Shown here: positions 1 through 64,000 of the stretch, piece after piece | Numbering within the stretch: position 1 is the stretch's first letter | Layout of the letters: every line of letters begins with the position of its first letter | IMG/VR virus record: IMGVR_UViG_3300027734_000034 | DNA: 64,000 bases | DNA from: a virus | Taxonomy: Duplodnaviria; Heunggongvirae; Uroviricota; Caudoviricetes | Reading direction: 5' to 3' (one strand) | Notes under the pieces: model-generated | Database searches by the model: none | What the model saw: only the letters and a program-made list of their open reading frames with translations | Told to the model about the DNA's origin: nothing | Made by a program: the position numbers and the translations under genes

Positions 1-955
1 TTGCGAAACGCTTTGAGAATCTCGCCATCTTCGGTAGTGTAAACTAAACTGTTGCCTTCTTTCTTCAAAGCACCGGACTTCTCAAGCATATCAGTTAAGC
101 CACTGTATGGACTCATGCCTGTCTCGTATGGAATCTTGACTTGGATGCTCTCAAAAGGTTTCGCATAGCGAGTTTTCATAATCTTACAAGCAGCACGGAT
201 ACCATTCACTTCAGCAACCTTGTTACCATCCTCATCCTCTTTAAGTTTGAGTTTTTTCATAGCAACAACAATTGAACTTGCGTAAACAAAACCTTGACCA
301 CCACTGATTTTATCATCTGGATCAAACATATCTTGACTTGCGTATGTGTGATTAGTAGCAACTAATCCTACATTGTGACTACCAAACATATTGACACAGT
401 TACGAACAAGTGCTGTTAGTGCTTTGGGCTTGCGACCCATGTCACCTTTCATATCACCTGCTTCAAACTGATTAACGTCAGTTGGAGTCAATAGCATACC
501 AAGACTGTCAATGACAAATAATACTTTTGGTTTGTCATCTTCTGACATTGCTTTATATGACTTCATAAATTCTGATATAGTTTTACCTACATCATCAATC
601 ATAGCCATGTTGAGTTTAAGCAATTTAGTTTCGCTTGTATCTACACCTAATGCGTGTAGCCATTTTTCATCTAAGGCATTTTCGCTGTCAATTAAGACAA
701 CATAGATTCCTTGTTGTTGTGCGTGTCTGACGAGGTTTCCGGAGCAGATGAAACTTTTTCCTGATCCAGACTCTCCGGCAAAGACAGTAACTTTACCAAG
801 AGGTACACCTTTGTTAAAATCACCGCTAATGAGATAATTGAGTCCATAATTTCCTGTAGAGATCCAATCGGTTGGATCATTGTATCCTATGCTAAGTCCC
901 TCAATACTTTTTGTAATCTCTCTACGGAACTTGCTTACATCAAATGGTTTTGCCA
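1..955 (-). CDS. uvsX: RecA-family recombinase (UvsX-like). The start codon is at 955 and the 3' end runs off the window edge.
   Basis: Minus-strand ORF from ATG at 955 reading MAKPFDVSKF...; Walker A VTVFAGESGSGKSF; RecA-like segment VVLIDSENALDEKWLHALGVD (cf. RecA IDAEHALDPIYARKLGVD); not in ORF track because it lacks a stop inside the window. Confidence 0.5.
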
Positions 956-976
956 TTGATAATCTCTCTTTCTTTG

Positions 977-1216
977 TTATCTGTTGTTTGTACCTGTTAA
1001 GTACAGTTTATCATTAAATGATAATTTATCAAGTATATCGGGACATTTTTCAGCCATTGAATCAATTTCCCAATCTTGTGGATAGTGTCTTAGTGCGGCT
1101 CTTGCACGATCTCTGATTAAACTAGGTACTCGTGGAGTACGACCAGGATCACACAATTCCTCTAATAATTTTTTACCTTGCTTCATGGCACGGTATCTTT
1201 CGTCTGGTAATGTCAT
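977..1216 (-). CDS. hypothetical protein (79 aa)
   Basis: ORF with RBS GGAGAAC 7 nt upstream of ATG; no recognisable motif. Confidence 0.4.
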   Translation of the reverse strand: MTLPDERYRAMKQGKKLLEELCDPGRTPRVPSLIRDRARAALRHYPQDWEIDSMAEKCPDILDKLSFNDKLYLTGTNNR

Positions 1217-1230
1217 AGTGTTCTCCTAAG

Positions 1231-1250
1231 ATAGGGGCCGTAGCCCCTAT
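1231..1250. other. GC-rich hairpin ATAGGGGC-CGTA-GCCCCTAT between gene 32 end and next gene RBS
   Basis: 8-bp stem with tetraloop; immediately upstream of GGAGAAC RBS. Confidence 0.35.
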
Positions 1251-1256
1251 ATAGAT

Positions 1257-2258
1257 TTAAGCAGCCTTTTGGCGACTACGAATCATCGCCAAAATATCTT
1301 GTGCTTTGTCACTTGATGTATTTGCTGCTGGAACAACTACTGGAGCACTAGTGAAAGATGCTTCTGCTGCCGCAACATCATCTTCCCATGCGGGAGTATT
1401 AGTTGCTACTGGTGCAGTACGAACTGGCAATGCTGATTCAGTTACTGAACCTGCTGGAGCATCTAAGCCCCATGGGCGAAAGTAGTTACCCCAACGTTCG
1501 TTGTCGTAAGGTTGACCATCTACTGATGCCTCAAACATTTCTTTCATAATGCGTAGTTCAGCTTCACCTGGCTTCTTAGGCAAGAAGTCACTAAGATTAA
1601 ACAATCCATGTGCTTCAATTGCTGCTTGTTCAGCCTCAGTCAATGCTGTTTCTCTACGTGCCCAGTTACTTGTACTGTAATCTGCATATCCACCCTTACT
1701 AGACTTCTTAATATTGAAGTCAAGACCGCGAATATAGTCAGTTGGCAATTCCATGATTTCAGGATCAAGTAATCCACTCTTAACGATTGGGATGATTTGC
1801 GGGCTGATAACGAATCTACGAATTGGATTCGCAGGAGTCTTGTCATCACCCAATGGGTTTTGACGCACAAAGCCTTGAAAAATGTAACTACGCTTTTTCC
1901 AATACTTGTTAGCCATTTCTTTCAATGTCTCATCTTTGTACCAAGGACGAACCTCAGCCAAGATAGGGCATGTAGAACCATCGTTATACATTTCTACGCA
2001 TGGAACTTGTACAACTAATTGTTTTGCTCCACTGTCACCTTTAACTCCATTGAATGGAAGTTTGATGATTTGTTTTTCTACCCAGAAAAATTCGTTCTTG
2101 GAATCACCATCGGGCAAGAAACGAATACTAGCAGTAGTGCCTTCGTCCATGTTCCAGTGGGGGTAGATAGAATTATCTGATTGGGTTGTAGAACCCTTGT
2201 TGTTTGACTTATTGTCTTGCGCTGCGATACGTGCGCGGATATCTGCTAATGATGCCAT
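1257..2258 (-). CDS. 32: gp32-like single-stranded DNA-binding protein
   Basis: ASIRFLPDG resembles T4 gp32 AVIRFLPSK; Cys/His-containing segment CVEMYNDGSTCP at equivalent position of gp32 zinc site; Ala/Asp/Glu-rich acidic C-terminal tail typical of gp32; located next to uvsX-like gene. Confidence 0.5.
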   Translation of the reverse strand: MASLADIRARIAAQDNKSNNKGSTTQSDNSIYPHWNMDEGTTASIRFLPDGDSKNEFFWVEKQIIKLPFNGVKGDSGAKQLVVQVPCVEMYNDGSTCPILAEVRPWYKDETLKEMANKYWKKRSYIFQGFVRQNPLGDDKTPANPIRRFVISPQIIPIVKSGLLDPEIMELPTDYIRGLDFNIKKSSKGGYADYSTSNWARRETALTEAEQAAIEAHGLFNLSDFLPKKPGEAELRIMKEMFEASVDGQPYDNERWGNYFRPWGLDAPAGSVTESALPVRTAPVATNTPAWEDDVAAAEASFTSAPVVVPAANTSSDKAQDILAMIRSRQKAA

Positions 2259-2337
2259 ATAAATATTCCTTATAAATTTGAGATGGTCTCGTTTTTAAAT
2301 TCGCTACTTCACCATGAAGTAACTAACACGATGAGTA

Positions 2338-2365
2338 AGTATAGCATACTTTCTCAACCTGTCAA
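2338..2365 (-). promoter_or_regulatory. sigma70-type promoter TTGACA-N16-TATACT upstream of gene 32
   Basis: Minus strand TTGACAGGTTGAGAAAGTATGCTATACT; a GATAAATAC box lies 3 nt further upstream (2368-2376). Confidence 0.45.
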
Positions 2366-2387
2366 TAGTATTTATCTTTGTTATGGC

Positions 2388-2412
2388 AAACCTCACCTTT
2401 TAAGTGAGGTTT
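2388..2412. other. hairpin AAACCTCAC-N7-GTGAGGTTT between gene 32 promoter region and upstream gene end
   Basis: 9-bp stem seen in sequence; T-run only on plus side. Confidence 0.3.
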
Positions 2413-2430
2413 TTGATAAGTAATTTACCC

Positions 2431-5226
2431 TTATCTTCTGTGATTCATAATCTGTAAGATACGGTCTAAGTCATCTTGACCTTCTTTTACATCTTTCTTG
2501 TCATCTTTTTTAGCCATTGATTTGGTAAGCGTATCTAGCGCGTGTTTGACCATTTTTTCTTTTGATATTGGCTTTGCTTCTTTATCAGGACCAGGACGCG
2601 GATCAGTATCACGACCTGTATACGCGCTTGGTTGGCTCTTGTCCATTTCTTCTAATACGCTACCAATATCAGTATCACGCTTGTCATGTTGTGGTGATTT
2701 TGGTTTTTCTAATCTCTTTAGTATACTTGAGATTTTCTGATGTATTCTATCTGAGCCAGCCTCGATAGGATCTCTGCTCCAGTCTGTGTTGGAACGCTCA
2801 TAATCATTTGGATTCAAATCTCTATCATATTGTGTATGAGTACCTTCATCCATTTCATCTTCAGTTGTAACTGCTTGAGCATCCATGTTGATGAAGTTTT
2901 CTTTCATTTTACGGTCGCCGTATAATTCTTTATCAGTAATCTTATCAGCAGCAGCAACTGCATCTTTGCCAAACTTTTTTTCTACTCTCTTTTCGGTTGC
3001 ATCTGCTTTGCGGTGTGCCTCGTCATCTCCCCATCCATCCATACCATGCGCTCTGCGTTTACCTAAAGTTTTTACTGCTAATTCTTGTGAAATTTCATCT
3101 AGTTGACTTTCATTAGCACCGACTAGTTTACCTACTGCACCTTTTGGGCCTACTTTTTCTGTAGGTCCTAATTGACCTACACGCTTTTGATTAGCATCAA
3201 GACCTTCATCTACTTCTTTTTCTTTTTGACGTTGTTCTAACTCTTTGCCATACTTCTGTACTTTTTCGCGGAAGCTTTTCTCTTGTTCTTTGCTAGTCTC
3301 GCCTTTAGTAGACTTACGTGCATCATATTGACCCATGTCTACTTCTTCAGATACACCTTCTTCTTTGTGACTAAATTTAGCACGAATGTTTTGCATTTTT
3401 TCTTTACCAGCATGTTCACGACCTGCTTTGCGTAATGCGTCCATACCTTTTTCACCGTACTTCTTATTACCTAAGTATGCTTGCAATGCACTTTCTTCAA
3501 CTTCTTCTTCTGGCAATACACCTTTTGGTCCGCCACGCATTGTATATTGACTACTTGCTTTCATGTCACCCATGCGGCCTTTAGTTAGAGTTCCTTTTTT
3601 GCCTGCTTTATCTGTTTTGTACACATCATCTGGTCCAGCTGATTTTTTTAAAGCAAGTGTATCATAGTTAGGTTTCTTACCTGAGTTGTATCTTCTTTGA
3701 GTTGTTATATTTCCAAGGGCATTCATAGCATCACCTATAGAATCAAAGGTCGAATGAATATCATCAGTACCGTAATAACCGTTATTAACATTAAAGTCTA
3801 CTTTAATTTTACCAGTTTTTAAATCTTGTATAACGGTACCGCTAGCATCATATCCATCTTCATCATCATCAAAATCAAATTGTCTTGTATTAGGTTCATC
3901 TGGGTCAACTTCATACCAGCCGTGTAAATTTTCAATTGCTTTACCAAAATCTCCTTTACCTTCAGCGATACCATTCAATGATTGTGTAACTTGCTTGACC
4001 CAACCACTAACATCACTACCGCCAATTTCTTCAACATCACCTACATATTCAGCAACGCTATCAATAGCATCTCCTACTTTTTCAGGGCCATATTTCTGCA
4101 ATAAATCTGGGTGTTGCATTAGTATGCGTCTTGTTATAGCTTGTGTAACCGGACTATACTGGTCTAAACTTTCAGGAATGCCAACTGGGTTATTGCTTGT
4201 AAGGCTTTCTTCTTCGACCAAACTGTCAGCCCACTCTGCTAGCTTGTTCATCTCTTTATCAACCACTGATTCAGAAACTTTTTTATGTATTCTATTCAAT
4301 ATAGGCATTACACTTTCAATACGTGGATCTAATGTTTCTTGTACAAACAATTCATTTAGATTAGATTCATCACCTTCAGTTTCCATCAATGCAGGAGTCC
4401 AGCTTTCAAAGTAAGCATTGTATCCACGCTTACCAGTCATGCGGCTCAATGATTCGCGTAGACTTTGATAGTGTGCGATACCTTCATTGACTAATGATTG
4501 TGCTGATTCATTGAATTGACCATTACGTGTAGCACGAACGAATCCAGCCATCTTGCTATATTCTTCACATAGGCTATGAACATGGTTCCAACGATCATCA
4601 TTGACTTTGCCACCTTCAGCGATATGTCTAGCATATACACGGGCGATACCTGGCTTCTTAGTATCAAGTAGATAGCGTTCGCCTTCTTGATTCTCTAGGA
4701 ATATCCTATTGATGTTACGATAGCGTTGTTCACCTTCTTCAATGACACGGCTGTGTTCAATGACAATCTTGACTGTAGGTATAGCATCGCTATAACTTGC
4801 TTTTCTGCCCATTGGGTAGTAACCCTCTGCTATTTTGTCTTTGTCTCTCATATGTTTCCTTCTTGCCATATCGTCATTAACATGGTCTTTGTTCTTTGTA
4901 TTAAATCCTTTAAGTCCTCTAGTCATTCTAAAAGAACTTAATTGATGTAAAAATCCGCTCCAAGAATCATCATAATCTAATCCCGGGGTTTTATCACCAG
5001 GACTATTAGATACATCATCACCGAAATATACAGTTAATACTCTATCATCATCTAATGTAACAAAGACGGTTCCGTATTCTTCCCCGTCTTTAGTAAATTC
5101 AAACTTGAAAATGTCTGCTTCATCTGGAACTGGAGTAGCTTTACCTGTTGCGTCTAACGGTTTTGGTTTATATTTGGACAACAATTGATAAAGTTGACGG
5201 TTGAGGGTTTCTGTATTAGTTGGCAT
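2431..5226 (-). CDS. large Lys/Glu/Asp-rich hypothetical protein (931 aa)
   Basis: Long uninterrupted ORF; strongly charged low-complexity C-terminal half (KEKE-like); no catalytic motif recognised. Confidence 0.5.
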   Translation of the reverse strand: MPTNTETLNRQLYQLLSKYKPKPLDATGKATPVPDEADIFKFEFTKDGEEYGTVFVTLDDDRVLTVYFGDDVSNSPGDKTPGLDYDDSWSGFLHQLSSFRMTRGLKGFNTKNKDHVNDDMARRKHMRDKDKIAEGYYPMGRKASYSDAIPTVKIVIEHSRVIEEGEQRYRNINRIFLENQEGERYLLDTKKPGIARVYARHIAEGGKVNDDRWNHVHSLCEEYSKMAGFVRATRNGQFNESAQSLVNEGIAHYQSLRESLSRMTGKRGYNAYFESWTPALMETEGDESNLNELFVQETLDPRIESVMPILNRIHKKVSESVVDKEMNKLAEWADSLVEEESLTSNNPVGIPESLDQYSPVTQAITRRILMQHPDLLQKYGPEKVGDAIDSVAEYVGDVEEIGGSDVSGWVKQVTQSLNGIAEGKGDFGKAIENLHGWYEVDPDEPNTRQFDFDDDEDGYDASGTVIQDLKTGKIKVDFNVNNGYYGTDDIHSTFDSIGDAMNALGNITTQRRYNSGKKPNYDTLALKKSAGPDDVYKTDKAGKKGTLTKGRMGDMKASSQYTMRGGPKGVLPEEEVEESALQAYLGNKKYGEKGMDALRKAGREHAGKEKMQNIRAKFSHKEEGVSEEVDMGQYDARKSTKGETSKEQEKSFREKVQKYGKELEQRQKEKEVDEGLDANQKRVGQLGPTEKVGPKGAVGKLVGANESQLDEISQELAVKTLGKRRAHGMDGWGDDEAHRKADATEKRVEKKFGKDAVAAADKITDKELYGDRKMKENFINMDAQAVTTEDEMDEGTHTQYDRDLNPNDYERSNTDWSRDPIEAGSDRIHQKISSILKRLEKPKSPQHDKRDTDIGSVLEEMDKSQPSAYTGRDTDPRPGPDKEAKPISKEKMVKHALDTLTKSMAKKDDKKDVKEGQDDLDRILQIMNHRR

Positions 5227-5230
5227 AATT

Positions 5231-5239
5231 GTATTTATC
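5231..5239 (-). promoter_or_regulatory. GATAAATAC motif 5 nt upstream of ATG of 931-aa gene
   Basis: Minus strand AAGATAAATACAATTATG. Confidence 0.3.
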
Positions 5240-5245
5240 TTAATC

Positions 5246-6799
5246 TCAACTTAGTACGGCAAAGAATGGTAGTGGAGCAATGAATTCCTCGTGGTCCTTA
5301 ACATAACTGTCTAATTCAAAGTGATATGAACCTAATTCCTGTATCATTCTGACAGATAATAAGCTGGCCATAATCAAGTCGTCCGTATCCCCAACTTTAG
5401 CAGCATAACTACCCGCATGTGCTACAAACGCTTTTAATTCGCTGATAAGACTACGACTATTTACGGTTAGTTTCTTGCTTTCAAGCAATGTCTTAAACTT
5501 AGCGCAAGCAGTTAATTTGCTCTTATTTGTTGTATTGAAACCTTTACGCTTCTTTCCAGGTTCACTGATAAAAATTCCTGGAATATTATTCTCTCCATAT
5601 TCGTTTAATGATACCAATGCTGCTTCGCCAATACTATTGTTCTCTACACTATAATAGACATTGTTTGGTTCATTTGTACATTCAACAATATACTTGTTTA
5701 TCTGAGCCATTAGTTTAATCTGTGTTGGGATATCAGTTTTATTGTGCTTCCATTCACCAACTTGTGTAACTGTATTTGCCTCATATATTTGTATAGCAGC
5801 TGGGTCATTGCCTGTGCCAATACTAGGGTCTAATGCTACTGTATAGATATTGCCTTTGACTGGTTTCTGATACCAACGAACTTGCCCCATTCTACTTACT
5901 GGTTCTATACCCTGTAAATCAAGCAATGTGTTTGGATTAATAAGTGTTTCATCTGCAATAATGAATTCACAACCAATTTCACGACGGAATCTATCTTCAC
6001 CTAATTGTGCTTTCATTTCATCAGCCCACTTTTGGTCTCTGCCAGGTTGTTCTTGCCAGTCTGCTCTATATGCTTTGAATCCGTTGATACCTAGTTCTGT
6101 TGTGTTACCAAATTCATCTTCAGTTTTGTTAGCACCTTTCCAGATGAAAGCAAATTGATCCTCATCACTATTTGGGGTACTTGTGATAATTGCTTTACCA
6201 CCAGTACTTAATGTTGGTGTAATGGCTGTCCAGAATTCTTTAGCGATACTTGGTCTAACGAACGCAAACTCGTCTAGGTATAACAATGTAATAGACATAC
6301 CACGACCTGTATTTTCAGTAGTAGTTGCAGAAACAATACGACTACCATTTTCAAAGTCTAATGAGCCTTTGTTATAAGTTGTTACACCTGCTTTGATATA
6401 GTCTGGGCAGTTTTCATATGCATAACGAACACGCTGCATAATTTCTTGTGCGCCTGTGTATTTGTGTGCTGCTATAAGAATAGTACTGTCTGGTACAAAC
6501 ATAGCATACCAAAGTAAGTACCCAGCTGCACTAGTTGATTTGCCTGATTGTCGAGGCATTAAACTGATACTGTAGCGATAGTTATGATATGTGTTAATTA
6601 ATCGTTTCTGATAGTCATAGGGATGATACACCATACTTCCCTTAGTAGGGTGTTGTATCATAAAGAAGTTATCCATGAAGTATAGATAACCTGTGTCAGG
6701 GTCGCAACACTTTATAAAGTCCTGTAATTCCTTATCGTTCTTAAATTTTGTTTTAGTATAAGGATCTTTTACTAGAGATGCTTGACCTGTTTTATTCAT
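5246..6799 (-). CDS. 17: terminase large subunit (gp17-like)
   Basis: Walker A MPRQSGKST, Walker B LLYLDEFAFV, overall colinearity with T4 gp17 ATPase region (YHPYDYQ..., IAAHK, KGS..NGS). Confidence 0.8.
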   Translation of the reverse strand: MNKTGQASLVKDPYTKTKFKNDKELQDFIKCCDPDTGYLYFMDNFFMIQHPTKGSMVYHPYDYQKRLINTYHNYRYSISLMPRQSGKSTSAAGYLLWYAMFVPDSTILIAAHKYTGAQEIMQRVRYAYENCPDYIKAGVTTYNKGSLDFENGSRIVSATTTENTGRGMSITLLYLDEFAFVRPSIAKEFWTAITPTLSTGGKAIITSTPNSDEDQFAFIWKGANKTEDEFGNTTELGINGFKAYRADWQEQPGRDQKWADEMKAQLGEDRFRREIGCEFIIADETLINPNTLLDLQGIEPVSRMGQVRWYQKPVKGNIYTVALDPSIGTGNDPAAIQIYEANTVTQVGEWKHNKTDIPTQIKLMAQINKYIVECTNEPNNVYYSVENNSIGEAALVSLNEYGENNIPGIFISEPGKKRKGFNTTNKSKLTACAKFKTLLESKKLTVNSRSLISELKAFVAHAGSYAAKVGDTDDLIMASLLSVRMIQELGSYHFELDSYVKDHEEFIAPLPFFAVLS

Positions 6800-6843
6800 A
6801 ACTTTATTTATGTGGATAACTACCCAATTATATAATTAGGTAA

Positions 6844-11610
<4,767 letters not shown>

Positions 11611-11625
11611 CTATCTATTTAACTG

Positions 11626-13344
11626 TTAAAGAGTAATGTAACCCCAATTTACTACTTGTGATGTTCCGCTATTGTTTGTAATACCAAATGTAAACACATT
11701 AGCAGTTGTAGTACTAACCACAGCATTACTAATATTGTTCACAGTTCCAACAATCTGCGTGGGTATCGCTGTAAGTACTAATGCATTACCTGCTGCATAA
11801 TACCAACCATAACTACTACCTACTACCGGAACATTGGTATTTGTAACAACCACTGTAGCAGTATATGTAACAATACCATTTGGAATATTTCCTCTAACCC
11901 ATAATGAGTAAGTACCGTTTATAGGAACCGTAATACTTACTGTGTTAGTACCTGCTGATAATGTCCAACTACCAGTTGTTGAGCCTGCACCCACACCAGT
12001 AGCACCTGTAATGCCTGTACTACCAGTTGCGCCAGTTGGTCCTGTAGCACCACTAGCGCCAGTTGTACCTACACCAGTAGCACCTGTGGCGCCCGGGCCA
12101 GTAGCACCGGTCGAACCATTGTATCCAGTAGCACCAGTTGCGCCTGTACTTCCTACTCCTTGTACTCCTGCGATACTAGTATCAAGCCACAATATATTAT
12201 GATCGACAGGAGCAGTAGATTGAGCAATTAAACCTTGCTCACCTGTTGCACCTGTGCTACCTAAACCAGTTGCTCCAATGGCACCTGTTGCACCTGTGCT
12301 ACCTAAACCAGTTGCGCCCGTAGCGCCTGTTGTACCTATATAACCAGTTGCGCCAGTAGCACCTGTTGTGCCTATATAACCAGTTGCGCCAGTAGCACCT
12401 GTTGTGCCTACAAAACCGGTTGCTCCTGTTGCACCTGTACTACCAATATAACCCGTAGCACCCGTTGCTCCAGTTGTACCTACAACGCCGGTGGCGCCAG
12501 TAGTGCCTGTGGCGCCAGTGGTACCAATCTCGCCTGTTGCACCTGTTGCGCCTATCCCAGTAGCGCCAGTGGAGCCTTCATTGCCTATATTACCAGTAGC
12601 ACCTGTTGCACCATTGTAGCCGGTAGCACCAGTAGACCCAGCCCCGGCTGGTCCGGTTGCACCTGTTGATCCTGTACCAGATGGTCCGGTTGCTCCTGTA
12701 CTACCTATTGCACCTGTTGCACCAGTAGAACCACCAGCTCCCCCACCGCCACCAGCGAAAGGGGTGCCATTAGCATAGAAATAGTTGTCAGTATAAATTG
12801 CGTTTGGTACTACATTGCCACTTGCATTTAAATTTATCGTATCAACATTGCCATATATCAATGCATATGATGCTGAAAAATTTGTAGTGTTAAGTGCAGC
12901 ATTTGCTTGATCCCAAGTTAAACTAGGACTACCATCAAAGTTACCTGTATTGTTAAATTGAATCTGTCCATTGCCACCGCCTACTTCGCCGTTACCGGAT
13001 CCACCACCTGTAACCCAAGTAAGATTACCGGCTCCATCTGTTACTAAATATTGACCGCTATTGCCACCGGTGACTTTGAATGTACCTATACTTAAAGTAC
13101 CAACTCGTGTGATATTGGGTTGTGCTGCATTTACTACAGAATATGCTAAATTAGCTAATGCTGCCGGTGCAAAATTTGCACCTCCTGCACCGGATAATAT
13201 TAAATTTCCTGCAACTTGCATGTTAGCTTTTTGTGTTACAGGGTCTCCGGACATGTTAACAACCGGAAATAACGAATTAGCCGCTATATTGCTACCTATA
13301 TTAGGTAACTCTGTTATTTTAATTGTTAAATTAGACGTAGCCAT
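11626..13344 (-). CDS. collagen-like repeat fibre protein. The track start at 13374 is a TTG codon; the likely true ATG is at 13344 with RBS AAAGGA.
   Basis: Long G-X-Y tract ([19 protein letters not shown]...), Gly-rich N-terminal region; ATG GCT ACG at 13344 preceded by AAAGGATATTTA. Confidence 0.6.
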
Positions 13345-13364
13345 TAAATATCCTTTTATTCTTG

Positions 13365-13372
13365 TATTTATC
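13365..13372 (-). promoter_or_regulatory. late-promoter-like box GATAAATA (T4 late consensus TATAAATA) upstream of fibre gene
   Basis: Minus-strand GTTGATAAATACAAG 21 nt upstream of ATG at 13344; same 9-mer GATAAATAC recurs at 2368, 5231, 15505, 59412. Confidence 0.35.
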
Positions 13373-13386
13373 AACAGTGGACATGG

Positions 13387-13410
13387 AAAGACCGAGCATG
13401 CTCGGTCTTT
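13387..13410. terminator. perfect 24-bp palindrome AAAGACCGAGCATGCTCGGTCTTT (bidirectional terminator-like hairpin)
   Basis: Seen directly; lies between the end of the methyltransferase gene (13427) and the start of the fibre gene; stem flanked by A-run on one side and T-run on the other. Confidence 0.45.
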
Positions 13411-13426
13411 GATAGGTTAAATACAA

Positions 13427-14128
13427 TTATTTGATATCTAGAGGTCTTTGCTTAGTAGCAACGATACAGTAAAAATGTTCTTTTGCTTTTTTCTTTTCAC
13501 CTTCTGGATCTGCATCATTCGGAAATTCAATATCAAATTCAAAGTTTTGAAACAAGTCAATGTTGAATCCAGTGCGTGTAATCAATGCTGCTAGTTGATT
13601 CTTACCTAAAATACTATAGTGATTTAGGTTAAATTCATGCTGTCTTTCAGTATCTGGGGCAGGAACTTCAATGTAAATCTTGCCAAACTGTTTAAGAATA
13701 CGATTATATTCCATTAAGCTAAAGATAGGGTATGGACTATGTTCCAATGCATGACGCAAAAAGATAAAGTCTACACTTTCATCATGGTATCCATCTTTTT
13801 GTGGGATAAAACTCAAGTCATATTTCTTAATCTTGTGACCTTTATCTTCACAGATTTTAATGTCTCCCGGGCTTAATGTTACACCAGTTAAATCAGTATA
13901 GCCTCTAGATTTCATTTGATCTAAGAAATAGCCTGGGCCACATCCTAAGTCTAAAATCTTGCTATCTTTTTTTAGATTTAATGGGTCGATATATTGTTCA
14001 ACCACTGATTTAGTCAATGACGAATGCATTTGACTATCGCCCTCATCATAGATGTGAGCAGTATACAACCATTCGTTGTAGAATTTTAACTTGATTAAGT
14101 CAAGTGTTTGGTTAATATCGATTATCAT
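13427..14128 (-). CDS. class I SAM-dependent methyltransferase
   Basis: Motif I ILDLGCGPGYFLD; downstream acidic residue pattern typical of Rossmann MTases. Confidence 0.55.
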   Translation of the reverse strand: MIIDINQTLDLIKLKFYNEWLYTAHIYDEGDSQMHSSLTKSVVEQYIDPLNLKKDSKILDLGCGPGYFLDQMKSRGYTDLTGVTLSPGDIKICEDKGHKIKKYDLSFIPQKDGYHDESVDFIFLRHALEHSPYPIFSLMEYNRILKQFGKIYIEVPAPDTERQHEFNLNHYSILGKNQLAALITRTGFNIDLFQNFEFDIEFPNDADPEGEKKKAKEHFYCIVATKQRPLDIK

Positions 14129-14180
14129 TAAGGTTCCTATAATTTGATATAATTACTTATTCTAGGAATATGATGATTGA

Positions 14181-14558
14181 TTATTTTCTTTTGTAACCTT
14201 TGAATGGTTTCACAATACTTTGCGTATTGGTATCAGGCAATTCTATACTTTCATCATCTCCATGATTCAAGTCCACAATATCACTACCCACTGCTTTATA
14301 TGCTTGCTTGAGCATTTTTGATTCTATATCAGTATATGGATGTGCTGTATTATAACGACCACTCCATGTTTCTGCATCTATCTCTAATGGAGTAGTTCCA
14401 TCTGCGCTAGCAACTGCCATCATAATACGATTCAATTCATAAGTACGGTCATACCCACCCGGATCACGAAACTTATGTAACCCACGCATGGCAAAGGATT
14501 GTCTTTTGGTAGGTGTACCGATCGTTCGTTGCTCAGTTAAAAACTCACTTGCTCTCAT
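14181..14558 (-). CDS. small protein with N-terminal T4 internal-protein-like capsid targeting sequence (MRASEFLTE)
   Basis: N-terminus MRASEFLTEQR cf. T4 IPI/IPII/IPIII CTS MKTYQEFIAE with L/I-x-E protease site; paralog of adjacent gene; C-terminus FKGYKRK. Confidence 0.45.
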   Translation of the reverse strand: MRASEFLTEQRTIGTPTKRQSFAMRGLHKFRDPGGYDRTYELNRIMMAVASADGTTPLEIDAETWSGRYNTAHPYTDIESKMLKQAYKAVGSDIVDLNHGDDESIELPDTNTQSIVKPFKGYKRK

Positions 14559-14947
14559 TTTGGATAACCTTTAAATGCTTTAACTGGACTGACCTTAACT
14601 ACATCAGTTGCTTCTTCACTTTTGTTAGTACTGATTAGTACTTTCTTACCTGGAACACCTGTTTCTTTCATTGCATAGTCAATATCTTTTTCAATATCAC
14701 CATCCATATATGAACTTACAATCATATTCTCTCCCCATGGAGTTTCTTTTTCAAAATTATAAGCTGGAATACTATCTTGCACTCTTTCTAGTTGCCCACG
14801 AGCACCGGCCAATGCTACACCAAACCGATATTGTTTATAGAAATCACTGTTGGGCAATCCTGGAATAGTATATGTGCCCGACAATGCTCTAGCAACATCA
14901 ACTGATAATGCAGCACGATTTTCCGTTATGAATTCTTTTGCTCTCAT
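14555..14947 (-). CDS. small protein with N-terminal T4 internal-protein-like capsid targeting sequence (MRAKEFITE)
   Basis: N-terminus MRAKEFITENR; C-terminus FKGYPK shared with neighbour; 4-nt overlap with downstream gene. Confidence 0.45.
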   Translation of the reverse strand: MRAKEFITENRAALSVDVARALSGTYTIPGLPNSDFYKQYRFGVALAGARGQLERVQDSIPAYNFEKETPWGENMIVSSYMDGDIEKDIDYAMKETGVPGKKVLISTNKSEEATDVVKVSPVKAFKGYPK

Positions 14948-15483
14948 ACTGTTATTTCGTTTTCCGTCTGTATGTTGAAATTGTTTTCAGTATCAATTAA
15001 GTCACTAGTTGTTTCTGTTTGTAAATCTAAGCCCGGTACAGGAACACCTGTCCATGTAATCTGTGCTGATATAAAATGAAACATGGTTGTATTTACTAAC
15101 GGATTAACTAATATGCGAACATTTGACGCAAAAATATCCATATTATAACCGGTCAACGCATTGCCATTGAAAATAGTACTATGTCCACTCCATTTGATAT
15201 TACTACCATCTGTTAATATAGTAGCAGTTAATGTGATATTTTCACTATCATTACTAGAAACATCATTGGAATTAATTTGAAAAACACCTTGCGTAAATGA
15301 TGTAGCAGGTGTTTGAAATATTACTTGATTAGGAATAGCTCCTGTTGAATATGCACTTGAAGTAAAAAATCCTGTACTGAATAATTGTGTGAAATTGTTG
15401 TTAATCTTCTGAAAGGCCGTACGTAACGGATCACCTTCACCGTCGTTAGGTTGAGCACCTACATTAATTATTTCTTGTGTCAT
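14944..15483 (-). CDS. hypothetical protein (179 aa)
   Basis: ORF with RBS AGGAT; preceded by GATAAATAC box. Confidence 0.45.
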   Translation of the reverse strand: MTQEIINVGAQPNDGEGDPLRTAFQKINNNFTQLFSTGFFTSSAYSTGAIPNQVIFQTPATSFTQGVFQINSNDVSSNDSENITLTATILTDGSNIKWSGHSTIFNGNALTGYNMDIFASNVRILVNPLVNTTMFHFISAQITWTGVPVPGLDLQTETTSDLIDTENNFNIQTENEITV

Positions 15484-15505
15484 ATCTAAATCCTAAACTA
15501 TAGTG

Positions 15506-15513
15506 TATTTATC
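15506..15513 (-). promoter_or_regulatory. late-promoter-like box GATAAATA
   Basis: Minus-strand GTGATAAATACACTATAGTTTAGGATTTAGATATG; box 22 nt upstream of ATG at 15483. Confidence 0.35.
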
Positions 15514-15524
15514 ACTATTTTGGA

Positions 15525-15794
15525 TTAGTTAGCTTCATCCCATAACTTCTTCTGAGTCAGGTACCACTCAATCCAGCTGTCATATTTACTTGCACATTCG
15601 TGGTATGTGCCGTAGTTTTTAATGACGGATTTAGTAAAATCTACGATTGTGACGGTATCACCTTCAATAGTTTCTAGTTGCTTAGGGCAACCTTTTAATA
15701 AAGTAGCAGGAGCCTCAGGGAATTTAGGAGTTAATGGAACAGGAGTGCTGCAAGATGTTAGGAAAACAGCGGCTAGTATAATTAAGTATTTCAT
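15525..15794 (-). CDS. small lipoprotein, candidate o-spanin
   Basis: Signal peptide with lipobox LTSC (MKYLIILAAVFLTSC); 89 aa; start overlaps the stop of the upstream membrane/coiled-coil gene (ATGA), as in the T4 pseT.3/pseT.2 spanin pair. Confidence 0.4.
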   Translation of the reverse strand: MKYLIILAAVFLTSCSTPVPLTPKFPEAPATLLKGCPKQLETIEGDTVTIVDFTKSVIKNYGTYHECASKYDSWIEWYLTQKKLWDEAN

Positions 15795-16252
15795 TTTGTT
15801 ATTTCGTGTGGTATTGTTGCTGCTTCATTCACAGATTTTAATATAACTTGAGGAATCGCAGGACAGTTCTCAATATATTTGATTACCTCGTTGTCTTTGA
15901 CTACTTCCTTGTCAATATATTTTATAATATCTTGACCTTTTGTTCTGATGTATTCTGTTTTGGTGACTACTTTTTCTACAATTTTTACATTTTCTTCTTG
16001 TGAAACTGCTTCTTTTGTCGCTAGTTTAGCTTCAACCTCTTTGACTTTTAGTTGCCAAGATTCTTCGTTAGCTAACCCGCCTTCTATATAAAGTCCAAAA
16101 CTCAATAATAATAAACTGATTATCTGTATGGGTAGTTGATATGTTCTGATGAAGGGGATGAAACCTAGAATAAATCCAGCGATAGTTCCTAATATTCCCG
16201 CTATTAATATTAGATGAGTTACTAAATCAGGAAGAAAGTGTAGTATGAACAT
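15791..16252 (-). CDS. membrane protein with coiled-coil periplasmic domain, candidate i-spanin
   Basis: N-terminal hydrophobic segment(s) (residues about 5-55) followed by Lys/Glu-rich helical region; immediately upstream of lipoprotein gene. Confidence 0.4.
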   Translation of the reverse strand: MFILHFLPDLVTHLILIAGILGTIAGFILGFIPFIRTYQLPIQIISLLLLSFGLYIEGGLANEESWQLKVKEVEAKLATKEAVSQEENVKIVEKVVTKTEYIRTKGQDIIKYIDKEVVKDNEVIKYIENCPAIPQVILKSVNEAATIPHEITK

Positions 16253-16260
16253 GCATATAT

Positions 16261-17220
16261 TTATCTATAATAGTCTGAGTTTTTCAACCAGTTGTAGTAG
16301 TTTTGAAAGCCTTCTTCCACATCAGTTTTAGGATTGAATCCAAAGTCTTGTCTAGCTGCATCAATATTCAATGCTCCGCGACTTGGAAAATCAATATCTT
16401 TTGCGCCAACTTCTAAATGACCGCCACCAGCTAATTCTAGTGCCATCTGTGCAGCCTTGAGTAGGGTGACGCTGTGGCTCTTTGTGATGTTGTATGTCTT
16501 GTTCTCTGTATTGTCGCTTAATGCTGCTGCTACAATACCATCAGCCGCATCATCTACATAAGTGAAGTCTAGTTTTTCATGCTCACCATTGACTTTCAGT
16601 ACTTTGCCCCGCATTGCTGTGAGTAAGAATTTGCTGATGACACGATCCTCTACATCGAATGGTCCATAAACAGCACTGGGGCGAATAATAGTATGAACAA
16701 GATTAGTACGGCGAGTATAGTCTTTAACAAGCCATTCACCCGCGAGTTTGAGTATTCCATATTGTCCTTGTGGTTTGCATTCATAATCTTCCTTTACATC
16801 ATCTTTAAAATCACCATATACCATAGACGAACTAATATAGATGAACTTACGAACATCGTAATTGTTACTAGATTCTAATAGATTGAGTAATCCTTCGCTC
16901 ATAGTACGGCTACCTAATGCTGGATTACTATTGACAACTTTCTGTCTAGGAAAGCTAGCCATGTGAATCACGATCTCCGGTTCTTCAATTCTAAAAATGT
17001 TATCTATTTCTTTAGCGTATGTGATATCTGTCACATACTGAAAACTCGTATCACCAATCTTCTTTTGTCGTTCAGCCATGAGATAATCAATCTCACTTTG
17101 AGGGATGATACCATAGTTAGTCTTGTTATCAATTATTGATACTGTATGTCCTTGATCCTGTAATCGTTTTACTACATTGTGACCGATTAGGCCCATACCG
17201 CCTGTTACTAATATGTTCAT
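16261..17220 (-). CDS. NAD-dependent epimerase/dehydratase (SDR family)
   Basis: N-terminal Rossmann motif ILVTGGMGLIGHNVV; catalytic YxxxK (YGILK). Confidence 0.6.
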   Translation of the reverse strand: MNILVTGGMGLIGHNVVKRLQDQGHTVSIIDNKTNYGIIPQSEIDYLMAERQKKIGDTSFQYVTDITYAKEIDNIFRIEEPEIVIHMASFPRQKVVNSNPALGSRTMSEGLLNLLESSNNYDVRKFIYISSSMVYGDFKDDVKEDYECKPQGQYGILKLAGEWLVKDYTRRTNLVHTIIRPSAVYGPFDVEDRVISKFLLTAMRGKVLKVNGEHEKLDFTYVDDAADGIVAAALSDNTENKTYNITKSHSVTLLKAAQMALELAGGGHLEVGAKDIDFPSRGALNIDAARQDFGFNPKTDVEEGFQNYYNWLKNSDYYR

Positions 17221-17462
17221 TGGAATTTTAATTTAAAATAAGTGTGGTCGATAGCTTTGAGTTTTGCTGTTATAGTATATACATGCCCATAATTGAATTG
17301 ATCAGAAGTTCTATTCCACATTGGAACATCTACTGCATTATCCATGACCCATCTACCTGCTTCTGATTGTTGCCATTCCCATAATGGATGTGCTATATAC
17401 AAATCGGGATCTTCTACATCTCCCATTTTTATTGTATGTACTACGCACTCTACTATATTCAT
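17217..17462 (-). CDS. hypothetical protein (81 aa)
   Basis: ORF, overlapping start/stop with neighbours. Confidence 0.4.
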   Translation of the reverse strand: MNIVECVVHTIKMGDVEDPDLYIAHPLWEWQQSEAGRWVMDNAVDVPMWNRTSDQFNYGHVYTITAKLKAIDHTYFKLKFQ

Positions 17463-18367
17463 ACTGCCATATCAGCTTTGATAGCAGTATGGCATTTATA
17501 ATCAACTAACTCAATATCATCCATCGTGAATTCTTCAATAGTTTTTATATCCTTATTGAGTTTCAATACTGGTAATGGTAATGGATCACGGCTCAACTGC
17601 TCTTTAACTTGTTCAACATGATTAGTATAGATATGTGTGTCACCAGTACTGATGACTAATTCACCAACACCTAACTCGCATACTTGTGCTATTAAATGAG
17701 TGAGTAACGCATAGCTACTAATGTTAAAAGGTAAACCAAGAAACACATCCACACTACGCTGGTACATATGGCAAGATAATTCTTTATTCTTGTTGACATA
17801 GAATTGACATAAGACATGACACGGTGGCAAAGCCATCTGGTCTAACTCACCCGGGTTCCATGCAGTAAGTATGTGTCTACGACCATTAGGGTCTTTTTGT
17901 ATACCCTCTATTAGAATTTTTAACTGGTCTACTTCTTTATGATGTATACTACCTTGACGATTGTAATGATTGCCAAAGTCATCTTTAAAAACTTCAGTTT
18001 TATGTGATACAGGAGTAAGCCAATGTCTCCATTGTACTCCATATACACGACCTAAGTCCCCATGGAACTTTGCTTTATCTTTCCAGTAAGGAGCATAAGC
18101 ATTTGGTGTCCATATGGTAACTGCCCCTGTTCCACCATGTGTAATTTCTGCTAATCTGCGTTCATCTCCGCTTCCTTCGATGAACCAAAGTAGTTCTCCT
18201 ACACACGCTTTCCAAGCAAGTTTTTTAGTAGTGACGGCTGGAAAACCCCTACGCAAATCAAAGCGAAGGTGATGTCCAAACATACTAATAGTCCCAGTGC
18301 CAGTTCTATCATCTTTTGTTTCTCCATTAGTTAGAATATCTTGTAATAATTCTAAATATTGTTTCAT
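17459..18367 (-). CDS. thyA: thymidylate synthase
   Basis: Near-identical ThyA motifs: MKQYLELLQDIL..DRTGTGT.S.FGHQ.RF, catalytic PPCH (ALPPCHVLCQFYV), YQRS.DVFLGLPFNI.SYALL. Confidence 0.9.
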   Translation of the reverse strand: MKQYLELLQDILTNGETKDDRTGTGTISMFGHHLRFDLRRGFPAVTTKKLAWKACVGELLWFIEGSGDERRLAEITHGGTGAVTIWTPNAYAPYWKDKAKFHGDLGRVYGVQWRHWLTPVSHKTEVFKDDFGNHYNRQGSIHHKEVDQLKILIEGIQKDPNGRRHILTAWNPGELDQMALPPCHVLCQFYVNKNKELSCHMYQRSVDVFLGLPFNISSYALLTHLIAQVCELGVGELVISTGDTHIYTNHVEQVKEQLSRDPLPLPVLKLNKDIKTIEEFTMDDIELVDYKCHTAIKADMAV

Positions 18368-18660
18368 AGGTTACCTAGTATCTTATCTGTTTCTGGTTGG
18401 ACAGTATCAGCAATACTTTGTACATTAAGTAGAAATTCTACACCAACCACAGAGTCATCTAACTCTTGTAGTTTTCTACTTACCACTTCTTCTATCTGGT
18501 CTGCGTCCAATCCTTGATTTAAAAATTTTTCAATGTTTAATGTTTGTTGTCTCTTACCTTCTAATTTAATTATTAATTTCTTAATGAATTGAACGGGTAT
18601 TTTATTTTTCTCAACATCTTCAAGGATATGTTCCCACTTTTCGATGAATTCTGGGCTCAT
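18364..18660 (-). CDS. hypothetical protein (98 aa)
   Basis: ORF overlapping thyA start by 4 nt. Confidence 0.4.
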   Translation of the reverse strand: MSPEFIEKWEHILEDVEKNKIPVQFIKKLIIKLEGKRQQTLNIEKFLNQGLDADQIEEVVSRKLQELDDSVVGVEFLLNVQSIADTVQPETDKILGNL

Positions 18661-19388
18661 TATGCACTAACTTTTGCTCTTGTTTTCTTTACTTTAGGTG
18701 CAGGTGTAGCAACTGGTGCTTCAACTACAACTGCTTTCTTACTTGCTCTTGGCTTTTTCTCCATTACAGGAGGATCCATCTCTGCTGCTTGTTTCAATAG
18801 ATCAGCACTTTCAGCCATCAATCCTTTGGCCTCTGCTGCCATTCTAGCTGCTTGTTGACGCAAGTTATTTGCTATTGCACTATCACCCAATGCATCATTG
18901 CTGCTAGCAACCAATGGTGGTTGTTGAACCTTAGCATCACGGGTTTTGTTTTCACGCTGTCTACGTGCTACCTCTGCGGGAGTTTGCATTCCTCTGCTTT
19001 GGTCAATGTCAGCCATGCGTTTAACAGCATCTTCTCCCTGTTTCATCTCAGTCAAAATTTTATTGAGTTCATTCAATTTAATTTTAGTCTGTGGATTTGG
19101 TGTGACAACGATATTCTCTGTATTAACTTTCTTTAGTAAACCTTCACGGTGTAATACTTGTAGTATTGGCTTACCATCTAAACCCAAGGTGCGGTTTAAA
19201 GCATCCGACAGCGATTCGCTATGTTGTCCAATATCACTTTCAATACAACGAATCAATGGATCGTGTATATGCTGATTTAGTGTTTCAGTGTATGTTACCA
19301 GACACATGTGAGATTCACCTGGAACCTCACGAAAAATGATAGCAACCTTACGATCACCGTGTTTACCGACATGTTTTAAAAAACTCAT
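18660..19388 (-). CDS. hypothetical protein with basic Ala/Lys/Pro-rich C-terminal tail (histone-H1-like)
   Basis: RBS AAGGAG; C-terminus KKPRASKKAVVVEAPVATPAPKVKKTRAKVSA. Confidence 0.45.
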   Translation of the reverse strand: MSFLKHVGKHGDRKVAIIFREVPGESHMCLVTYTETLNQHIHDPLIRCIESDIGQHSESLSDALNRTLGLDGKPILQVLHREGLLKKVNTENIVVTPNPQTKIKLNELNKILTEMKQGEDAVKRMADIDQSRGMQTPAEVARRQRENKTRDAKVQQPPLVASSNDALGDSAIANNLRQQAARMAAEAKGLMAESADLLKQAAEMDPPVMEKKPRASKKAVVVEAPVATPAPKVKKTRAKVSA

Positions 19389-19455
19389 AAATTATTCTCC
19401 TTGAGTACATAGATATTTAATATCTAATGTATACAAGTAAATATTTTTATGAGTG

Positions 19456-19866
19456 TTATTGGGTCAATGAGTCAAGCAGTTTATAATGCTCGTATGCTTG
19501 CACGACCGCAGGTGTACTGTTGCGGCTCTTAGGAGATACTTCTACCCAAATATCTTGGCTCAAATTAGGATGAATGAACTGACTGCCTAGGCTTGCAAAA
19601 TTCCGTGGCTGGTGAATCTTACCACCATGATATAACTGTGTTGCAAGTTCTTCTACCTCATTCCATGGCTTGACCGCAAGATCATATTCTTCAGGGCGGC
19701 TTGAAGAAAAATTACTATCCTCGTAGTATTCTTTTACCACAAAAAGAAATTGTTCAAGGTCTTTAGCCTTAGTGCGAGTGATAATCAATAGTACATCATC
19801 CACGGACACTTCGTCCATTAACAGACTACGCAAGCACCTACCTAAACTTGTACCAATATACATCAT
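19456..19866 (-). CDS. hypothetical protein (136 aa)
   Basis: ORF only. Confidence 0.4.
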   Translation of the reverse strand: MMYIGTSLGRCLRSLLMDEVSVDDVLLIITRTKAKDLEQFLFVVKEYYEDSNFSSSRPEEYDLAVKPWNEVEELATQLYHGGKIHQPRNFASLGSQFIHPNLSQDIWVEVSPKSRNSTPAVVQAYEHYKLLDSLTQ

Positions 19867-20234
19867 ACAATCACCTGCTGTTTCTTATTTGCTCTATCGC
19901 TATAAAATTTATGTCCTACATTACGAATACAATCAGCTATTACCTGTGGACTATTTTCAAATGTTTCTCTAATATCTTCTTCGGATAACTCTGAATCAAA
20001 GGCATAGATTTCATAATGCCGTTGAGTATTTGCCCTAGCCCTCATTATCATCATATCTAATGGAACATATGCTGGCTTAAGTGTTTGATTTTGTTCTTTG
20101 AGAATACGAAAGATATTTTCTTTTTCCCATTGTTCATGTTCTTTTTCTATTTTTGTGACATTGATGAGGCACTCAAGCCCAGTCATGTCCCACATGGCAA
20201 CGAATCTAGTTGTTTTCTTCTTTGAGTAACGCAT
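19863..20234 (-). CDS. hypothetical protein (123 aa)
   Basis: ORF only. Confidence 0.4.
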   Translation of the reverse strand: MRYSKKKTTRFVAMWDMTGLECLINVTKIEKEHEQWEKENIFRILKEQNQTLKPAYVPLDMMIMRARANTQRHYEIYAFDSELSEEDIRETFENSPQVIADCIRNVGHKFYSDRANKKQQVIV

Positions 20235-20454
20235 AAACTGTTTCAGCTTTTTCTACTAAATCACGCAAGCTAGGTTCTGTTTCAGATAACTTGAGTATGT
20301 CTTTCCAAGTAAACCATCTTTGAGTAACTTTTGTTAAAGGGTCCTCTTGTAACAAAGTACGGACAGACGATCCACTCTCTCGGGAGTAGATCGTCTTACC
20401 ATGATCAGGGCTTTCTAATACTTTACCTTTATACTCATCAATTTGTTTCATCAT
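20206..20454 (-). CDS. hypothetical protein. The track ORF extends to 20559 and overlaps the upstream gene; the likely start is MKQIDEY at 20454.
   Basis: Internal ATG pair at 20454/20451 just after upstream stop. Confidence 0.35.
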   Translation of the reverse strand: MMKQIDEYKGKVLESPDHGKTIYSRESGSSVRTLLQEDPLTKVTQRWFTWKDILKLSETEPSLRDLVEKAETVYALLKEENN

Positions 20455-21733
20455 ATAGTGCAAAAGTACCGAATGGGGGATTCGGATTTTTGTCACCATG
20501 AATGATCCAAGTTGTATCACAATAATCAGGGTCGCCCCAGCTACCACAGGGATATCCATCAGTGAATACGATCAATCGTTTAGGATCAATTGCATTTTCT
20601 TTCAAGTATTCAAAGATACAATCAAAGTCAGTACCACCACCACCTTGTGGTTCATACTCATCAATAGTATCCATGCTATCGCTATTGAAGTCTTGTGGAT
20701 TGTAAGTATTAGTATCAAAGCAGAATACATGGACCTTGTATCCATCAAACGCATCCATCATGCCACCGATCTCACCCAAGAATGCTTGTGCTTGACTGTT
20801 GCTAATACTACCACTCATATCAAGTGATACAACAACATCAATTTCTTCACCGGGGTTCATGCCGGGCATGATAGCATCCATGTGCCAACCTCTGCGAGAA
20901 GGGCGCATCCAAGAATAATCTGCACGGATAGCACTAATCAGATTAGTCTGAATCAGTTCGCGCCAGGGCATGACTGGGTCAGTATGTTGTTTGATTAAAC
21001 GCTCGACACCTAAGGGCAACTGACCGGCTTCGCAAGTACTTGCGGCGCTGATGATTGCTTGTTTCATTTCTTGACGCAAACGCTCACGCTCTTCGGGAGA
21101 CATTTTAGGACGACCTTTGCCATTGGCTTCTTTGTCGCCATCACCATCTCCATCGTTATCTCCCTCACCTTCATCTTCAAGGTGATCGTCAATCATTTGA
21201 TCCAGCAAACTATCAATATCAATATGCTTGACATTCTTCATCAAGTCATCATAGATTTCCTCGCTGGGCTTACCATCATACTTGCGTTCGTACAAGCATG
21301 GGACACTTGTAATAAATGTGCCGACACCGTGTCGTTTCAAGTCTGCGTTAACTGCATAGTCATTGGCGATGTTAAACATCTGAGGGTCACGATTGCCGAT
21401 ACGACCCATATGATCATACACTACATGCAATACTTCATGTCCAACTAGAAACTCAACCTCTTTGGGTTTCAATAGCATAATGAAACGGCTATTGTAATAG
21501 AATTTTTGACCATCAGTAGCCGCTGTAGCGCACCACTCGTCAGCATTAGTTAATTTGAGGCGTGTAGCAAGATTGCCAAAGAATGAATGACGCAATAGCA
21601 AACCCACACGTGCCGAAATCAATCGTTCACGGGCTTGTGCATCAATCTTAGGGTCAGTAGGTCCAACAAGTTTATCAAACTTGTCGCTACGCTTTTTCTT
21701 TTTTGTTGGGGCAATTACGCTACTCATATACAA
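20438..21733 (-). CDS. VWA-domain protein with N-terminal HExxH metallopeptidase-like domain (CobT/NorD-like partner of AAA+ ATPase)
   Basis: HEVLHVVYDH motif; MIDAS motif DVVVSLDMSGSIS; adjacent to MoxR-like ATPase. Confidence 0.55.
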   Translation of the reverse strand: MYMSSVIAPTKKKKRSDKFDKLVGPTDPKIDAQARERLISARVGLLLRHSFFGNLATRLKLTNADEWCATAATDGQKFYYNSRFIMLLKPKEVEFLVGHEVLHVVYDHMGRIGNRDPQMFNIANDYAVNADLKRHGVGTFITSVPCLYERKYDGKPSEEIYDDLMKNVKHIDIDSLLDQMIDDHLEDEGEGDNDGDGDGDKEANGKGRPKMSPEERERLRQEMKQAIISAASTCEAGQLPLGVERLIKQHTDPVMPWRELIQTNLISAIRADYSWMRPSRRGWHMDAIMPGMNPGEEIDVVVSLDMSGSISNSQAQAFLGEIGGMMDAFDGYKVHVFCFDTNTYNPQDFNSDSMDTIDEYEPQGGGGTDFDCIFEYLKENAIDPKRLIVFTDGYPCGSWGDPDYCDTTWIIHGDKNPNPPFGTFALYDETN

Positions 21734-21754
21734 TCCTTTATCAAATATGCTGTA

Positions 21755-21783
21755 TTATAGCATACAAATTATTTTATAGCAAG
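21755..21783 (-). promoter_or_regulatory. sigma70-type promoter TTGCTA-N17-TGcTATAAT (extended -10)
   Basis: Minus strand cTTGCTATAAAATAATTTGTATGCTATAATacagc; 22 nt upstream of ATG at 21733 with RBS AAGGA. Confidence 0.5.
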
Positions 21784-21817
21784 TAAAAAGAGTGAGAATG
21801 TTCACACCATTCTCACC
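21784..21817 (-). terminator. rho-independent terminator after AAA+ ATPase gene
   Basis: 8-bp stem GTGAGAAT/ATTCTCAC with 9-nt loop, followed on minus-strand RNA by UCUUUUUAC. Confidence 0.5.
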
Positions 21818-21825
21818 CATAAACT

Positions 21826-22932
21826 TTAGTTACCTGCGTCTACAATGTACTTGCCGTACTTCTTGTGGAAGTCATCAAAGTGTTTTAGTTGACTAGGCTC
21901 AATCGGCAACTTGTAAGTCTTAAGCGCAATCTTAGCACCCATCACAACCAATTCAGTTTCAAAGTTCTTCATCATGTAAGACAAGAAATTGTCAGACATT
22001 TCATGGAACTTCTTCATAGTTACCTTTTGATGTTCCAATGCATCACGCAATTCATAGCACAATGAAATTGTTAGTGAATACATTGCAGAGATTTCCTTAA
22101 CATTCAAGTCAGTAACTTTACCTGACAAGATATCGCTCGGCTCGGGCAACTTGCCAGAAATCTTGCGGTGTGCAGAAAACTTAACAGCAAGCCCTTCACC
22201 GACACTACCTGCAATCAGATTGAACAGTGTATCAGTATCAGTGTCTGCCTCGTCATCCAACAAGTCAGACACAAAGCACCAGCTACGTGGGGTAGCAAAT
22301 GCACGGCTTGAAGATTTGCTATTGAAATCGTACAAGTCCTGTTTTGCAAAACTCAAGTAACCAACCACGTCCTTATGAATGCCTTTGTTGACTGCCCATG
22401 TCTGCCATGAAGTAAAGTCAGGGCGCATTTCCAAGTGCAAGAAACGATTAGCAAGGGGCATCGGCATACGATAAGTAACACCTTTGTCACTATCACGATT
22501 ACCTGCTGCCACGATAACAACATTGTCAGGCAACTTGTACTTACCAACACGGCGATTCAAAATTAGTTGATAGCCAGCAGCCTGTACAGCAGGCATTGCA
22601 CTATTCATTTCATCTAAGAAAAGAACAATGATAGGATATTGTGATGCGAGTTCCTCGTCAGGCAAGTCGATTGGAGCAGCCCAATCCATCTTATTGAGGT
22701 CCTTGTTGAAGTATGGGATACCGCGAATGTCAGTGGGTTCCATTTGAGCCATACGCAAGTCAATCATATGACCACCAAGTTCGGCAGTAATGTCTGCTAC
22801 AACTTCGGATTTACCGATACCGGGAGGGCCCCAGAGAAACAAGGGACGCTTTGCTTTGAATGCTTTCAGAATAGCTTTGCGGGCTTGTACTGATGTTACT
22901 GTGAGATTGTCAGAGACTTGAGGTGATGCCAT
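21826..22932 (-). CDS. MoxR/CobS-like AAA+ ATPase
   Basis: Walker A LWGPPGIGKSEV; Walker B IVLFLDEMN; size 368 aa; paired with VWA protein. Confidence 0.6.
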   Translation of the reverse strand: MASPQVSDNLTVTSVQARKAILKAFKAKRPLFLWGPPGIGKSEVVADITAELGGHMIDLRMAQMEPTDIRGIPYFNKDLNKMDWAAPIDLPDEELASQYPIIVLFLDEMNSAMPAVQAAGYQLILNRRVGKYKLPDNVVIVAAGNRDSDKGVTYRMPMPLANRFLHLEMRPDFTSWQTWAVNKGIHKDVVGYLSFAKQDLYDFNSKSSSRAFATPRSWCFVSDLLDDEADTDTDTLFNLIAGSVGEGLAVKFSAHRKISGKLPEPSDILSGKVTDLNVKEISAMYSLTISLCYELRDALEHQKVTMKKFHEMSDNFLSYMMKNFETELVVMGAKIALKTYKLPIEPSQLKHFDDFHKKYGKYIVDAGN

Positions 22933-22975
22933 TATTAACTCCTATATGTTAGTGGCTTGCTTGAAAAGAAATTCT

Positions 22976-23004
22976 ATTATATACGAAAACTGATTTGTTG
23001 TCAA
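22976..23004 (-). promoter_or_regulatory. sigma70 consensus promoter TTGACA-N17-TATAAT
   Basis: Minus strand TTGACAACAAATCAGTTTTCGTATATAATA; the -10-proximal part TATTATATAC matches the 24-kb promoter repeat. Confidence 0.5.
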
Positions 23005-23030
23005 TCGTGATTGAATGTTTTGGGTAAACA

Positions 23031-23450
23031 TTATTCCTCAAACGCGCGGCGCAGAATCAACTCTTGGCGACTGAAGGCTTCAATCTCCCAGGGTTGGTCC
23101 AAGTAAGGTGTTTTCTTGCTGTACTTTTTACCTGCCCATGTATGACCATGCTTACCTTGTTTCAATGTACCTTTTGCAAACTGTTTCACATGGACCAATT
23201 CATGCGCTAGGGTGAGGCCAATTTGATACAGACTACGATGGGGTTTGATGACTACCAGATATGCACCAGTGTACTGTGATAGGTCGAGTGTCAAGCCTGC
23301 ATTGTCACCTTCGCATTCATCATATACACGGATAAGCAATGCTTTGCGGCAACGCTCAAGACCAAGCTGGGTAATCATTGAAGGAAGTAGTGCCTCAACA
23401 AATTTTTTATTACGGCGACTACCTTCAACTTTGATTTCCATCATAATCAT
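23031..23450 (-). CDS. small HExxH protein (SprT-like zinc-metallopeptidase motif)
   Basis: LAHELVHVKQF motif in 139-aa protein. Confidence 0.35.
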   Translation of the reverse strand: MIMMEIKVEGSRRNKKFVEALLPSMITQLGLERCRKALLIRVYDECEGDNAGLTLDLSQYTGAYLVVIKPHRSLYQIGLTLAHELVHVKQFAKGTLKQGKHGHTWAGKKYSKKTPYLDQPWEIEAFSRQELILRRAFEE

Positions 23451-23474
23451 ATATTTATTTCCTAGAGTAATTTA

Positions 23475-23690
23475 TTACTCAATCAATTCCGACAATTTAC
23501 CAATGTATGTTAATTCGCTAGGTTCGTACCATGCAGCCTTTTGTGTAGAATTGTCAGGCAATACAATGCTAACCTCACCTCTACTGTTAACACTGTCTAC
23601 AACTGTTATTGTTTTAAATTTTGTCATAACCACATCAAGCGGTTTAAATTTAAACTTTTCCGTTTTCATTACATGCTCCAGTAAATTCAT
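23475..23690 (-). CDS. hypothetical early protein (71 aa)
   Basis: ORF only. Confidence 0.4.
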   Translation of the reverse strand: MNLLEHVMKTEKFKFKPLDVVMTKFKTITVVDSVNSRGEVSIVLPDNSTQKAAWYEPSELTYIGKLSELIE

Positions 23691-23706
23691 TGAAAATGAT
23701 TAAATC

Positions 23707-23985
23707 TTAAGAGGACCAAAAAGTTTCGCTAGCAGGGGAACAGCACAGGGGAGTGTTAACATCTTCCTGATATTCGATACCGCTCATGAGGTTCTTGCGA
23801 GTTACCATGTTAGGCTTGTAATGCTGAGTGTTTACGATACTCAGTTCACCGGCAGACCAACCTGACTTGTTGCACAGACGGGTGCGAGTAGCACGGGCTG
23901 CCGCAAAAGTTTTGTATGCACGGGTACGATTAGAACCGTCAGTAACGATAAGACCAGTACCACGGGCGATAACATAATAAGACAT
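23707..23985 (-). CDS. hypothetical early protein (92 aa)
   Basis: ORF immediately downstream of consensus promoter P1. Confidence 0.45.
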   Translation of the reverse strand: MSYYVIARGTGLIVTDGSNRTRAYKTFAAARATRTRLCNKSGWSAGELSIVNTQHYKPNMVTRKNLMSGIEYQEDVNTPLCCSPASETFWSS

Positions 23986-24019
23986 TTAGAAATTCCTTTA
24001 ACTAACTGATTAAGACTCT

Positions 24020-24048
24020 ATTATATACCCAAAACCATTTAATGTCAA
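24020..24048 (-). promoter_or_regulatory. consensus sigma70 promoter TTGACA-N17-TATAAT (repeat copy 1)
   Basis: Minus strand GTTGACATTAAATGGTTTTGGGTATATAATA; the 31-bp plus-strand core TATTATATACCCAAAACCATTTAATGTCAAC is found three times. Confidence 0.6.
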
Positions 24049-24052
24049 CTGT

Positions 24053-24280
24053 TTACGCACAGATTTCAAACAACATTTCGCTACTGGAACCGTTGACTAC
24101 ACGGACTTTTTTGTCATTAACCATGATGTAGCCATAGTTGCCGTTATCATAGATACCGTGAGGGCAGGGTTCAATCGTCACTTTACGGATAATTTCACAA
24201 AAACCCCAACGCTTAGTAGGCAACTTACCTTGAAACAATCGCATGTTTTCAAGGGAAGTAATGAGAATTTTTGCTTTCAT
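24053..24280 (-). CDS. hypothetical early protein (75 aa)
   Basis: ORF downstream of promoter repeat copy 2. Confidence 0.45.
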   Translation of the reverse strand: MKAKILITSLENMRLFQGKLPTKRWGFCEIIRKVTIEPCPHGIYDNGNYGYIMVNDKKVRVVNGSSSEMLFEICA

Positions 24281-24313
24281 AATCTACTCTGTTCGTTGAC
24301 TGTCTAAGTATGT

Positions 24314-24342
24314 ATTATATACCCAAAACCATTTAATGTCAA
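24314..24342 (-). promoter_or_regulatory. consensus sigma70 promoter TTGACA-N17-TATAAT (repeat copy 2)
   Basis: Identical 31-bp core; extended 50-bp similarity with copy 3 (TTGACTGTCTAAG...). Confidence 0.6.
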
Positions 24343-24425
24343 CCGAAATATTGAGTGTGTACGATTACCAAAATGGCTATATATGCTCCGACCACGATCC
24401 CAACTAGCATTCCAAGAAAAAACAT
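24339..24425 (-). CDS. possible 28-aa hydrophobic peptide (MFFLGMLVGIVVGAYIAILVIVHTQYFG)
   Basis: Strong RBS AAGGAGTAGGAG before ATG at 24425; single predicted TM; stop overlaps promoter -35. Confidence 0.3.
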   Translation of the reverse strand: MFFLGMLVGIVVGAYIAILVIVHTQYFG

Positions 24426-24435
24426 CTCCTACTCC

Positions 24436-24693
24436 TTACGCAAATTCGTAGAATTTAACAGTAGGATCCAACTTTTGTAGTTCTTTTGCAGCCTGTGACA
24501 ATGCACGATGCTTGGCCTGAACCTGACTACGGGGCAGTTCACCGTCACAGGTCAAGTTCTCAGGGCTGAGGTCGCTGTCCAGACAAGCAGCAACTACCTG
24601 ACGACCTTTAGCAGTCTGTATCTCATACTGAGGACCTTTGAACAATTTGTTCCATTTGTTCTTTTGATCAATGTATTTTTGCAATGCTGACAT
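24436..24693 (-). CDS. hypothetical early protein (85 aa)
   Basis: ORF downstream of promoter repeat copy 3. Confidence 0.45.
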   Translation of the reverse strand: MSALQKYIDQKNKWNKLFKGPQYEIQTAKGRQVVAACLDSDLSPENLTCDGELPRSQVQAKHRALSQAAKELQKLDPTVKFYEFA

Positions 24694-24726
24694 AATTAAC
24701 TCCGTTTGTTGACTGTCTAAGCCTCT

Positions 24727-24755
24727 ATTATAGACCCAAAACCATTTAATGTCAA
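24727..24755 (-). promoter_or_regulatory. consensus sigma70 promoter TTGACA-N17-TATAAT (repeat copy 3)
   Basis: Minus strand GTTGACATTAAATGGTTTTGGGTCTATAATAG. Confidence 0.6.
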
Positions 24756-24757
24756 CC

Positions 24758-25549
24758 TTACGGGGCTAGCCCTTCCCTAGTTTTTGCACGTTTTACATTC
24801 GCATAAAGTACAACTTGAGTTGGAACCGGTGCTAAATATCTCTTTACCCAAGACCTGTAAACACCATATTTAAAATATATCCCATTGCCTTCAGTTGTTT
24901 TTCCTTTGAAACTATATTTCAAAATTCCATTTGCATAGACTTCAAAAAAGCCATCGTCCAAATTAGACCATTTTGCATGGACTTCAATTTTGTTCCAATT
25001 TCCAAGTAACTCCTTATCAGTTAGTATGGTTACATATTCTTGTGTTGCACATCTATGGTGTCTATCTATAGTTAGCCCACCTCGCAATGCTCCCCATCCT
25101 GCACTATTTTGAAACATGAATGATGAGCAAGTGGGACTGTCAATAGCCCCATCAATATTATAAAATTGTCCTAAGGTGACATTGACGGGCCACACATTGA
25201 TATGGTCTTTGGGTACAAAAATAGACCATCCATACCAGTATTCAGAGTTTGAGTAATTATTTCTATCTGTTGATATCTCAGAACGTTCCCTACTTCCAAC
25301 CCTAGATCCAGTTTGACCTTCAATAGAACAATCTCCCCCTGAACATTCTCCGCTTCTGACTTCAAATCTTTCAACCATTTTCAATGGTGCAGAGCCCGTT
25401 GGATCAGATACTATTTGATATCCGTGCGGTGTTGTACTATTTGATCTAGTGAACTCCTTAAGGTTTCCATGATCAAGTGAATTAGCGGAATTAGTAGCAC
25501 AGCCACCAATCAATAATATTAAAATAATTGATATAAAAAGTTTTTTCAT
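24758..25549 (-). CDS. secreted lipoprotein, PL7 alginate/polysaccharide-lyase-like
   Basis: Lipoprotein signal MKKLFISIILILLIGGC; RSEISTD (cf. PL7 RSELR) and IYFKYGVYRSW (cf. PL7 YFKAGVYNQ). Confidence 0.4.
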   Translation of the reverse strand: MKKLFISIILILLIGGCATNSANSLDHGNLKEFTRSNSTTPHGYQIVSDPTGSAPLKMVERFEVRSGECSGGDCSIEGQTGSRVGSRERSEISTDRNNYSNSEYWYGWSIFVPKDHINVWPVNVTLGQFYNIDGAIDSPTCSSFMFQNSAGWGALRGGLTIDRHHRCATQEYVTILTDKELLGNWNKIEVHAKWSNLDDGFFEVYANGILKYSFKGKTTEGNGIYFKYGVYRSWVKRYLAPVPTQVVLYANVKRAKTREGLAP

Positions 25550-25576
25550 AATAACTACATCAGGAAATAAAAACTT

Positions 25577-25605
25577 AGTATAGCATTGAATGTATTTATT
25601 GTCAA
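25577..25605 (-). promoter_or_regulatory. sigma70-type promoter TTGACA-N17-TATACT
   Basis: Minus strand TTGACAATAAATACATTCAATGCTATACT upstream of lipoprotein gene. Confidence 0.5.
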
Positions 25606-25611
25606 GGTAGG

Positions 25612-25635
25612 AATGCCCTAAATCAATAGGGCATT
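25612..25635 (-). other. hairpin AATGCCCTA-N6-TAGGGCATT immediately upstream of promoter -35 (possible terminator/insulator)
   Basis: 9-bp perfect stem seen in sequence; no U tract on minus strand. Confidence 0.3.
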
Positions 25636-25648
25636 ATTTGAGTAAGAA

Positions 25649-25918
25649 TTACTTCTTAGGTGTGTTTTGATTTACAAAAGCATACATCTTTTCAGCAGTG
25701 TCCAAAACTTTTTCAAGTCCTGGAAATTCAGGCATGTCTACTTTGGTTATGATCTGACCAGTAGCACTATCCTTGGAAGCAGTCATCTGCCATCCTGAAA
25801 ACTTCATATGGAAATCTTCCATGACTAATGATTTAGCCATGTCCAAGATATCTGTACGAATCTCGTAGCCGTTCTTGTTGAATTTTACTTCGGGTAATTT
25901 TGGTGTGAAATCTGACAT
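25649..25918 (-). CDS. hypothetical protein (89 aa)
   Basis: ORF only. Confidence 0.4.
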   Translation of the reverse strand: MSDFTPKLPEVKFNKNGYEIRTDILDMAKSLVMEDFHMKFSGWQMTASKDSATGQIITKVDMPEFPGLEKVLDTAEKMYAFVNQNTPKK

Positions 25919-25955
25919 AATAATCTCCTTGTGTTAATGTCGGTGTGTGAATAGC

Positions 25956-26201
25956 TTATTTTTTCGCAGTCTTTGCCTTGACTGTTTCATCCTCACCTTG
26001 AGAATAAATCGTTTTGTTCATACTGTCAACAGTATAAGACAACATCTCTATTGTATTCTTTGCCATCATCTTTGCAAAGATCGTTTGGGCATCTATAAAG
26101 TCGTTGGCGACCTTATTCAATCTCTCGTCTTTGAAAATCTGATTGGTTGCCATCCTTTTTGAAGTCTGGAACATCTCTATATAAAAATCTGGTGTAAACA
26201 T
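25956..26201 (-). CDS. hypothetical protein (81 aa)
   Basis: ORF only. Confidence 0.4.
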   Translation of the reverse strand: MFTPDFYIEMFQTSKRMATNQIFKDERLNKVANDFIDAQTIFAKMMAKNTIEMLSYTVDSMNKTIYSQGEDETVKAKTAKK

Positions 26202-26334
26202 AATTATCCTTTAAATATCACTTGTCATTAGTTTTTGTGCAGCAGCATATTGTCCTCTACGGGCAAGGTACGATGCTGCACGGACGCGACCCACTTCTTT
26301 TAGAAAATTGTAAATTGATTTAAAGATGTTCATA

Positions 26335-26520
26335 TTACACCATCCAACTCTTATTACGTGCTGAATACAATAATTCAAATTGACGCTCTAATTGTTCAAC
26401 TTGTGCGGTACTCGTGGGATTGTGTGATACGATGTATCGTTCTAGTGCTGAACCGTATGACTGGGGTTCACTGAATTTTTCTAATAGGCTATAAAGATAG
26501 CCGGTAAATCGTTTTAACAT
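26335..26520 (-). CDS. hypothetical protein (61 aa)
   Basis: ORF preceded at about 50 nt by perfect TATAAATAC box (26571-26579). Confidence 0.35.
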   Translation of the reverse strand: MLKRFTGYLYSLLEKFSEPQSYGSALERYIVSHNPTSTAQVEQLERQFELLYSARNKSWMV

Positions 26521-26571
26521 ATATTTTCCTGTGTAAGTGTGTTAAAGAGTTTTATACAGAACTCTTAACTG

Positions 26572-26579
26572 TATTTATA
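26572..26579 (-). promoter_or_regulatory. perfect T4-type late promoter box TATAAATA
   Basis: Minus strand GTATAAATACAG about 50 nt upstream of 61-aa gene; adjacent 7-bp hairpin AAGAGTT/AACTCTT. Confidence 0.3.
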
Positions 26580-26779
26580 CTTCCTTATAGATTTCTCTAT
26601 ATTTCTGCATGGCCTTTGCCCTCGCAACAGCTAACCTAACGGTCACATAATCTGATAATGGTTCATCATCAAAATCAGTAACCTTTTCTTCTACCTTGTG
26701 TACTTTAGGACGACTGTATGCACGATGATAATCTTGTTCTCCTGAATCATCATCGTCATCACTATCGTCAAATATAGTA

Positions 26780-26989
26780 TTACTTAGTAGCGGCTTTTGC
26801 AGGCTCAGTTTTAGTTGTAGCTTTTTTGTCTTTGACAGTTTTAGAACTTTTGGTAGAGTCCTGTTTGGAACCCTCCTTTTTCTTAGCCAACTTCATTTCT
26901 TCCTTAGCTGGAGCAGCAGGTTTGGCAGGCTCAGTAGCAAAAGCAATAGTTGTAGCCAAAGTAGCGATAAGAATAGCGAGAATTTTCAT
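26780..26989 (-). CDS. secreted Lys/Ala-rich small protein (69 aa)
   Basis: Signal peptide MKILAILIATLATTIAFA; KPAAPAKEE / KKATTKTEPAKAATK low-complexity. Confidence 0.4.
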   Translation of the reverse strand: MKILAILIATLATTIAFATEPAKPAAPAKEEMKLAKKKEGSKQDSTKSSKTVKDKKATTKTEPAKAATK

Positions 26990-27254
26990 TTAAGTTTCCT
27001 TTAAAGTTAATGATATTTATGTTTGATATATTCATCCTTCAATCTACATGGTCCAATACGCTTTTCATCACAATTGGATTTTCTCCAATCATAACCAGTG
27101 GGCAAATATTGTTCCTGATACGATTCAGTTTTATCCGTTTTCGTAACATCGTAGCATTCAGTTTGATTTTTATCTTGCATACATATATAACGACCCTCAG
27201 GATAAAACCGTTGACAAGATACAAAACTCTTTTCCCATTTACGCTAAATAGTTG

Positions 27255-27743
27255 ATGCAATACATATCTTACCAAGGAATTTATGACGGAACCAACTTTG
27301 AGGATGCTGCTACGCCCAAACAAATAACCAAATCCATGAATGCTGGGTTTAGCACTATGGTAAATGTTTGGCGAATTAGCGGAAAACTCTATTTAGGTGT
27401 TACCCAACCCATAACCGAAGTGACCGAAAAGTATCTACAAGGTCCTAGGTTTTGGTTGAATGCTATGAATACTGATATGCAATCATGGATAGTAACTCAA
27501 CCAATTAAGTCATATCCAAATTACTTTTGGTTTCCTACTGATACAGAAAGTACCCCAGTGACCGCAAGTAATGGAAAAATTATTACTCCTGGAACAGTTG
27601 CTATAAACAACACCAGTGTTATATTTCTGCCTGAGATACAGGATAGAGGAATGTTTAGTACAGTACACCTAAAATGTTTCGGTGTATGTAGTAACTACTT
27701 GTCTTTTATTAAACGAATGCGTAACGAAGGTGAGTGGTATTAA
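27255..27743 (+). CDS. hypothetical protein (about 162 aa), lone plus-strand gene in minus-strand region
   Basis: Non-repetitive ORF; track start 27252 is TTG, ATG at 27255; weak RBS. Confidence 0.35.
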   Translation: MQYISYQGIYDGTNFEDAATPKQITKSMNAGFSTMVNVWRISGKLYLGVTQPITEVTEKYLQGPRFWLNAMNTDMQSWIVTQPIKSYPNYFWFPTDTESTPVTASNGKIITPGTVAINNTSVIFLPEIQDRGMFSTVHLKCFGVCSNYLSFIKRMRNEGEWY

Positions 27744-27909
27744 CCACCGCGCCCTGCTCTACGCACAACACTAGCCCCACCAAATCCTTTACTATTAGCT
27801 TTAGGACCTTTACTTTTAGGAGCCTTACCTAATCCAGAATTTGCCATTGCGTTTTTCTTTTTAGCTTCTAATGCCATTGCTATTGGATTCTTTTTCTTTT
27901 CTTCGGTCA
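27742..27909 (-). CDS. possible small basic protein (55 aa, MTEEKKKNPIAMALEAKKKNAMANSGLGKAPKSK...)
   Basis: ORF below 60-aa cutoff found by hand; start overlaps upstream stop. Confidence 0.3.
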
Positions 27910-28296
27910 TTGTCTTATCCTCACTGATTCTAAATAACTTTCTATATCACCATATAGTGCTAGCATCATTGCTATCTTACTATCATAAAGTCTGATGAAA
28001 GGTTCTTTTGACTCTGCATCCTTATTTACACTAAAATAATATGGACATTTAATTTTCTTATTACATTCAGTTAAAAATTTATACCAATTAGTTTTCTTAA
28101 CTTTAACAGGAAGATCAAAGAATTCTATTTGCGCCTGTCTAAAATTTATATCACCTTGTGGTGTCAGACGCAGGCTATCACCTGATTTGGTGAACCACCA
28201 ATCACTTATGATTGTTTCAAATGGAATATTATTGCTAGGCAGTTGATCCATAACTGCCTTAGTGATAGTGTATTTTAGTTTTTTTCTGTCACTCAT
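27907..28296 (-). CDS. hypothetical protein (129 aa)
   Basis: ORF in tightly packed small-gene array. Confidence 0.4.
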   Translation of the reverse strand: MSDRKKLKYTITKAVMDQLPSNNIPFETIISDWWFTKSGDSLRLTPQGDINFRQAQIEFFDLPVKVKKTNWYKFLTECNKKIKCPYYFSVNKDAESKEPFIRLYDSKIAMMLALYGDIESYLESVRIRQ

Positions 28297-28582
28297 CCGG
28301 GTACACAGTAGTACCGTTGTTCATAAAAACGACAGTAAACTTATCTGTCTTGAATTGATTGTTTAGTTTACGACAGAGGTTTCGTGCATGACCAGGATTA
28401 CTGAAACTTGTTTTCTTATACTTAGGTGTAGCCTCATTGTCTAAGTAATGCTGAGATTTTAAGTTGATAGGTTGTCTATCATAGAATACAGCCCATATGC
28501 CACTTGCTTCTACAATTTGGTCGCACTTATAGGTAGTTTTATCTACTAGTTCTAATAATACTTTTGGTTGTGTTCTACTCAT
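28289..28582 (-). CDS. hypothetical protein (97 aa)
   Basis: ORF only. Confidence 0.4.
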   Translation of the reverse strand: MSRTQPKVLLELVDKTTYKCDQIVEASGIWAVFYDRQPINLKSQHYLDNEATPKYKKTSFSNPGHARNLCRKLNNQFKTDKFTVVFMNNGTTVYPDE

Positions 28583-28782
28583 TAAAATTTACCTCCGATG
28601 ACTTCTATTTCAATCACTTCGGAAGTGTTCTTCTTTCCTTCAGTAACTTCATAGTGATCTATCAATAATTTAGCCAATTCATCACGCAAACTTCTAGCAT
28701 CTGATAATGGAATTACCACATCTTTACCTTGTCTACCTTCGATAACAGCTACTCTATCAATAAATCTTTTTATATGAAACAT
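28582..28782 (-). CDS. hypothetical protein (66 aa)
   Basis: ORF only. Confidence 0.35.
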   Translation of the reverse strand: MFHIKRFIDRVAVIEGRQGKDVVIPLSDARSLRDELAKLLIDHYEVTEGKKNTSEVIEIEVIGGKF

Positions 28783-29240
28783 CAGATATTTATCAACTTT
28801 TTAGCTTCGTCCTCAGTTTTGTACGGACCCTCATACTCATAACGCTGTATAAAGATGTATTTAGGGCAAAAAACTACTGTAGGTTCTTCACTTTGATACA
28901 TAACATACCATCCTGCCGCATGATAACACTTGCTTTTAGTTGTTTTAGTGAATAAATGTATTTTGCGCTTGATGTCCAACATAGAATTGTAGACCTTCTT
29001 TGTTGTTGGATATTCATTAAAAGGTATTTCTTTTTTAATCTTTTCTGCTTTTGTTTGTTGAAACTCTATGCTAGTTTGTTTTTTAATAGCACTAGTGTTT
29101 TTAAAATGAGTTTTACTGCCGTTGAGTTTTACTTCAAAGCCTGAACCATCAGCAATAACATTTCCTACCTTTGATGTACCATCAGTAACAATCCAGAATT
29201 GATTCTTAACTACGGGTTTTGCGATTAGTGGTTTTGACAT
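28782..29240 (-). CDS. hypothetical protein (152 aa)
   Basis: ORF only. Confidence 0.4.
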   Translation of the reverse strand: MSKPLIAKPVVKNQFWIVTDGTSKVGNVIADGSGFEVKLNGSKTHFKNTSAIKKQTSIEFQQTKAEKIKKEIPFNEYPTTKKVYNSMLDIKRKIHLFTKTTKSKCYHAAGWYVMYQSEEPTVVFCPKYIFIQRYEYEGPYKTEDEAKKLINI

Positions 29241-29511
29241 TTTCTTCCATTTCTATTAATTTTGTAATCTTTTTAAAACTACTTTGTTTATCTACTATAA
29301 CATTATAAGTAGAATTCTCATAACGAATTGGTAAATCTAAATGAATACTGTACTGTGGTCCAATTGTTTCATTGATTACAGTATCATTTCCAACTGTACC
29401 GACAAATGGAATATTATTCCAGTATCCAAATATCCGTTGACCAAATTCATATTTAGCCACATGGCGATTCTTCTCAAAATATTCTGCTTGATTCATTTGT
29501 AACTTTCCCAA
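29206..29511 (-). CDS. hypothetical protein (101 aa)
   Basis: ORF only. Confidence 0.4.
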   Translation of the reverse strand: MGKLQMNQAEYFEKNRHVAKYEFGQRIFGYWNNIPFVGTVGNDTVINETIGPQYSIHLDLPIRYENSTYNVIVDKQSSFKKITKLIEMEENVKTTNRKTRS

Positions 29512-29801
29512 GTGTTTTGATCATAATTCCAATGCCGGGTGTCGTAGAAGTCTAATTCAACTTCGTACCCAAACAATCCGAGCATTAATCTAGCACCTGC
29601 GTGGTCACTTTGGAATGTTAATTGAAACTCTATATTGATGATATGTCCAGTACGATATCCGTTAAACTCCCATGCTTTGTTCTTTGTGATAGATCCATAT
29701 TTACTCCACAGGATATTCCAAACTTTATTGGTTCTACGTGGGTTGACTATGTTAAAGTTTAGCTGTATCATTTTTTCCTTTAGGGTTTTGTATCTTAGCA
29801 T
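29493..29801 (-). CDS. hypothetical protein (102 aa)
   Basis: ORF only. Confidence 0.4.
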   Translation of the reverse strand: MLRYKTLKEKMIQLNFNIVNPRRTNKVWNILWSKYGSITKNKAWEFNGYRTGHIINIEFQLTFQSDHAGARLMLGLFGYEVELDFYDTRHWNYDQNTWESYK

Positions 29802-29991
29802 TGATACAAGTACCTTCTAATACTTCAACTTTACCTTGATTAGATTTTTCCGCTATCTCAGTCAAATGAATTTTTTGTTTATCGACTGAATCTCTGCATC
29901 GTTCTTCAATTGTATAATAGGACTGTGCTTGCATGAAATTACAATTGCCATTAAAGCACATAAACAATACAGGTATAAAAATCTCAATCAT
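29752..29991 (-). CDS. hypothetical Cys-containing small protein (79 aa)
   Basis: ORF only. Confidence 0.35.
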   Translation of the reverse strand: MIEIFIPVLFMCFNGNCNFMQAQSYYTIEERCRDSVDKQKIHLTEIAEKSNQGKVEVLEGTCINAKIQNPKGKNDTAKL

Positions 29992-30206
29992 TCTTCGACT
30001 CCGTATTCTTTTTTAAGGGCTTCTAATGCTTTGCGAACCTGTTCGGCTACGGGACGATACTTCACAGGGTCTATAGGGTGATATGTATATTCAAACCCTG
30101 ACCAAGTTTTGTCACCATCCAACAACTTATCAACCACCGCTAGCATTTGAAATCTAGGATCACACCACATCTTGATTAGACTGTCGGGCGCTATGGGCGT
30201 GTTCAT
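29988..30206 (-). CDS. small protein ending EYGVEE (C-terminal motif shared with MNERI family)
   Basis: C-terminus ...KKEYGVEE. Confidence 0.4.
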   Translation of the reverse strand: MNTPIAPDSLIKMWCDPRFQMLAVVDKLLDGDKTWSGFEYTYHPIDPVKYRPVAEQVRKALEALKKEYGVEE

Positions 30207-30421
30207 TTTTCAACTCCAAAATGTTCTCTAATGTCATCACCCATAGTTCCGCCACCATCCTTTTTCTCACGCAGGATATTATCTACCTTGCTGGCACATT
30301 CCTCTACAATCAACTCGGCGAACTTTTCTATACCTTGTCGAGAATAGTCATCAAGTTCGTCCCAACATCCTTGTGCTGTGAGTCCTGCCTGGTATAAACA
30401 ATGTTCAATTCGTTCGTTCAT
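30203..30421 (-). CDS. MNERI/HFGVE small-protein family member
   Basis: MNERIEH..., central GIEKFAELIVEEC, C-terminus REHFGVEK. Confidence 0.5.
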   Translation of the reverse strand: MNERIEHCLYQAGLTAQGCWDELDDYSRQGIEKFAELIVEECASKVDNILREKKDGGGTMGDDIREHFGVEK

Positions 30422-30612
30422 TTAACTCCCCAGAAAGGTGTGTTGCGAACAAATGGTCGCATAGGCACTAACACCGGAATCATCAACACTAGAATCCAAA
30501 CCATTTGAATATATTCTGATTCAGTAAAACGATACACAAAGATATTGAACATACCTACAATAAAGTAGATAAGTCCTGTATAGAACATATATTGTCCTGG
30601 GCTAATCATCAT
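30418..30612 (-). CDS. small membrane protein (64 aa, two hydrophobic segments)
   Basis: Hydrophobic composition YFIVGMFNIFVY..WILVLMIPVLV. Confidence 0.4.
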   Translation of the reverse strand: MMISPGQYMFYTGLIYFIVGMFNIFVYRFTESEYIQMVWILVLMIPVLVPMRPFVRNTPFWGVK

Positions 30613-30863
30613 TCAACTCCGAAATGTTGTAATAGACCATTCGCACAATCACCAACAGCATCATTATAAGTCAGTTCATTTGTATCGGCAACCTCTTTGT
30701 CAAGAATCTGCCCTTTACAATGTTCATAACATTCCTTAACAATCAACTCGGCAAACTTTTCAGGACTAAAAGTCTTGGGCGGGGTAAACGCAAATTGTCC
30801 ACTGCGTTCTACCGGTGGCTGAATATGTGCCTGTTCAAAAAGTAGTCGAATCTTCTCGTTCAT
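30609..30863 (-). CDS. MNERI/HFGVE small-protein family member
   Basis: MNEKIRLL..., SPEKFAELIVKEC, C-terminus LLQHFGVE. Confidence 0.5.
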   Translation of the reverse strand: MNEKIRLLFEQAHIQPPVERSGQFAFTPPKTFSPEKFAELIVKECYEHCKGQILDKEVADTNELTYNDAVGDCANGLLQHFGVE

Positions 30864-31156
30864 TCTTCAACTCCGAAATGTTGTTTAATCTCTAGTATAG
30901 GATGTAAGTATTCTTCACCGGGTCTGCTCATTCTAACAGTATATGGGGCAATGATATCAATACATTCCTGAACAATCAACTCGGCGAACTTTTCTATATC
31001 TTCTACTGATTCTATCCAGTAAAAACTAAAGTCTTTTTGACTCAAAGATAAACCAGCCTGAATTGCAAGTTGTCGAATTCGTTCGTTCATTTTAAATATC
31101 CCAATCCACCTAACACAAGATAACAGAACACAATGCCAACAATAAAGTGCAGCCAA
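30860..31156 (-). CDS. MNERI/HFGVE small-protein family member (likely true start at internal MNERIRQ)
   Basis: MNERIRQLAIQAG, DIEKFAELIVQEC, C-terminus IKQHFGVEE. Confidence 0.5.
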   Translation of the reverse strand: MAALYCWHCVLLSCVRWIGIFKMNERIRQLAIQAGLSLSQKDFSFYWIESVEDIEKFAELIVQECIDIIAPYTVRMSRPGEEYLHPILEIKQHFGVEE

Positions 31157-31172
31157 TCACGAACGGTATCTG

Positions 31173-31409
31173 TCATTCTTCAACTCCGAAATGTTTTTTA
31201 ATCTGGTATTCCACAGAATAGGGGTGTGCCAAATGAAACTTTACCGCAACATCGGCACATTCCCTAACAATCAACTGGGCGAACTTTTCAATTTTCTCTA
31301 AATCTTCTTGTTCCGAGTCTGTCAGGGCATCAATCTTACCCCAGTGATGTAGCAGTAGTGCTGGACCAAGTTTAGCCTCTAGGGCGAGTTGTTTAATTCG
31401 TTCGTTCAT
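31173..31409 (-). CDS. MNERI/HFGVE small-protein family member
   Basis: MNERIKQLALEAK, KIEKFAQLIVREC, C-terminus IKKHFGVEE. Confidence 0.5.
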   Translation of the reverse strand: MNERIKQLALEAKLGPALLLHHWGKIDALTDSEQEDLEKIEKFAQLIVRECADVAVKFHLAHPYSVEYQIKKHFGVEE

Positions 31410-31535
31410 GCTACCTCCACCACACGATATTGACTGAATGGATAATTCTCATTGAGCCATTCAATCATACCTTCTTCGTAAGGAAGAAACACGCTATTGA
31501 ATTTGTTAGTGATATACTTACGCACAGTCAATCCT

Positions 31536-32393
31536 TTACTTACTGATGTTCATCAAGGTCTTTGAATCACCGCCCAACACAGTAGTAGGCAGCTTACCGT
31601 CCCACTTTTCGATCCATTGCAGTTGCACATAGTTTGCACCACCGTTAGATTGAATAGCAGCCGCTTGAATCGCAATAGCTTTAGCTTCACCATCTGCCTG
31701 TGCGATACGACTGTTTGCTTCAACTTTGATACGCTCCAGGTCTTGCTGTGCCTTAGCAGTTTTCTGTGCAGAAATAACTTTATCTTCAATTGCTTGTTGA
31801 TATGCTTGACTAAATCCAAAGTTTACCAAGCTGATATTACTTACAGCAATATTGAACGGAGCCATCTTAGTAATCAAGTGTTGCAATATCTCTTGACTAA
31901 CCAAATCACGCTTAGTAACCAATTCTTCACTTGTATAGTGACCTGTCACACTCTTAAAAGCCTCATTGATTCCAGGACCAAGAACTTTTTCATCTACATT
32001 GAGACCATACTCTTTGTAGATATGCGGTACTTTGAGCGGGTCAAGACGATAGTTCACTACGATATCAGTATGCACAACCTGCAAGTCTTTAGTACCTGCG
32101 TTAGCACCTTTTAGTTCTGCTTTCTGTAGACGAACATCTACATCCTTGATTGAACTGATTGGATTCACAAAGTGAACACCTTCAGTCAAGGGCAAGGGAT
32201 TGACTTCACCCAATGTAACTTGTACACCAGTATGCCCTGCACTAATTACAGTGAATGCCGAAATTCCAATTGATATAAGAATGATTGCTACACCTGTAAG
32301 TACGCCCAACGCAATCTTTTTAAATTCTGACACAAAAATAATAGCACCTGCTACTAGCAAACCTACAAAAATACCCACGAGAATTATAAACAT
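31536..32393 (-). CDS. SPFH/band-7 (prohibitin/HflKC-like) membrane protein
   Basis: N-terminal TM segment(s) followed by SPFH-like core (DLQVVHTDIVVNYRLDP...) and Ala/Gln-rich coiled-coil C-terminus typical of prohibitins. Confidence 0.55.
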   Translation of the reverse strand: MFIILVGIFVGLLVAGAIIFVSEFKKIALGVLTGVAIILISIGISAFTVISAGHTGVQVTLGEVNPLPLTEGVHFVNPISSIKDVDVRLQKAELKGANAGTKDLQVVHTDIVVNYRLDPLKVPHIYKEYGLNVDEKVLGPGINEAFKSVTGHYTSEELVTKRDLVSQEILQHLITKMAPFNIAVSNISLVNFGFSQAYQQAIEDKVISAQKTAKAQQDLERIKVEANSRIAQADGEAKAIAIQAAAIQSNGGANYVQLQWIEKWDGKLPTTVLGGDSKTLMNISK

Positions 32394-32458
32394 AAAAAGT
32401 CCTTTGTTAAAAAATACAGTATAACAGAAAATGCAATAGTTGTCTATTGTTTTGGCTA

Positions 32459-32905
32459 TTACTTAGTCAGTTCAGCAACTAGCAAGAAATGATCATAAGC
32501 CTTTTTTACAGCAGGGTTAGTCAATATCTTAGCTGCTTCACCTTCTAAAGCCTTGAGTCCTGCTTGAGCAATGTCGTATGATGAGGCACCACTTAGAGTA
32601 GCAAGTTCATCACCAAACTCTTTGGCCAGTTTCTTCCATGCCTTACGTTGACCTTCAGTGATAGGAGTTTGCTTTGGTTGCAATTCACTGGCCTTTTGCA
32701 TGGCTTGCATCATAGCATCTTCGGCCACCCGAGCAGCAGCAATCAGTGCAGCATAATCAGGATCAATGTTGTATCTACGGCTCTGCCCACCTGGATAGCA
32801 TATCACAAGATGACTACCTTTTGGAAAACTATCTAGCAAGTCATTGTCGTATTCAGCAACAGGAACATATTTCCTGCCGATCTTTTCGTAGTAAATTTTT
32901 TTCAT
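32459..32905 (-). CDS. hypothetical protein (148 aa)
   Basis: ORF only. Confidence 0.4.
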   Translation of the reverse strand: MKKIYYEKIGRKYVPVAEYDNDLLDSFPKGSHLVICYPGGQSRRYNIDPDYAALIAAARVAEDAMMQAMQKASELQPKQTPITEGQRKAWKKLAKEFGDELATLSGASSYDIAQAGLKALEGEAAKILTNPAVKKAYDHFLLVAELTK

Positions 32906-32906
32906 A

Positions 32907-33746
32907 TTATGTCCACAAACTGTCTCTAATCTTAATTAAACGAATCATCATTTCAGTATCTTCTTTATCGTAGGCTTTTTCAATCTTGTCTAACAACTTA
33001 TGAGCCTTATCACGAGATTTTATTTCATCAGGTGCTTTTGCACTCATACCAAGCCAAGTATCACCGTGCTTGTTACGTAAACTTTCACAGTATTCACTCC
33101 AGCCACTTGCTTTATATGGGTCAGGACGATTGCGATATGTAACTGTCCACCATGTGTAAAGTTCCTTAATCTCTTTAGCATGTAGTGCTTGACTAGTAGG
33201 TTTACCATAGTCGGGATCACTTTTGTCAACCCAATCACTATTAGTAAGAGTCATTGCCCAGTCAAGATGATCGATACCTGCTTGACTGCAACGCCAAGTG
33301 CGCCAACGCCACCAACCACTAGCATAGAAAGGAGGATCATATTTAGCACGATCTTCCTTGCTTCCCCACGCAATGTGGCTCCAGGCTTGTTCGACCTCGA
33401 CAAAATCAACCAACTCATTAAATAAGCATGGAAGGAACCTACTGCCAACATCACTCCAAGAACCAGGCTTAATATCACGATGATGTGCGGTAAGAGCATG
33501 AGTACGAGTAACATATCGGTTATTAATGTAATACTTGACATCATAAATCTTTCTAATAGGATAAGTTACAAAATCTTGAAGTTTACCAAGACCTTCCTCA
33601 GCTAACCAAAAACGAATAGGGTTATAACCTTTGGTGTTGTTAGCCCAATCATTCCATTCTTCACTAGTGCCTGACTTGAGTTTGGGAGTTCCACGAACCC
33701 AATCAGCGAAAGGGGTGCAACTCCAGTAATTACTATGTTGTGCCAT
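32907..33746 (-). CDS. hypothetical Trp-rich protein (279 aa)
   Basis: ORF only. Confidence 0.4.
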   Translation of the reverse strand: MAQHSNYWSCTPFADWVRGTPKLKSGTSEEWNDWANNTKGYNPIRFWLAEEGLGKLQDFVTYPIRKIYDVKYYINNRYVTRTHALTAHHRDIKPGSWSDVGSRFLPCLFNELVDFVEVEQAWSHIAWGSKEDRAKYDPPFYASGWWRWRTWRCSQAGIDHLDWAMTLTNSDWVDKSDPDYGKPTSQALHAKEIKELYTWWTVTYRNRPDPYKASGWSEYCESLRNKHGDTWLGMSAKAPDEIKSRDKAHKLLDKIEKAYDKEDTEMMIRLIKIRDSLWT

Positions 33747-34014
33747 TACTAAATACCTCTGGATTATCTTCTACTAATGCAATCAATGCGTGAGTTTGAA
33801 ACTTAACCTGTTCTTCTGTCATCTTTAGATTGTAGGCATGGTCCAGTATATGCAATACTTCATGCCACAATGCAATCTTTTTAGTTTGTTCAGTAAAGGT
33901 TTCGTTAATCCAAATCTCTTGACTATTGAATAATGCAAGGCCAATATTACCTTGCATTTCCTCAGGTGTCTTGTACAGTACTTCGTATGTTATTCCACAA
34001 ATTTTCAGTTTCAT
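33733..34014 (-). CDS. small protein with HEVLH motif (93 aa)
   Basis: ALWHEVLHILDH. Confidence 0.35.
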   Translation of the reverse strand: MKLKICGITYEVLYKTPEEMQGNIGLALFNSQEIWINETFTEQTKKIALWHEVLHILDHAYNLKMTEEQVKFQTHALIALVEDNPEVFSNGTT

Positions 34015-34015
34015 T

Positions 34016-34273
34016 TTATTCTCCTAATTTTTCCCATATCCACTCTGACTCTTTCATATGTGCTACTGGTATCAACCATTTGTACTGTATGCATTCAAGT
34101 ATAACACGCTTAAAATTGTCAGGGCATTCACGACTGATTTCAAAGCCAGCCCTTGGGATAGTGCTGAAACCTCGTTCATCATACATAATGAAGCCTGGAT
34201 CACCGAATCGTATTGATTTAATACGAAACTTTGGATCACTATTTTGGTAAGTTATTTTCATCTTCAAAATCAA
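34016..34273 (-). CDS. hypothetical protein (85 aa)
   Basis: ORF only. Confidence 0.35.
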   Translation of the reverse strand: MILKMKITYQNSDPKFRIKSIRFGDPGFIMYDERGFSTIPRAGFEISRECPDNFKRVILECIQYKWLIPVAHMKESEWIWEKLGE

Positions 34274-34487
34274 ACATTTCTCTAATAGATTTTATATACT
34301 GTGTTGGTAATACGCTAAATGTAGAAGCCTGCATAATTATAGCACAACAATCATTAATAATCAACTGTGCAAATTTATTATCTACTTTAGTTTGGTAACT
34401 TTTATAGGTAGGTTTTAGATTAGGGAAATTGTCCTTAACATATTGCTCGGCTGCTTTCTTATGCTCTTGTATTCTTTTCTCAATCAT
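34239..34487 (-). CDS. distant MNERI-family-like small protein
   Basis: MIEKRIQE..., NKFAQLIINDC resembles EKFAELIVxEC. Confidence 0.4.
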   Translation of the reverse strand: MIEKRIQEHKKAAEQYVKDNFPNLKPTYKSYQTKVDNKFAQLIINDCCAIIMQASTFSVLPTQYIKSIREMFDFEDENNLPK

Positions 34488-34635
34488 TACTTCCCGGGTA
34501 TAATTGCATCTGCAACTGCACCCACTGCCTTTGCTGTAACTTTCACTCCTGTCGCTACTACAGTAACACCTGCATCAGCAACTGCTACTACCGCACAACC
34601 ATGCAATAGTAAGCAACATATAATTAAAATCTTAT

Positions 34636-35637
34636 TCACGCTAGTACACCCACGTAAGGACTGTTCAACCATTTTGCGTATGTCTCTGCATTATCACTAA
34701 TTTTATTCAACTCATACTTGCCACAGAATTTCATCAAGTGTATTCCCACTTGTGGAATAGTAGTTCTGCGAACACCCTCACGAATGTTTGTATCTACTGA
34801 TAGTTTAACATCATCGGGCTGTGCTGTCAAGTCAATTAGGGTGCGGTTGCGTTCATAATCGTCACGCACACGATGTTCAACCCCTTCGTGATCGGACCAG
34901 CGTTGCAACATCAGATTGTTCCACTGGTAGCCTTGTTTATTTCTATCAGCATATGCCTCAATCAATCCAACTTTGTTCTTACTACCTTTCTCACGCACAC
35001 CGGGAAAGGCACTGAAAATATTGTCGGTTGCGTCACCGCGCATGGTCTTCTTGAATAGCAGATATTGTGGGTCCTCAAGTAGTTTAGGTTCTTTAGTTTT
35101 CTTATCTTTTACTGAACGACCCTTATCATCAAAGTATCCCTCAAGTGTAATTAGTTCACCACTTACGCCATTGTACTGTTTGACTTTGGGTGAAATCAAT
35201 TGTACGAAATCCGTGTCCGAACTGATGATAAAAATTTCATCCTCAGGATGCAAGTGAATGAAACGTGCAATCAAGTCATCAGCCTCAGCCTTAGGATCAC
35301 GCAATACACTACAGTTTGTGCGGTCTTTAAGGTAAGAGCAAAATGTATCATACGTTTGCCAAAACATGGTGTTTTCTTCAACCTCTGCCTCTGTTTGAGA
35401 CATTGTATCTACTACGCGGTTCTTCTTATACGGAGCGTACAAGTCCTTACGAAAGCTGCGACCTTCTAAACAGAACACTACATGATCAATTCCAAAACGT
35501 TTAACGATTTGATTAGTGCTAGCCAATGTAAGATGTAAGGCCATACCCACCTTCTCGTCAACTGTACTATTGCGTGATGCAATGTGCCGAGCGCGGAAGA
35601 ACGTATTTGCGGTATCAATGAGTGCGTATTTGGTCAT
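34636..35637 (-). CDS. rnh: RNase H / 5'-3' flap exonuclease (T4 rnh-like)
   Basis: YALIDTANTFFRARH N-terminus; DDLIARFIHLHPEDEIFIISSDTDFVQL matches T4 RNase H DDHIAVLV...ILIISSDGDFTQL. Confidence 0.6.
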   Translation of the reverse strand: MTKYALIDTANTFFRARHIASRNSTVDEKVGMALHLTLASTNQIVKRFGIDHVVFCLEGRSFRKDLYAPYKKNRVVDTMSQTEAEVEENTMFWQTYDTFCSYLKDRTNCSVLRDPKAEADDLIARFIHLHPEDEIFIISSDTDFVQLISPKVKQYNGVSGELITLEGYFDDKGRSVKDKKTKEPKLLEDPQYLLFKKTMRGDATDNIFSAFPGVREKGSKNKVGLIEAYADRNKQGYQWNNLMLQRWSDHEGVEHRVRDDYERNRTLIDLTAQPDDVKLSVDTNIREGVRRTTIPQVGIHLMKFCGKYELNKISDNAETYAKWLNSPYVGVLA

Positions 35638-35654
35638 GTGTGTATTATAGTCTA

Positions 35655-36113
35655 CTATTTAGTTTTTGTCAACTTGACTTCTTCCAAAAACATATCAGGA
35701 TTGGAATTGATGTTAGAGAATAGTAGTGGGTTATTAATAGTAAACGGGAGAAACTTTGACTTTACTTTTCTGATAGTATCATATGGGTAATTGACAATTC
35801 TATCAGCAACAAACTTTTCTAGGTCCTTGAGGTTAATTCCATGTACTGGATCTAACCATTCTAGTTTTTCATTGCTTAGTTCAAGCCTATATTCTGCCCA
35901 TTCTTTTTTAACGTATCGTTCTAAATCTTTAATCTGATGAATATCACCATAATATAGATTACAAAACTGTTGTGCAGCCGCAACGTGGTTAGAATATTCT
36001 AACAGTCTGTCAACGGGTAGATCCCTGAGTGTAATACCATATCCAAGCACAAGAGTTTGTGCTTGGATAATGTTATAGAACCACCCGTGATTAGAGAGTG
36101 TAGTTACCGACAT
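35655..36113 (-). CDS. hypothetical protein (152 aa)
   Basis: ORF only. Confidence 0.4.
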   Translation of the reverse strand: MSVTTLSNHGWFYNIIQAQTLVLGYGITLRDLPVDRLLEYSNHVAAAQQFCNLYYGDIHQIKDLERYVKKEWAEYRLELSNEKLEWLDPVHGINLKDLEKFVADRIVNYPYDTIRKVKSKFLPFTINNPLLFSNINSNPDMFLEEVKLTKTK

Positions 36114-37404
36114 TCTGACGAATATTCAGCGGAAGAGAATCATAGATATCATGCGTGATTCCCGGCGCTGGTGTGTAAATGAAATCACTTACATCAGTAG
36201 TAACCAAGTGCTTGCCGTGCATTTTCTTGTACATTTTAAGTACCAATGCCAATGCACAGTTATAAGGTGGAGTCTTGGCATCTTTGCCTTGAATCTTCAA
36301 CCATGCCTTGTGTGTTTCTGCGGTGATGCTACGCAACTCAGGGAAACCAACAAAGAAAGTTTTAACGATAGCATGAATGTCCTTCATGAATTCATCAAAC
36401 GCTTTGCCCTTCATTGGTACGTTGCCATTCATCAGTCCTGCATACAAGTGACCATAGAAACCAAATGCTTGCGAGTCCACTTCTGAACCATGCCAGAATT
36501 TATTGTTCATTGAAATAATGAACTTAAACTTATCCATGTCATCATCAGTAAAACTAGACAATGCCTTGATATGAGTCAGTGTACCAGCACGACCTGCATG
36601 AGCATGATTGGGTGCCATTGGAATTGTATCTTCACTTTCACAATGAGTTTGTTTCTCGGCAGCTAGTTTGTATTTGTCATTAGGACCATTGTCACCGTAC
36701 AACCGAAAGCTACGAACATGAACACGATGGTAGTCAAATTCATCCCAAGGCTTAGAACCTTCACCATTGCGATAGAGACCAGCTAACAGAGAAAAACTTT
36801 CTTGGTCAGTATCTACTACCCAGCATGGATATTCAAAATCAAGCCAATCTTCGGGGACGTTATCCCAGATACCTTCTTTTGCGAACGAACCAACTACAGT
36901 TAGTGTATGCATACTGTCGATAACCAATAGTTGATTAGTTCCTCGTAGTCGCACGATAAAGATAGGGCTTAGTAAGCGAGGATCAAACCCACTGCTAATT
37001 TTAGCACAATGAGGTTTATCCAGTAGACGTTGTACTTCCTCAGGGATAATTAAAGCACGGAGTTTGTGATTCTCAAATTTAGGAATGTCTATAATTTTAA
37101 ATTGAATGTTGTTTGCCTGTAAGAAAGCAATAACATTTTGAAACTTCTTGTAACCTGAAAGTTCATTAGTCAAATCAATTACATTCTTGTTTTTCAATTG
37201 AGATTTAGTCTTAGCCAAAACATTATCTAATTGACTAATATTTACCTTCTGACGATTTGGACGCCATACTAGTTTAGTCTTTGTAGAGGGGACCGTCGCA
37301 ATTACCACAGCGGCAGATTGACCATTCAATGCTGTCACGGAAGTTTTATTAGCGGTTGTTTTTGCTGTTGCTGTTTTTACAGCGGTTGCTTTTACTGTTG
37401 CCAT
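36091..37404 (-). CDS. hypothetical protein. The track start at 37488 is extended; the likely ATG is at 37404 with RBS AAGGAA.
   Basis: TAAGGAAAATAAA ATG GCA ACA; N-terminal Ala/Thr/Lys-rich low-complexity MATVKATAVKTATAKTTANK. Confidence 0.45.
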   Translation of the reverse strand: MATVKATAVKTATAKTTANKTSVTALNGQSAAVVIATVPSTKTKLVWRPNRQKVNISQLDNVLAKTKSQLKNKNVIDLTNELSGYKKFQNVIAFLQANNIQFKIIDIPKFENHKLRALIIPEEVQRLLDKPHCAKISSGFDPRLLSPIFIVRLRGTNQLLVIDSMHTLTVVGSFAKEGIWDNVPEDWLDFEYPCWVVDTDQESFSLLAGLYRNGEGSKPWDEFDYHRVHVRSFRLYGDNGPNDKYKLAAEKQTHCESEDTIPMAPNHAHAGRAGTLTHIKALSSFTDDDMDKFKFIISMNNKFWHGSEVDSQAFGFYGHLYAGLMNGNVPMKGKAFDEFMKDIHAIVKTFFVGFPELRSITAETHKAWLKIQGKDAKTPPYNCALALVLKMYKKMHGKHLVTTDVSDFIYTPAPGITHDIYDSLPLNIRQNVGNYTL

Positions 37405-37516
37405 TTTATTTTCCTTAAAAAAGTTTATATTGCTAAACACCATGTCTAGCAATAACTGCATTATACACGATTTTTTCTTTATTGTCAATAACTTTTTGGT
37501 TTATTTAACCAAATTG

Positions 37517-38035
37517 TTAGCTGACTTCTGTCCTCCCATCTCCTAGGTCCTTAGCACGGACCACTCTCATTTCTGAGGCCATTGCTCTATTTTCCGGATC
37601 AGCCTGTTGCTGTTCATAGAGTTCAAGTGCTACATTGCGACATACCGATTGAAACCAGCGTTCGGCAATGATAGTGTCTGTATCATCATCACGAATCTTA
37701 TATCCTGCACGAATTAGATTCAGAATGAATTTATCATTCCAATCAAGTTCAAACGCCCCAGTGTTAATATCATATGGATCAAGTTCCATCTTTAGTATAT
37801 TAACATACGGCAAACCAAGTTCATCTGCTTTTGCTTTGTCAGATACAGTTGGTTGTTCCTTCTGTACCTTAGGTGCCTTAGGTTTGCGAGGTTTCTTTAC
37901 CTTAGGCACTGCTGGGGGAGGAGCCAATAATTCCTCTAATGCTTTTTCTTTGCTACCAAAAAATCTATCAAATAGTCCCATTTTTATATCTCTCAAATAA
38001 TTTAAAGCTGGCAAGATTCTTTGCCTTTGATTCAC
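37517..38035 (-). CDS. hypothetical protein with Pro/Lys-rich linker (172 aa)
   Basis: ORF; PPAVPKVKKPRKPKAPKVQKEQP segment; overlaps UvdE 3' end. Confidence 0.4.
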   Translation of the reverse strand: MNQRQRILPALNYLRDIKMGLFDRFFGSKEKALEELLAPPPAVPKVKKPRKPKAPKVQKEQPTVSDKAKADELGLPYVNILKMELDPYDINTGAFELDWNDKFILNLIRAGYKIRDDDTDTIIAERWFQSVCRNVALELYEQQQADPENRAMASEMRVVRAKDLGDGRTEVS

Positions 38036-39023
38036 ACATTATATCAAAGTTATCACAGAATGTCAATGCCCAATCGTTCACAGCATCGTTCCAATAGTAG
38101 TCGCTATGTGCCCTAAGTTTCTGTTTGCTATGTCCATTTTCTAGCAAACGCTCCAACTCTGGGCGATCAGTAACGGAAAAGTCTCCGAGTACATCTTCGC
38201 GGCTAACACTGTAATGCATAGTAGGGCGAACACCCCGCCAACTGTCAATAACCCTTTTAACCCTGTCATCAGATGGGTCAATGTATTCTCCTTCACGTAT
38301 CCAATTATGGTGTATGTCCATGACCGTAGGCACGAGGTCAGATAGTGATAAGCAGTCAAGTAGTCCATGTGTATATTCCTCATTCTCTAGTGTAAGTGTG
38401 TTTCGGGCTTCGGGTGACAAACGATTGTACACATCACGAATGCCCTGTGGACCTTTACGACCACTGATGTGTACATTAACTTTGAAGTCTTGAAATGTTT
38501 TGCCATAGCCCATCCAACGAACCATGTCACAATGATATTCAAATTCTTCAATACTCTTATTTACTACTTCTTCACGGTCACTCGCTAAAACTACAAATTG
38601 GTCAGGGTGAAAACTAAGACGGACATCATTAGCCCGTGCAGTCTCGCCGATGGGACTGAACCATCGTGCTAGACTATCTTGCATTGTTTTATCTTGCCAA
38701 AAGTCTTGCCAACCATCCATTGTATAGAAGGGAAGCATGTCCGATGTAAGACGAACCATACGCAATGATGGTTCTAGTGATGACACTTTTTTAACTAGTG
38801 CATGAGTATTGAGAATGTTTTGCTTTGATACCTCAAGTATCTTTTCTTCTGCGGTGCTACGAGATTGTCTATTGATCCATGCACGGGTTGTACCGCCGGT
38901 GGTTAGTTCTCTGACAGAACAGACTTCACCTTTACTGTTTAGTTCACTAAATTTACAAGCAAAGCCTATGCGTTTGATAGATTGATTTGTCAAGATAAAA
39001 GTCCAAAGTGATAAATAATACAT
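37968..39023 (-). CDS. uvdE: UV damage endonuclease (UvdE/UvsE family)
   Basis: SFHPDQFVVLAS, NVHISG, LTLENEEYTHG, DIHHNW align with B. subtilis UvsE motifs SFHPNQFTLFTS, NIHVGG, MTLENDD, DYHHH. Confidence 0.6.
   Translation of the reverse strand: MYYLSLWTFILTNQSIKRIGFACKFSELNSKGEVCSVRELTTGGTTRAWINRQSRSTAEEKILEVSKQNILNTHALVKKVSSLEPSLRMVRLTSDMLPFYTMDGWQDFWQDKTMQDSLARWFSPIGETARANDVRLSFHPDQFVVLASDREEVVNKSIEEFEYHCDMVRWMGYGKTFQDFKVNVHISGRKGPQGIRDVYNRLSPEARNTLTLENEEYTHGLLDCLSLSDLVPTVMDIHHNWIREGEYIDPSDDRVKRVIDSWRGVRPTMHYSVSREDVLGDFSVTDRPELERLLENGHSKQKLRAHSDYYWNDAVNDWALTFCDNFDIMCESKAKNLASFKLFERYKNGTI
39010..39017 (+). promoter_or_regulatory. late-promoter-like box GATAAATA on plus strand 56 nt upstream of plus-strand gene cluster
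   Basis: GTGATAAATAATAC; same motif as minus-strand boxes. Confidence 0.3.
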
Positions 39024-39072
39024 ATAGTGTAACAGAATTACGCAATAAAGTCAACTATTTACGGACAACAAC

Positions 39073-40755
39073 ATGAGATTTACCGAATTTATATCTGAGA
39101 ACGAAAAGCCAGGATTATGGGCAAACATCCATGCCAAACGTGACCGAATCAAACATGGATCCGGTGAGCGTATGCGTAAGCCCGGAAGCAAGGGTGCTCC
39201 AACAGCAGATGCATTGAGAAAGTCAGCAACTGATGAAGCAGCTAATCCAGCACAGCAAGCAGCTATCGCTATCAATATGAAGAAGCATCATCAGAAGCCA
39301 AAAGGTGTGGCGGAAAGCGAGTTGGATAAATTTAAAAAGTATACCAGACCAGTTGTAAAGACTGAACCAAAGATCGAAAGAACAACTAATCCTGCAGGAA
39401 GAACAACTGACCATGTTGAATGGAAAGTTACAAGTCCGACGGGCGAGATTCACAGATATAAATCTAAAAAACAAGCACAAGAGCATTTTGATTCTTTTGG
39501 TCAGCAAGGTGTGGCGGAAGGCGACATGTATGGCGATCAAGAAGTAAGTTGGGAAAAAGGTGGTCGTAGAGCCCCAACTGGTGCATTTAAAAATCCTCAT
39601 ACCAGCGCATTAGGTCGAGCATTATATCGTGACCTCAGCAAGCAACCTAAATTAAGCCCGCAACAAGTCCAACGCAACAAAGAGCGTTGGGCACAGCGTC
39701 AAGCGGAGCGTGAGCAAGGTGTGGCGGAAGGCTCTGAAACACCACAACAGCAACAAGTTCGTGCTGCAATTACTAAAGGCATGGAAAAATGGGATAGTAA
39801 TAATAAGGCTACATATCAGAGTCAACCAACTAAAACTAATTATATGCCACCCAGCGGTTACGCTAGCGATTCATTGACAGGAGTAGATTCCATTGATCCT
39901 GATGGTACCGTGGTCATATCTCTTGGAAATACTGGTGCCGAAGCCACAATTAAAAAATTAGCAACATTAGGTGGTATGCCCGGCATTAAAACTAGACAAC
40001 TGCAATCACCAACCGTTTCATCTAGAGGTGTGGCGGAAGGCAGAAAGCCATTTCGTGATTTAAAATCTTGGGCTGACCACGCAAAATCACAAGGATTGAA
40101 AGTAAGCCCATCTGATCACATTGATTGGACACACGATGCTACTGATAAAGAAGGTAAGGTGCGTGGTAGATTTGTGACTACTAGTGTCCCACAAAATAGT
40201 CGAGGATTCATCCACCAGCAAGGTGTGGCGGAGGGAGAGAGTACTATTCTTTCTCCTGGAACACAAGTTACAGTACCTCACAAGGGAAAAATGGTTTCAG
40301 GTAAAATCGTTAGATATGATTCAGGCAAAGGTATAGAGTCCCCAGCATATATTGTTGATATCAGCGAATACGAATCACTCATCGTTCCAGTTTCTAGAGT
40401 GAAGCAAGACATGGATGAAGGCGAGAATTGGTCAAAGCACAATAACAAACGTGCAGGCGGGATGAGTAAAAAGAGTGTAGCCAGTTATCGCCGCAGTCAT
40501 CCTGGAAGCAAGATTCAAACAGCAGTCACAACTAAGCCTAGTAAATTAAAGAAGGGCAGTAAGGCAGCAAAACGCCGTGCTAGCTTCTGTGCTAGAATGC
40601 GTGGCATGAAGAAACATCGTACTGGTGCGAAAACAGCACACGATCCAAACAGCAACATAAATAAAAGTTTGCGTAGATGGCATTGCGAAAGTATTGAAGA
40701 ACTACACGAATTAGTAATGCTTGCCGAACAATTTATTAGGAACAATAAGAAATGA
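39073..40755 (+). CDS. CTS-bearing protein (N-terminus MRFTEFISE) with five QGVAEG repeats and basic C-terminus. Candidate internal head polyprotein.
   Basis: N-terminus resembles T4 IP capsid targeting sequence; repeats KGVAESE, QQGVAEGD, EQGVAEGS, SRGVAEGR, QQGVAEGE at about 70-100 aa intervals. Confidence 0.5.
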   Translation: MRFTEFISENEKPGLWANIHAKRDRIKHGSGERMRKPGSKGAPTADALRKSATDEAANPAQQAAIAINMKKHHQKPKGVAESELDKFKKYTRPVVKTEPKIERTTNPAGRTTDHVEWKVTSPTGEIHRYKSKKQAQEHFDSFGQQGVAEGDMYGDQEVSWEKGGRRAPTGAFKNPHTSALGRALYRDLSKQPKLSPQQVQRNKERWAQRQAEREQGVAEGSETPQQQQVRAAITKGMEKWDSNNKATYQSQPTKTNYMPPSGYASDSLTGVDSIDPDGTVVISLGNTGAEATIKKLATLGGMPGIKTRQLQSPTVSSRGVAEGRKPFRDLKSWADHAKSQGLKVSPSDHIDWTHDATDKEGKVRGRFVTTSVPQNSRGFIHQQGVAEGESTILSPGTQVTVPHKGKMVSGKIVRYDSGKGIESPAYIVDISEYESLIVPVSRVKQDMDEGENWSKHNNKRAGGMSKKSVASYRRSHPGSKIQTAVTTKPSKLKKGSKAAKRRASFCARMRGMKKHRTGAKTAHDPNSNINKSLRRWHCESIEELHELVMLAEQFIRNNKK

Positions 40756-41330
40756 AAAAACTACTAACGATACTTGCATTGACCTTCTTTGGTTCTGCAT
40801 TTGCCGGAGAGATTACAGTATGTGATGGACAGTATGCATTATGTGCTGCTAGTACTTGCAAACCAACTAACAAAACAATTACTGGTAATAACGGCGTAGC
40901 ATACCCAGAAGTAGAATGCCGTTGCCCAATACTTAAAGGTCGTGCTATCGCTGATACATCAGCAGGTAACATGCAAGGTTCATGTGCTGCAACTGATGAT
41001 AAACATGTTTGGAGTTTGTTTGCTCCTAAACTTTACTACCCACAAGAGGCTAGCAATTTTAGCAACAAACCAAAAGATAAAAAAGTAACTATACAAAAGT
41101 GTGATGCTAGTTTGAATCTAGGTGCAAAGTCTAGCAATTGCTTTAGTTGGAATTGTACGATAGGTAGTGATGGTATTGCACTATGCTCATGCCCAACTGG
41201 TCAAGTACCGGCAAATACTGCATTTTTAACAGAAGCAGGTCAAGGTAACCCAGAAGCATGTTCACAATACCCAGTAAGTTTACCAATCAAAGCGCAAGAT
41301 AAGGCTGAAGCTAAGGAAGCAAAAAAATGA
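40752..41330 (+). CDS. secreted Cys-rich protein (192 aa)
   Basis: Signal peptide MKKLLTILALTFFGSAFA; 14 Cys; start overlaps upstream stop. Confidence 0.45.
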   Translation: MKKLLTILALTFFGSAFAGEITVCDGQYALCAASTCKPTNKTITGNNGVAYPEVECRCPILKGRAIADTSAGNMQGSCAATDDKHVWSLFAPKLYYPQEASNFSNKPKDKKVTIQKCDASLNLGAKSSNCFSWNCTIGSDGIALCSCPTGQVPANTAFLTEAGQGNPEACSQYPVSLPIKAQDKAEAKEAKK

Positions 41331-43072
41331 ACTTTAAAGAATTACACGAAGGCGCAGAGCCAAATATGCCTGGTGCCCCTAGTGGCATCAAGATTATGAC
41401 ACCTCAGCAGTTCGTTGCTAGTGCAGGTGATTCAAAATCTGATGAAGAGGTATCAGAAGGCGGTAATGCATTCATGCCAGGCATACAAAATACGGCAGAA
41501 TACAAAGCAGGTTTTGCAACAGGCAAGTTACCAGTTCCATATCCTGAAGGTACACAACAATATGCTAGCTATTACAAAGGAGTGATTGATAAGTCTACCC
41601 CTAATTTAAATAAAGGTACAGCAGGAAATTCGTTGACTGAATTTGCCCCTAGTGATGACGGTGATGATGGATTTAGTGAAGAAACACTAAAAGGTCTTGC
41701 AGCGCAATGGTGGAATGGTGATGAAGATCCTCGTGTAGAAAAATTATTGATGGCTGCAGGTTGGGAGATTGGTCAAGATGATGGGTATGACAACGGTGGT
41801 GTGTTTGTGGTGCGAGCCGGTGATGACAGTGGTCATAGTTATCTCAGTTGGCCAGCAGAAGAACTAAATCCTAATTTATCAGAAACACATTTAAATAGAA
41901 TTCGTAGCTTATCTGGATTAGTTGAAGCAACTAAACTACCAGCACAAACTCGTGATTTGGATAGTCAAGAATTTCAAGACTATATGAAGCGTATCGTTGG
42001 TACACCTGATTTAGACAAAGAAGGTAATGTTAAAGTAGATAAAAAAGGTAACGAAAAGTATACTACTGGCAAGACCAAAGGTGACAAATACAAGATGCCT
42101 TACATCCATCGTAGTAGTGTAGTTACATACTTAAGCCCAGATGGTAAAACATATGATGAAGATGCAGTTAAACAAACATTAGCAATTCGTCCTAAATCAT
42201 TATTAAAGCAAAATGAAAAGATGAAACATAGCAATGGTGAGTTTGAACAATTCTTCAATGTTGGATTTGCAGCATTAGTAGGAATTGCATTAGATGAACA
42301 AACTAATAAATTAATCATTGTTAATACTTGTCCAGGCGCTGGCTCTTGTAAAGTAGAGTGCTTTGCTATGAAAGGCGGCAAGATTCAATTCAAGGCTGCA
42401 TGGCAAAGTGACGGAAGAATACTAACATATCTATTAAATGATCCTGATGGTTTCTTCAATCAACTAAGTAGTGAAATATCTGCTGAGGCACAAGCAGCAG
42501 CAAAGGGTGATAAGAAATTCCCTAATGGTTGGCAAACAACAGTTCGCTGGCATGATGCTGGTGACTTCTTTAGTCCAGAATATTTAGACATGGCATTGAA
42601 GATGGCTGCTAAACATCCTGATGTTAAGTTCTATGCTTATACTAAAATGGCTGGAGCAGCATTAGCGGATAAGCCAGACAACTTCATTATCAATTGGAGT
42701 GAAGGTGCTAACACTGCACAAGAGAAACAAATCAAAGCACAAGATCCTAAGTTAGATAAAACAAAGAACAGTCGCATCGTTCCAGAGAAACTATTCTATG
42801 ACTTATTGGCTAAGGACGAGAAGGGCAATTTAGCAAAGACTCCAGATGGTGCATGGCAACCTGCAGGGCCGCAAGAATTACAACAAATGAAACAGCGTAT
42901 TGCAACAGAATACGGTATTAGTGCTAACTCTATTTTGAGTTATACTGAGTACATGGCTAAGAGAAATTCAATCCCAGCTGGAATGAAGTACAATGTTATT
43001 GTTGCACCAGGTGAAGGTGATGTTAGTGCTAACGACCCAGGCGTACTAAGTACCTTATTGCTAAGACATTAA
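41327..43072 (+). CDS. large hypothetical protein (581 aa) with CTS-like N-terminus MNFKELHE
   Basis: ORF with overlapping start; weak similarity of N-terminus to MRxxEFxxE leaders. Confidence 0.45.
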   Translation: MNFKELHEGAEPNMPGAPSGIKIMTPQQFVASAGDSKSDEEVSEGGNAFMPGIQNTAEYKAGFATGKLPVPYPEGTQQYASYYKGVIDKSTPNLNKGTAGNSLTEFAPSDDGDDGFSEETLKGLAAQWWNGDEDPRVEKLLMAAGWEIGQDDGYDNGGVFVVRAGDDSGHSYLSWPAEELNPNLSETHLNRIRSLSGLVEATKLPAQTRDLDSQEFQDYMKRIVGTPDLDKEGNVKVDKKGNEKYTTGKTKGDKYKMPYIHRSSVVTYLSPDGKTYDEDAVKQTLAIRPKSLLKQNEKMKHSNGEFEQFFNVGFAALVGIALDEQTNKLIIVNTCPGAGSCKVECFAMKGGKIQFKAAWQSDGRILTYLLNDPDGFFNQLSSEISAEAQAAAKGDKKFPNGWQTTVRWHDAGDFFSPEYLDMALKMAAKHPDVKFYAYTKMAGAALADKPDNFIINWSEGANTAQEKQIKAQDPKLDKTKNSRIVPEKLFYDLLAKDEKGNLAKTPDGAWQPAGPQELQQMKQRIATEYGISANSILSYTEYMAKRNSIPAGMKYNVIVAPGEGDVSANDPGVLSTLLLRH

Positions 43073-43893
43073 ACTTTAAGTATTTCTTCCAAAGAGTATA
43101 ACTCTTTCATATAGGGTGACACATTATCTAATACAGATATTGTTAAGTCACCCTTTCTTCTTGGGCCGTGTTTTACATCAAAGTCAGCATCATTGACCTT
43201 CTTGTATAGATCAACAATCTGTCTAACTGAACGACCTATACCGTGACCTAATGATTCTATTTGATTGCTTGGTTTCTCAATTGCAGTATGTAATGCATCA
43301 CATATCTCATTAACATGCACATAGTCACGAATGCAAGTTCCATCAAATGTATTATAATCTGTACCAAAGATAGTAAACTCACCCTTGTCTTTTGCCTGCA
43401 TTAAATTGTGCATCAATCCATCTGGATTGGTTGGCGCAAATCCATCGCTACCAATTACATTGTAGAATCTAAAGATAGTATATGGTGTAGGTCTATGCTG
43501 TGTACAATATTCACGCACAACATCTTCTGCGGCACGTTTACTTATACCATATGCACTAGCACAACCTTCTGCTGCACCAGTACTAGCAAATATAAAGTTC
43601 TTTGTTTTTATCTTGTTGATGACATTCATTGTGCCATTTAAGTTAGTGATGTAATATTGAATAGGAATTTGTTCACTTTCACCTACATTAACTAATGCAG
43701 CCAAATGAATTATTGCGTCAAATTCAATTGATAAGTCAATTAGTTTGCGTATATCATGTTGATAGAATTCACGCAATCCGTCAGCTTGTGGAATATTGAT
43801 ATCTAGTCCATGCACTTCATACTTGTCAGCTAACATCTTAATTAGATGACTACCAATATATCCTGAACAACCTGTTATTAATATTTTTTTCAT
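43069..43893 (-). CDS. NAD-dependent epimerase/dehydratase (SDR family)
   Basis: ILITGCSGYIGSHL Rossmann motif; YGISK catalytic YxxxK. Confidence 0.55.
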   Translation of the reverse strand: MKKILITGCSGYIGSHLIKMLADKYEVHGLDINIPQADGLREFYQHDIRKLIDLSIEFDAIIHLAALVNVGESEQIPIQYYITNLNGTMNVINKIKTKNFIFASTGAAEGCASAYGISKRAAEDVVREYCTQHRPTPYTIFRFYNVIGSDGFAPTNPDGLMHNLMQAKDKGEFTIFGTDYNTFDGTCIRDYVHVNEICDALHTAIEKPSNQIESLGHGIGRSVRQIVDLYKKVNDADFDVKHGPRRKGDLTISVLDNVSPYMKELYSLEEILKV

Positions 43894-45260
43894 GTAAATG
43901 AAAACAGACTTTCGCCTGTCTCTTCCTCTGTTGGTTTGTATGTTGGGTCTTTACTTAGATAACTATTATCATCTGTGTATATATTAACAATAAATTTGTA
44001 ACGGTTAGCCAACACACTTTCAAAATCTTCACGGGCTAAATGACTACGATTCAATTCTTTGATATAGTCACGGTAGCATATTGTATCATAATTATTAATC
44101 TTTGCTGCATTTGTATTGCTGCGTTTTGCTACAAAATCATCTAAGAACTTTATCCAACCTTGTGCAGTATCATCATCTAGTTTTTTGATATAGTCTAATG
44201 CACCAGTATTGTAATAGTTGTCAACAATATATAACATACTAATTAGATTGCTAGCGTTTGCTAGTTTCTCTTTATAGAAATATTTTTCATCAAAGTTATC
44301 AGACCATTCTTGATTGTCTAATACAACGCATGGCATATGACCAAGACATTCACTAAACGCAAAAGGATAATTTTCACCTAATGCTGGCATAAAGAATACT
44401 TTACAACTCTTAATGAAGTCTACCTTTTCTTGTCCTACAATAGCTACTTTAATTTCATAGTCTGTAATACCTGCTTCACTAAATGCTTTCTCAAACTTCT
44501 TAGCACCAGTACTATTAGTCATTACTTTGCAAGGTAAACCTGTTTCTTTCATTACTTTAATATAAGCGGACGGGTTCTTGCGTTCTTCCCATCGTCCAAT
44601 AAACAATACACCACTACGAGGTCCATTGTTAGGTTCAAGCAATTTTCTCTCACTTAATGGCATACGCAATAGTGATACATTCTTTGCACCATACTTAGTC
44701 ATCTCATCAACATTCTTTTGACTTTGTGTTCCTACAAAACTATGTGATAGTTCCATATGCTTGTTAAAGAAGTTATGATATTCATCTAAGCATACATCAC
44801 TAAAGTCTTGTTCATCACGGAACACCATGCTATATGAATGAGTATAGAATACAACTGGAATATACTTACCTATTCCCATTGCATAAGCAGCACTCATTGC
44901 CTCTTGCGTGTTACACACTAGCATATCATAGATATTAGACTCAAAAGCAAGCATGAGACTTTTTCTAAAGTTAACCATCTTTTCAAAATTGATACTATCA
45001 CTAAATGCAAATGTACCTGTATGATCTGAATAGCGTATACCAGAATCTGTATATATGATATTTGCACCCAATGACTTAACCAATGTAGCTAAATCGTTTG
45101 TTGGTTCTTTATCTAATATGATATCAACTTTCCAGTTGATACGATCTCCTAGTTCAGTAAATCCCTTAGCAAATTGACCTATACCACCATGTGTTATAAA
45201 GTGCTGATCACTAATTAAAAATCCAATACGTTTATTATATATCCGCATTCCATACCTCAT
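43890..45260 (-). CDS. GT-B glycosyltransferase (GT4-like)
   Basis: E-x7-E motif ENYPFAFSECLGHMPCVV in C-terminal domain; two-domain size 456 aa. Confidence 0.4.
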   Translation of the reverse strand: MRYGMRIYNKRIGFLISDQHFITHGGIGQFAKGFTELGDRINWKVDIILDKEPTNDLATLVKSLGANIIYTDSGIRYSDHTGTFAFSDSINFEKMVNFRKSLMLAFESNIYDMLVCNTQEAMSAAYAMGIGKYIPVVFYTHSYSMVFRDEQDFSDVCLDEYHNFFNKHMELSHSFVGTQSQKNVDEMTKYGAKNVSLLRMPLSERKLLEPNNGPRSGVLFIGRWEERKNPSAYIKVMKETGLPCKVMTNSTGAKKFEKAFSEAGITDYEIKVAIVGQEKVDFIKSCKVFFMPALGENYPFAFSECLGHMPCVVLDNQEWSDNFDEKYFYKEKLANASNLISMLYIVDNYYNTGALDYIKKLDDDTAQGWIKFLDDFVAKRSNTNAAKINNYDTICYRDYIKELNRSHLAREDFESVLANRYKFIVNIYTDDNSYLSKDPTYKPTEEETGESLFSFT

Positions 45261-45432
45261 CTACAGCCGGGACAGTAATCCATTCAGTTAATTCTTTTCT
45301 AATTAGAAATGAACCTGTTCTTGGATTTGTTATGCTGTAATCTGTTATTTCACGTTCATAACGATATTGCAATATCTTCTCTGGACCTTCTTCCCAATTG
45401 GGTGTAACAAGCCAACGCATCTCAAATTTCAT
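45235..45432 (-). CDS. hypothetical protein (65 aa)
   Basis: ORF only. Confidence 0.35.
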   Translation of the reverse strand: MKFEMRWLVTPNWEEGPEKILQYRYEREITDYSITNPRTGSFLIRKELTEWITVPAVDEVWNADI

Positions 45433-45674
45433 ATTAAATCCTTTAATCTTGCTATTAAATATTCATCTTTATCGTACCAACGATGTTCATACAACCAATC
45501 TGTATCACCTGCTCTGTATCCTGCGGTAATACAATATGCATTCTCTAACCACATTGTACGCTTTGTTATATGGCATTGTCTAGGCAATAGGGTAAACTTT
45601 AATTTTCTACCCATAATACATTTTTTAAAATGATAATCACCGGCTGTTTGTGTAGTCCAATCACTTGAGGGCAT
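45429..45674 (-). CDS. hypothetical protein (81 aa)
   Basis: ORF only. Confidence 0.35.
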   Translation of the reverse strand: MPSSDWTTQTAGDYHFKKCIMGRKLKFTLLPRQCHITKRTMWLENAYCITAGYRAGDTDWLYEHRWYDKDEYLIARLKDLI

Positions 45675-45769
45675 TATTCTCTATCCACTCTAGCATTTAC
45701 ATTAGCACGATGTGCCATATAGAATACCGCTACTATGTATCCAAGTAAGAATCCCCAGAAGAATGTCAT
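45674..45769 (-). CDS. possible 31-aa single-TM peptide (MTFFWGFLLGYIVAVFYMAHRANVNARVDRE)
   Basis: Found by hand; stop TAA overlaps ATG of next gene (TAATG). Confidence 0.3.
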   Translation of the reverse strand: MTFFWGFLLGYIVAVFYMAHRANVNARVDRE

Positions 45770-46612
45770 TTAAGTGCCCCATTCGTTTTTGAATAACGGC
45801 ACTTGTAGTCTATCACTGTACCGCCATCCTTTTCGCATTGCCATTTCTGCAACCGCCCTATTATTAAGATTGTACACCCGCTCAACGCCACCACAAGGCA
45901 TAAGATAGACATGACCACGAAAACCCCTCTTACGATACGCATTTACTGCCTCCTCAGCTTCTTCCATATCCTCGTTAGTAGCTACTACAAATTTGAGATA
46001 TGTATGCCCAACTTGGCTATATTCATAGATTATGTCTGGGCAGATAGCATCATCCCACTTCTCACCACTGATGCTGAGTTTAGGACTGACGCTGAATGTG
46101 ATAGAACCCATGCTACGACTTGTACACCATTTATTCAAGAAGAATCGTAGATCCTGATGTAATGATTGTGTACCATTAGTCTCAAAAGTTAGTTCTTGTA
46201 AGCTACGCATCTTCTCGTTTGAAAGTAAATCAACAAAACTACGCTGCCAACCTAGTAGTGGCTCACCACCAGTGATGACAAGATGCTCATCTAACCAACG
46301 CTTCTCTGGCAACATATCCATGATACTACTAACAATACTATCAGTTTCAAGCATTGGACTTAAGTCTTTGAATCTGGGATCCCAACTCGCATAGCTATCA
46401 CATCCTGTACTGACAAGTGGTAACATTTTGTAATCAGTATACTTTGTCGGGTCGATATTATTTGCTTCCTCGCTTAGTTTACCTTTCGGCATACCAAAGC
46501 CTGCACATTTGAAGTTACATCCGAATGTTCGTAGAAATACTGAGGGGACACCCATGTATCTACCTTCACCTTGAATGCTATAGAATAGTTCTGCTATTTT
46601 TAATTTTGCCAT
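45770..46612 (-). CDS. queE: 7-carboxy-7-deazaguanine synthase (QueE-like radical SAM)
   Basis: N-terminus AELFYSIQGEGRYMGVPSVFLRTFGCNFKC matches QueE E.FxSxQGEG...G.P.xFxRxxGC; Cys cluster spacing atypical (CxxxC...C). Confidence 0.6.
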   Translation of the reverse strand: MAKLKIAELFYSIQGEGRYMGVPSVFLRTFGCNFKCAGFGMPKGKLSEEANNIDPTKYTDYKMLPLVSTGCDSYASWDPRFKDLSPMLETDSIVSSIMDMLPEKRWLDEHLVITGGEPLLGWQRSFVDLLSNEKMRSLQELTFETNGTQSLHQDLRFFLNKWCTSRSMGSITFSVSPKLSISGEKWDDAICPDIIYEYSQVGHTYLKFVVATNEDMEEAEEAVNAYRKRGFRGHVYLMPCGGVERVYNLNNRAVAEMAMRKGWRYSDRLQVPLFKNEWGT

Positions 46613-46615
46613 GTT

Positions 46616-47713
46616 TTATTGCCTGAATGAATTTATGTCACCTAAATATACTTTTTTGTTTTTAAAAATATCATCTTTTAATATTTCTTTTAGTAAAATT
46701 TTATCTTCTGCGTTTAAATTTAATCTATCGTACATAATGTTATCTAAATGTCCCCACTGCCGTATACTATTAAAATATATACCTGTCAAGTTTTCATATG
46801 ATAATTGCCAATTAATATAGTCTTTAATTTCTTTATAATTACCTTTTTGGACAGTAAAAGAAGTACTCCAGCCAATAAAATTTTTAAAACTGTTACTTAT
46901 AATCATTTCATTAAGAAATTTTAAATTTTCATCTAATTTATCTTTAGATCCATTTATTCTTATCTTTGAATAAGTTTCATTTGAAAATGCATCGATACTT
47001 ACTGTAATATGTGTGATATTATTCCATAATGGTTTTATTTGATTCCAGCGTGATTCTGTCATTAAAATACCGTTGGTCATTAGTTTTATTGTTAAATTTT
47101 CATTTAGATTTTTTGTTGACAATGTTTTTAAGTAATTCCAATAAGTAGGACTTGCAAAAGCATCTCCACTACCAGTAATGTTTATACTAACCTTTTCACC
47201 TTGTTCTAATAAATAATCAACAAGTTTTTCAACTTTGTCATTGATATTATCTATTTGTTTATTTTCTCCCAATTTATGAAGTATTAAATTATTACGACAA
47301 CTAGGACATTGCAAATTACATGATAAATCATAACAAAAATGAATTATGATTGAATTAGAATTTTTATAAAAATCTAATAATTGCAAAGGTACAATTGTAT
47401 TACCAGGCATTACTTTATCATTTAACATTTGACTAATAAAAGGACAATAGTCATTGCAGTTTGTGAATTTACCCTCACTCATATCTGATATCATAGCTAG
47501 TCGTTCTGAATTATTAATGATATCTTCTATTGAATCTGTAATAATATTGCCGCAAAATTTTGGTAACCAAGAAAAACAACATATAGTAATATCACCATTG
47601 TGGTGAATTTCTAAATGTTTTGATATTTTATAACAGCCGAAATTTTTTAAATATTCCTGTGTTCTTGCATACTCATTTTCTGATTTCATTAAAAAATTCA
47701 TGTTATGATTCAA
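46616..47713 (-). CDS. radical SAM domain protein of unknown function
   Basis: CNLQCPSC (CxxxCxxC) motif about 130 aa from N-terminus; additional Cys pairs near N-terminus; 365 aa. Confidence 0.55.
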   Translation of the reverse strand: MNHNMNFLMKSENEYARTQEYLKNFGCYKISKHLEIHHNGDITICCFSWLPKFCGNIITDSIEDIINNSERLAMISDMSEGKFTNCNDYCPFISQMLNDKVMPGNTIVPLQLLDFYKNSNSIIIHFCYDLSCNLQCPSCRNNLILHKLGENKQIDNINDKVEKLVDYLLEQGEKVSINITGSGDAFASPTYWNYLKTLSTKNLNENLTIKLMTNGILMTESRWNQIKPLWNNITHITVSIDAFSNETYSKIRINGSKDKLDENLKFLNEMIISNSFKNFIGWSTSFTVQKGNYKEIKDYINWQLSYENLTGIYFNSIRQWGHLDNIMYDRLNLNAEDKILLKEILKDDIFKNKKVYLGDINSFRQ

Positions 47714-48192
47714 TCTTTAAATTCATTATCTTCTCTGTGTCCTTGACGACCTGCCATGTTTGAATCAGTCTCACGTACTTCTACTTTACAGCACCAAACA
47801 CGTTTGGCTTCTTCACTGCCGCAGTTGGGTAAGAAGATAGTGTTCACATATTCATATAAGAAATCACTGATACCTTCACATCCTGTCTTTTCAACCTCTG
47901 TAATTTTTGCTAGTTTAAGTTTACCTAGATTCAATAGATGTTCACGCATCGGGTCATCTTGTGCGACTAGTAATGTATGATCGAACCATTCTTCTAATTT
48001 TTCTTTGAGTGGTTTCAAGCCACCAAAGTCAGTCACCCAGTTTCGTGCATCTAATGTATCCGCTTCAAATTCAAAATGAAACGACATTGCGTAACCATGA
48101 ATCATGTTACAATGACTATCTGCACGCCATTGACGATAAGCTACTGGACCTATCTGTTTGTACGTTTTTGTACTGAAATATTTTTTTGCCAT
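47710..48192 (-). CDS. queD: QueD/PTPS-family protein (6-carboxytetrahydropterin synthase-like), divergent metal site
   Basis: SHCNMIHGYAMSFHFEFE vs QueD HKCGRLHGHSFMVRLEI; WFDHTLLV vs LDHHYLN; third His replaced by Tyr. Confidence 0.5.
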   Translation of the reverse strand: MAKKYFSTKTYKQIGPVAYRQWRADSHCNMIHGYAMSFHFEFEADTLDARNWVTDFGGLKPLKEKLEEWFDHTLLVAQDDPMREHLLNLGKLKLAKITEVEKTGCEGISDFLYEYVNTIFLPNCGSEEAKRVWCCKVEVRETDSNMAGRQGHREDNEFKD

Positions 48193-48266
48193 GTTGTTCT
48201 CCTATGTTAATTATAGCATAGGCAGCAGAATTTGTAAAGCGGGATGATGACCGAAGACCGCTATCT

Positions 48267-48728
48267 TTATTTATCCTTTGATTCAGCTTGTACTACACGC
48301 TTACGCAAACTACTGCTACTGAAACTATGGTCACGGCTATTGAATACTAATTCAATCTTACGCTTCTCGCAGATTGCTCTACCAGTAAAGTCTTTCTCCA
48401 TGTACTCAACCCCTAGTATACGCACATCTACTGGCAATGTCAACAGTATGTCTTCCAAATCTTTTTCTGTATTGTAAACAACAATTTCATCTACAAAACG
48501 GACAGCACTTAAACTGATTTGGCGTTCAACAATACTTTGAATGGGAGCATTCTTATCTGGTCTATCCCATTGTGCATTATTTTGTAACCCAGCAATGAGG
48601 TAATCGCAATGATTCTTAGCTTCACTAAGCATTGCGATATGTCCTGCATGTAATATATCAAATTGCGAGAACACGATACCTATCTTTAGGCCTTGTAATT
48701 TTAGTTCTTTGATACGGTTGAATATCAT
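48267..48728 (-). CDS. cytidylyltransferase-family nucleotidyltransferase (TagD/RfaE-II-like, HxGH motif)
   Basis: IGIVFSQFDILHAGHIAMLSEAKNHCDYLIAG aligns with TagD [30 protein letters not shown]. Confidence 0.6.
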   Translation of the reverse strand: MIFNRIKELKLQGLKIGIVFSQFDILHAGHIAMLSEAKNHCDYLIAGLQNNAQWDRPDKNAPIQSIVERQISLSAVRFVDEIVVYNTEKDLEDILLTLPVDVRILGVEYMEKDFTGRAICEKRKIELVFNSRDHSFSSSSLRKRVVQAESKDK

Positions 48729-48997
48729 TCTTCAACTCCAAAAAAGTGTTCTTTAATTGCTACATAACTGTCAACACCACATTGAACATAACCATCCCAA
48801 TGTGTGTCCTTCATCATAAGTTCATCTTCCAGCACAGGCAGATATTGTTCTCTTACTTGATTCATACATTCAGCTATAATCAATTCAGCAAGATTTTCTA
48901 AGTTTTGTTTGTCATCATCATGCCCGTATAAGCTAGACCGTTTTAATGCCCAATCAAATCCAGCCTGTTCAGCAAGTTGTTGAATTCGTTCGTTCAT
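48725..48997 (-). CDS. MNERI/HFGVE small-protein family member
   Basis: MNERIQQLAEQAG, NLENLAELIIAEC, C-terminus KEHFFGVEE. Confidence 0.5.
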   Translation of the reverse strand: MNERIQQLAEQAGFDWALKRSSLYGHDDDKQNLENLAELIIAECMNQVREQYLPVLEDELMMKDTHWDGYVQCGVDSYVAIKEHFFGVEE

Positions 48998-49677
48998 TTC
49001 CCACCCCGAGCCAATTGATAGAATTCTGCTCTTGCTGCTGGATCACTTTTGAATCCACCACCTAATTTACTTGTAACAGTACTAGAGCCAGTATCTTCTA
49101 CACCTCTTGATTTAACACAATAATGTTGTGCATCAATCATGACCGCAACATCTTCTGTCTCAAGGATATATTGCAATGCGTGAAAGATTTGTTCTGTCAA
49201 TCGTTCTTGTATTTGTGGACGCTTGCTAAAGTATTCTACGATACGATTGATTTTACTCAATCCAAGTACTTTCTGATTGGGAACGTATGCCACAGTTGCT
49301 AGTCCATCGATGACTACAAAGTGATGTTCGCAATTGCTTTGTACATTGATATTGCGTTCGCATACCATTTCGTTGTACTTCATCTTGTTATCAACTGCTG
49401 TACATTTAGGAAATGCCTCATAATCTAATCCCCAAAAGATTTCATTGACATACATCTTTGCTACACGTTTTGGGGTGTCAATCAGACTATCATCTGTTAA
49501 GTCAAGACCTAATGCTGTCATAATATCAGCAAATAATACTTCAATGACTTCAATCTTGCCTTTACGGTCGATGATTTGACCTGTCTCTTTGATAGGAGTT
49601 TCAACTCCCATCTTAACCAAATGTTCGTGTACTTTTTGACCCAACTCTGGATCTGTTTTTGTTTTATTATAACTCAT
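48994..49677 (-). CDS. folE: GTP cyclohydrolase I
   Basis: CEHH motif (NCEHHFVV), C-terminal QHYCVKSRGVEDTGSSTVTS region typical of FolE; strong RBS AAGGAAGG. Confidence 0.8.
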   Translation of the reverse strand: MSYNKTKTDPELGQKVHEHLVKMGVETPIKETGQIIDRKGKIEVIEVLFADIMTALGLDLTDDSLIDTPKRVAKMYVNEIFWGLDYEAFPKCTAVDNKMKYNEMVCERNINVQSNCEHHFVVIDGLATVAYVPNQKVLGLSKINRIVEYFSKRPQIQERLTEQIFHALQYILETEDVAVMIDAQHYCVKSRGVEDTGSSTVTSKLGGGFKSDPAARAEFYQLARGGK

Positions 49678-49713
49678 AGATAACCTTCCTTTGTGATGGT
49701 TTTTGTTTTGAAA

Positions 49714-49739
49714 TGTAAGCTACCGTTGTGTAGCTTACA
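49714..49739 (-). other. 10-bp perfect hairpin TGTAAGCTAC-N6-GTAGCTTACA in folE 5' region, downstream of GATAAATAA box (49743-49751)
   Basis: Seen in sequence; followed on minus RNA by UUUCAAAAC; either terminator of upstream small gene or 5'-UTR structure. Confidence 0.4.
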
Positions 49740-49756
49740 TATTTATTTATCACAGA

Positions 49757-49945
49757 TTAAGCCTTAGCTTCTTTTCTTGCTGCTTTTTCAGCGGTGATTT
49801 CATTACGGCGAGCCTTGACTGCTTTAGCTAGTTCACCCAATGCTTTACGGGCACGAGTTCCTGCTGCTGCATTACCTTTTTCAAATTTTTCATGTTCGGC
49901 TTCGTATGCTGCCAATTGTGTTTTAATATCATTATGTGCGTTCAT
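49757..49945 (-). CDS. small Ala/Lys-rich helical protein (62 aa)
   Basis: ORF only. Confidence 0.35.
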   Translation of the reverse strand: MNAHNDIKTQLAAYEAEHEKFEKGNAAAGTRARKALGELAKAVKARRNEITAEKAARKEAKA

Positions 49946-49970
49946 TTTATTTCCTTTTTAAAATTTTTTT

Positions 49971-50354
49971 TTATTCGTCAAGTCTGGTGATTTCTAAATC
50001 ACAATCAATAATCATTTCGCATTCGTCTTGACTCCAGCCGTGTTCTTCTAAGTCAAGCCAAGAATTACCTTCTTCAAAGAATTCTTCTATCCAAGCTGTA
50101 GTTTCTTCATCACAGTCATCTGTGTCAACTTCTTCCCAGCAACCATCGCTAGTTTCAACTAGTTCAGCTTCATATCCGCAGTCGTACATATCTACTCCTG
50201 CTTCAATATCAGGGGGATTATCATCTTCTGTTTCTACAGTAAATTCTCCCCAACGCCATCCTGTTTCAACCATGACCTTATTACCATCTTTAGTAAGATA
50301 GTTACGTTCAATGATTGATTTCTTCCATGTTGGTTTTACACTCCATATTGCCAT
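49971..50354 (-). CDS. highly acidic small protein (127 aa)
   Basis: Asp/Glu-rich: EVDTDDCDEETTAWIEEFFEEGNSWLDLEEHGW. Confidence 0.45.
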   Translation of the reverse strand: MAIWSVKPTWKKSIIERNYLTKDGNKVMVETGWRWGEFTVETEDDNPPDIEAGVDMYDCGYEAELVETSDGCWEEVDTDDCDEETTAWIEEFFEEGNSWLDLEEHGWSQDECEMIIDCDLEITRLDE

Positions 50355-50355
50355 T

Positions 50356-51555
50356 TTAATATTTCCTTTCTTTAGTGTGTTTTCTGTAATCAGTACTCAT
50401 GCGTAGCATATCATCGCCCTTGCCCTCTAATATATCACAGATTCTATCAATCGTGCTATCGTTACGGTCACTTATCTTTCCCATGTTCTTATGAGGCTCT
50501 TGTAGAAGCCTACGTAACTTACCAATAGCATTATCAATGCTCCAAGGGATATACAAACGGTCAGGATCGTTAGCGAAAGTTTCAGGGAAGCTACGATAAG
50601 CAGGATAGAGAACATTGCATCCGAGTGCATCAGCCTCACTGACTGTGTTCGAAACCCAATCTTGTAACGCACAGTTAAATACAACCCGACTATCATTAAC
50701 AATGTTGTAGTATTCATTCTTTTCTAAATCCTCATGTATTGTCAATAGTCCACGACTCACCAAGTCGCGGGTTCGTTGCATATAGCTGTCGCTATTAGAT
50801 TTAAGTTTACCCCCGCTACACACGCAGAATTTAATATCAGTGTCTGGGTTTTCAGTGTACCATTGTTCAATGAGGTCCATATAGAAATCAGGTTGTTTCT
50901 CCTGATCCCAACGGGCACTGAATACTACACGATTCTTTCGTTCATTAAATGGCTTGATACTAGCGACACGACCTTGTACTTCACTCTTGCCAAATGCTAA
51001 TCCACTGATATTGTAGATTGGAGCACGCCAACCTGCAATCTTCATATGCATTACCATTTCTTCATTAGTTGCTAGTACACCGTCTACGAACGAATCAACC
51101 ATCTTTTCATAATGCCCCATAAATTCTGACATATTCCAAACATGTACAAAATCATCAGGATCAATAGACTGGGCAAGACAGCGAACAAAAATACGAGGAC
51201 GGTGCTCACTACTGATTTGATTGAGTATATAAGGTAGGCTCTCAATACCGGGCTGAAACATGTCCTCAAAGTAGATAACATCTTCATTGTTCAGTTCTCC
51301 TGCTTTCATCATCTTGATTAGATTCATCAGTTGACTCATACCGTAGTATGTGCGACCATGTGCATCTAATACTTGACCCGTTACTATTGCTTGGTCATTA
51401 CTAAGTGTTTCCCCGGGTACTACAACATAGTTGATACCTCTAAGATCAAACACCGTAGTATTCCACTCTTGCAATTGCAGAGTGTACCTTGCTTTGTAGG
51501 GCTCAAGCCCCATGTAATATAGCTTACGCATTATGGACGAGCGTTTTCTTGCCAC
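50356..51555 (-). CDS. GT-B glycosyltransferase-like protein
   Basis: C-terminal NTVSEADALGCNVLYPAY resembles GT1/GT4 E-x7-E region; 399 aa. Confidence 0.35.
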   Translation of the reverse strand: MARKRSSIMRKLYYMGLEPYKARYTLQLQEWNTTVFDLRGINYVVVPGETLSNDQAIVTGQVLDAHGRTYYGMSQLMNLIKMMKAGELNNEDVIYFEDMFQPGIESLPYILNQISSEHRPRIFVRCLAQSIDPDDFVHVWNMSEFMGHYEKMVDSFVDGVLATNEEMVMHMKIAGWRAPIYNISGLAFGKSEVQGRVASIKPFNERKNRVVFSARWDQEKQPDFYMDLIEQWYTENPDTDIKFCVCSGGKLKSNSDSYMQRTRDLVSRGLLTIHEDLEKNEYYNIVNDSRVVFNCALQDWVSNTVSEADALGCNVLYPAYRSFPETFANDPDRLYIPWSIDNAIGKLRRLLQEPHKNMGKISDRNDSTIDRICDILEGKGDDMLRMSTDYRKHTKERKY

Positions 51556-51737
51556 TGATCTCTCGCAACTTTTCCAGTTGCGAATTTTGTATACTGACGA
51601 TAGACATAACTACGTTGGTCGTAGAGTTCTGCTTCGTTGTACTTATAACCAAAATCCACGCAGAATTCTAGATATTTCTCTAGGTCCTCAAAGATTTGTT
51701 GAACACGTGGGTTTGATTGAAAAGTTTGTTTTGCCAT
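51531..51737 (-). CDS. hypothetical protein (68 aa)
   Basis: ORF only. Confidence 0.35.
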   Translation of the reverse strand: MAKQTFQSNPRVQQIFEDLEKYLEFCVDFGYKYNEAELYDQRSYVYRQYTKFATGKVARDQWQENARP

Positions 51738-51746
51738 TTTATTTCC

Positions 51747-52199
51747 TTAGATAGCGAGGTTAGTTAAAGGTTTAGTTACATTATAAAAAATCGTAGCACC
51801 ATTCTCATTGTCCTCTGAGACAGTGATAGTGATATTACGATCTGGATACCGAGTTGCAATAACCTCATAAAGATCATCACTAATCATTTCACAACTTTTG
51901 TAATACAATGCAAGAATGCCTTGAGAATATTGATTCTCTAACCATCGTTTGAATTGAATAAACTCAATATCACGGTCGTTGTGAAATACTTCAATCGTCA
52001 CCTCAAAGTGAAAGATGTGACGATGTGGAGTTGCTAAAAAGCTAACATCATACTCATCACCTGTTGCCAAGTTAGGGTCTGTTGCTGCTGCGGGGTATTT
52101 ATGAATACCTTCTTTTTGAAAACGTACAAAAATTGTACGCATTGCTTTATCTTTAATTCGTTGACGTTTTTCAGCCAATACTTGCGTTTGTTGTTCCAT
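51747..52199 (-). CDS. hypothetical protein (150 aa)
   Basis: ORF only. Confidence 0.4.
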   Translation of the reverse strand: MEQQTQVLAEKRQRIKDKAMRTIFVRFQKEGIHKYPAAATDPNLATGDEYDVSFLATPHRHIFHFEVTIEVFHNDRDIEFIQFKRWLENQYSQGILALYYKSCEMISDDLYEVIATRYPDRNITITVSEDNENGATIFYNVTKPLTNLAI

Positions 52200-52408
52200 T
52201 ATCTATCATCCTCAAAATTAACTCGTTCATGGTCTTCATCCCATTGAAGTCTTGTATATCTTCTTAACTCTAAGTATACATCAAGCCTATCTATTTTCAT
52301 ATCTTTAAGGGCATCTACAGTAAAGTCTTTATCCTGTTCTGCTGCTAGTATTTTAGCATCAAGGTCCTTGAGTTGTTGTTCTAATCTTGCAATTCGTTGT
52401 CTATACAT
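52199..52408 (-). CDS. small coiled-coil protein (69 aa)
   Basis: ORF only. Confidence 0.35.
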   Translation of the reverse strand: MYRQRIARLEQQLKDLDAKILAAEQDKDFTVDALKDMKIDRLDVYLELRRYTRLQWDEDHERVNFEDDR

Positions 52409-52412
52409 ATTA

Positions 52413-54008
52413 TTACTCCAAAACTAATGACATAGCGTCATCGCTATCTTCTATTTCCTCAATTGGTTCTTCATCTACAGTAAACAATTCATTAAACATA
52501 GTCATAGCATTAACTGTTTTTTTACCACTAATACCTTGGCTACCTGATTGGAATTGTTTCCAATAACTACTATGATAGTCAATCAACTCCCATGCTTCAT
52601 CTTTAGTTTTCTTTGAAAAGATTTCATCAACTAATGTAGTGAAGAATCTATCACCTTCAAACTTATGAACAATCATCTTAGGAATCACACCTTGTTCATA
52701 TTGCCGATTAGCCTCTTGAACTGCATTCATATGCATCCAAACATTGTGACTTTGAATCAATGTGTAACTCAATGTATCCCAACTTGTTTTAGTTTCTTTG
52801 CCATGTTGTCCTAAGAATCCTACCCCACGATAACACATATCTTTGAGTGTAAGTAAATCAGTTACTGGACTATCCGTAAATGTTTTATGTATTCCTTCAG
52901 CTAACACCGCATCACGAAACTTGCGAGTATCACTAGCATATGATTTCTTCTCGGCAGTCTTTTCCATTTGATAAGACCACTTCTTATTATGTTGAATAGT
53001 TGTATTAAAATATGCCAATCCTTTAGCTGCACTATAAAATGGACTTGCACAGTCAAAAGTAATTTGAAGTTTAGGATTATGATATTTACGAATAGCTTTT
53101 TGAATATCAGTAAACAATACTGCATATTCTAATATACTTGTACCCAAACAATGTACTAAATCATGCTTATCTTCACGCAATAACCCGTCGTGAATTATTT
53201 CAGTCAATCTACGCAATGTCAAATGAATGTCAATTTTATTTTGTCCACCGAACGCCCATCCGTTAAAATGATTATCTGGATAGATATTTGGGTCACAGTA
53301 TTTTTTCATTTCAGTATACCATGTATCGCTGGCTGTATGATTACGACCCTGCAACACATTTAAAAACTTGCATTTCCCTGAGCGATTTTTTATAAAATAT
53401 TCATTATTGATATGAGTAGCTGTTATAGCTTCTTCAACATTTTTGATACCATGCAGACTTTTTCCAGTACCTGGAATAGTGTTACCATCACTATCTTTTT
53501 CTACTGTCTTAGGGTCTTTCATATGAAAAGTAAGTTCAGACTGACTTGGTATATCTAAACACATACCATAGTCCATGTATGTGTCCATCCATGTTAATAC
53601 TGCTTTGCGTTTTTTCATAGCACGAGGACAGTTAGGATCCTTCCAGTCTGCGGGCCATTGACCTTTTAAAATTTGAAAGCCACCACTGTCACCCAACATG
53701 AATGTACCTTGCTCACGCTCACGTATGATACTCTCATTGTTATCGTTCACAGTGGTATCTAAGTTAGCATGACCGGCAGAGTATAGTCCCCACTTGTAAT
53801 AGTAAAGACCTTCTTTGCTGTTTAAGAAGTTTAATTTCTCAACATCGCCCTTGAACCCTGCAGGGATGCGAGCCTGATCAAAGTATGGTTCACCCTTGCG
53901 TTGCTTACCCAAACCAGCAATATAGAAACTGCTGACTGCGGGTAAGAACAATGCCCATTCAGGGTCTTGTTTTAGTGATAGATTATCCTGGACCATATGG
54001 TAAATCAT
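52413..54008 (-). CDS. dpdA: tRNA-guanine transglycosylase superfamily protein (DpdA-like DNA-guanine transglycosylase candidate)
   Basis: FMLGDSGGFQILKG matches TGT catalytic LTDSGGFQVFSL; GWAFGG cf. TGT GYAVGG; located in 7-deazaguanine gene cluster. Confidence 0.5.
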   Translation of the reverse strand: MIYHMVQDNLSLKQDPEWALFLPAVSSFYIAGLGKQRKGEPYFDQARIPAGFKGDVEKLNFLNSKEGLYYYKWGLYSAGHANLDTTVNDNNESIIREREQGTFMLGDSGGFQILKGQWPADWKDPNCPRAMKKRKAVLTWMDTYMDYGMCLDIPSQSELTFHMKDPKTVEKDSDGNTIPGTGKSLHGIKNVEEAITATHINNEYFIKNRSGKCKFLNVLQGRNHTASDTWYTEMKKYCDPNIYPDNHFNGWAFGGQNKIDIHLTLRRLTEIIHDGLLREDKHDLVHCLGTSILEYAVLFTDIQKAIRKYHNPKLQITFDCASPFYSAAKGLAYFNTTIQHNKKWSYQMEKTAEKKSYASDTRKFRDAVLAEGIHKTFTDSPVTDLLTLKDMCYRGVGFLGQHGKETKTSWDTLSYTLIQSHNVWMHMNAVQEANRQYEQGVIPKMIVHKFEGDRFFTTLVDEIFSKKTKDEAWELIDYHSSYWKQFQSGSQGISGKKTVNAMTMFNELFTVDEEPIEEIEDSDDAMSLVLE

Positions 54009-54369
54009 TAACCTCTTCTTTTTTAATTAAAGTTCTGACAATACGTATCTGTTCTTCTTTTTGCTTGATAGTGTCTAGTAAATCTTTGATAGTGGGATTA
54101 GTTTCTGCTAATGCTGATAATTCCATTTCTTCATCACGCTTTTTTCTAGCCCAATCAAGTAATGATTCTGCATCAGATGATAACCCAATACTTGCATAGC
54201 TAGTATTCATTGTCATCCAAGTACTTCCGTCAAACACTTGCGTATCAGTACCATTAATACGTATCATCCCTTGAATAGGATTGTTTATATTCTGATTGAT
54301 ATAGGGAACACTAGTGTTCCCTGCGGAAACAACGGTGTACTTACCCATTGGAGCTATACCCTTGATCAT
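53983..54369 (-). CDS. hypothetical protein (128 aa)
   Basis: ORF only. Confidence 0.4.
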   Translation of the reverse strand: MIKGIAPMGKYTVVSAGNTSVPYINQNINNPIQGMIRINGTDTQVFDGSTWMTMNTSYASIGLSSDAESLLDWARKKRDEEMELSALAETNPTIKDLLDTIKQKEEQIRIVRTLIKKEEVNDLPYGPG

Positions 54370-55097
54370 TTTTTGTTCGCTGGAAGCAAGTAAACATATG
54401 TTGCGATACCACTATCAACTGTAATCTCAGTCGCACCTTGTTCGCTAATCTTGACTTTCTTGTCACCAACTTGATCCATGATACTCAAGAATTCTTTAAC
54501 GGGCCACTTATGTGTACCAGCTAGTGTACCAGTCACTGGGGTGTTGAACACAAAGTTACCACTGTGAGTTGATGCATCACCAAAGTATATCTTCAAATCA
54601 CTGCCATCAGTTTTGAATACAAAATGTTCTTCTTCGCTATTAGCATTTGCTTGCTTTTTAAGACGTTGAATACCTGCAACTGTCGGCTCAAATTCAACAT
54701 TCCATTTAGCACCTTTGAATGATACACTCTTAACTTTTTCATCGACTACGCTTTTAAGCATAAGACGATAGTCATTAACAAAATCACCGTTCTTTGTTTC
54801 GAAATGAATAGTAGATGGAACATCTACACCATCACGCTGAGTACGAACAACATTGATTTTAGCATCTTTGTCATATTCGTCAAACCCGATAATTGTCTTG
54901 AGTTTACTCAAGTTAGGCATACCAAACACACCGATAAAGTCAGCTAGTGGGTCTTTGAATGTACCACTTACGATAACATTTTTGTTTTCAGCTACTGCAT
55001 TGATAGTAGTCTCTGTATCAGTACCAGTAACTTTAACAAGTTCAATTGTACCAAGACCATGCGTATGGTCAATTAAGTCTTTTAAATAATCTTTCAT
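54366..55097 (-). CDS. hypothetical protein (243 aa) immediately downstream of DNA polymerase
   Basis: ORF only; no convincing match to T4 gp45 clamp. Confidence 0.4.
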   Translation of the reverse strand: MKDYLKDLIDHTHGLGTIELVKVTGTDTETTINAVAENKNVIVSGTFKDPLADFIGVFGMPNLSKLKTIIGFDEYDKDAKINVVRTQRDGVDVPSTIHFETKNGDFVNDYRLMLKSVVDEKVKSVSFKGAKWNVEFEPTVAGIQRLKKQANANSEEEHFVFKTDGSDLKIYFGDASTHSGNFVFNTPVTGTLAGTHKWPVKEFLSIMDQVGDKKVKISEQGATEITVDSGIATYVYLLPANKK

Positions 55098-55175
55098 TTT
55101 GTTTCCTTTGTTTAAAATATTTAGGAGTTCCTATCACGTATTATAGTGGAATATATTGCAATAGTCAACACCAGT

Positions 55176-57881
55176 TTAACCGAATGTGAATAAATCATCA
55201 AATGTTGAATTAACATCGGTGTTGCTTCTGATATCCCAATCTAATACACCAAGCAAGTTGTCTATCTTTTCATCAACCAATGTTGATTCCATTAGTAAAT
55301 CATCAAATGGCAATTCTTTGAACCAACTTGGCAATCTCAATTCATCAACCGGATATGCGATACTAGTGAAACCTAATGCATTATCTTTGAGTTTACATAC
55401 AACAATCTTCATACCATCTATAATCTTCTGGCTGTAGTTATCACCGTATACTCTGCGTAGATAGTTCCAGTTGATTGCTGCCCGTGCATGACCGACACCA
55501 CACTTACCAGTCTTTTCAAACTCAATGGTATGCTTAGTCAAATTGTTAACACTCTTTGGACTACCCTTAGTCCAGCTGTCTTGTTCAGACAATTTGTTTT
55601 TGAATTCTTTGACCATTTCAATAACTTTATCCCTTTGAGCACCGGCAAGTACTTTTGTAAGTACATCCATTAAGAATTCTTGTATGTACTTTGGAGTATC
55701 AGCACGTTTCAAGTCAAGACCCATAGCTTTGATATCACCATTCTTGCCGTTTGTGTCTTTACGCTTGCCTTCTTTATCAAAGATATTAATAGCATAACGC
55801 TTCTTAGTAATAAAGATAGCACGATCACCAATCAATTCACGCCCAGCTTTAATGATTAAACCATTCTTTCTTGGAGCATGAAATGCTCGTTCCATGAATG
55901 CAGGGAATGATTCGTTTGCTTGTTCAGCAATACTATCATATAGTCCGATACAAGTTTCTTTGTTCCACTCTAGTTCCCCGTTCGCTATTTGCGAATTGAG
56001 AATAGGATATGCAGTAAAGTAACATGAGTCAGTATCACCATACACAATAGCATTACCATCGTGTGCATATTCACCTGCAATTGTTTCGTTGATTGTACTC
56101 ATCATATGTTTAACAATCTGACGACCACTTAATGTAACTGATTGCCCGATACGCTTATCATAGAATCTGCAATGTTCATTCAATAGTGCGCCATACGCAG
56201 AGTTCAACAAAATCTTACGAACAAGTTGACGTTTATCATAATATTCATATTGGTCAGTGCCATAAGCTGCTTTTGCTTTAGCTTGCATTTCTTTACGTTC
56301 ACTATACCAGCGAGACAATAGTCCTGGGACTACGCCCTCTTTCTCATAAGTAAAGATTGTACCATTCGCAGATAGCATCCATGGGCGATTGCTATCAAAT
56401 ATAATCTTCCATATTTCAGCAGCACTATATTCTTCACTGCGACCATCTTCATAATCTAATGTAAGCATTACTCCACGGTCTTGATTCATAATAGCTGTAT
56501 ACTCTAATACACTAAACAAGTTTTCCCATAGAATAGCACCAGTAACATCATCGTCACCTTCTTTGAATCGTTTCTTAAGGCTAGCAAGTTGCTTGCCCTT
56601 ATCGTCCATATACTTGTCAGTTAATGTCTGACGGACTTGACCAACGATGGTTTCTCCTGCCATGTTGAGGGCACGAATAACCGAGGGATAGAGCGAGTTA
56701 ATGTCAACTGCTCCGACATATTCGTGCATGCCTTTTTTGGGCGTAGCAACGAAGGCACCTGCTGCTGGCGTTGTTTCTTCTGCATTTTCATTCTTTCGTT
56801 TTTTGTCTGGCACTACTAAACCGCGTTCATGCGCTTCATTGAAAATTGCCATTTCAATCATAGCTACAGAACCCATTACTGTTGGCAGTAATACTGTATT
56901 CTCATGTGCTAGCTGATTAGCTAGTTCTAAGAATTGAAGTTTGTTGTGAATCTTCACTAACAACATGGTATCTTGACGATTATATTCAATAAACTTTTTA
57001 AAGTCTTTGTTATACAACTGGTCAAGAGTACCTTCATATTGAGTTTTGTTCTCTCCTACTTCCATCTCACCAATAGCATCTAACTTATATGAATGTCGTG
57101 ATTCATAGTTATACTTTTTGTAGAGTTGTAAATAGTCCAAATGAATACGACCTACTAAATCGTATGTAGTTTCACTTTTGCCAAATCTTTCGTATTCTCT
57201 TGCTTTAGGAAGTTGACCCATCAAGCAAAACTTGCGTGTATCATCCTTACTCATTACTCTTGTGACACGATTAACCATATAAGGTATATCATATCCTTCA
57301 CTGTTCCAGCCAGTCATTACATCAGCATCTTCAATGAGTTGAAAGAAAACATCAAACATATCCTTCTCGTTAGTGAAAAGCATACAGTTCTCAAACTCAT
57401 TACATATTTCTTGCGCTGTTTCTGGACTCATGTGCTTAGGAGCAATGACCAATGTAACTAATGTATCTTGCCAATCCAAATATAATGAGATAGCAGTCAC
57501 TGGATTGAATGGGTCAGTCGTAGGACTAAAACCTTTCTCAGGGTCAAAGTCTACCTCAATGTCAAAGAAGCAAGTATGTAGTTTAGGAACATCTGCCTTA
57601 AGATAGTTTTCACTAAGGCAACGAAAAATTACTGGCACATCACTTTCAAATAATTTCTTACCTGAATGTATACGTTTTTCTTTTTCAAACTCTTGTCGTT
57701 TGCGTGTACTGAAACGATTTACAGGGTCACCATATATACTGCGATACTTTCCCTTATGATCGGGATAGTAGAGTACATAGTTTGTGGGATATTCTTTGTA
57801 TTGACGCTTTCCGTTCTGGTCTCGTTCCACCACATAGATACGATCCTCATCCCTTGAGTGTATTGCATCCACATAGGACAT
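55176..57881 (-). CDS. 43: family-B DNA polymerase (T4 gp43-like)
   Basis: ExoI FFDIEVD; ITGWNSEGYDIPYMVNRV (T4 FTGWNIEGFDVPYIMNRV); motif A VDINSLYPS; motif B KILLNSAYGAL; motif C YGDTDS; C-terminus STFDDLFTFG (T4 ASLDFLFG). Confidence 0.9.
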   Translation of the reverse strand: MSYVDAIHSRDEDRIYVVERDQNGKRQYKEYPTNYVLYYPDHKGKYRSIYGDPVNRFSTRKRQEFEKEKRIHSGKKLFESDVPVIFRCLSENYLKADVPKLHTCFFDIEVDFDPEKGFSPTTDPFNPVTAISLYLDWQDTLVTLVIAPKHMSPETAQEICNEFENCMLFTNEKDMFDVFFQLIEDADVMTGWNSEGYDIPYMVNRVTRVMSKDDTRKFCLMGQLPKAREYERFGKSETTYDLVGRIHLDYLQLYKKYNYESRHSYKLDAIGEMEVGENKTQYEGTLDQLYNKDFKKFIEYNRQDTMLLVKIHNKLQFLELANQLAHENTVLLPTVMGSVAMIEMAIFNEAHERGLVVPDKKRKNENAEETTPAAGAFVATPKKGMHEYVGAVDINSLYPSVIRALNMAGETIVGQVRQTLTDKYMDDKGKQLASLKKRFKEGDDDVTGAILWENLFSVLEYTAIMNQDRGVMLTLDYEDGRSEEYSAAEIWKIIFDSNRPWMLSANGTIFTYEKEGVVPGLLSRWYSERKEMQAKAKAAYGTDQYEYYDKRQLVRKILLNSAYGALLNEHCRFYDKRIGQSVTLSGRQIVKHMMSTINETIAGEYAHDGNAIVYGDTDSCYFTAYPILNSQIANGELEWNKETCIGLYDSIAEQANESFPAFMERAFHAPRKNGLIIKAGRELIGDRAIFITKKRYAINIFDKEGKRKDTNGKNGDIKAMGLDLKRADTPKYIQEFLMDVLTKVLAGAQRDKVIEMVKEFKNKLSEQDSWTKGSPKSVNNLTKHTIEFEKTGKCGVGHARAAINWNYLRRVYGDNYSQKIIDGMKIVVCKLKDNALGFTSIAYPVDELRLPSWFKELPFDDLLMESTLVDEKIDNLLGVLDWDIRSNTDVNSTFDDLFTFG

Positions 57882-58192
57882 TACAGTGTTTTACCCACAG
57901 TTTCCAAGATAGTATTTAATTCCTCGTGGTCGGCATTTGTTTGACCAAGACTTGCTTTGTGTGCGACAGATATTGCCTTCTTAAGAATGCTAGGCTTTAC
58001 TTCTAGTTCTTCTGCAATAGCCTTGACAGTATCACTTAGACCCTCGCGTAGGGTATCGATCTCGTGTAATACTACCATGCCCTCGTTGATAAGTTGAGTC
58101 AACTTAATCTTTTGCTCTCCGGTAAACATTTTATCACTCATAGTTTCTCCTTGTAAAGTAATTAGTATACATGCCTTGTGTAGAAAAGTCAA
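57881..58192 (-). CDS. hypothetical protein (103 aa), stop overlaps polymerase ATG (TAATG)
   Basis: ORF; translational coupling. Confidence 0.4.
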   Translation of the reverse strand: MTFLHKACILITLQGETMSDKMFTGEQKIKLTQLINEGMVVLHEIDTLREGLSDTVKAIAEELEVKPSILKKAISVAHKASLGQTNADHEELNTILETVGKTL

Positions 58193-58797
58193 ACATTTTG
58201 CTGTTTTTCTACAATCTTTTTAACCACAGTATTCAGTCCTGGGTTAATATGTAATGCGTGTGGCATTAAATGTGTTCTTACATAGTTACGCATATACTTC
58301 GTGTCATCATTGCTATTATCGTGACACCAATCAATTGATTTCTGTTCGCACCATTTTGTGAATTCGATTTTGTTTGTAGTTAGAAATGGGCGAACAACAT
58401 TGTTTCTTTTTGCTGGGATAACTTTGGCTTGTCCATGCATTGCTGACCAAAGATATGTTTCTACGCAATCATCTAAGTGATGACCAGTTATCACTGGACC
58501 CAATGAATTGCCAATACTATCCAAAAAATCATAGCGTTCATTACGCCAATGTTCTTCCATGCTAAGTTCTTTGGGTTTACTCTTTTTAATCATCCCAATC
58601 ATCAATGGAAGTTTTCGTTCTGTGCAGAAATTAGCAACAAATTGTAAGGCTCGTTCGCTATTCTCTGTTCCATGATGGAAGAAAGCGCAACCTACCTTAT
58701 GCTTGTGTGAAAGGAAATCAGTGATGGCAACAGAGTCAACACCGCCACTAAGTGCGACAACAACTTCTTTTGGTAATGGAAAGAGTAGTTTTAGCAT
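58189..58797 (-). CDS. PP-loop ATP pyrophosphatase, TilS N-terminal-domain-like (not a canonical QueC)
   Basis: PP-loop VVALSGGVDSVAI; TilS-type motifs VITGHHLDDCVETYL (AHHxDDQxET) and RNYVRTHLMP (RNRIRHELLP); lacks QueC Zn-ribbon Cys cluster and TilS C-terminal domains. Confidence 0.5.
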   Translation of the reverse strand: MLKLLFPLPKEVVVALSGGVDSVAITDFLSHKHKVGCAFFHHGTENSERALQFVANFCTERKLPLMIGMIKKSKPKELSMEEHWRNERYDFLDSIGNSLGPVITGHHLDDCVETYLWSAMHGQAKVIPAKRNNVVRPFLTTNKIEFTKWCEQKSIDWCHDNSNDDTKYMRNYVRTHLMPHALHINPGLNTVVKKIVEKQQNV

Positions 58798-58823
58798 CTA
58801 CGCATTATAGCATAGAAACGATT

Positions 58824-59408
58824 TTATTGAAAGATTTCTGGGTGACTTTTGCCAAATATTTTCATGGCTTTGCCCGCAGTCATATCTGCTAGCATTTCAA
58901 TTGGGCTACCAGGATAACTATCGCCCGGTTCGATCATATTCAATTCACCTTGACGTACATGGGTTAGTTCGTGATAAACGGTACGCATAATGTCAACCAT
59001 GTTACGATTAGCAACATATACCCAAACACTGTTATCGTTTTCTGAATGACGACCGGTGTGATGTCCTTGTTGTGCTTCTTCGGTATTGTAACTGAATTCA
59101 AATTTAGGTGTAGATTGTAGATGTAATTCTTTACTAGCCCACTGGATGAATTTTTGCATTATTGGATTGTCTTCCAAGAAGTTTGGTTCATCGCTTGCTT
59201 CATCTAATTTACCCTTGACCCATTCATCTGGTGATCTTTTGAATTTGTGAACGAACAAATCATGTAATGCTTTACCAGTGATACGATGTTTACTTGCAAT
59301 ATTTTGCATCAACTTGTCAATAGTATTATAGTCATATTTTTGCAATGACGGTAGTCTTTTTGATAATTCAATTGCAGCGGATTCAACAATGATGTGTTTT
59401 GTGAGCAT
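58824..59408 (-). CDS. hypothetical protein with C-terminal HExxH motif. The track start at 59432 is GTG; ATG is at 59408.
   Basis: VYHELTHVRQG; GATAAATAC box ends 3 nt upstream of ATG. Confidence 0.4.
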   Translation of the reverse strand: MLTKHIIVESAAIELSKRLPSLQKYDYNTIDKLMQNIASKHRITGKALHDLFVHKFKRSPDEWVKGKLDEASDEPNFLEDNPIMQKFIQWASKELHLQSTPKFEFSYNTEEAQQGHHTGRHSENDNSVWVYVANRNMVDIMRTVYHELTHVRQGELNMIEPGDSYPGSPIEMLADMTAGKAMKIFGKSHPEIFQ

Positions 59409-59411
59409 TAT

Positions 59412-59420
59412 GTATTTATC
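59412..59420 (-). promoter_or_regulatory. GATAAATAC motif 3 nt upstream of ATG at 59408
   Basis: Minus strand GATAAATACATAATG. Confidence 0.3.
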
Positions 59421-59504
59421 AATGGTGCTCACTTTAACGAACTAAATGGGTAGCGATTCCTATTCGTTGGCCAGCAGCCGGCCACACGGCCCTAAGGTGT
59501 GTTC

Positions 59505-60188
59505 TTACCAAGAATTTTCTTTTAATTCTAAGGTGTATGTATCAAATCTTTTCAATCTAGCTAAAAACTCATTAGTTTGTTCAGTAACAATTCCAGTCAT
59601 TTGAAATGTAACTCGTGGAACATGTCCTGCATTTGCAGTAGAGTGCGGAACATTCTTCCAATCAAATGTACTGACATCGCCGGCTTTCCATCCAGTGTGA
59701 TTATAATTACCATAACTCCAAAAATGTCCCATCTGCCAATCTGTTAATTGAACAACGATTCTAGTAACTAAGTATGGTTGTTCTGGATTCCATTTTTCAA
59801 GTTTGTCTAAATGCAAGTTCCAAACTTCACCCGGCATCTGCACATGTACACGATTCATGCAATCTTTCAATCCAAACAAATCACTAATCTTTTGCAGATT
59901 GGGAGATATCTTCCATGATAGATGACTGATTATATAATCTTTACCATACCCGGTTTGTTCTAAATCATAATCTTCTGCTGCTAGTTCTTCTTCAGGTCTA
60001 GATTTACCTGCTTGTCCTCGTGTACGCCATGTTGCAGGTTTGCTATTACTAACTGCGTTTTCAACATCACTAGAGTAGTCAGCAATAATTCTTCCTAACT
60101 TAACAACTGTGTCATAGTTTGGGTCCATTTTAGTTGTATCAAAGTGATACTTACTTCTTATTTTTGTATTTTCCCAATTTGAATTCAT
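59505..60188 (-). CDS. hypothetical protein (227 aa)
   Basis: ORF only. Confidence 0.4.
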   Translation of the reverse strand: MNSNWENTKIRSKYHFDTTKMDPNYDTVVKLGRIIADYSSDVENAVSNSKPATWRTRGQAGKSRPEEELAAEDYDLEQTGYGKDYIISHLSWKISPNLQKISDLFGLKDCMNRVHVQMPGEVWNLHLDKLEKWNPEQPYLVTRIVVQLTDWQMGHFWSYGNYNHTGWKAGDVSTFDWKNVPHSTANAGHVPRVTFQMTGIVTEQTNEFLARLKRFDTYTLELKENSW

Positions 60189-60817
60189 ATTACAGTTACC
60201 CTTACATCTGATTCCCCATAATTTTGTTGATATTCAACTGGGGGTTGTTCTATATTTAACATATCACAGAGCATGGTATTATTTAATGGGGTTTTGCCTG
60301 GGTAGTTTAAGGTGCCGTTGACAATACCGATGTTCTGTGCTTCAATAATTTTAGACATTGCACGTAGATTTTTATAATGTTGATAGTTTGGATATGTAAT
60401 ATCAAAATGTCCGCATTTTACCCACCACCCTAAACAAGCGTCATCGGGTCTGTGTACCAATATCAGTGGACATTCTGGCCAGGTCTTTTTTATAAACTCA
60501 ATATGTTGAGTATAGCTGAACCAATGACTTTTGATTATACGAATGCCTTCACCATTAAATGGGCGGTCAAATTCTAATTCGTGTCCTTGTTTGCTGCGTG
60601 TGCCAAGACCATCTCCATCTAAAAACCAATCGCCGAATTCCATGCCCGGATCAAAGTATGCACCCATATGCATGAGTTCTGTGCGACCAGTCGCATCATG
60701 AAAATAGGTGCGCTCAATACTGTGGTCACTGCGATCAATACTGGGACTGTGATAGATGTTCTTCGCTACACTGCTCCATTTACTGCCTGGGGCGCCGGCT
60801 ACAAATATATATTTCAT
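60185..60817 (-). CDS. hypothetical protein (210 aa)
   Basis: ORF only. Confidence 0.4.
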   Translation of the reverse strand: MKYIFVAGAPGSKWSSVAKNIYHSPSIDRSDHSIERTYFHDATGRTELMHMGAYFDPGMEFGDWFLDGDGLGTRSKQGHELEFDRPFNGEGIRIIKSHWFSYTQHIEFIKKTWPECPLILVHRPDDACLGWWVKCGHFDITYPNYQHYKNLRAMSKIIEAQNIGIVNGTLNYPGKTPLNNTMLCDMLNIEQPPVEYQQNYGESDVRVTVI

Positions 60818-61770
60818 TCAGGTTTAAATCGTTGTGCTATTGGTTGCCATTCTTTGCGTAACTTAATCATGCTAGCATTTAGTCCTTGTGCTGTGTGTTC
60901 ATTCGTACTTATGAACATCATGTTCTCCTCAAACTTTTCTTTAGCTTCTTTGCTATTGATAGCAGGGATGAAATTTGTACGATACCAGTCTTGTATATCT
61001 TTTGATGTACCTTTGGGTAGTATAAGATTCCAGCAGCCATATAGATTTAACCCCGGCGCGTAGTCTTTCATTAATGGCACTTTTTCTAATCCATGAATAG
61101 GTACTTCACTTGCTAGACCAATTAACTTTAACTTACCTGCTTGTACATAAGGATAACCAACTGCAACTGGTGTCACACTAAACTCAACATGCCCGCCCAT
61201 AACATCTAATAATGCTTGCGCTGGCCCTTTGTACATAATAGTTTCAACCTTATCACCTGCTACATTCAACTTACTAGTTAGATATTCTACTGCTAGTTTA
61301 TGTCCGCCTCCACCAATAGCAAAATTGATAGGTCTTTGTTTAGATTTAATTTCATTTATCAATTCTTCTGGGGTGTTTACTTTACTACTAGGGTGTGCCC
61401 AGAATGCTAATGGGCTTTTAGCAATATTAGCGATTGGTTCAAATTCAAAAATGTTATATTTAAGCATTTGCGGATACCATATTTCAGCAGTCACCCATTG
61501 ACTATTACATGCTGGCATAGAGATGGTATATCCATCATTAGCTACAGTGTTGAAATAATTTGTAGCAAGATTGCCATCTGCGCCTGGTTTATATTCAGAT
61601 ATAAATTTTGTACCAGTGTTCTTTTCTACAATGTCTGCTACGATTTTAAAACTTATCTCATTGCCAGCACCCGGACCGTTTGGATATATAACAGTAATTG
61701 GTTTAGTTGGTTGCCAAGCTATAGCAGACAATGACACAAGTAAAGTTAGAATAAAGATTATTGATTTCAT
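60814..61770 (-). CDS. TctC/Bug-family periplasmic solute-binding protein. Likely start is MKSIIF at 61770; the track ORF extends to 61800.
   Basis: Signal peptide MKSIIFILTLLVSLSAIA; KPITVIYPNGPGAGNE and YKGPAQALLDVMGGHVEFSV...AGKLKLIGLAS match TctC family conserved blocks. Confidence 0.55.
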   Translation of the reverse strand: MKSIIFILTLLVSLSAIAWQPTKPITVIYPNGPGAGNEISFKIVADIVEKNTGTKFISEYKPGADGNLATNYFNTVANDGYTISMPACNSQWVTAEIWYPQMLKYNIFEFEPIANIAKSPLAFWAHPSSKVNTPEELINEIKSKQRPINFAIGGGGHKLAVEYLTSKLNVAGDKVETIMYKGPAQALLDVMGGHVEFSVTPVAVGYPYVQAGKLKLIGLASEVPIHGLEKVPLMKDYAPGLNLYGCWNLILPKGTSKDIQDWYRTNFIPAINSKEAKEKFEENMMFISTNEHTAQGLNASMIKLRKEWQPIAQRFKPE

Positions 61771-61802
61771 AAGAGTGATTAAATATATATTTAACAGCAT
61801 TT

Positions 61803-62336
61803 ATGACAGTCAATCAAATTTTATTAAACCAATACTTTGGTACCATTTGGCATCAAAATAGCGATCCTTCCAAGAAGGATACTAAATCAGGGAAACAATT
61901 AATAGACAAAATTAATCCCGGTGAATCAGTACTAGATGTAGGGTGTGGAACTAATCCTTTTAAAGGAATCATTCCCAATCTAACTGGAATTGATCCGGCT
62001 TTTGACCAAGCAGATCACAAGATATCAATTGATGATTTTGAAACTAGTGAGAAATATGATGTTGCACTATGTCTGGGTAGTATAAATTTTGGAGGTAGTA
62101 GTGACATTGAGAGACAAATTGCCAAAGTCATTTCATTAATGAAACCAAATGGGAGAATATATTGGCGTTGCAATCCAGGAAGACAAGATCACCCTAGTGA
62201 TGAATGCAAAAATGTGCCTTTTTATGCATGGTCTATACAAGAGCATGAGAGACTAACTGCTATGTTTGAAGCACGACTGATTGAATGTTGTTGGGAAGAT
62301 AATGGTCGTAGAATATACGCTGAATGGAATCTTTAA
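61803..62336 (+). CDS. class I SAM-dependent methyltransferase
   Basis: Motif I SVLDVGCGTNPF. Confidence 0.5.
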   Translation: MTVNQILLNQYFGTIWHQNSDPSKKDTKSGKQLIDKINPGESVLDVGCGTNPFKGIIPNLTGIDPAFDQADHKISIDDFETSEKYDVALCLGSINFGGSSDIERQIAKVISLMKPNGRIYWRCNPGRQDHPSDECKNVPFYAWSIQEHERLTAMFEARLIECCWEDNGRRIYAEWNL

Positions 62337-63145
62337 TCGTCACTCTTACCACACTTAGCACGTTTAGCTTGTGTGAGTTTGCCGAAGTCAACTGGCCATT
62401 CTTGGCCTGGTTGTAATTCTTTAGCCCCTTGAGGGAATCCAAACTTTACACCTGAGGCTTGTTCAATCTGTGTTATAGGTAAACGAAACTTAGTTAAATC
62501 ATTTCCTAAATTAGGATATGGAACAACATGTGGGAAACTCCATCCTGCTACTTCTTTAGTTTGATTGTTAATTACTATTTTATAGAAGCCATGTGGAACG
62601 ATTACTCCATTGCCAATCTTCTTATCAGAAGTGGAATATAATGCTCCAACATATACGGTATATGATTGGTTCCGTTGAACTGACCATCCACGGACAGATG
62701 TTTCCAGTAATTTCCAGATTCCACGATTTAATGAGCCAGCCTGGGGCGCCATGTTTGTCATTAAAAAACTCTCAAATTCTACTTGCGTATCCCAAGACAA
62801 ATCTCCATCAGGAGCCATATGTCCTTTATCGTAATTAGTTCCAATATAATCATCAGGTCTAGCACCATTAGAAATATACTGATTAGCGGCAAAAGCATTA
62901 GTACGAGCCACACAACCCAGTGCATTTTGCGGAAGTAGTTCATAAGTTACAAACCTTGGTAGTTTTGCAGATGCATCATAACCAACTAGATATGCTTGTT
63001 GGCATAGTGGCTGAACACCTTGTGTTTGAGGGAATCCGTATGGTGCATGTACTTGGCATTGTTGAACTGAATTTGGGGGACGTTGTGTCCAAGCAGATAC
63101 GGTGAATGAAGCAGTGACTAATAATAGTGATATTATTTTTTTCAT
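62333..63145 (-). CDS. secreted DNA/RNA non-specific endonuclease (Serratia nuclease / EndoG family)
   Basis: Signal peptide MKKIISLLLVTASFTVSA; active-site motif DKGHMAP (family DRGH). Confidence 0.55.
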   Translation of the reverse strand: MKKIISLLLVTASFTVSAWTQRPPNSVQQCQVHAPYGFPQTQGVQPLCQQAYLVGYDASAKLPRFVTYELLPQNALGCVARTNAFAANQYISNGARPDDYIGTNYDKGHMAPDGDLSWDTQVEFESFLMTNMAPQAGSLNRGIWKLLETSVRGWSVQRNQSYTVYVGALYSTSDKKIGNGVIVPHGFYKIVINNQTKEVAGWSFPHVVPYPNLGNDLTKFRLPITQIEQASGVKFGFPQGAKELQPGQEWPVDFGKLTQAKRAKCGKSDD

Positions 63146-63146
63146 A

Positions 63147-63587
63147 TTACGCTCGGGCTTTCTTTAGAGTACTACGAATCATCCATTGATGTTTTTCGTG
63201 AGCATCTAGCCTCTCAGCGATAAAGTTTGCTATACCTTGTTTGTTTTCTTGTGTAGCTGAAGCAAAGCAATGGTTGAGTAAATCAATCATCTTACTGTTA
63301 TCTTCGAATAATTCAGCAAACATTAATTCAGCACGAGGAATTTTAAGTTGGTCTTGAATGATAGATAATTCAGCGTAGCGTGTTAAACTGCCGGGTGCAT
63401 AACTATCCAATGTACGAATGTATTCAGCAACTTTATCTACTGCACTATATACTTCTTCATAGAAATTACCAAAGAATTCGTGATATTCAGGGAAGTCAGG
63501 TCCTTCAACATTCCAATGAAAGTTCTGTGCTTTGATGGATAGTGAATTAACGCTAGCCAATAATACTTTTAAATCTTCTGCTAACAT
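63147..63587 (-). CDS. dps: Dps-family (ferritin-like) protein
   Basis: QNFHWNVEGPDFPEYHEFFGNFYEEV matches Dps HNFHWNVKGPNFxxLHExFEE.Y; IAERL downstream. Confidence 0.65.
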   Translation of the reverse strand: MLAEDLKVLLASVNSLSIKAQNFHWNVEGPDFPEYHEFFGNFYEEVYSAVDKVAEYIRTLDSYAPGSLTRYAELSIIQDQLKIPRAELMFAELFEDNSKMIDLLNHCFASATQENKQGIANFIAERLDAHEKHQWMIRSTLKKARA

Positions 63588-63994
63588 TATTGCTGTCCTT
63601 GTTGTTGTAGTAACTGTTTTGCCTTTTCTACACTAAGCATTGGGCGAGGATGTGATCCATCTATAATACTTTGTAGATATTCTGCACTATAACCACTTGG
63701 TGCTTTTGCTGCTGGTTGTTCATCTGATGGTGCTACTTGAGTAGCAACTGGTTTACCAGTTAAACGATTAATACCAGGATCTTGATCTGGTAGTACACGA
63801 CCGTGTGCGGCACCGCCTAATGCCATAGCACCTGCTAATGCTGCACTACCTAATGCGCTTTTCCAGCCTTCATCTACTTGGTGTACACCTGAAAGTATTG
63901 CTGATTCTTTTATTGGTACACAGTTATTAACTCTAGTATCACCCTTCATCTTAGTGCCTTGTTTTTTATAACCAGTCCAGCATTTAGGATCCAT
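63587..63994 (-). CDS. hypothetical protein (135 aa)
   Basis: ORF only. Confidence 0.4.
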   Translation of the reverse strand: MDPKCWTGYKKQGTKMKGDTRVNNCVPIKESAILSGVHQVDEGWKSALGSAALAGAMALGGAAHGRVLPDQDPGINRLTGKPVATQVAPSDEQPAAKAPSGYSAEYLQSIIDGSHPRPMLSVEKAKQLLQQQGQQ

Positions 63995-64000
63995 ACGTTG

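Follow-up and report, generated by a model that had tools for sequence, protein, structure and literature searches.

A putative T4-type late promoter motif in two spacing layouts, one of them predicted to be leaderless, in an uncultured jumbo phage

A recurrent 9-mer, GATAAATAC, was noticed in a 64,000-nt stretch of DNA of an uncultured jumbo phage (this whole stretch is referred to as the window). The first-pass annotation read it as a variant of the T4 late promoter TATAAATA, with a consistent, lineage-specific G at position 1, placed immediately upstream of structural or late-type genes. At two very short distances from the ATG it offered leaderless late mRNAs or a RegA-like translational operator as explanations. 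The locus thus raises the question of whether the motif acts in DNA, as a promoter, or in RNA, and what its closeness to some start codons means.

Occurrence and placement of the motif in the window

All five reported GATAAATAC sites are present (Table 1), compared with 0.86 expected (mean of shuffles), and five copies were reached in 0 of 100 shuffles. They are located on the minus strand, which serves as sense strand to nearly every gene of the window, and an exhaustive count on both strands found all of them in sense orientation (5/5) and in intergenic DNA (5/5), the intergenic share of the window being ~4.7%. The shorter form GATAAATA occurs 10 times (4.7 expected), always in sense orientation (10/10), while the canonical TATAAATA is under-represented (3 observed vs 7.3 expected). 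Of the 21 copies of the core, ATAAATA, 12 lie within or at the edge of the ~5% intergenic DNA (for its one-mismatch variants, roughly 5–30% are in intergenic DNA), and the core marks at least 12 gene starts. The related forms listed earlier at 39010 (plus strand), 49743–49751 and 26571–26579 proved real. The scan by eye had missed the sites at 6804–6812, 16257–16265, 28786–28794 and 55117–55125, at which the 9-mer is separated from the ATG by 4, 4, 3 and 19 nt, respectively.

The placement "immediately upstream" of a gene is correct for the sites at 5231 (4 nt between 9-mer and ATG) and 59412 (3 nt), which are the two very short distances remarked upon, as well as for 13364 (19 nt) and 15505 (21 nt), but wrong for 2368, where 109 nt separate the 9-mer from the SSB ATG. 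The genes behind the motif serve packaging, virion, fibre, baseplate and lysis functions, and the association with structural or late-type genes stands to that extent; SSB, folE, HExxH and small ORFs, which are non-structural, are also preceded by it.

Inside ORFs the core is avoided. On either strand of ORF interiors (993 kb), ATAAATA was the rarest of the 21 words that its letters can form, with 66 copies on the sense strand (permutation median 215) and 21 on the antisense strand (permutation median 122). No -35-like signal was found at motif sites (mean information 0.025 bit per position, from -45 to -15).

Table 1 Motif sites and the associated sigma-70-like promoter in the window (spacer: core to ATG)
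Sequence	Position	Strand	Downstream gene and layout	Local context	Occurrence in relatives
TTGACA-N16-TATACT (sigma-70-like promoter)	2338..2365	-	SSB gene; tandem with late motif	TG before second hexamer; 11/12 matches, top sigma-70-like score in window 1–20000	Conserved
GATAAATAC	2368..2376	-	109 nt 5' of gene-32-like SSB gene (1257–2258)	Terminator hairpin immediately before; strong sigma-70-like promoter 2 nt after	(G/C)ATAAATAC-ta-TTGACA kept in ~25
GATAAATAC + AATT + ATG	5231..5239	-	931-aa virion protein gene (2431–5226); spacer 5 nt	Between TerL stop (5246) and ATG of 931-aa gene	Spacer 4–7 nt in 76/81
CATAAATAA + AGTT + ATG	6804..6812	-	Terminase large subunit (TerL) gene (5246–6799); spacer 5 nt		[AC]TAAATA-N4-6-ATG in 79/88, despite differing upstream gene
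GATAAATAC	13364..13372	-	Collagen-like fibre gene (11626–13344); 19-nt leader with AAAGGA	Directly after terminator hairpin	Spacer 20 nt in five
GATAAATAC	15505..15513	-	Baseplate/fibre-connector-like gene (14944–15483); 21-nt leader with AGGA		Motif and leader in 51/59 unique
GATAAATAT + ATGC + ATG	16257..16265	-	153-aa membrane protein gene (15791–16252), with Rz-like spanin gene next after it; spacer 5 nt	Overlaps epimerase gene stop codon (16261–16263)	Spacer 4–8 nt in 41/45 unique, mostly 5 or 8
TATAAATAC	26571..26579	-	50 nt before 61-aa gene (26335–26520)	Perfect 9-bp hairpin starting 2 nt past 9-mer	At 50–63 nt in 12/14 unique
GATAAATAT + CTG + ATG	28786..28794	-	66-aa gene (28582–28782); spacer 4 nt	Within 3' end of 152-aa gene	Spacer 4 nt in 39/48 unique
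GATAAATAA	39010..39018	+	54 nt before plus-strand 560-aa gene (39073–40755)		At 54–55 nt in 5/8 unique
GATAAATAA	48267..48275	-		Last codons and stop (GAT AAA TAA) of gene 48267–48728; probably chance, probably non-functional	Kept in 6/43 unique
GATAAATAA	49743..49751	-	65 nt before folE (48994–49677)	Co-varying hairpin begins 3 nt past 9-mer	At 57–66 nt in 51/57 unique
CCTAAATAT (CTAAATA form)	55117..55125	-	243-aa gene (54366–55097); 19-nt leader with AAAGGA	Gene downstream of DNA polymerase gene	In 18/18 unique, at 19–28 nt
GATAAATAC + ATA + ATG	59412..59420	-	194-aa HExxH protein gene (58824–59408); spacer 4 nt		GATAAATA-N4/5-ATG in 24/29 unique, some with unrelated upstream context

Conservation and spacing in related phages

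In a comparison with ~430 related viral contigs of freshwater phages, the motif recurred at the same orthologous positions, a few of which dominate the family counts, so that independent events are far fewer than sequences. It is retained in relatives with 80–98% TerL identity, despite variable flanks and even variable upstream genes. At control genes the motif was lacking upstream in most or all relatives compared: the DNA polymerase (35/38), 152-aa (46/46), epimerase (35/35) and methyltransferase (60/64) genes. The CTAAATA form constitutes ~1/4 of the sites in the clade (e.g. 55118–55124 and many TerL sites of relatives). The supposedly consistent G at position 1 (-13) is a preference (44–53% of sites), since C, A and T also occur, and it is not specific to this lineage, being common to Pseudomonas phage PA5oct.

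In PA5oct, GATAAATA precedes tail sheath, fibre, baseplate and other virion genes, two cases being abutting, and a block of small genes at 1–44 kb contains no sense copy of GATAAATA. Sinorhizobium phage Phosso retains the gene order TerL, large virion protein, SSB; at the position orthologous to the abutting site of the 931-aa gene it carries cTATAAATAt and a 21-nt leader with AGGAG. No gp55 homologue was found in the window or in the flanking sequence examined, and none could be tied directly to this genome. The cultured jumbo phages with which the window has its SSB in common are also those that encode a gp55-like family (~280 aa), which matches T4 gp55 weakly (Atu_ph07: 31% identity over half of gp55, E = 3e-3).

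Sense orientation, intergenic placement, position after terminators, gene functions, conservation, the absence of a -35 element, avoidance within ORFs and the gp55-like sigma of the SSB-sharing relatives all support the T4-type reading, and together point to a signal in DNA. The motif is very probably a T4-type late promoter specific to the phage.

The spacing between core and ATG was examined in 476 unique contexts and is bimodal, with one class at 4–8 nt (4 nt, 79; 5 nt, 119; 6 nt, 36; 7 nt, 9; 8 nt, 21) and another at 16–35 nt (163 contexts), separated by a near-empty interval of 9–15 nt (4 contexts). A Shine-Dalgarno-like sequence accompanies 4% of the short class vs 56% of the long class, and the flanking preferences are the same in both (G before the core in 50–53%, C after it in 47–55%). 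The abutting layout was found in at least 11 gene families, and in 80% of cases a pyrimidine directly precedes the abutting ATG, which fits the start-site rule (pyrimidine at -1, purine at +1).

The T4 late box spans -13 to -6, T(-13) being poorly conserved, and the late box of Aeromonas phage Aeh1 is CTAAATA (PMC1524935; PMC2988020). With the T4 geometry, the arrangement core-N5-ATG places +1 on the A of the ATG, and the mRNAs of the TerL, 931-aa, 153-aa membrane, 66-aa and HExxH genes are therefore predicted to be leaderless. At spacers of 4 and 6–8 nt, a shift of the start site by 1–3 nt would be needed, or else a leader of 1–3 nt would remain. Of the two explanations offered for the short distances, leaderless mRNA is thus favoured by the 4–6 nt peak, the predicted +1, the missing Shine-Dalgarno and the 9–15 nt gap, and abutting sites are considered, with moderate confidence, to give such mRNAs. 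The abutting layout occurs at about half of the sites and is maintained in hundreds of related freshwater phage contigs.

Known systems and competing explanations

The closest known system is T4, whose TATAAATA (served by the gp55 sigma, gp33 and the gp45 clamp) has the ATAAATA core in common with the motif, lacks a -35 element, has a variable first position and is found on the sense strand ahead of virion, packaging and lysis genes. T4 gene 32 has tandem early-type and late-type promoters, and the SSB gene of the window carries a comparable tandem. The systems differ in the first base (mostly G here, T or A in T4-like phages), in the presumed sigma, here a ~280-aa family only weakly matching gp55, and in geometry. 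In the T4 late region (70–120 kb) the boxes before genes keep a distance of 14–35 nt from the ATG, with a Shine-Dalgarno sequence in between, and no box abuts a gene start; here about half of the boxes stand 4–8 nt from the ATG without one. T4 lysozyme (gene e) is reportedly translated only from late-promoter transcripts, a hairpin in the early read-through RNA being said to hide the ribosome-binding site. In both systems the choice of transcription start would decide translatability and lead to late-specific protein synthesis, although in gene e a hairpin masks a Shine-Dalgarno sequence, whereas here there is none and a 5'-terminal AUG is predicted. Leaderless phage mRNAs are known, namely lambda cI from PRM and the middle and late transcripts of Thermus phage P23-45. 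These resemble the abutting layout in having a -10-like element a few bases from an AUG start without Shine-Dalgarno, but are transcribed from host sigma-A promoters. A literature search found no paper linking gp55-type late promoters with leaderless mRNAs.

Among RaK2-like jumbo phages, ATAAATA was reported ahead of structural genes in CBB ('promoter 3', ATAAATA/CTAAATA) and GAP32, together with a gp55-like sigma; homologues of gp33 and gp45 were not found in CBB by its authors (PMC5259590). The core motif is the same, and SSB and sigma homologues assign these phages to the same broad lineage. A preference for G at -13, two spacing classes and a leaderless geometry are absent from the reports on them, and the window's clade differs in being uncultured, with ~38% G+C and core proteins ~40–50% identical. 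In contrast to Aeh1, this clade has CTAAATA and ATAAATA side by side in a single genome, and the two forms replace each other at orthologous sites.

That an A/T-rich word merely recurs by chance in intergenic DNA would be favoured by composition (the window is 62% A+T and its intergenic DNA richer still), but is refuted by the excess over shuffles, by the lack of comparable intergenic or pre-ATG enrichment of one-mismatch variants and same-composition permutations, and by conservation at orthologous positions over hundreds of contigs. Reading of the motif by the host sigma-70 holoenzyme, as a weak -10 hexamer or an A/T-rich UP element and without any phage sigma, is very improbable. GATAAA agrees with TATAAT at 4/6 positions, and at the SSB gene the motif is 2 nt upstream of a near-consensus TTGACA-N16-TATACT, at conserved spacing. 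However, the remaining sites have neither a -35 hexamer nor another conserved base with the motif, the motif lacks the final T that is key to a -10 hexamer, it agrees base for base with the late consensus of T4, Aeh1 and CBB, and its distribution in PA5oct, as well as the gp55-like sigma of cultured relatives, argues for a phage factor. The sigma-70-like promoter at 2338..2365 belongs to the context of the SSB site and is distinct from the motif proper.

An RNA-level signal near the start codon, i.e. an A/U-rich ribosomal (S1) enhancer or a RegA-like repressor operator, is quite unlikely. In its S1 version the motif would stand in for a Shine-Dalgarno sequence on polycistronic mRNA, and it does occupy the Shine-Dalgarno place (-12 to -5), where none is found, in five window genes and in the abutting families generally. 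Yet the identical motif, with flanking preferences that do not differ, is conserved 16–110 nt from other starts that have their own Shine-Dalgarno, and the Phosso orthologue of an abutting site likewise has a canonical one. What is conserved is an exact sequence and not just A/U richness in general, antisense avoidance is not required of an RNA signal, and the empty 9–15 nt interval is better explained by a fixed transcription start. The operator suggested in the first-pass annotation is disfavoured in particular by the same motif 20–110 nt from other starts and by its avoidance on the antisense strand. RegA targets are early mRNAs, unlike the packaging, virion and lysis genes of the window, and no RegA-like protein was seen among the proteins covered by a non-exhaustive scan. 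A further alternative accepts a real T4-type late promoter and takes the closeness of motif and ATG as mere tight gene packing, transcription starting elsewhere or translation at a downstream codon, so that abutting genes are not leaderless. These genomes are densely packed, the motif contains TAA and can double as stop-codon context (as at the epimerase stop), and spacers of 7–8 nt would leave a leader of 1–3 nt. This is unlikely, because packing alone would give a smooth distribution instead of a sharp 4–6 nt peak and a gap, and no Shine-Dalgarno is available for any other route. In addition, from the abutting ATG onward the TerL, 931-aa and HExxH homologues are conserved as proteins while third codon positions vary, and by a start-codon heuristic the next in-frame ATG of the 931-aa gene is 125 codons downstream.

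Proposed mechanism

The explanation as a whole, T4-type late promoters in two layouts of which the abutting one is leaderless, is considered likely. (G)ATAAATA(C), or more rarely CTAAATA, would be the single recognition element of these promoters. Host core RNA polymerase, equipped with a phage sigma of the gp55 family whose gene would be placed outside the window, may bind the box as a -10-like element (-13 to -6) and start transcription ~6 nt downstream, without a -35 element and with presumably late timing. In the leadered layout (collagen fibre, baseplate-like, 243-aa, folE, 61-aa and 560-aa genes) the box is 16–35 nt or more from the ATG, and the predicted leader usually has a Shine-Dalgarno sequence, long leaders opening with a 5' hairpin. 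In the abutting layout (TerL, 931-aa virion, 153-aa membrane, 66-aa and HExxH proteins) the box is 4–8 nt from the ATG (most often 5 nt) and a Shine-Dalgarno sequence is lacking. Here +1 would fall on the A of the AUG or 1–2 nt earlier, and 70S ribosomes may then initiate directly on the leaderless late mRNAs.

SSB, folE, HExxH and the small ORFs are not classical late genes, and the promoters could form a 'middle and late' class instead of a strictly late one. At the SSB gene the fixed distance of 2 nt from the -35 hexamer is that of an UP element, which counts against the late-promoter reading there. Abutting cistrons have no ribosome-binding site on read-through RNA, and so would be translated only from their own late-promoter transcripts. 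If this is true, translation of these cistrons would be tied to late transcription.

Distribution of the motif in the window and in related phages

Exact counting revealed five copies of the 9-mer GATAAATAC in the window, against a mean of 0.86 in dinucleotide-preserving shuffles, none of which (0 of 100) reached five. All are intergenic, although intergenic DNA makes up only ~4.7% of the window, and all lie on the minus strand and thus in sense orientation, since this is the coding strand of nearly all window genes. These are the sites that the first-pass annotation had found by eye; they proved real, but four others had been missed (see the table). The shorter G-first form, GATAAATA, occurs ten times, always in sense orientation, and one of these is a plus-strand copy ahead of the plus-strand block starting at 39073. 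The canonical T4 late promoter, TATAAATA, is under-represented (3 copies vs 7.3 expected). Of 21 copies of the core ATAAATA, 12 are intergenic or at a gene edge, and its one-mismatch variants show no comparable enrichment in the window. Counted on both strands, in coding and intergenic DNA, the motif is enriched in intergenic and sense positions.

The motif had been described as lying upstream of structural or late-type genes. This holds for the large terminase subunit (TerL), the 931-aa virion protein, a collagen-like fibre, a baseplate/fibre-connector-like protein and a membrane protein adjoining an Rz-like spanin, but it also precedes the genes of the single-stranded DNA-binding protein (SSB), FolE and the HExxH protein, as well as small ORFs. 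Of the two adjacent collagen-like fibre genes, only the 572-aa one has its own box; the 1585-aa gene starts 22 nt past the stop codon of its neighbour. Three other copies of the core were not counted as functional, and another lies 1 nt from an ATG (see the table).

Positions of motif copies, structured elements and genes (in the window unless a phage is named)
Feature	Position	Strand	Remark
GATAAATAC copies	2368, 5231, 13364, 15505, 59412	minus	
Box before TerL gene	6804-6812		missed by eye
Box before 153-aa gene	16257-16265		missed by eye
Box before 66-aa gene	28786-28794		missed by eye
Box before 243-aa gene	55117-55125		missed by eye; CTAAATA form
ATAAATA, not counted	25593-25599		inside spacer of a sigma-70-like promoter; downstream gene without homologue in fetched relatives
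ATAAATA, not counted	27014-27020		not conserved in 3 relatives
GATAAATAA, not counted	48267 (ATAAATA 48268-48274)		present in 6/43 relatives
ATAAATA near an ATG	23452-23458		no relatives retrieved for comparison
SSB leader	2259-2337	minus	5' UTR, 3' of a sigma-70-like promoter
Inverted repeat	26543-26568	minus	2 nt past TATAAATAC (26571-26579)
folE leader hairpin	49714-49739	minus	3 nt past the late 9-mer (49743-49751)
Intergenic element (~80 nt)	59433-59503	minus	between gene 59505-60188 and HExxH promoter
QueD-like gene	47710-48192		
FolE (GTP cyclohydrolase I) gene	48994-49677		
QueC-like gene	58189-58797		
Collagen-like fibre gene (1585 aa)	6844-11601	minus	
Collagen-like fibre gene (572 aa)	11626-13344	minus	
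328-aa protein	60814-61800	minus	318-aa homologue in related contig L266 with Pfam TctC match (PF03401, periplasmic binding protein family)
Ferritin/Dps-like protein	63147-63587	minus	PF00210
PA5oct (MK797984), GATAAATAT-cgat-ATG	49,615	minus	before EST35_0127 (start 49,602)
PA5oct (MK797984), TATAAATAC-gtgt-ATG	144,972	plus	before virion protein EST35_0222 (start 144,985)

A DNA-level search with the first 20 kb gave no match to cultured phages, and relatives were therefore reached through proteins. Seven protein-seeded scans of viral contigs (six with window genes) yielded ~430 loci (2.9 Mb) from uncultured relatives. Alignment of their upstream regions showed that the motif is kept at orthologous gene starts. 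At TerL, [AC]TAAATA followed by 4-6 nt and ATG is found in 79 of 88 homologues, though the upstream gene differs between contigs. At the 931-aa homologue, (G/c)ATAAATA or aCTAAATA follows the TerL stop codon and stands 4-7 nt before the ATG in 76 of 81 cases, and codon-like third-position variation begins at this ATG. Spacers of 4-8 nt are retained at the HExxH, 153-aa and 66-aa genes; at the baseplate-like, 243-aa, collagen, folE, 61-aa and 560-aa genes the motif is retained at longer, gene-specific distances. Before the control genes (DNA polymerase, a 152-aa gene, epimerase and methyltransferase) it is almost never present. A 7-bp inverted repeat around 59412 (GTGAGCA...TGCTCAC) was judged incidental, the second arm being TGCTTAC or TGCTAAC in relatives.

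A probable promoter of the T4 late type

The motif is very probably a phage-specific promoter of the T4 late type. In T4, TATAAATA occupies positions -13 to -6 and T(-13) is poorly conserved, while the late promoter of phage Aeh1 is CTAAATA (PMC1524935; PMC2988020), which is also a minor form in the present clade. The core ATAAATA is invariant at conserved sites. A consistent G at the first position had been proposed as a lineage-specific variant; this position is G-preferring, but G accounts for only 44-53% of sites, with C, A and T also used. Furthermore, in the 150 kb examined of the Pseudomonas jumbo phage PA5oct, GATAAATA precedes the tail sheath, fibre, baseplate and other virion genes, and the G form is thus common at least to this phage. 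A stretch of small genes at 1-44 kb contains no sense copy. The published promoter list of PA5oct has only TATAATA/TTGAC-type promoters (PMC7318152).

No -35 element was detected, the mean information content from -45 to -15 being 0.025 bit per position (145 loosely clustered family representatives). Sequence logos show an A+T content of mostly 66-89%, against ~62% in the background, over a four-base segment that begins with the second base 3' of the core (one of its positions is 50% A+T in the class of sites with a leader, defined below); an A/T-rich segment just 3' of the box has been described for T4 late promoters (PMC2988020). In ORF interiors (993 kb), ATAAATA is less frequent than any other of the 21 possible orderings of these letters, with 66 occurrences on the sense strand (median 215) and 21 on the antisense strand (median 122). 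Such avoidance on both strands is expected of a promoter and would not be required of a translation signal.

The window SSB, which is gene-32-like, shares 49% identity with that of PA5oct and 40-45% with those of Sinorhizobium phage Phosso, Agrobacterium phage Atu_ph07 and RaK2-like coliphages. The same set of cultured phages carries a gp55-like sigma factor of ~280 aa (PA5oct-like phages, Atu_ph07, RaK2-like and Xanthomonas jumbo phages), a family with 3069 metagenomic homologues. The RaK2-like phages CBB and GAP32 were reported to combine a gp55-like sigma with ATAAATA or CTAAATA before structural genes, and no gp33 or gp45 homologues were reported in CBB (PMC5259590). By tblastn, neither T4 gp55 nor the Atu_ph07 gp55-like sigma matched the window or any of the fetched loci, and PHROG scans of 30 window proteins returned no gp55, gp33 or RegA family. 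A profile scan for the sigma factor in viral contigs found 80 loci, none from a contig already tied to the clade and none with a window protein within 3 kb of the sigma gene. Extension of both window ends via related contigs reached RecA-like, helicase and other genes, but not the sigma factor.

Structured leaders and neighbouring genes

Three leaders in the window contain conserved structured elements, near which Rfam produced only noise (including no preQ1 riboswitch before folE); across the whole window no family reached the gathering threshold, and no tRNA genes were found. The element before the HExxH gene comprises a GGCC-GGCTGCT-GGCC hairpin and a long-range stem (AACGAA...TTCGTT) that co-varies in relatives (GCGTAG...CTACG, GTTTAG...CTATAA), with compensatory changes in 6 of 10 pairs according to RNAalifold. 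It adjoins queuosine-pathway-like genes. The SSB leader, conserved in ~25 relatives, contains a co-varying hairpin, gttagTTACTTCatggtGAAGTAgcgaa (variants TCGTTTC/GAAGCGG and TCACT/TAGTG), followed by an A/U-rich stretch and AAGGA; the arrangement brings to mind the operator by which T4 gene 32 is autoregulated. The folE hairpin (tgtaagctac-acaac-ggtagcttaca) has a stem that co-varies in relatives and a conserved loop (ACACAAC/ACAAAGG). Given its distance from the 9-mer, the predicted transcript would open with this hairpin, which could act as a 5' stabiliser or as a sensor. A perfect 9-bp inverted repeat (ttaagagtt-ctgtataa-aactcttaa) past another box is a predicted second case of a late transcript opening with a 5' hairpin.

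The QueD-like, FolE and QueC-like genes point to a 7-deazaguanine pathway (preQ0/queuosine type) that may serve to modify DNA. The ferritin/Dps-like protein and the 328-aa protein linked to TctC through its homologue are unusual phage cargo.

Spacing classes and predicted leaderless messages

In 476 unique contexts the spacer, measured from the core to the first ATG that begins a long ORF, has a bimodal distribution. Spacers of 4, 5, 6, 7 and 8 nt are found in 79, 119, 36, 9 and 21 contexts, respectively (abutting layout, used by at least 11 gene families), those of 9-15 nt in only 4, and those of 16-35 nt in 163 (leadered layout). Only 4% of abutting contexts (11 of 264) have a Shine-Dalgarno-like tetramer, vs 56% of leadered ones (92 of 163). 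The flanking bases are alike in both classes, about half of the sites having G before the core and about half having C after it. Under T4 numbering (box at -13 to -6), the geometry of a 5-nt spacer would place +1 on the A of the ATG, and the base before the abutting ATG is a pyrimidine in 80% of cases. The near-empty interval of 9-15 nt is what would be expected if transcription starts ~6 nt past the box, since a leader from this range could neither leave the AUG at the 5' end nor accommodate a ribosome-binding site. Start codon usage (255 ATG vs 2 TTG in the abutting class) does not discriminate, as leadered genes have 72 ATG vs 1 other and the clade uses ATG nearly everywhere. A 92-aa family beginning MFDPFKQAKIQNGYA (loci L002-L183) is abutting (4-8 nt) in 7 contigs and leadered (24-25 nt) in 12, which indicates that the two layouts interconvert during evolution.

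The abutting layout was not found in the main T4 late region (70-120 kb), where the distance between a box and the ATG behind it is 14-35 nt. It is rare in PA5oct, with two cases in the 150 kb examined; the remaining GATAAATA boxes of this phage (for example at 118,615, 96,873 and 90,292) have leaders, and several of their genes start with GTG. RNA-seq data are published for PA5oct (GSE130190; PMC7318152). Phosso has the same gene order as the window (TerL, large virion protein, SSB), but carries a TATAAATA box and a 21-nt leader with AGGAG where the present clade has the fused form, so that one orthologous promoter exists in both layouts.

Chance recurrence of the motif is excluded. Dense packing of genes would not by itself account for a spacer distribution with such a peak and gap. 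In two cases the closeness of the motif to the ATG had raised the alternative of a translational operator in the manner of RegA, and an RNA-level enhancer at the start codon would account for the same proximity. Both fail, as 7 of the 12 conserved window sites are 19-109 nt from the ATG, the motif is avoided on the antisense strand of ORFs, and the orthologous Phosso box is leadered. The genes behind the motif are late-type, while RegA targets are expected to be early; the 30 scanned window proteins, which include only a minority of the small ORFs, contain no RegA-like family. Of all the sites, only that of the SSB gene could plausibly be read by host sigma-70, as a -10 hexamer or UP element: a strong TTGACA-N16-TATACT promoter follows the motif there at 2 nt, and no partner element adjoins it elsewhere.

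Under the late-promoter reading, which sigma factor acts, where and when transcription begins and how the messages are translated are all inferred. A phage sigma of the gp55 family would recruit the core polymerase of the host to each box. Leadered mRNAs would carry a Shine-Dalgarno sequence, the long leaders opening with a hairpin, while mRNAs from abutting sites would have the AUG itself as their 5' end and be translated as leaderless messages. Abutting cistrons on read-through RNA would have no ribosome-binding site and could therefore be translated only from transcripts of their own promoters, so the choice of transcription start would serve as a strict gate on late translation. T4 lysozyme is also translated late-specifically, by a similar logic but through another mechanism. 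It is an evenly balanced possibility that, throughout this widespread clade of uncultured freshwater jumbo phages, about half of the gp55-type late units, including those of terminase, virion and lysis-associated proteins, are leaderless and gated in this way by a box fused to the start codon. A search of the literature with partial journal coverage found no report linking gp55-type promoters to leaderless mRNAs.

A T4-type late promoter is the known part of these results and was to be expected in a distant uncultured jumbo-phage lineage; the conserved fusion of box and start codon and the two sharply separated spacing classes were unexpected. For annotation, the motif marks late transcription units and helps to locate start codons where the lack of a Shine-Dalgarno sequence may mislead gene callers. 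If the abutting messages are leaderless, T4-type late transcription would be linked directly, and genome-wide, to translation that needs no Shine-Dalgarno sequence, which would provide a simple means of keeping packaging and lysis proteins strictly late and, as hosts differ in the efficiency with which they translate leaderless mRNA, would bear on which hosts these phages infect.

Follow-up and report, generated by a model that had tools for sequence, protein, structure and literature searches.

The repeat and its genes

Three small neighbouring genes on the minus strand of a phage genome are each headed by nearly the same DNA sequence. Is this repeat a promoter, a trace of gene duplication or a place where genes are exchanged? 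The window analyzed here is a stretch of 64,000 nucleotides from an uncultivated member of the Caudoviricetes (IMG/VR record IMGVR_UViG_3300027734_000034). The 30-mer GTTGACATTAAATGGTTTTGGGTATATAAT, which by chance would have no match in the window, occurs exactly at 24020-24049 and 24314-24343 (minus strand). The initial annotation gave the sequence as present three times. A copy does lie at the third site, 24727-24756 (minus strand), but it differs at a single base: position 24733, where the spacer ends, has C in place of A. The make-up described there, TTGACA, a 17-nt spacer and TATAAT, holds in all three copies, with 12 of 12 hexamer positions matching in each.

Promoters P1 (copy 1; 24020..24048, minus strand) and P2 (copy 2; 24314..24342, minus strand) carry the exact canonical 29-mer. 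P3 (copy 3; 24727..24755, minus strand) reads TTGACA-TTAAATGGTTTTGGGTC-TATAAT and begins 2 nt past the TAA of a lyase gene. The leaders, all on the minus strand, are AGAGTCTTAATCAGTTAGTTAAAGGAATTTCTAA for P1 (23986..24019), ACATACTTAGACAGTCAACGAACAGAGTAGATT for P2 (24281..24313) and AGAGGCTTAGACAGTCAACAAACGGAGTTAATT for P3 (24694..24726), the last comprising the predicted start region, a stereotyped 5' UTR and a Shine-Dalgarno (SD) sequence, GGAG. At all three copies an SD precedes the ATG, which lies 33-34 nt from the -10 hexamer. The extended repeat reported for copies 2 and 3, of roughly 50 bp, was found to cover 73 nt at 86% identity (24272-24344 and 24685-24757), which is the promoter plus 5' leader. 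Possible pairing between GTTGAC of the -35 and GTCAAC of the leader was discarded: it is available in copies 2 and 3 only, is not significant and has no place in the family consensus, which more often reads CAGTTAA.

Directly downstream of each copy lies an ORF of the size first described (75-92 aa). The cargo of P3 is the 85-aa p85 (24436..24693), that of P2 the 75-aa p75 (24053..24280) and that of P1 the 92-aa p92 (23707..23985), all on the minus strand. The three are ORFans, and neither PHROG nor Pfam assigned a family to any small ORF, p85 included. Orthologues of p85 occur in 14 loci with varied neighbourhoods, with a codon-position pattern of 0.93/0.96/0.85. p85, p75 and p92 are not paralogues: they fall into separate blastp families, and the repetition is limited to promoter and leader. 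The three small genes are unrelated cargo, not products of duplication.

Three copies within 740 bp could simply stem from a recent tandem duplication on the spot, a relic that means nothing beyond this one genome. However, homology ends at the -35 hexamer, the downstream genes are unrelated, and the same exact 29-mer is found in more than 108 stretches, before 58 gene families. The unrelated genes and the wide occurrence of the 29-mer refute a duplication relic, which we regard as practically impossible.

Two further genes belong to the array. A 263-aa polysaccharide lyase (PF14099) with a lipoprotein signal (24758..25549, minus strand) is accessory cargo between P3 and its own promoter, P'. 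A hydrophobic mini-ORF of 28 aa, MFFLGMLVGIVVGAYIAILVIVHTQYFG (24339..24425, minus strand), has its TGA stop within the -35 hexamer of P2. It sits on an inserted segment of about 85 bp, missing from relatives L020 and L087, and no homologue was found among the fetched loci.

Other promoters in the window

A motif search, which the initial annotation had proposed, recovered seven perfect TTGACA-N17-TATAAT sites in the window where 0.08 are expected. All seven are on the minus (gene) strand, and three of them, at 35644-35672, 37460-37488 and 38038-38066, had been overlooked. The four additional near-consensus promoters listed earlier all exist, with one coordinate off by one. The corrected site is 21754-21782 (minus strand; TTGCTA-N17-TATAAT), between the MoxR and VWA genes, and upstream of it at this junction is an intrinsic-terminator-like hairpin (21790-21818, minus strand). 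The site at 2338-2365 reads TTGACA-N16-TATACT. P' of the lyase gene (25577..25605, minus strand) reads TTGACA-ATAAATACATTCAATGC-TATACT. The fourth (22976..23004, minus strand) is the promoter of a MoxR-like ATPase gene and has perfect hexamers with a diverged spacer; as had been noticed, it carries part of the repeat, TCTATTATATAC. Since its spacer drifts among relatives, the MoxR promoter can be used as an internal control. No terminator-like site was found between the three small genes, and the window contains no Rfam family and no tRNA detectable by ARAGORN.

Copies in related phages

More than 108 phage stretches in IMG/VR, drawn from many metagenomes, contain the exact 29-mer. The first 108 loci were gathered with this 29-mer, so their spacer identity of 0.945 is inflated by ascertainment. 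The bias does not touch the leader, the MoxR-promoter control or the MoxR-anchored loci, which were gathered via MoxR independently of the motif. The 108 loci and the window together hold 391 copies (185 exact), with 2-8 per locus, all co-oriented within a locus and at a median spacing of 330 bp. They precede at least 58 unrelated families of small proteins. The distance from the -10 hexamer to the ATG is 27-34 nt in nearly all of 371 cases, with the consensus AAAGGA(G), and the downstream ORFs have a median length of 86 aa.

Conservation sets in abruptly at the -35 hexamer and runs through the spacer, the -10 and the leader to the SD and ATG. Information content is about zero upstream of position -6, and a weak 'aa.gg' alone precedes TTGACA. 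The preceding ORF stops within the -35 or 0-6 nt short of it, and for 51% of unique contexts the TGA of this upstream gene is part of TTGACA. Between orthologous pairs, leader identity is 0.93, compared with 0.74 at third codon positions, and the 40 nt upstream are 0.48 identical. The leader is less structured than its shuffles (-1.98 versus -3.63 kcal/mol). In the MoxR-anchored loci, sites with at most one hexamer mismatch fall on the gene strand rather than the other at 59:1, 57:2 and 136:6. Absence of the repeat from relatives, or its separation there from promoters, had been named as evidence that would count against a promoter repeat. The repeat is present in relatives, and there its spacer core accompanies the hexamers in 409 of 413 occurrences and its leader motif accompanies the -10 in 197 of 197.

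A megablast search of 22500-26500 matched none of 50,697 phage records, so the phage has no close cultured relative. By TerL, the nearest phages in culture are PA5oct-, Atu_ph07- and Rak2-type jumbo myoviruses, with about 48-50% identity to PA5oct-type and Atu_ph07-type phages. The exact 29-mer has no match in 185,579 reference genomes (GTDB representatives) and therefore gives no clue to the host. A literature search for the sequence found no mention.

Exchange at the promoter elements

Gene content between a conserved 89-aa gene and a 139-aa/MoxR block varies among relatives. Compared with the window, close relatives differ by whole-gene indels, each of which may be a gain or a loss, whose junctions lie inside promoter elements and leave chimeric promoters. 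Relative L020 lacks both the lyase gene and p75. At the point of the missing lyase, its p85 promoter is chimeric, P' having crossed over to P3 within TTGACAwTAAAT; the left junction of this indel is TTGACAATAAAT, the 5' half of P'. At the point of the missing p75, its p92 promoter is likewise chimeric, of P2/P1 type, and here the crossover lies in the leader. p75 is also missing in L043 and L070. In L087, the p75 promoter has a P3-type spacer and leader, which indicates gene conversion. The lyase gene was in no fetched relative, and its slot in L104 holds a different gene, for a 425-aa lipoprotein. Gain or loss within the array was seen for p75, the lyase gene, a 71-aa gene and the 28-aa mini-ORF. 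Some relatives have other cargo in the array in place of p85 and p92, with no junction mapped.

Exchange also reaches beyond close relatives. At least two distinct upstream contexts were found for 32 of 42 families; the same genes recur in many different neighbourhoods, with the element at the boundaries every time. L005 is a phage of 48.8% GC (47.6-48.3% in the cassette flanks) whose own promoters have GC-rich spacers. It contains a promoter-p75-promoter cassette of 36.6% GC and 96% nucleotide identity, with homology stopping at both promoters. Judged by its sequence, this cassette is a cross-lineage transfer into a compositionally foreign phage. The foreign cassette, the indel junctions within elements, the chimeric promoters and the many contexts of the same genes bear out the earlier suggestion of a hyperplastic region shaped by recombination between promoter repeats.

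Very probably, then, the repeat is the standard promoter-leader head of a gene cassette and also a crossover point for gene exchange. In about 60 nt, the head would join a consensus promoter of the host's sigma70 type to a stereotyped leader, free of structure, that ends in SD and ATG. There is one head for each small accessory ORFan in a variable region of an uncultivated jumbo myovirus. The host RNA polymerase holoenzyme would start at every copy, probably soon after infection. With no terminators between copies, each small gene would have its own strong start as well as read-through from upstream. Comparison of relatives shows the copies, as scattered direct repeats of one orientation, acting as crossover points for homologous recombination and gene conversion. 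Exchange deletes, inserts and replaces whole promoter-gene units, moves units between genomic contexts and even between phage lineages, and probably keeps the copies uniform within a clade.

Could the elements instead be dedicated sites of site-specific recombination that capture and excise cassettes, as integron attC sites do? They do lie on both sides of cassettes, one promoter-gene-promoter unit has moved into an unrelated phage, and the same slot holds different cargo. But the crossover position differs between events, falling in the 5' spacer (lyase indel), the leader (p75 indel) or the spacer and leader tract (L087), so homology-driven exchange fits and fixed-site cleavage does not. The element has neither inverted-repeat structure nor the hairpin potential of attC, and an unsystematic look beside the arrays noticed no recombinase. 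We consider dedicated sites highly unlikely.

Sequence uniformity within a clade

The canonical spacer, TTAAATGGTTTTGGGTA, is confined to loci whose MoxR is at least 90% identical. At 86-89% MoxR identity the spacer is ATAAATCAnTTTGGGTc, and at 82-85% wTAAAT alone is left of it. In the clade with at least 90% MoxR identity, the spacers of orthologous MoxR promoters have drifted apart, with a mean pairwise identity of 0.73, and the cassette promoters of those same loci remain canonical. Since the exact spacer is restricted to one clade, the pattern points to concerted evolution that keeps the copies within a clade uniform. All 17 spacer positions are kept, which goes beyond sigma70 contacts and may reflect homogenisation by recombination or selection driven by a factor.

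The second of these possibilities would make spacer and leader an operator through which a phage or host factor (for instance an early shut-off repressor, an activator or the preference of a modified polymerase), bound across the promoter, co-regulates the set, with uniformity produced by co-evolution with the factor and not by recombination. Conservation at the 17 spacer and some 20 leader positions far exceeds the needs of sigma70 contact, and the core-gene promoter in the same genomes is not tied to this sequence. A lineage-specific binding protein also predicts that copies in a lineage change together, as they do from TTAAATGGTTTTGGGTA through ATAAATCAnTTTGGGTc to wTAAAT. However, the element shows no dyad symmetry or hairpin potential, its spacer core is never free-standing, no candidate regulator was identified, and the chimeric promoters and transferred cassette show recombination acting on the copies. 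An operator is compatible with the cassette-head explanation, and we see a small but real chance that it is part of the answer.

More speculatively, spacer and leader could form a recognition module, either for a phage factor that switches the whole ORFan set on or off or for the exchange of cassettes, excised and integrated as mini-circles at the promoter, by which co-infecting jumbo phages of different lineages would trade accessory genes ready for expression. We think this rather doubtful; if true, such exchange would be a promoter-based analogue of the integron. The low-GC promoter-p75-promoter unit in L005, at 48.8% GC, would fit a trade of this kind, as would the frequent use of the TGA in the -35 hexamer as the stop of the upstream gene.

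Putative promoter function

The putative sigma70 promoter role assigned in the initial annotation is supported by the perfect consensus, the gene-strand bias, the fixed distance to SD and ATG, and retention in relatives. Hexamers spaced 17 ± 1 nt apart precede genes, on the gene strand, more often than chance would give. The activity, start sites and strength of the element are predicted from the consensus and from analogy with T4-type phages, and we infer the early timing of the small genes from the same analogy. The T4 late-promoter motif TATAAATA is not enriched in the window (3 sites versus 7.3 expected) and so is of no use for separating temporal classes.

A phage-encoded sigma factor or polymerase might read these sites, making the sigma70 match a coincidence. 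All promoters of the group have wTAAAT right after the -35, a sequence foreign to the sigma70 consensus. But 12 of 12 hexamer positions at the optimal 17-nt spacing, over hundreds of sites, are the signature of a primary-sigma holoenzyme, and phages of the PA5oct, Atu_ph07 or Rak2 type, the nearest cultured relatives by TerL, are not known to carry virion RNA polymerases. A phage reader of the sites seems very improbable.

With hundreds of 29-nt promoter copies, mapped chimeric junctions and a cross-lineage transfer, the family is an unusually clean natural data set. The motif offers a handle for searching metagenomes for the accessory, probably host-takeover, genes of these phages. The copies also form a natural series that could tell what a consensus promoter gains from its spacer and initial transcribed sequence, and the element is a compact promoter-leader part, a candidate for synthetic biology.

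Comparison with known systems

The early 'uber' promoters of T4 have a UP/-35/TGn/-10 arrangement and are thought to out-compete host promoters right after infection (Hinton 2010, PMC2988021). The repeat resembles them in its very good match to host sigma70 and in additional conserved positions outside the hexamers. It differs in having TTGACA as -35, not the T4-type GTTTAC, and in extra conservation over the entire spacer and on into the transcribed leader. Coding sequence directly adjoins the -35, so there is no UP element, and TGn is missing as well, bases -15 to -13 being GTA or GTC; neither a conserved upstream A/T tract nor TG at -15/-14 was found in the copies.

Strong coliphage T5 promoters with conserved spacer and initial transcribed regions were reportedly described by Gentz and Bujard in 1985 and Kammerer et al. 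in 1986. Conservation into the transcribed region of T5 promoters may tune late steps of initiation. The likeness lies in the conserved sequence reaching the transcribed region; the sequences themselves differ, and the comparison is a lead.

The closest parallel in architecture is with promoter-early stem-loops (PeSLs), described in the T4-type phages RB49/phi1, PST/T4 and nt-1/KVP40, for which homologous recombination between copies was proposed (Arbiol et al. 2010, PMC2839356; Comeau et al. 2014, PMC4122927). In both systems, early-type sigma70 promoters close to consensus recur in the genome, each running into the SD and ATG of the gene that follows. Every small ORFan has one, and the promoters cluster in hyperplastic regions flanked by conserved modules. 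In both, indel and replacement junctions between close relatives fall within elements, and degraded or chimeric elements mark the junctions. That strong repeated early promoters double as recombination sites is no surprise to phage specialists. Here, a large group of uncultivated jumbo phages, represented solely by metagenome-derived viral contigs, joins the few cultured T4-type phages from which promoter-mediated modular shuffling is known.

The differences from PeSLs are substantial. No stem-loop, terminator or T-run accompanies the three copies or, in general, the 263 unique contexts. Neither the three copies nor the consensus gives a significant DNA fold (z = -1.33, 0.10, 0.93 and 0.27). 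The 47 nt upstream in the 263 contexts fold no more stably than control coding sequence (-6.65 versus -6.33 kcal/mol, p = 0.22), and 6% of these contexts have a T-run. The absence of the stem-loop rules out true PeSLs at the three copies. With this defining feature missing, the element is a PeSL-like variant, not a member. It also lacks a conserved AT-rich upstream region, conservation starting at the -35; its whole 17-nt spacer and leader are near-invariant and clade-specific; and it belongs to an uncultivated jumbo phage distant from T4-type phages.

Stem-loops accompany only P', the first promoter of the array, and the MoxR/VWA junction. The one at P' has a 9-bp stem (25612..25635, minus strand; z = -2.67) and lies just upstream of the promoter, past the stop of the 89-aa gene. 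It forms the sole PeSL-like composite of stem-loop and promoter at this array, and it is retained in L020 and L104 with altered stem sequences.

Promoter and leader as the repeated unit

The sequence GTTGACATTAAATGGTTTTGGGTATATAAT occurs exactly on the minus strand of the window at 24020-24049 (copy P1) and 24314-24343 (P2), and again at 24727-24756 (P3) with one mismatch, a C at 24733 that is the last spacer base. Shuffled sequence is expected to contain no such match. Each copy consists of TTGACA, a 17-nt spacer and TATAAT, followed after 33–34 nt by an ATG with a Shine–Dalgarno (SD) sequence before it. Downstream lie three minus-strand ORFs: p85 (85 aa, 24693..24436) behind P3, p75 (75 aa, 24280..24053) behind P2 and p92 (92 aa, 23985..23707) behind P1. 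The three proteins are unrelated to one another. P2 and P3 have 73 nt in common at 86% identity, comprising the promoter and the entire 5' leader. What is triplicated is promoter plus leader, not genes. The initial annotation had described the three promoter repeats upstream of 75–92-aa ORFs, an extended repeat at copies 2 and 3, and four further near-consensus promoters; the repeats and their extension are borne out, and all four near-consensus sites are real.

The gene order here is p89, stem-loop, P' (the lyase gene promoter), lyase263 (a 263-aa polysaccharide lyase), P3, p85, a 28-aa mini-ORF, P2, p75, P1, p92, p71, p139, promoter, MoxR and VWA. Perfect TTGACA-N17-TATAAT sites number seven in the window (0.08 expected), 7/7 on the gene strand. 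The stretch from about 2.4 to 21.7 kb, which holds the terminase and tail-fibre genes along with further large virion genes, is devoid of sites even when one hexamer mismatch is allowed.

The element in related phages

The element is retained and multiplied in relatives. The exact 29-mer is found in more than 108 IMG/VR stretches; counts were made on 108 loci (848 kb) plus the window. These contain 391 copies at up to four mismatches, 185 of them exact, mostly 2–8 per locus (six sources have one). All copies within a locus share one strand in 108/108 loci, and the median spacing of 330 bp implies one promoter per small gene.

Conservation sets in abruptly at the -35, with information content near zero upstream. 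The conserved tract runs through the -35, spacer and -10 to a stereotyped leader, A.A.tCTTA.aCAGTtAAttAAAGGA, and the ATG lies 27–34 nt past the -10. Since the spacer core is accompanied by hexamers in 409/413 cases and the leader motif by a -10 in 197/197, the element behaves as a single unit. The leader is less structured than shuffles (-1.98 versus -3.63 kcal/mol), compatible with efficient translation initiation. Downstream ORFs (median 86 aa) represent 58 families with no relation to one another; clustering at 90% identity gives 102 clusters. The upstream gene ends 0–6 nt ahead of the -35 or within it. The TGA in T-TGA-CA (GGT-TGA-CA) serves as its stop in 51% of unique contexts (140/275), so the promoter also supplies the preceding gene's stop codon.

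Recombination footprints

Locus L020 has flanking proteins mostly 87–100% identical to those of the window (two are at 68% and 75%). It lacks the lyase gene, and its p85 promoter reads TTGACAATAAAT + GGTTTTGGGTC..., in which the 5' half of P' runs on into the remainder of P3. The mini-ORF, P2 and p75 are also missing, and the p92 promoter joins a P2-type leader start (ACATACTTAGACAGT) to a P1-type end. L087 has p85, p75 and p92 but not the ~85-bp mini-ORF segment; its p75 promoter carries a P3-type spacer and leader, indicating a conversion tract. Elsewhere p75 is absent (L043 and L070), p71 is absent (L070) or without a match (L043 and L020), and three loci (L011, L072 and L018) have different cargo ahead of p139. 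Orthologous pairs (copies with the same downstream family) share an identity of only 0.48 over the 40 nt ahead of the element, and 32/42 families have at least two distinct upstream contexts.

The clearest case, transfer of a cassette (promoter, leader and small gene), is IMGVR_UViG_3300032332_001516 (L005), a phage fragment of 48.8% GC with the promoter-per-small-gene layout at oriented positions 3767-7100. At the nucleotide level its promoter-p75-promoter segment is 96% identical to the window, with a GC content of 36.6%, and both flanking promoters are canonical. Homology starts at the -35 of the first promoter and stops 10 nt beyond the -10 of the second (window 24342..24010). The fragment's own promoters have a similar leader (ACAGCAACAAACAGGAGT) but GC-rich, variable spacers; conservation between lineages appears stronger in the leader than in the spacer.

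Crossover positions differ within the element: one event has its crossover in the 5' spacer, another in the leader, and in a third a conversion tract spans both. This variation indicates homology-driven exchange rather than fixed-site cleavage. Such exchanges would be carried out by the homologous recombination machinery of the phage or the host. The chimeric junctions and the transferred cassette support the initial annotation's reading of recombination between promoter repeats. Its promoter reading is likewise supported, the element being promoter-like in anatomy, orientation and position and retained in relatives.

Constraint and concerted evolution

The leader is constrained: orthologous pairs are 0.93 identical in the leader, compared with 0.74 at third and 0.92 at second codon positions. 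The spacer value of 0.945 is inflated, the loci having been gathered with the exact 29-mer. We used as an unbiased set 80 loci fetched via the MoxR protein (82–98% identity). In these the spacer is clade-specific: cassette promoters carry TTAAATGGTTTTGGGTA at MoxR identities of at least 90% and ATAAATCAnTTTGGGTc at 86–89%, and only wTAAAT after the -35 remains at 82–85%. Strand bias is extreme in all three classes (59:1, 57:2 and 136:6).

The core gene MoxR provides an internal control in the same genomes. Its orthologous promoter drifts: spacers average 0.73 pairwise identity in the ≥90% clade, and the hexamers degrade to TTGACG/TATACT, whereas neighbouring cassette promoters remain canonical. 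Their uniformity is therefore not merely shallow divergence. Within each lineage the copies undergo concerted evolution. wTAAAT also directly follows TTGACA in most promoters of the phage group, including those of core genes (L109-L186, the MoxR-collected loci; window 22976-23004, 25577-25605 and 37460-37488), and is an extended -35 feature outside the sigma70 consensus.

Comparison with known early promoters

Promoter-early stem-loops (PeSLs) of T4-type phages combine a terminator stem-loop and an AT-rich stretch with a sigma70-like early promoter, an SD and an ATG (PMC2839356, PMC4122927). [quoted passage not shown] The three copies and their consensus fold no better than shuffles. Over 263 unique copies, the 47 nt upstream fold at -6.65 kcal/mol versus -6.33 in control coding sequence (p = 0.22), and a T-run is present in only 6% of upstream contexts. 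No terminator-like site lies between p85, p75 and p92. With terminators absent, transcription would build up along the array; the host primary-sigma holoenzyme would start at every copy, and the cassette genes would be pre-replicative (early).

At two neighbouring junctions the arrangement does resemble a classical PeSL. A 9-bp stem-loop at 25612-25635 (z = -2.67) directly precedes P' (25577-25605) and persists in L020 and L104, where the stem sequences differ, and a terminator-like hairpin at 21790-21818 precedes the promoter at 21754-21782. T4 early promoters have extra conserved positions beyond the hexamers (PMC2988021); the element here differs in having neither UP element nor TGn. We class it as a PeSL-like variant made up of promoter and leader only, in a group of uncultivated jumbo phages. 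As such it is a solid, well-documented case of a principle already known rather than a system of a new kind.

Genome context and accessory genes

The window is phage DNA. Its gene products include a large terminase (TerL), tail fibres and a family-B-type DNA polymerase, as well as a MoxR-like ATPase partnered by a DUF2201/VWA protein. TerL shares 47–51% identity with the jumbo myoviruses Phosso, PA5oct and Atu_ph07 and 42–45% with the Rak2-like group; a search of 50,697 phage records found no relative at the nucleotide level. In IMG/VR, related contigs are as long as 264 kb and 525 kb. The minus strand of the window carries nearly all of its genes. The main plus-strand block is three consecutive ORFs of 560, 192 and 581 aa (39073-43072), where GC skew flips sign; one further plus-strand ORF (61803-62336) fits between minus-strand genes. 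Across 1-64000, ARAGORN found no tRNA genes and Rfam no family at gathering score. With 3 sites versus 7.3 expected, the T4 late-promoter motif TATAAATA shows no enrichment there, so the late promoters of this phage are of another type.

The MoxR-like AAA ATPase (368 aa) and DUF2201 metallopeptidase/VWA protein (431 aa) occupy 20438-22932 on the minus strand, a conserved pair adjoining the variable array, with a terminator-like hairpin and promoter between the two genes. Upstream lies a 139-aa HExxH protein (23031-23450).

The hydrophobic 28-aa mini-ORF (24339-24425, minus strand) has its own SD and a TGA stop inside the -35 of P2. It sits on the ~85-bp insertion missing in L020 and L087 and has no homologue in any fetched locus. 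The polysaccharide lyase (PF14099; 24758-25549, minus strand) has a lipoprotein signal peptide. Its slot is empty in five loci (L020, L043, L001, L027 and L092). In L104 (oriented 2091-3368) the slot holds a different, 425-aa lipoprotein gene behind the same stem-loop and a P'-type promoter, terminating at the TGA of the following -35. The slot appears to take accessory genes whose cargo is directed at the envelope or capsule.

A perfect TTGACA-N17-TATAAT at 35644-35672 (minus strand) lies 6 nt before the ATG (35637) of a 333-aa 5'-3' exonuclease (PF02739), a distance that predicts a leaderless mRNA. TATAAT-ACAnAC-ATG with an M..KYALID start recurs in L019, L038, L043 and L099.

What the first reader, a model, noticed from the sequence alone, without database searches (positions are those of the whole stretch)
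39073..43072. Late plus-strand island of candidate capsid-internal proteins sharing a T4 IP-like capsid-targeting leader
The first protein of the plus-strand block begins MRFTEFISE. Two small minus-strand proteins begin MRASEFLTE (14181..14558) and MRAKEFITE (14555..14947). These closely mirror the T4 IPI/IPII/IPIII capsid-targeting sequence MKTYQEFIAE, which ends in the L/I-x-E prohead-protease site.

A GATAAATA late-type box lies 56 nt upstream of the island. The island also contains a secreted protein with 14 Cys and a 581-aa protein of unknown function (MNFKELHE-).

Internal proteins are injected with the DNA and often counter host defence, as T4 IPI does against GmrSD. These would therefore be candidate new anti-defence or effector proteins delivered with the genome.
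Basis: partly seen in the sequence, partly recalled or inferred. Interest (0 to 1): 0.7.

Follow-up and report, generated by a model that had tools for sequence, protein, structure and literature searches.

The report
Tagged cassette polyproteins of a jumbo phage
A freshwater giant phage tags several proteins with a short T4-like "send to the capsid" leader and builds two of them from swappable mini-protein cassettes joined by one DNA-identical linker, which looks like an undescribed way to load and exchange injected proteins.

Summary
Three ORFs start MR..EF[IL].E, and they hold 3 of the only 4 EF[ILV]xE sites in all six frames. The 581-aa ORF (MNFKELHE|G) and a 194-aa ORF (MLTKHIIVE|S) carry variants of the tag. 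The tag ends in aliphatic-x-Glu, the T4 prohead-protease site. It marks dozens of unrelated proteins in related T4-superfamily contigs. It is absent from podovirus homologs. In phage PA5oct a tagged head-module protein was found in virions.

The 560-aa ORF is a string of modules joined five times by QGVAEG, each time written GGTGTGGCGGAA with rare codons. The same 16-mer occurs in frame in at least 120 viral contigs, between 164 different flanking peptides. Near-identical orthologs of the 581-aa protein differ only in the cassettes held between such linkers, and they share cassettes with the 560-aa gene.

Best reading (about 0.45): the tag targets the prohead core, and a protease cuts at the tag and the linkers, releasing small basic proteins. 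The linker DNA also allows in-frame cassette exchange.

- The secreted Cys-rich ORF (12 Cys, not 14) is a phage-specific insert.
- "Late" expression is unproven.
- An anti-defence role is untested.

No cleavage or packaging of the window's own proteins has been shown.

The parts
39010..39017 (+). GATAAATA promoter-like box upstream of the 560-aa carrier gene
   Evidence: There are 10 copies in the window against 4.7 expected, all co-oriented with the genes. The box is conserved at -62/-63 in L037, L039, L049, L083 and L108. Its timing class is unknown.
39027..39043 (+). 5'UTR hairpin GTGTAA-CAGAA-TTACGC
   Evidence: Related loci show paired changes: GTGTAG..CTACGC in L039/L083 and GTGTAA..TTACAC in L037. 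This was read by eye and not modelled.
39073..40755 (+). 560-aa carrier polyprotein: tag, GLWANIHA module, AQQAAIAI module, four further modules, then DUF6321
   Evidence: ORF confirmed. PHROG 16028 matches aa 11-52 and Pfam DUF6321 matches aa 460-536. Most modules are basic (pI 9.5-11.7).
39073..39099 (+). Tag MRFTEFISE, a T4 CTS-like leader ending in I-S-E
   Evidence: T4 CTS rules are taken from PMC9026906.
39304..39315 (+). Linker 1, GGTGTGGCGGAA (GVAE)
39508..39519 (+). Linker 2, GGTGTGGCGGAA (QGVAEG)
39718..39729 (+). Linker 3, GGTGTGGCGGAA (QGVAEG)
40027..40038 (+). Linker 4, GGTGTGGCGGAA (GVAEG)
40222..40233 (+). Linker 5, GGTGTGGCGGAG (QGVAEG), one synonymous change
40752..41330 (+). 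192-aa ORF with an N-terminal signal-peptide-like sequence and 12 Cys. It is an insert between the two carriers and not part of the tag/linker system.
   Evidence: There is no family hit. It was found only in this phage (L003), whereas the two carriers are adjacent in L039, L049, L083, L099, L118 and L131.
41327..43072 (+). 581-aa GP88-type carrier: tag variant MNFKELHE|G, a conserved 40-aa N-region, a variable cassette region with degenerate boundaries (EVSEG, NLSE|TH), and a conserved C-terminal ~395 aa with the Pfam GP88 domain
   Evidence: Pfam GP88 scores 91.7 bits against a cutoff of 24.4. Orthologs that are 58-97% identical over the parts they align (most 82-97% over the conserved C-terminal ~395 aa) carry 0-4 cassettes delimited by GVAEG, including cassettes shared with the 560-aa gene.
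14555..14947 (-). 130-aa tagged protein (MRAKEFITE), a conserved lineage gene downstream of a baseplate-like ORF
   Evidence: There are 2961 homologs, and the top 120 all start MRA.EF..E. Synteny is conserved. Fused forms keep [LIV]-x-E-[SGAN] at the boundary.
14181..14558 (-). 125-aa paralog (MRASEFLTE)
15506..15513 (-). GATAAATA box 23 nt upstream of the 179-aa baseplate-like ORF that heads the run 179 aa, 130 aa, 125 aa
58824..59408 (-). 194-aa tagged protein (MLTKHIIVE|S) with an invariant HExxH...ExxxD gluzincin-type peptidase signature. A GATAAATA box lies 4 nt before its ATG.
   Evidence: The motif is invariant in 14 divergent homologs. In L016 and L058 the domain ends a carrier that has 3 linkers. 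There is no Pfam, PHROG or PDB hit.

Best explanation
The window comes from an uncultured freshwater jumbo myovirus of the T4 superfamily, in the clade of Phosso, PA5oct, Atu_ph07 and the Rak2-like phages. At least five of its proteins begin with an 8-9-residue tag, M-[RKN]-x-x-[E/K/H]-[FLI]-[ILH]-x-E.

I propose the tag has two parts. The N-terminal part binds the prohead core, as the 10-residue capsid-targeting sequence of the T4 internal proteins does. The terminal aliphatic-x-Glu is the site where the gp21-type prohead protease removes the tag.

Two of the proteins are carriers: the 560-aa DUF6321-type and the 581-aa GP88-type. In relatives a third, peptidase-type carrier exists. Carriers are strings of cassettes, median 71 aa and mostly basic, separated by the linker [K/E]-Q-G-V-A-E-G, which is itself aliphatic-x-Glu followed by a small residue. 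I infer that the carriers are cut at each linker during head maturation. An alternative is that the tagged gluzincin-like peptidase does the cutting. Either way, many small proteins would be loaded through a single tag, packed with the DNA and injected.

The linker is also conserved as DNA (CAAGGTGTGGCGGAAGGC, using rare codons). It therefore serves as a short in-frame homology at which cassettes are exchanged within and between carrier genes and between phages.

Shown: the tag, the linkers, their nucleotide identity, cassette turnover, the T4-superfamily context, and one tagged relative detected in virions.

Inferred: capsid targeting, cleavage, injection, and the recombination mechanism.
For: Tag:
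- It holds 3 of the 4 EF[ILV]xE sites in six frames and is invariant in the 120 best homologs of the 130-aa protein.
- The strict form occurs in 15/85 linker ORFs against 43/914 other ORFs (p=4e-5). The loose form occurs in 38/85 against 81/914 (p=7e-16).
- It resembles the T4 CTS MKTYQEFIAE.
- ITE and LTE are real gp21 sites in T4 Alt.
- All 85 isolate phages carrying the GLWANIHA module are 35-55 kb podoviruses without the tag.

Boundary rule:
- 53 of 83 fused or tagged GLWANIHA proteins have an aliphatic-x-Glu ending 2-3 residues before the module.
- About 24 of 26 proteins with an internal 130-aa domain keep [LIV]-x-E-[SGAN] exactly where the tag's I-T-E lies, even where the HMMER alignment did not reach that position.
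- At the boundary before the GP88 domain, P1 is Glu in about 97% and P3 is V/I/L/M in about 93% of cases. This includes non-canonical AILEG, GLTES and LDIDEN.
- Orthologous linkers vary as QGVAEG, QGITEA, QGVTEA and GMAEAG.

Linker DNA:
- There are 5 copies in the gene against 0.12 expected.
- GTG is 13% of Val codons and GCG is 6% of Ala codons in the window.
- 231 of 293 GVAE sites are written GGTGTGGCGGAA, and the rest are mostly one synonymous step away.
- At least 120 viral contigs carry the motif, at 168 sites. 164 of these are in frame, with 164 different flanks.

Cassette turnover.

Clade and head context:
- Polymerase, TerL and protease searches hit the same jumbo phages.
- A linker polyprotein lies two genes after the MCP in L030, L052 and L075.
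- The predicted MCP maturation sites there read YLKE|N and FLVE|N.
- Phosso has tag-like ORFs after the portal and after the protease.
- PA5oct's 73-aa MKINDIITE|G protein is annotated as a structural protein found by ESI-MS/MS.

Embedded peptidase.
Against: - No experiment shows that any window protein is packaged or cut.
- The window itself has no head module, so the protease is inferred from relatives.
- P3 = Val is not among the T4 sites I could document (I or L).
- Tag-like N-termini occur on probable cytoplasmic enzymes in Melnitz-like T4 phages: a DUF6267 protein with a KxDG motif and a cytidylyltransferase. The GP88 carrier also looks like an enzyme.
- Protein-level function does not require the nucleotide identity of the linker, which could point to a purely DNA- or RNA-level role.
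- In PA5oct only one tagged ORF was found in the 65 kb examined.
- The PA5oct evidence is a record annotation plus a paper statement of 93 virion proteins. I did not see its peptide coverage.
- The AlphaFold models of the 130-aa and GP88 proteins were poor (pLDDT 51 and 52), so structure gives no support.
Confidence: 0.45

Rival explanations
1. Shuffling joints only. QGVAEG is a flexible inter-domain linker whose DNA identity reflects frequent recombination or gene conversion. The multi-module proteins stay intact and act in the cytoplasm, for example as variable adaptor arms on the GP88, DUF6321 or peptidase domains. The tag is an N-terminal helix with some other role, such as binding a common partner, stability or translation efficiency.
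For: - The linker is conserved at nucleotide level and uses rare codons.
- Cassette content differs between orthologs that are near-identical in their conserved C-terminal ~395 aa.
- Carriers end in enzyme-like domains.
- Tag-like N-termini occur on ligase-like and cytidylyltransferase proteins.
Against: - A plain linker does not explain why Glu at P1 and an aliphatic residue at P3 persist where the DNA motif is lost, as in AILEG, GLTES, LDIDEN and GITEA.
- It does not explain why the same rule marks the start of the 130-aa and GLWANIHA modules.
- It does not explain why a linker directly follows a 9-aa tag in L107.
- It does not explain why podovirus stand-alone modules lack both the tag and the linker.
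- The leaders vary synonymously, so they are not DNA joints.
Confidence: 0.3
2. Polyvalent-protein logic with its own peptidase. Carriers are processed at the linkers by the tagged gluzincin-like metallopeptidase (window 58824..59408, C-terminal in the carriers of L016 and L058), before packaging or after injection. The prohead protease plays no part at the linkers.
For: - HExxH...ExxxD is invariant in 14 homologs.
- The peptidase is fused to linker-bearing carriers.
- A zincin peptidase is the hub domain of polyvalent proteins, where it is proposed to separate the domains (PMC5512222).
Against: - The specificity of this peptidase is unknown.
- Aliphatic-x-Glu is the documented specificity of the gp21-type serine protease, and thermolysin-type enzymes usually select the P1' residue.
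- Most carriers, including both in the window, lack the peptidase domain.
- No known family matches.
Confidence: 0.15
3. RNA-level signal. The conserved 18-mer (with the SD-like AAGGTG and GGAAGG) acts in the mRNA, for example as an internal ribosome-binding or pause site or as an RNase site, so that the modules are made separately.
For: The conservation is at nucleotide level. One window linker is followed by ATG 6 nt later (GVAEGD-M).
Against: - Met is not enriched after linkers (4.6% over P2'-P4').
- All sites are in one continuous frame.
- Variants keep the peptide rule but not the RNA sequence.
Confidence: 0.05

Closest known systems
T4 internal proteins IPI/IPII/IPIII and Alt with their capsid-targeting sequence (CTS), processed by the gp21 prohead protease
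   Same: - A short N-terminal tag is shared by otherwise unrelated proteins of one phage.
- The sequence is similar: T4 MKTYQEFIAE against MRFTEFISE here and MKSFKEFIEE in relatives.
- The tag ends in (I/L)-x-E.
- The host phage belongs to the T4 superfamily, whose clade members encode gp21 homologs.
- The cargo is small and basic.
- The cargo genes are hypervariable.
   Different: - There is no sequence homology of the mature parts.
- The tag is 8-9 residues rather than 10, and the 125-aa and 130-aa proteins have Ala where T4 has the important aromatic residue 4.
- The cargo is often concatenated into polyproteins with internal linkers.
- The linker has Val at P3.
- The linker is conserved as DNA.
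- Nothing has been shown experimentally.
Polyvalent proteins of phages and conjugative elements (Iyer, Burroughs, Anand, de Souza, Aravind 2017, PMC5512222)
   Same: - Many disparate modules sit in one polypeptide.
- Delivery with the DNA is predicted.
- Separation by an embedded zincin-like peptidase is predicted, and a gluzincin-type domain sits in some carriers here.
- Architectures turn over rapidly.
   Different: - The modules here are mostly tiny (about 50-120 aa), basic and unannotated.
- None of the effector domains that define the class was detected.
- A uniform, nucleotide-conserved linker and a common N-terminal tag are not features of the described class.
Multiply processed head and inner-body proteins of giant phages phiKZ, 201phi2-1 and SPN3US (prohead protease motif S/A/G-x-E)
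   Same: Jumbo phages load many proteins into the head. The protease cuts after Glu at several sites per substrate.
   Different: The clade is different (not chimalliviruses) and the P3 preference is different. Those phages have no shared 9-residue tag and no cassette linkers.
Integron gene cassettes
   Same: This is a functional analogy only: an array of exchangeable units delimited by a recurrent short sequence downstream of one expression signal.
   Different: Here the exchange is in frame within a coding sequence. The junction is not palindromic like attC, and no integrase is evident. The mechanism is presumably homologous or microhomology-based recombination.

Membership tests
T4-type CTS-tagged prohead-core cargo (internal proteins) | About 10-residue N-terminal propeptide with hydrophobic or aromatic residues at T4 positions 4 and 7 and (I/L)-x-E at positions 8-10 | tested here: met
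   With a one-residue gap, MRFTEFISE aligns its F3 with T4 position 4, its F6 with position 7, and its I7-S8-E9 with positions 8-10. The 125-aa and 130-aa proteins have Ala at the first position. The rules come from PMC9026906. This is a sequence-level test only.
T4-type CTS-tagged prohead-core cargo (internal proteins) | The phage encodes a gp21-type prohead serine protease and a scaffolding core | tested here: inconclusive
   The window has no head module. All nearest relatives (Phosso, PA5oct, Atu_ph07, Rak2-likes) and clade-mate contigs L030 and L052 encode the protease.
T4-type CTS-tagged prohead-core cargo (internal proteins) | The protein is present in virions with the propeptide removed after Glu | not testable with these tools
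   The only indirect evidence is that the PA5oct 73-aa MKINDIITEG protein is annotated as a structural protein found by ESI-MS/MS.
T4-type CTS-tagged prohead-core cargo (internal proteins) | Homology of the mature protein to IPI, IPII, IPIII or Alt | tested here: not met
   No Pfam, PHROG, NCBIfam, PADLOC or PDB match to such proteins was found. IPs are not conserved even among T-even phages, so this weighs little.
Polyvalent proteins (Iyer et al. 2017) | Two to 15 disparate domains in one polypeptide of a phage or conjugative element | tested here: met
   The 560-aa ORF has at least 8 modules. Relatives have up to 7 linkers and 1560 aa.
Polyvalent proteins (Iyer et al. 2017) | An embedded zincin-like metallopeptidase as the hub domain | tested here: inconclusive
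   An HExxH...ExxxD domain is C-terminal in the carriers of L016 and L058 and stand-alone in the window. It is identified by motif only, with no profile match. Both window carriers lack it.
Polyvalent proteins (Iyer et al. 2017) | Known conflict effector domains (ARTs, kinases, anti-restriction domains, ParB-like DNases and others) | tested here: not met
   None was detected in the window proteins.
Pfam DUF6321 (PF19846) | Profile match above the gathering score | tested here: met
   38.3 bits against a cutoff of 28.5, at aa 460-536 of the 560-aa ORF.
Pfam GP88 (PF17338) | Profile match above the gathering score | tested here: met
   91.7 bits against a cutoff of 24.4, at aa 293-466 of the 581-aa ORF. 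Its function is unknown. The AF2 model was poor and Foldseek found nothing.
Integron cassette arrays | attC-type palindromic recombination sites and an integrase | tested here: not met
   By inspection of its sequence and reverse complement the linker is not palindromic, and the inverted-repeat search of the island returned no arm at a linker. No integrase was seen next to the arrays.

The most novel reading that the evidence does not exclude
A widespread clade of freshwater jumbo phages runs an in-frame cassette system for virion-delivered proteins. One 18-nt element (CAAGGTGTGGCGGAAGGC, QGVAEG) would serve both as the recombination joint that lets 50-120-aa protein cassettes move between carrier genes and phages, and as the protease site that frees each cassette inside the capsid. 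A single T4-like N-terminal tag would load the whole string. In function this would be an integron for injected proteins, a type of system not described before.
Probability: 0.35. Interest if true: 0.9.

Novelty: new variant of a known kind. Interest (0 to 1): 0.8.

Why it matters
If the tag and linkers work as proposed, sequence alone would identify the cargo that a large group of abundant, uncultured freshwater giant phages injects with its DNA. That cargo amounts to hundreds of different small proteins, and it would be a ready-made catalogue of candidate early-acting or counter-defence factors.

It would also show a new evolutionary device. A coding-frame-preserving linker, kept identical at the DNA level, would let protein modules be traded like cassettes. 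This would explain how internal-protein repertoires diversify so fast.

In practice, the tag and linker could be tested as a portable system for packaging chosen proteins into T4-type capsids.

Even under the rival reading, with no cleavage, the in-frame linker is a clear and unreported case of recombination-driven domain shuffling in phage genes. It is nucleotide-conserved and sits between 164 different sequence contexts.

Tried and rejected
- **Phage records:** Megablast of the island against 50,697 phage records found nothing. tblastn of the 130-aa protein found nothing.
- **Family and structure libraries:** PADLOC, NCBIfam and PDB sequence searches of the island proteins gave no informative hit.
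- **Structure prediction:** AlphaFold2 gave low confidence for the 130-aa protein (pLDDT 50.6) and for the GP88 C-terminal 396 aa (pLDDT 51.8). The Foldseek PDB search gave no hit with E<=0.001. I draw no structural conclusions.
- **Bacterial genomes:** Scanning 596 Gb of bacterial genomes for the 17-mer gave only single hits in unrelated, mostly GC-rich taxa. About 70 are expected by chance, so this says nothing about the host.
- **Literature:** Searches for DUF6321, PF17338, GVAEG and 'cytitidyltransferase' returned nothing relevant.
- **GP88 as a DpdA-like enzyme:** I asked whether GP88 might be the missing DpdA-like 7-deazaguanine transglycosylase. No TGT signal appeared at E<=0.5 and there was no tblastn hit to DpdA3-bearing phages. 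This remains open.
- **Melnitz:** The strict tag regex found no annotated gene in this T4-like genome. Looser forms were then seen by eye.
- **PA5oct:** I scanned only 65 kb, and only the post-portal protein carries the tag. I stopped there for budget reasons.
- **Internal translation initiation at linkers:** rejected, because Met is not enriched after them.
- **Canonical T4 late promoter TATAAATA:** it is depleted in the window.

Full report
**What the window is.** No near-identical phage record exists. PHROG scans identify gp32-type SSB, T4-type large terminase, long tail fibres, gp43-type DNA polymerase, gp46/47-type nuclease, thymidylate synthase and 7-deazaguanine synthesis genes, almost all on the minus strand. 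The polymerase and terminase are 47-50% identical to those of Sinorhizobium phage Phosso, Agrobacterium phage Atu_ph07, Pseudomonas phage PA5oct and the Rak2/GAP32/CBB group. The 560-aa gene is found on a freshwater JGI contig and on a contig of 0.2-1 Mb. The source is therefore an uncultured freshwater jumbo myovirus of the T4 superfamily.

**The observation.** EF[ILV]xE occurs four times in all six frames of the window, and three of these lie at residues 5-9 of the three named ORFs. The three leaders are encoded with different synonymous codons, so selection acts on the peptide. GATAAATA lies at 39010-39017. It occurs 10 times against 4.7 expected, always co-oriented with the genes. It is retained at -62/-63 in five related loci. 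It also precedes the gp32, queD and folE genes, so 'late' is not established. The Cys-rich ORF has 12 Cys, not 14.

**The tag is portable and specific to the T4 superfamily.**
- The module after the tag in the 560-aa protein (GLWANIHAKR..GSGE.MRKPGSKGAP, PHROG 16028) has 794 metagenomic relatives. They occur in three forms: stand-alone 55-62-aa proteins starting MAKKPGLW, proteins with a tag (MRFTEFISE, MKANEFITE, MKSFKEFIEE, MISFKEYLEE), and C-terminal modules preceded by ..QGVAEESKGLW.
- All 85 isolate phages with this module are 35-55 kb podoviruses, and their alignments begin after the tag position. An example is P-SCSP1, where the module and a small DUF6321 protein lie between the capsid and tail-tube genes.
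- The 125-aa and 130-aa paralogs belong to a family of 2961 proteins. The 120 best all start MRA.EF..E. They keep the synteny baseplate-like ORF, 131 aa, 124 aa, methyltransferase, (fibres), terminase.
- In about 1.1 Mb of related viral loci the strict tag occurs on 58 distinct ORFs of at least 100 aa.

**The boundary rule.** A search of 1.8 billion representatives with the 130-aa protein found 142 relatives. In 26 of these the domain is internal or C-terminal. In about 24 of the 26 the position of the tag's I-T-E still reads [LIV]-x-E-[SGAN], although the MRA.EF part is gone. This holds even where the HMMER alignment did not extend that far. These larger proteins themselves start with tag-like sequences. 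Likewise, 53 of 83 non-minimal GLWANIHA proteins have an aliphatic-x-Glu ending 2-3 residues before the module. The tag therefore has an N-terminus-specific part and a boundary part. The boundary part matches the T4 gp21 specificity: IPIII residues 8 and 10 (PMC9026906), and Alt ITE-6 and LTE-619 (PMC5694885).

- The 560-aa protein contains GVAE[GS] five times, dividing it into modules of 60-100 aa that are unrelated to one another. Most are basic.
- All five linkers are written GGTGTGGCGGAA, one with a synonymous G, against 0.12 expected. GTG is 13% of Val codons and GCG is 6% of Ala codons in this genome.
- The exact 16-mer AAGGTGTGGCGGAAGG occurs in at least 120 IMG/VR contigs, and the scan stopped at its limit. 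There are 168 sites, 164 of them in an open frame, with 164 different flanking peptides. Host ORFs carry up to 7 sites, always spaced by multiples of three.
- Counting every GVAE in long ORFs of these loci, 231 of 293 use the canonical 12-mer, and most others differ by one synonymous change. Control tetrapeptides occur 5-49 times.
- The extended consensus is [K/E]-Q-G-V-A-E-G. The median cassette is 71 aa. Met is not enriched downstream.

**Cassette turnover.**
- The 581-aa protein has 2428 homologs. Among the best 120, a conserved 40-aa N-region (MNFKEL.EGAEP.MPGAP.GI.IMTPQQFVA.AGD..EE) and a C-terminal ~395 aa (82-97% identical in most; GP88 domain) flank a region holding 0-4 cassettes. Each cassette is bounded by GVAEG or a variant (GVTEG, GVSEG, GMAES, GVAEA). 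Total length ranges from 442 to 885 aa.
- Some cassettes are the same as modules of the window's 560-aa gene: the KYTRPVVKT..HRYKSKKQAQEH module in P0431, the MYGD.EVSWEKGG module in P0388 and P0395, and GLWANIHA in P0393.
- At the last boundary, P1 is Glu in about 97% and P3 is aliphatic in about 93% of cases, including forms that have lost the DNA motif (AILEG, GLTES, LDIDEN). The window's copy reads NLSE|TH. The peptide rule is therefore selected independently of the DNA motif.
- The 581-aa tag MNFKELHE|G obeys the same rule.
- The gene pair DUF6321-carrier then GP88-carrier, between divergent UvdE and epimerase genes, is conserved in six loci. The 192-aa secreted ORF was found only in this phage.

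**Head context.**
- 70 of the 120 motif loci contain a T4-core-like gene.
- L030, L052 and L075 carry portal, gp67-like acidic protein, gp21 protease, gp22 and gp23. A linker-bearing polyprotein lies two genes after the capsid gene. Its orthologous linkers read QGVAEG, QGITEA, QGVTEA and GMAEAG.
- The best relatives of that protease are Phosso (63%), PA5oct, Atu_ph07 and the Rak2-likes, which is the window's clade.
- By my own alignment to T4 gp23, which is inference, the capsid maturation site there reads YLKE|NASAG, and FLVE|NASAG in PA5oct.
- Phosso has MRYNEFSKE.. after the portal and MRASELFEF.. after the protease.
- PA5oct's 73-aa post-portal protein starts MKINDIITE|G and is annotated 'structural protein, ESI-MS/MS'. 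The paper reports 93 virion proteins by ESI-MS/MS (PMC7318152).
- No tag was seen among about 125 small early genes in the first 50 kb of PA5oct.

**A peptidase in the system.** Window ORF 58824..59408 (MLTKHIIVE|S) has R..DI.RT..HE[LM][TV]H.[RK]Q followed by GSP.E..A[DN]. This is the HExxH...ExxxD pattern of gluzincins, and it is invariant in 14 divergent homologs. In L016 and L058 the domain closes a carrier with three linkers and a DUF6321 cassette. No profile or PDB match exists. An embedded zincin peptidase is the hub of the 'polyvalent proteins' that are proposed to be injected and then cut into units (PMC5512222).

**Interpretation.**
- Established here: the tag, the two-level conservation of the linker (peptide rule plus DNA identity), cassette exchange within and between carrier genes, the T4-superfamily context, and a virion-detected tagged relative.
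- Inferred: the tag targets the prohead core. A protease cuts at the tag and the linkers, most likely the gp21 type because the motif fits its documented specificity, with the gluzincin as the alternative. The small basic products are packed and injected. The DNA identity of the linker reflects and enables recombination.
- I put the full mechanism at about 0.45, the 'joints only, no cleavage' rival at about 0.3, cleavage by the embedded peptidase at about 0.15, and an RNA-level role at about 0.05.
- Evidence pulling the other way: tag-like N-termini on a KxDG ligase-like DUF6267 protein and on cytidylyltransferases in Melnitz-like T4 phages, the enzyme-like GP88 carrier, Val at P3, and the complete lack of direct data for this phage.

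**Novelty.** Literature searches for the linker peptide, DUF6321 and GP88 found nothing relevant. The tag is a new instance of the T4 CTS idea in a distant jumbo clade. The uniform, nucleotide-conserved, in-frame linker with cassette exchange is, as far as I could determine, undescribed.

Noticed in passing
window 5232-5239, 16258-16265, 28787-28794, 59413-59420 (all minus strand): In four cases the GATAAATA box ends only 4-6 nt before an ATG (GATAAATAcaattATG, ..tatgcATG, ..tctgATG, ..cataATG). If the box is a -10-like element, these mRNAs would be leaderless or nearly so.
   Followed up: partly
window 39027-39043 (+): The 5'UTR of the 560-aa gene holds a 6-bp hairpin, GTGTAA-N5-TTACGC. Related loci show paired changes (GTGTAG..CTACGC, GTGTAA..TTACAC), which suggests a conserved RNA structure between the box and the start codon.
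   Followed up: partly
window 58824-59408 (-): This 194-aa ORF has an invariant HExxH...ExxxD (gluzincin-type) signature and a tag-like N-terminus. It represents a peptidase family with no Pfam, PHROG or PDB match. In relatives it is fused to linker-bearing carriers.
   Followed up: partly
window 45770-49677 and 58189-58797 (-): The window holds a 7-deazaguanine synthesis gene set: queE-like, radical SAM/SPASM, queD/PTPS, a CTP-transferase-like gene, folE and queC-like, next to epimerase and glycosyltransferase genes. No recognisable DpdA transglycosylase is present, although published work says all such phages encode one. The adjacent GP88 protein is an untested candidate.
   Followed up: partly
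window 60814-61800 (-): A 328-aa ORF matches the TctC/Bug periplasmic solute-binding family (Pfam E=1.7e-26). This is a host-like gene typical of Betaproteobacteria and may hint at the host.
   Followed up: no
window about 49757-49945 (-); L003 14451-14639: A 62-aa, very basic ORF is annotated with Pfam Hc1 (chlamydial histone-like) in the source contig. It may be another DNA-condensing protein.
   Followed up: no
window 24758-25549 (-): A 263-aa ORF matches the polysaccharide lyase family (Pfam E=1.7e-22). It is possibly a capsule- or EPS-degrading virion enzyme.
   Followed up: no
L008 8787-11106; L010 6265-7928; Melnitz MZ577098 12203-16866: Marine Kyanoviridae-like T4 phages have a conserved run: DUF6267 (with a KWDG ligase-type motif), then a tagged GLWANIHA+DUF6321 protein, then a cytidylyltransferase. 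Each has a tag-like N-terminus (MLKLKEFITE, MITFKEYLQE, MKTFNEYLTE).
   Followed up: partly
L052 7870-8592; L075; L030: A 240-248-aa ORF lies between the major capsid gene and the linker polyprotein in three head-module loci. It looked like a GIY-YIG-type homing endonuclease by eye but was not tested.
   Followed up: no
window 40752-41330 (+): The secreted 12-Cys ORF overlaps both neighbouring carrier genes by 4 nt (ATGA junctions). It is absent from the six related loci where the carriers abut, so it is a recent insertion into the carrier operon.
   Followed up: partly
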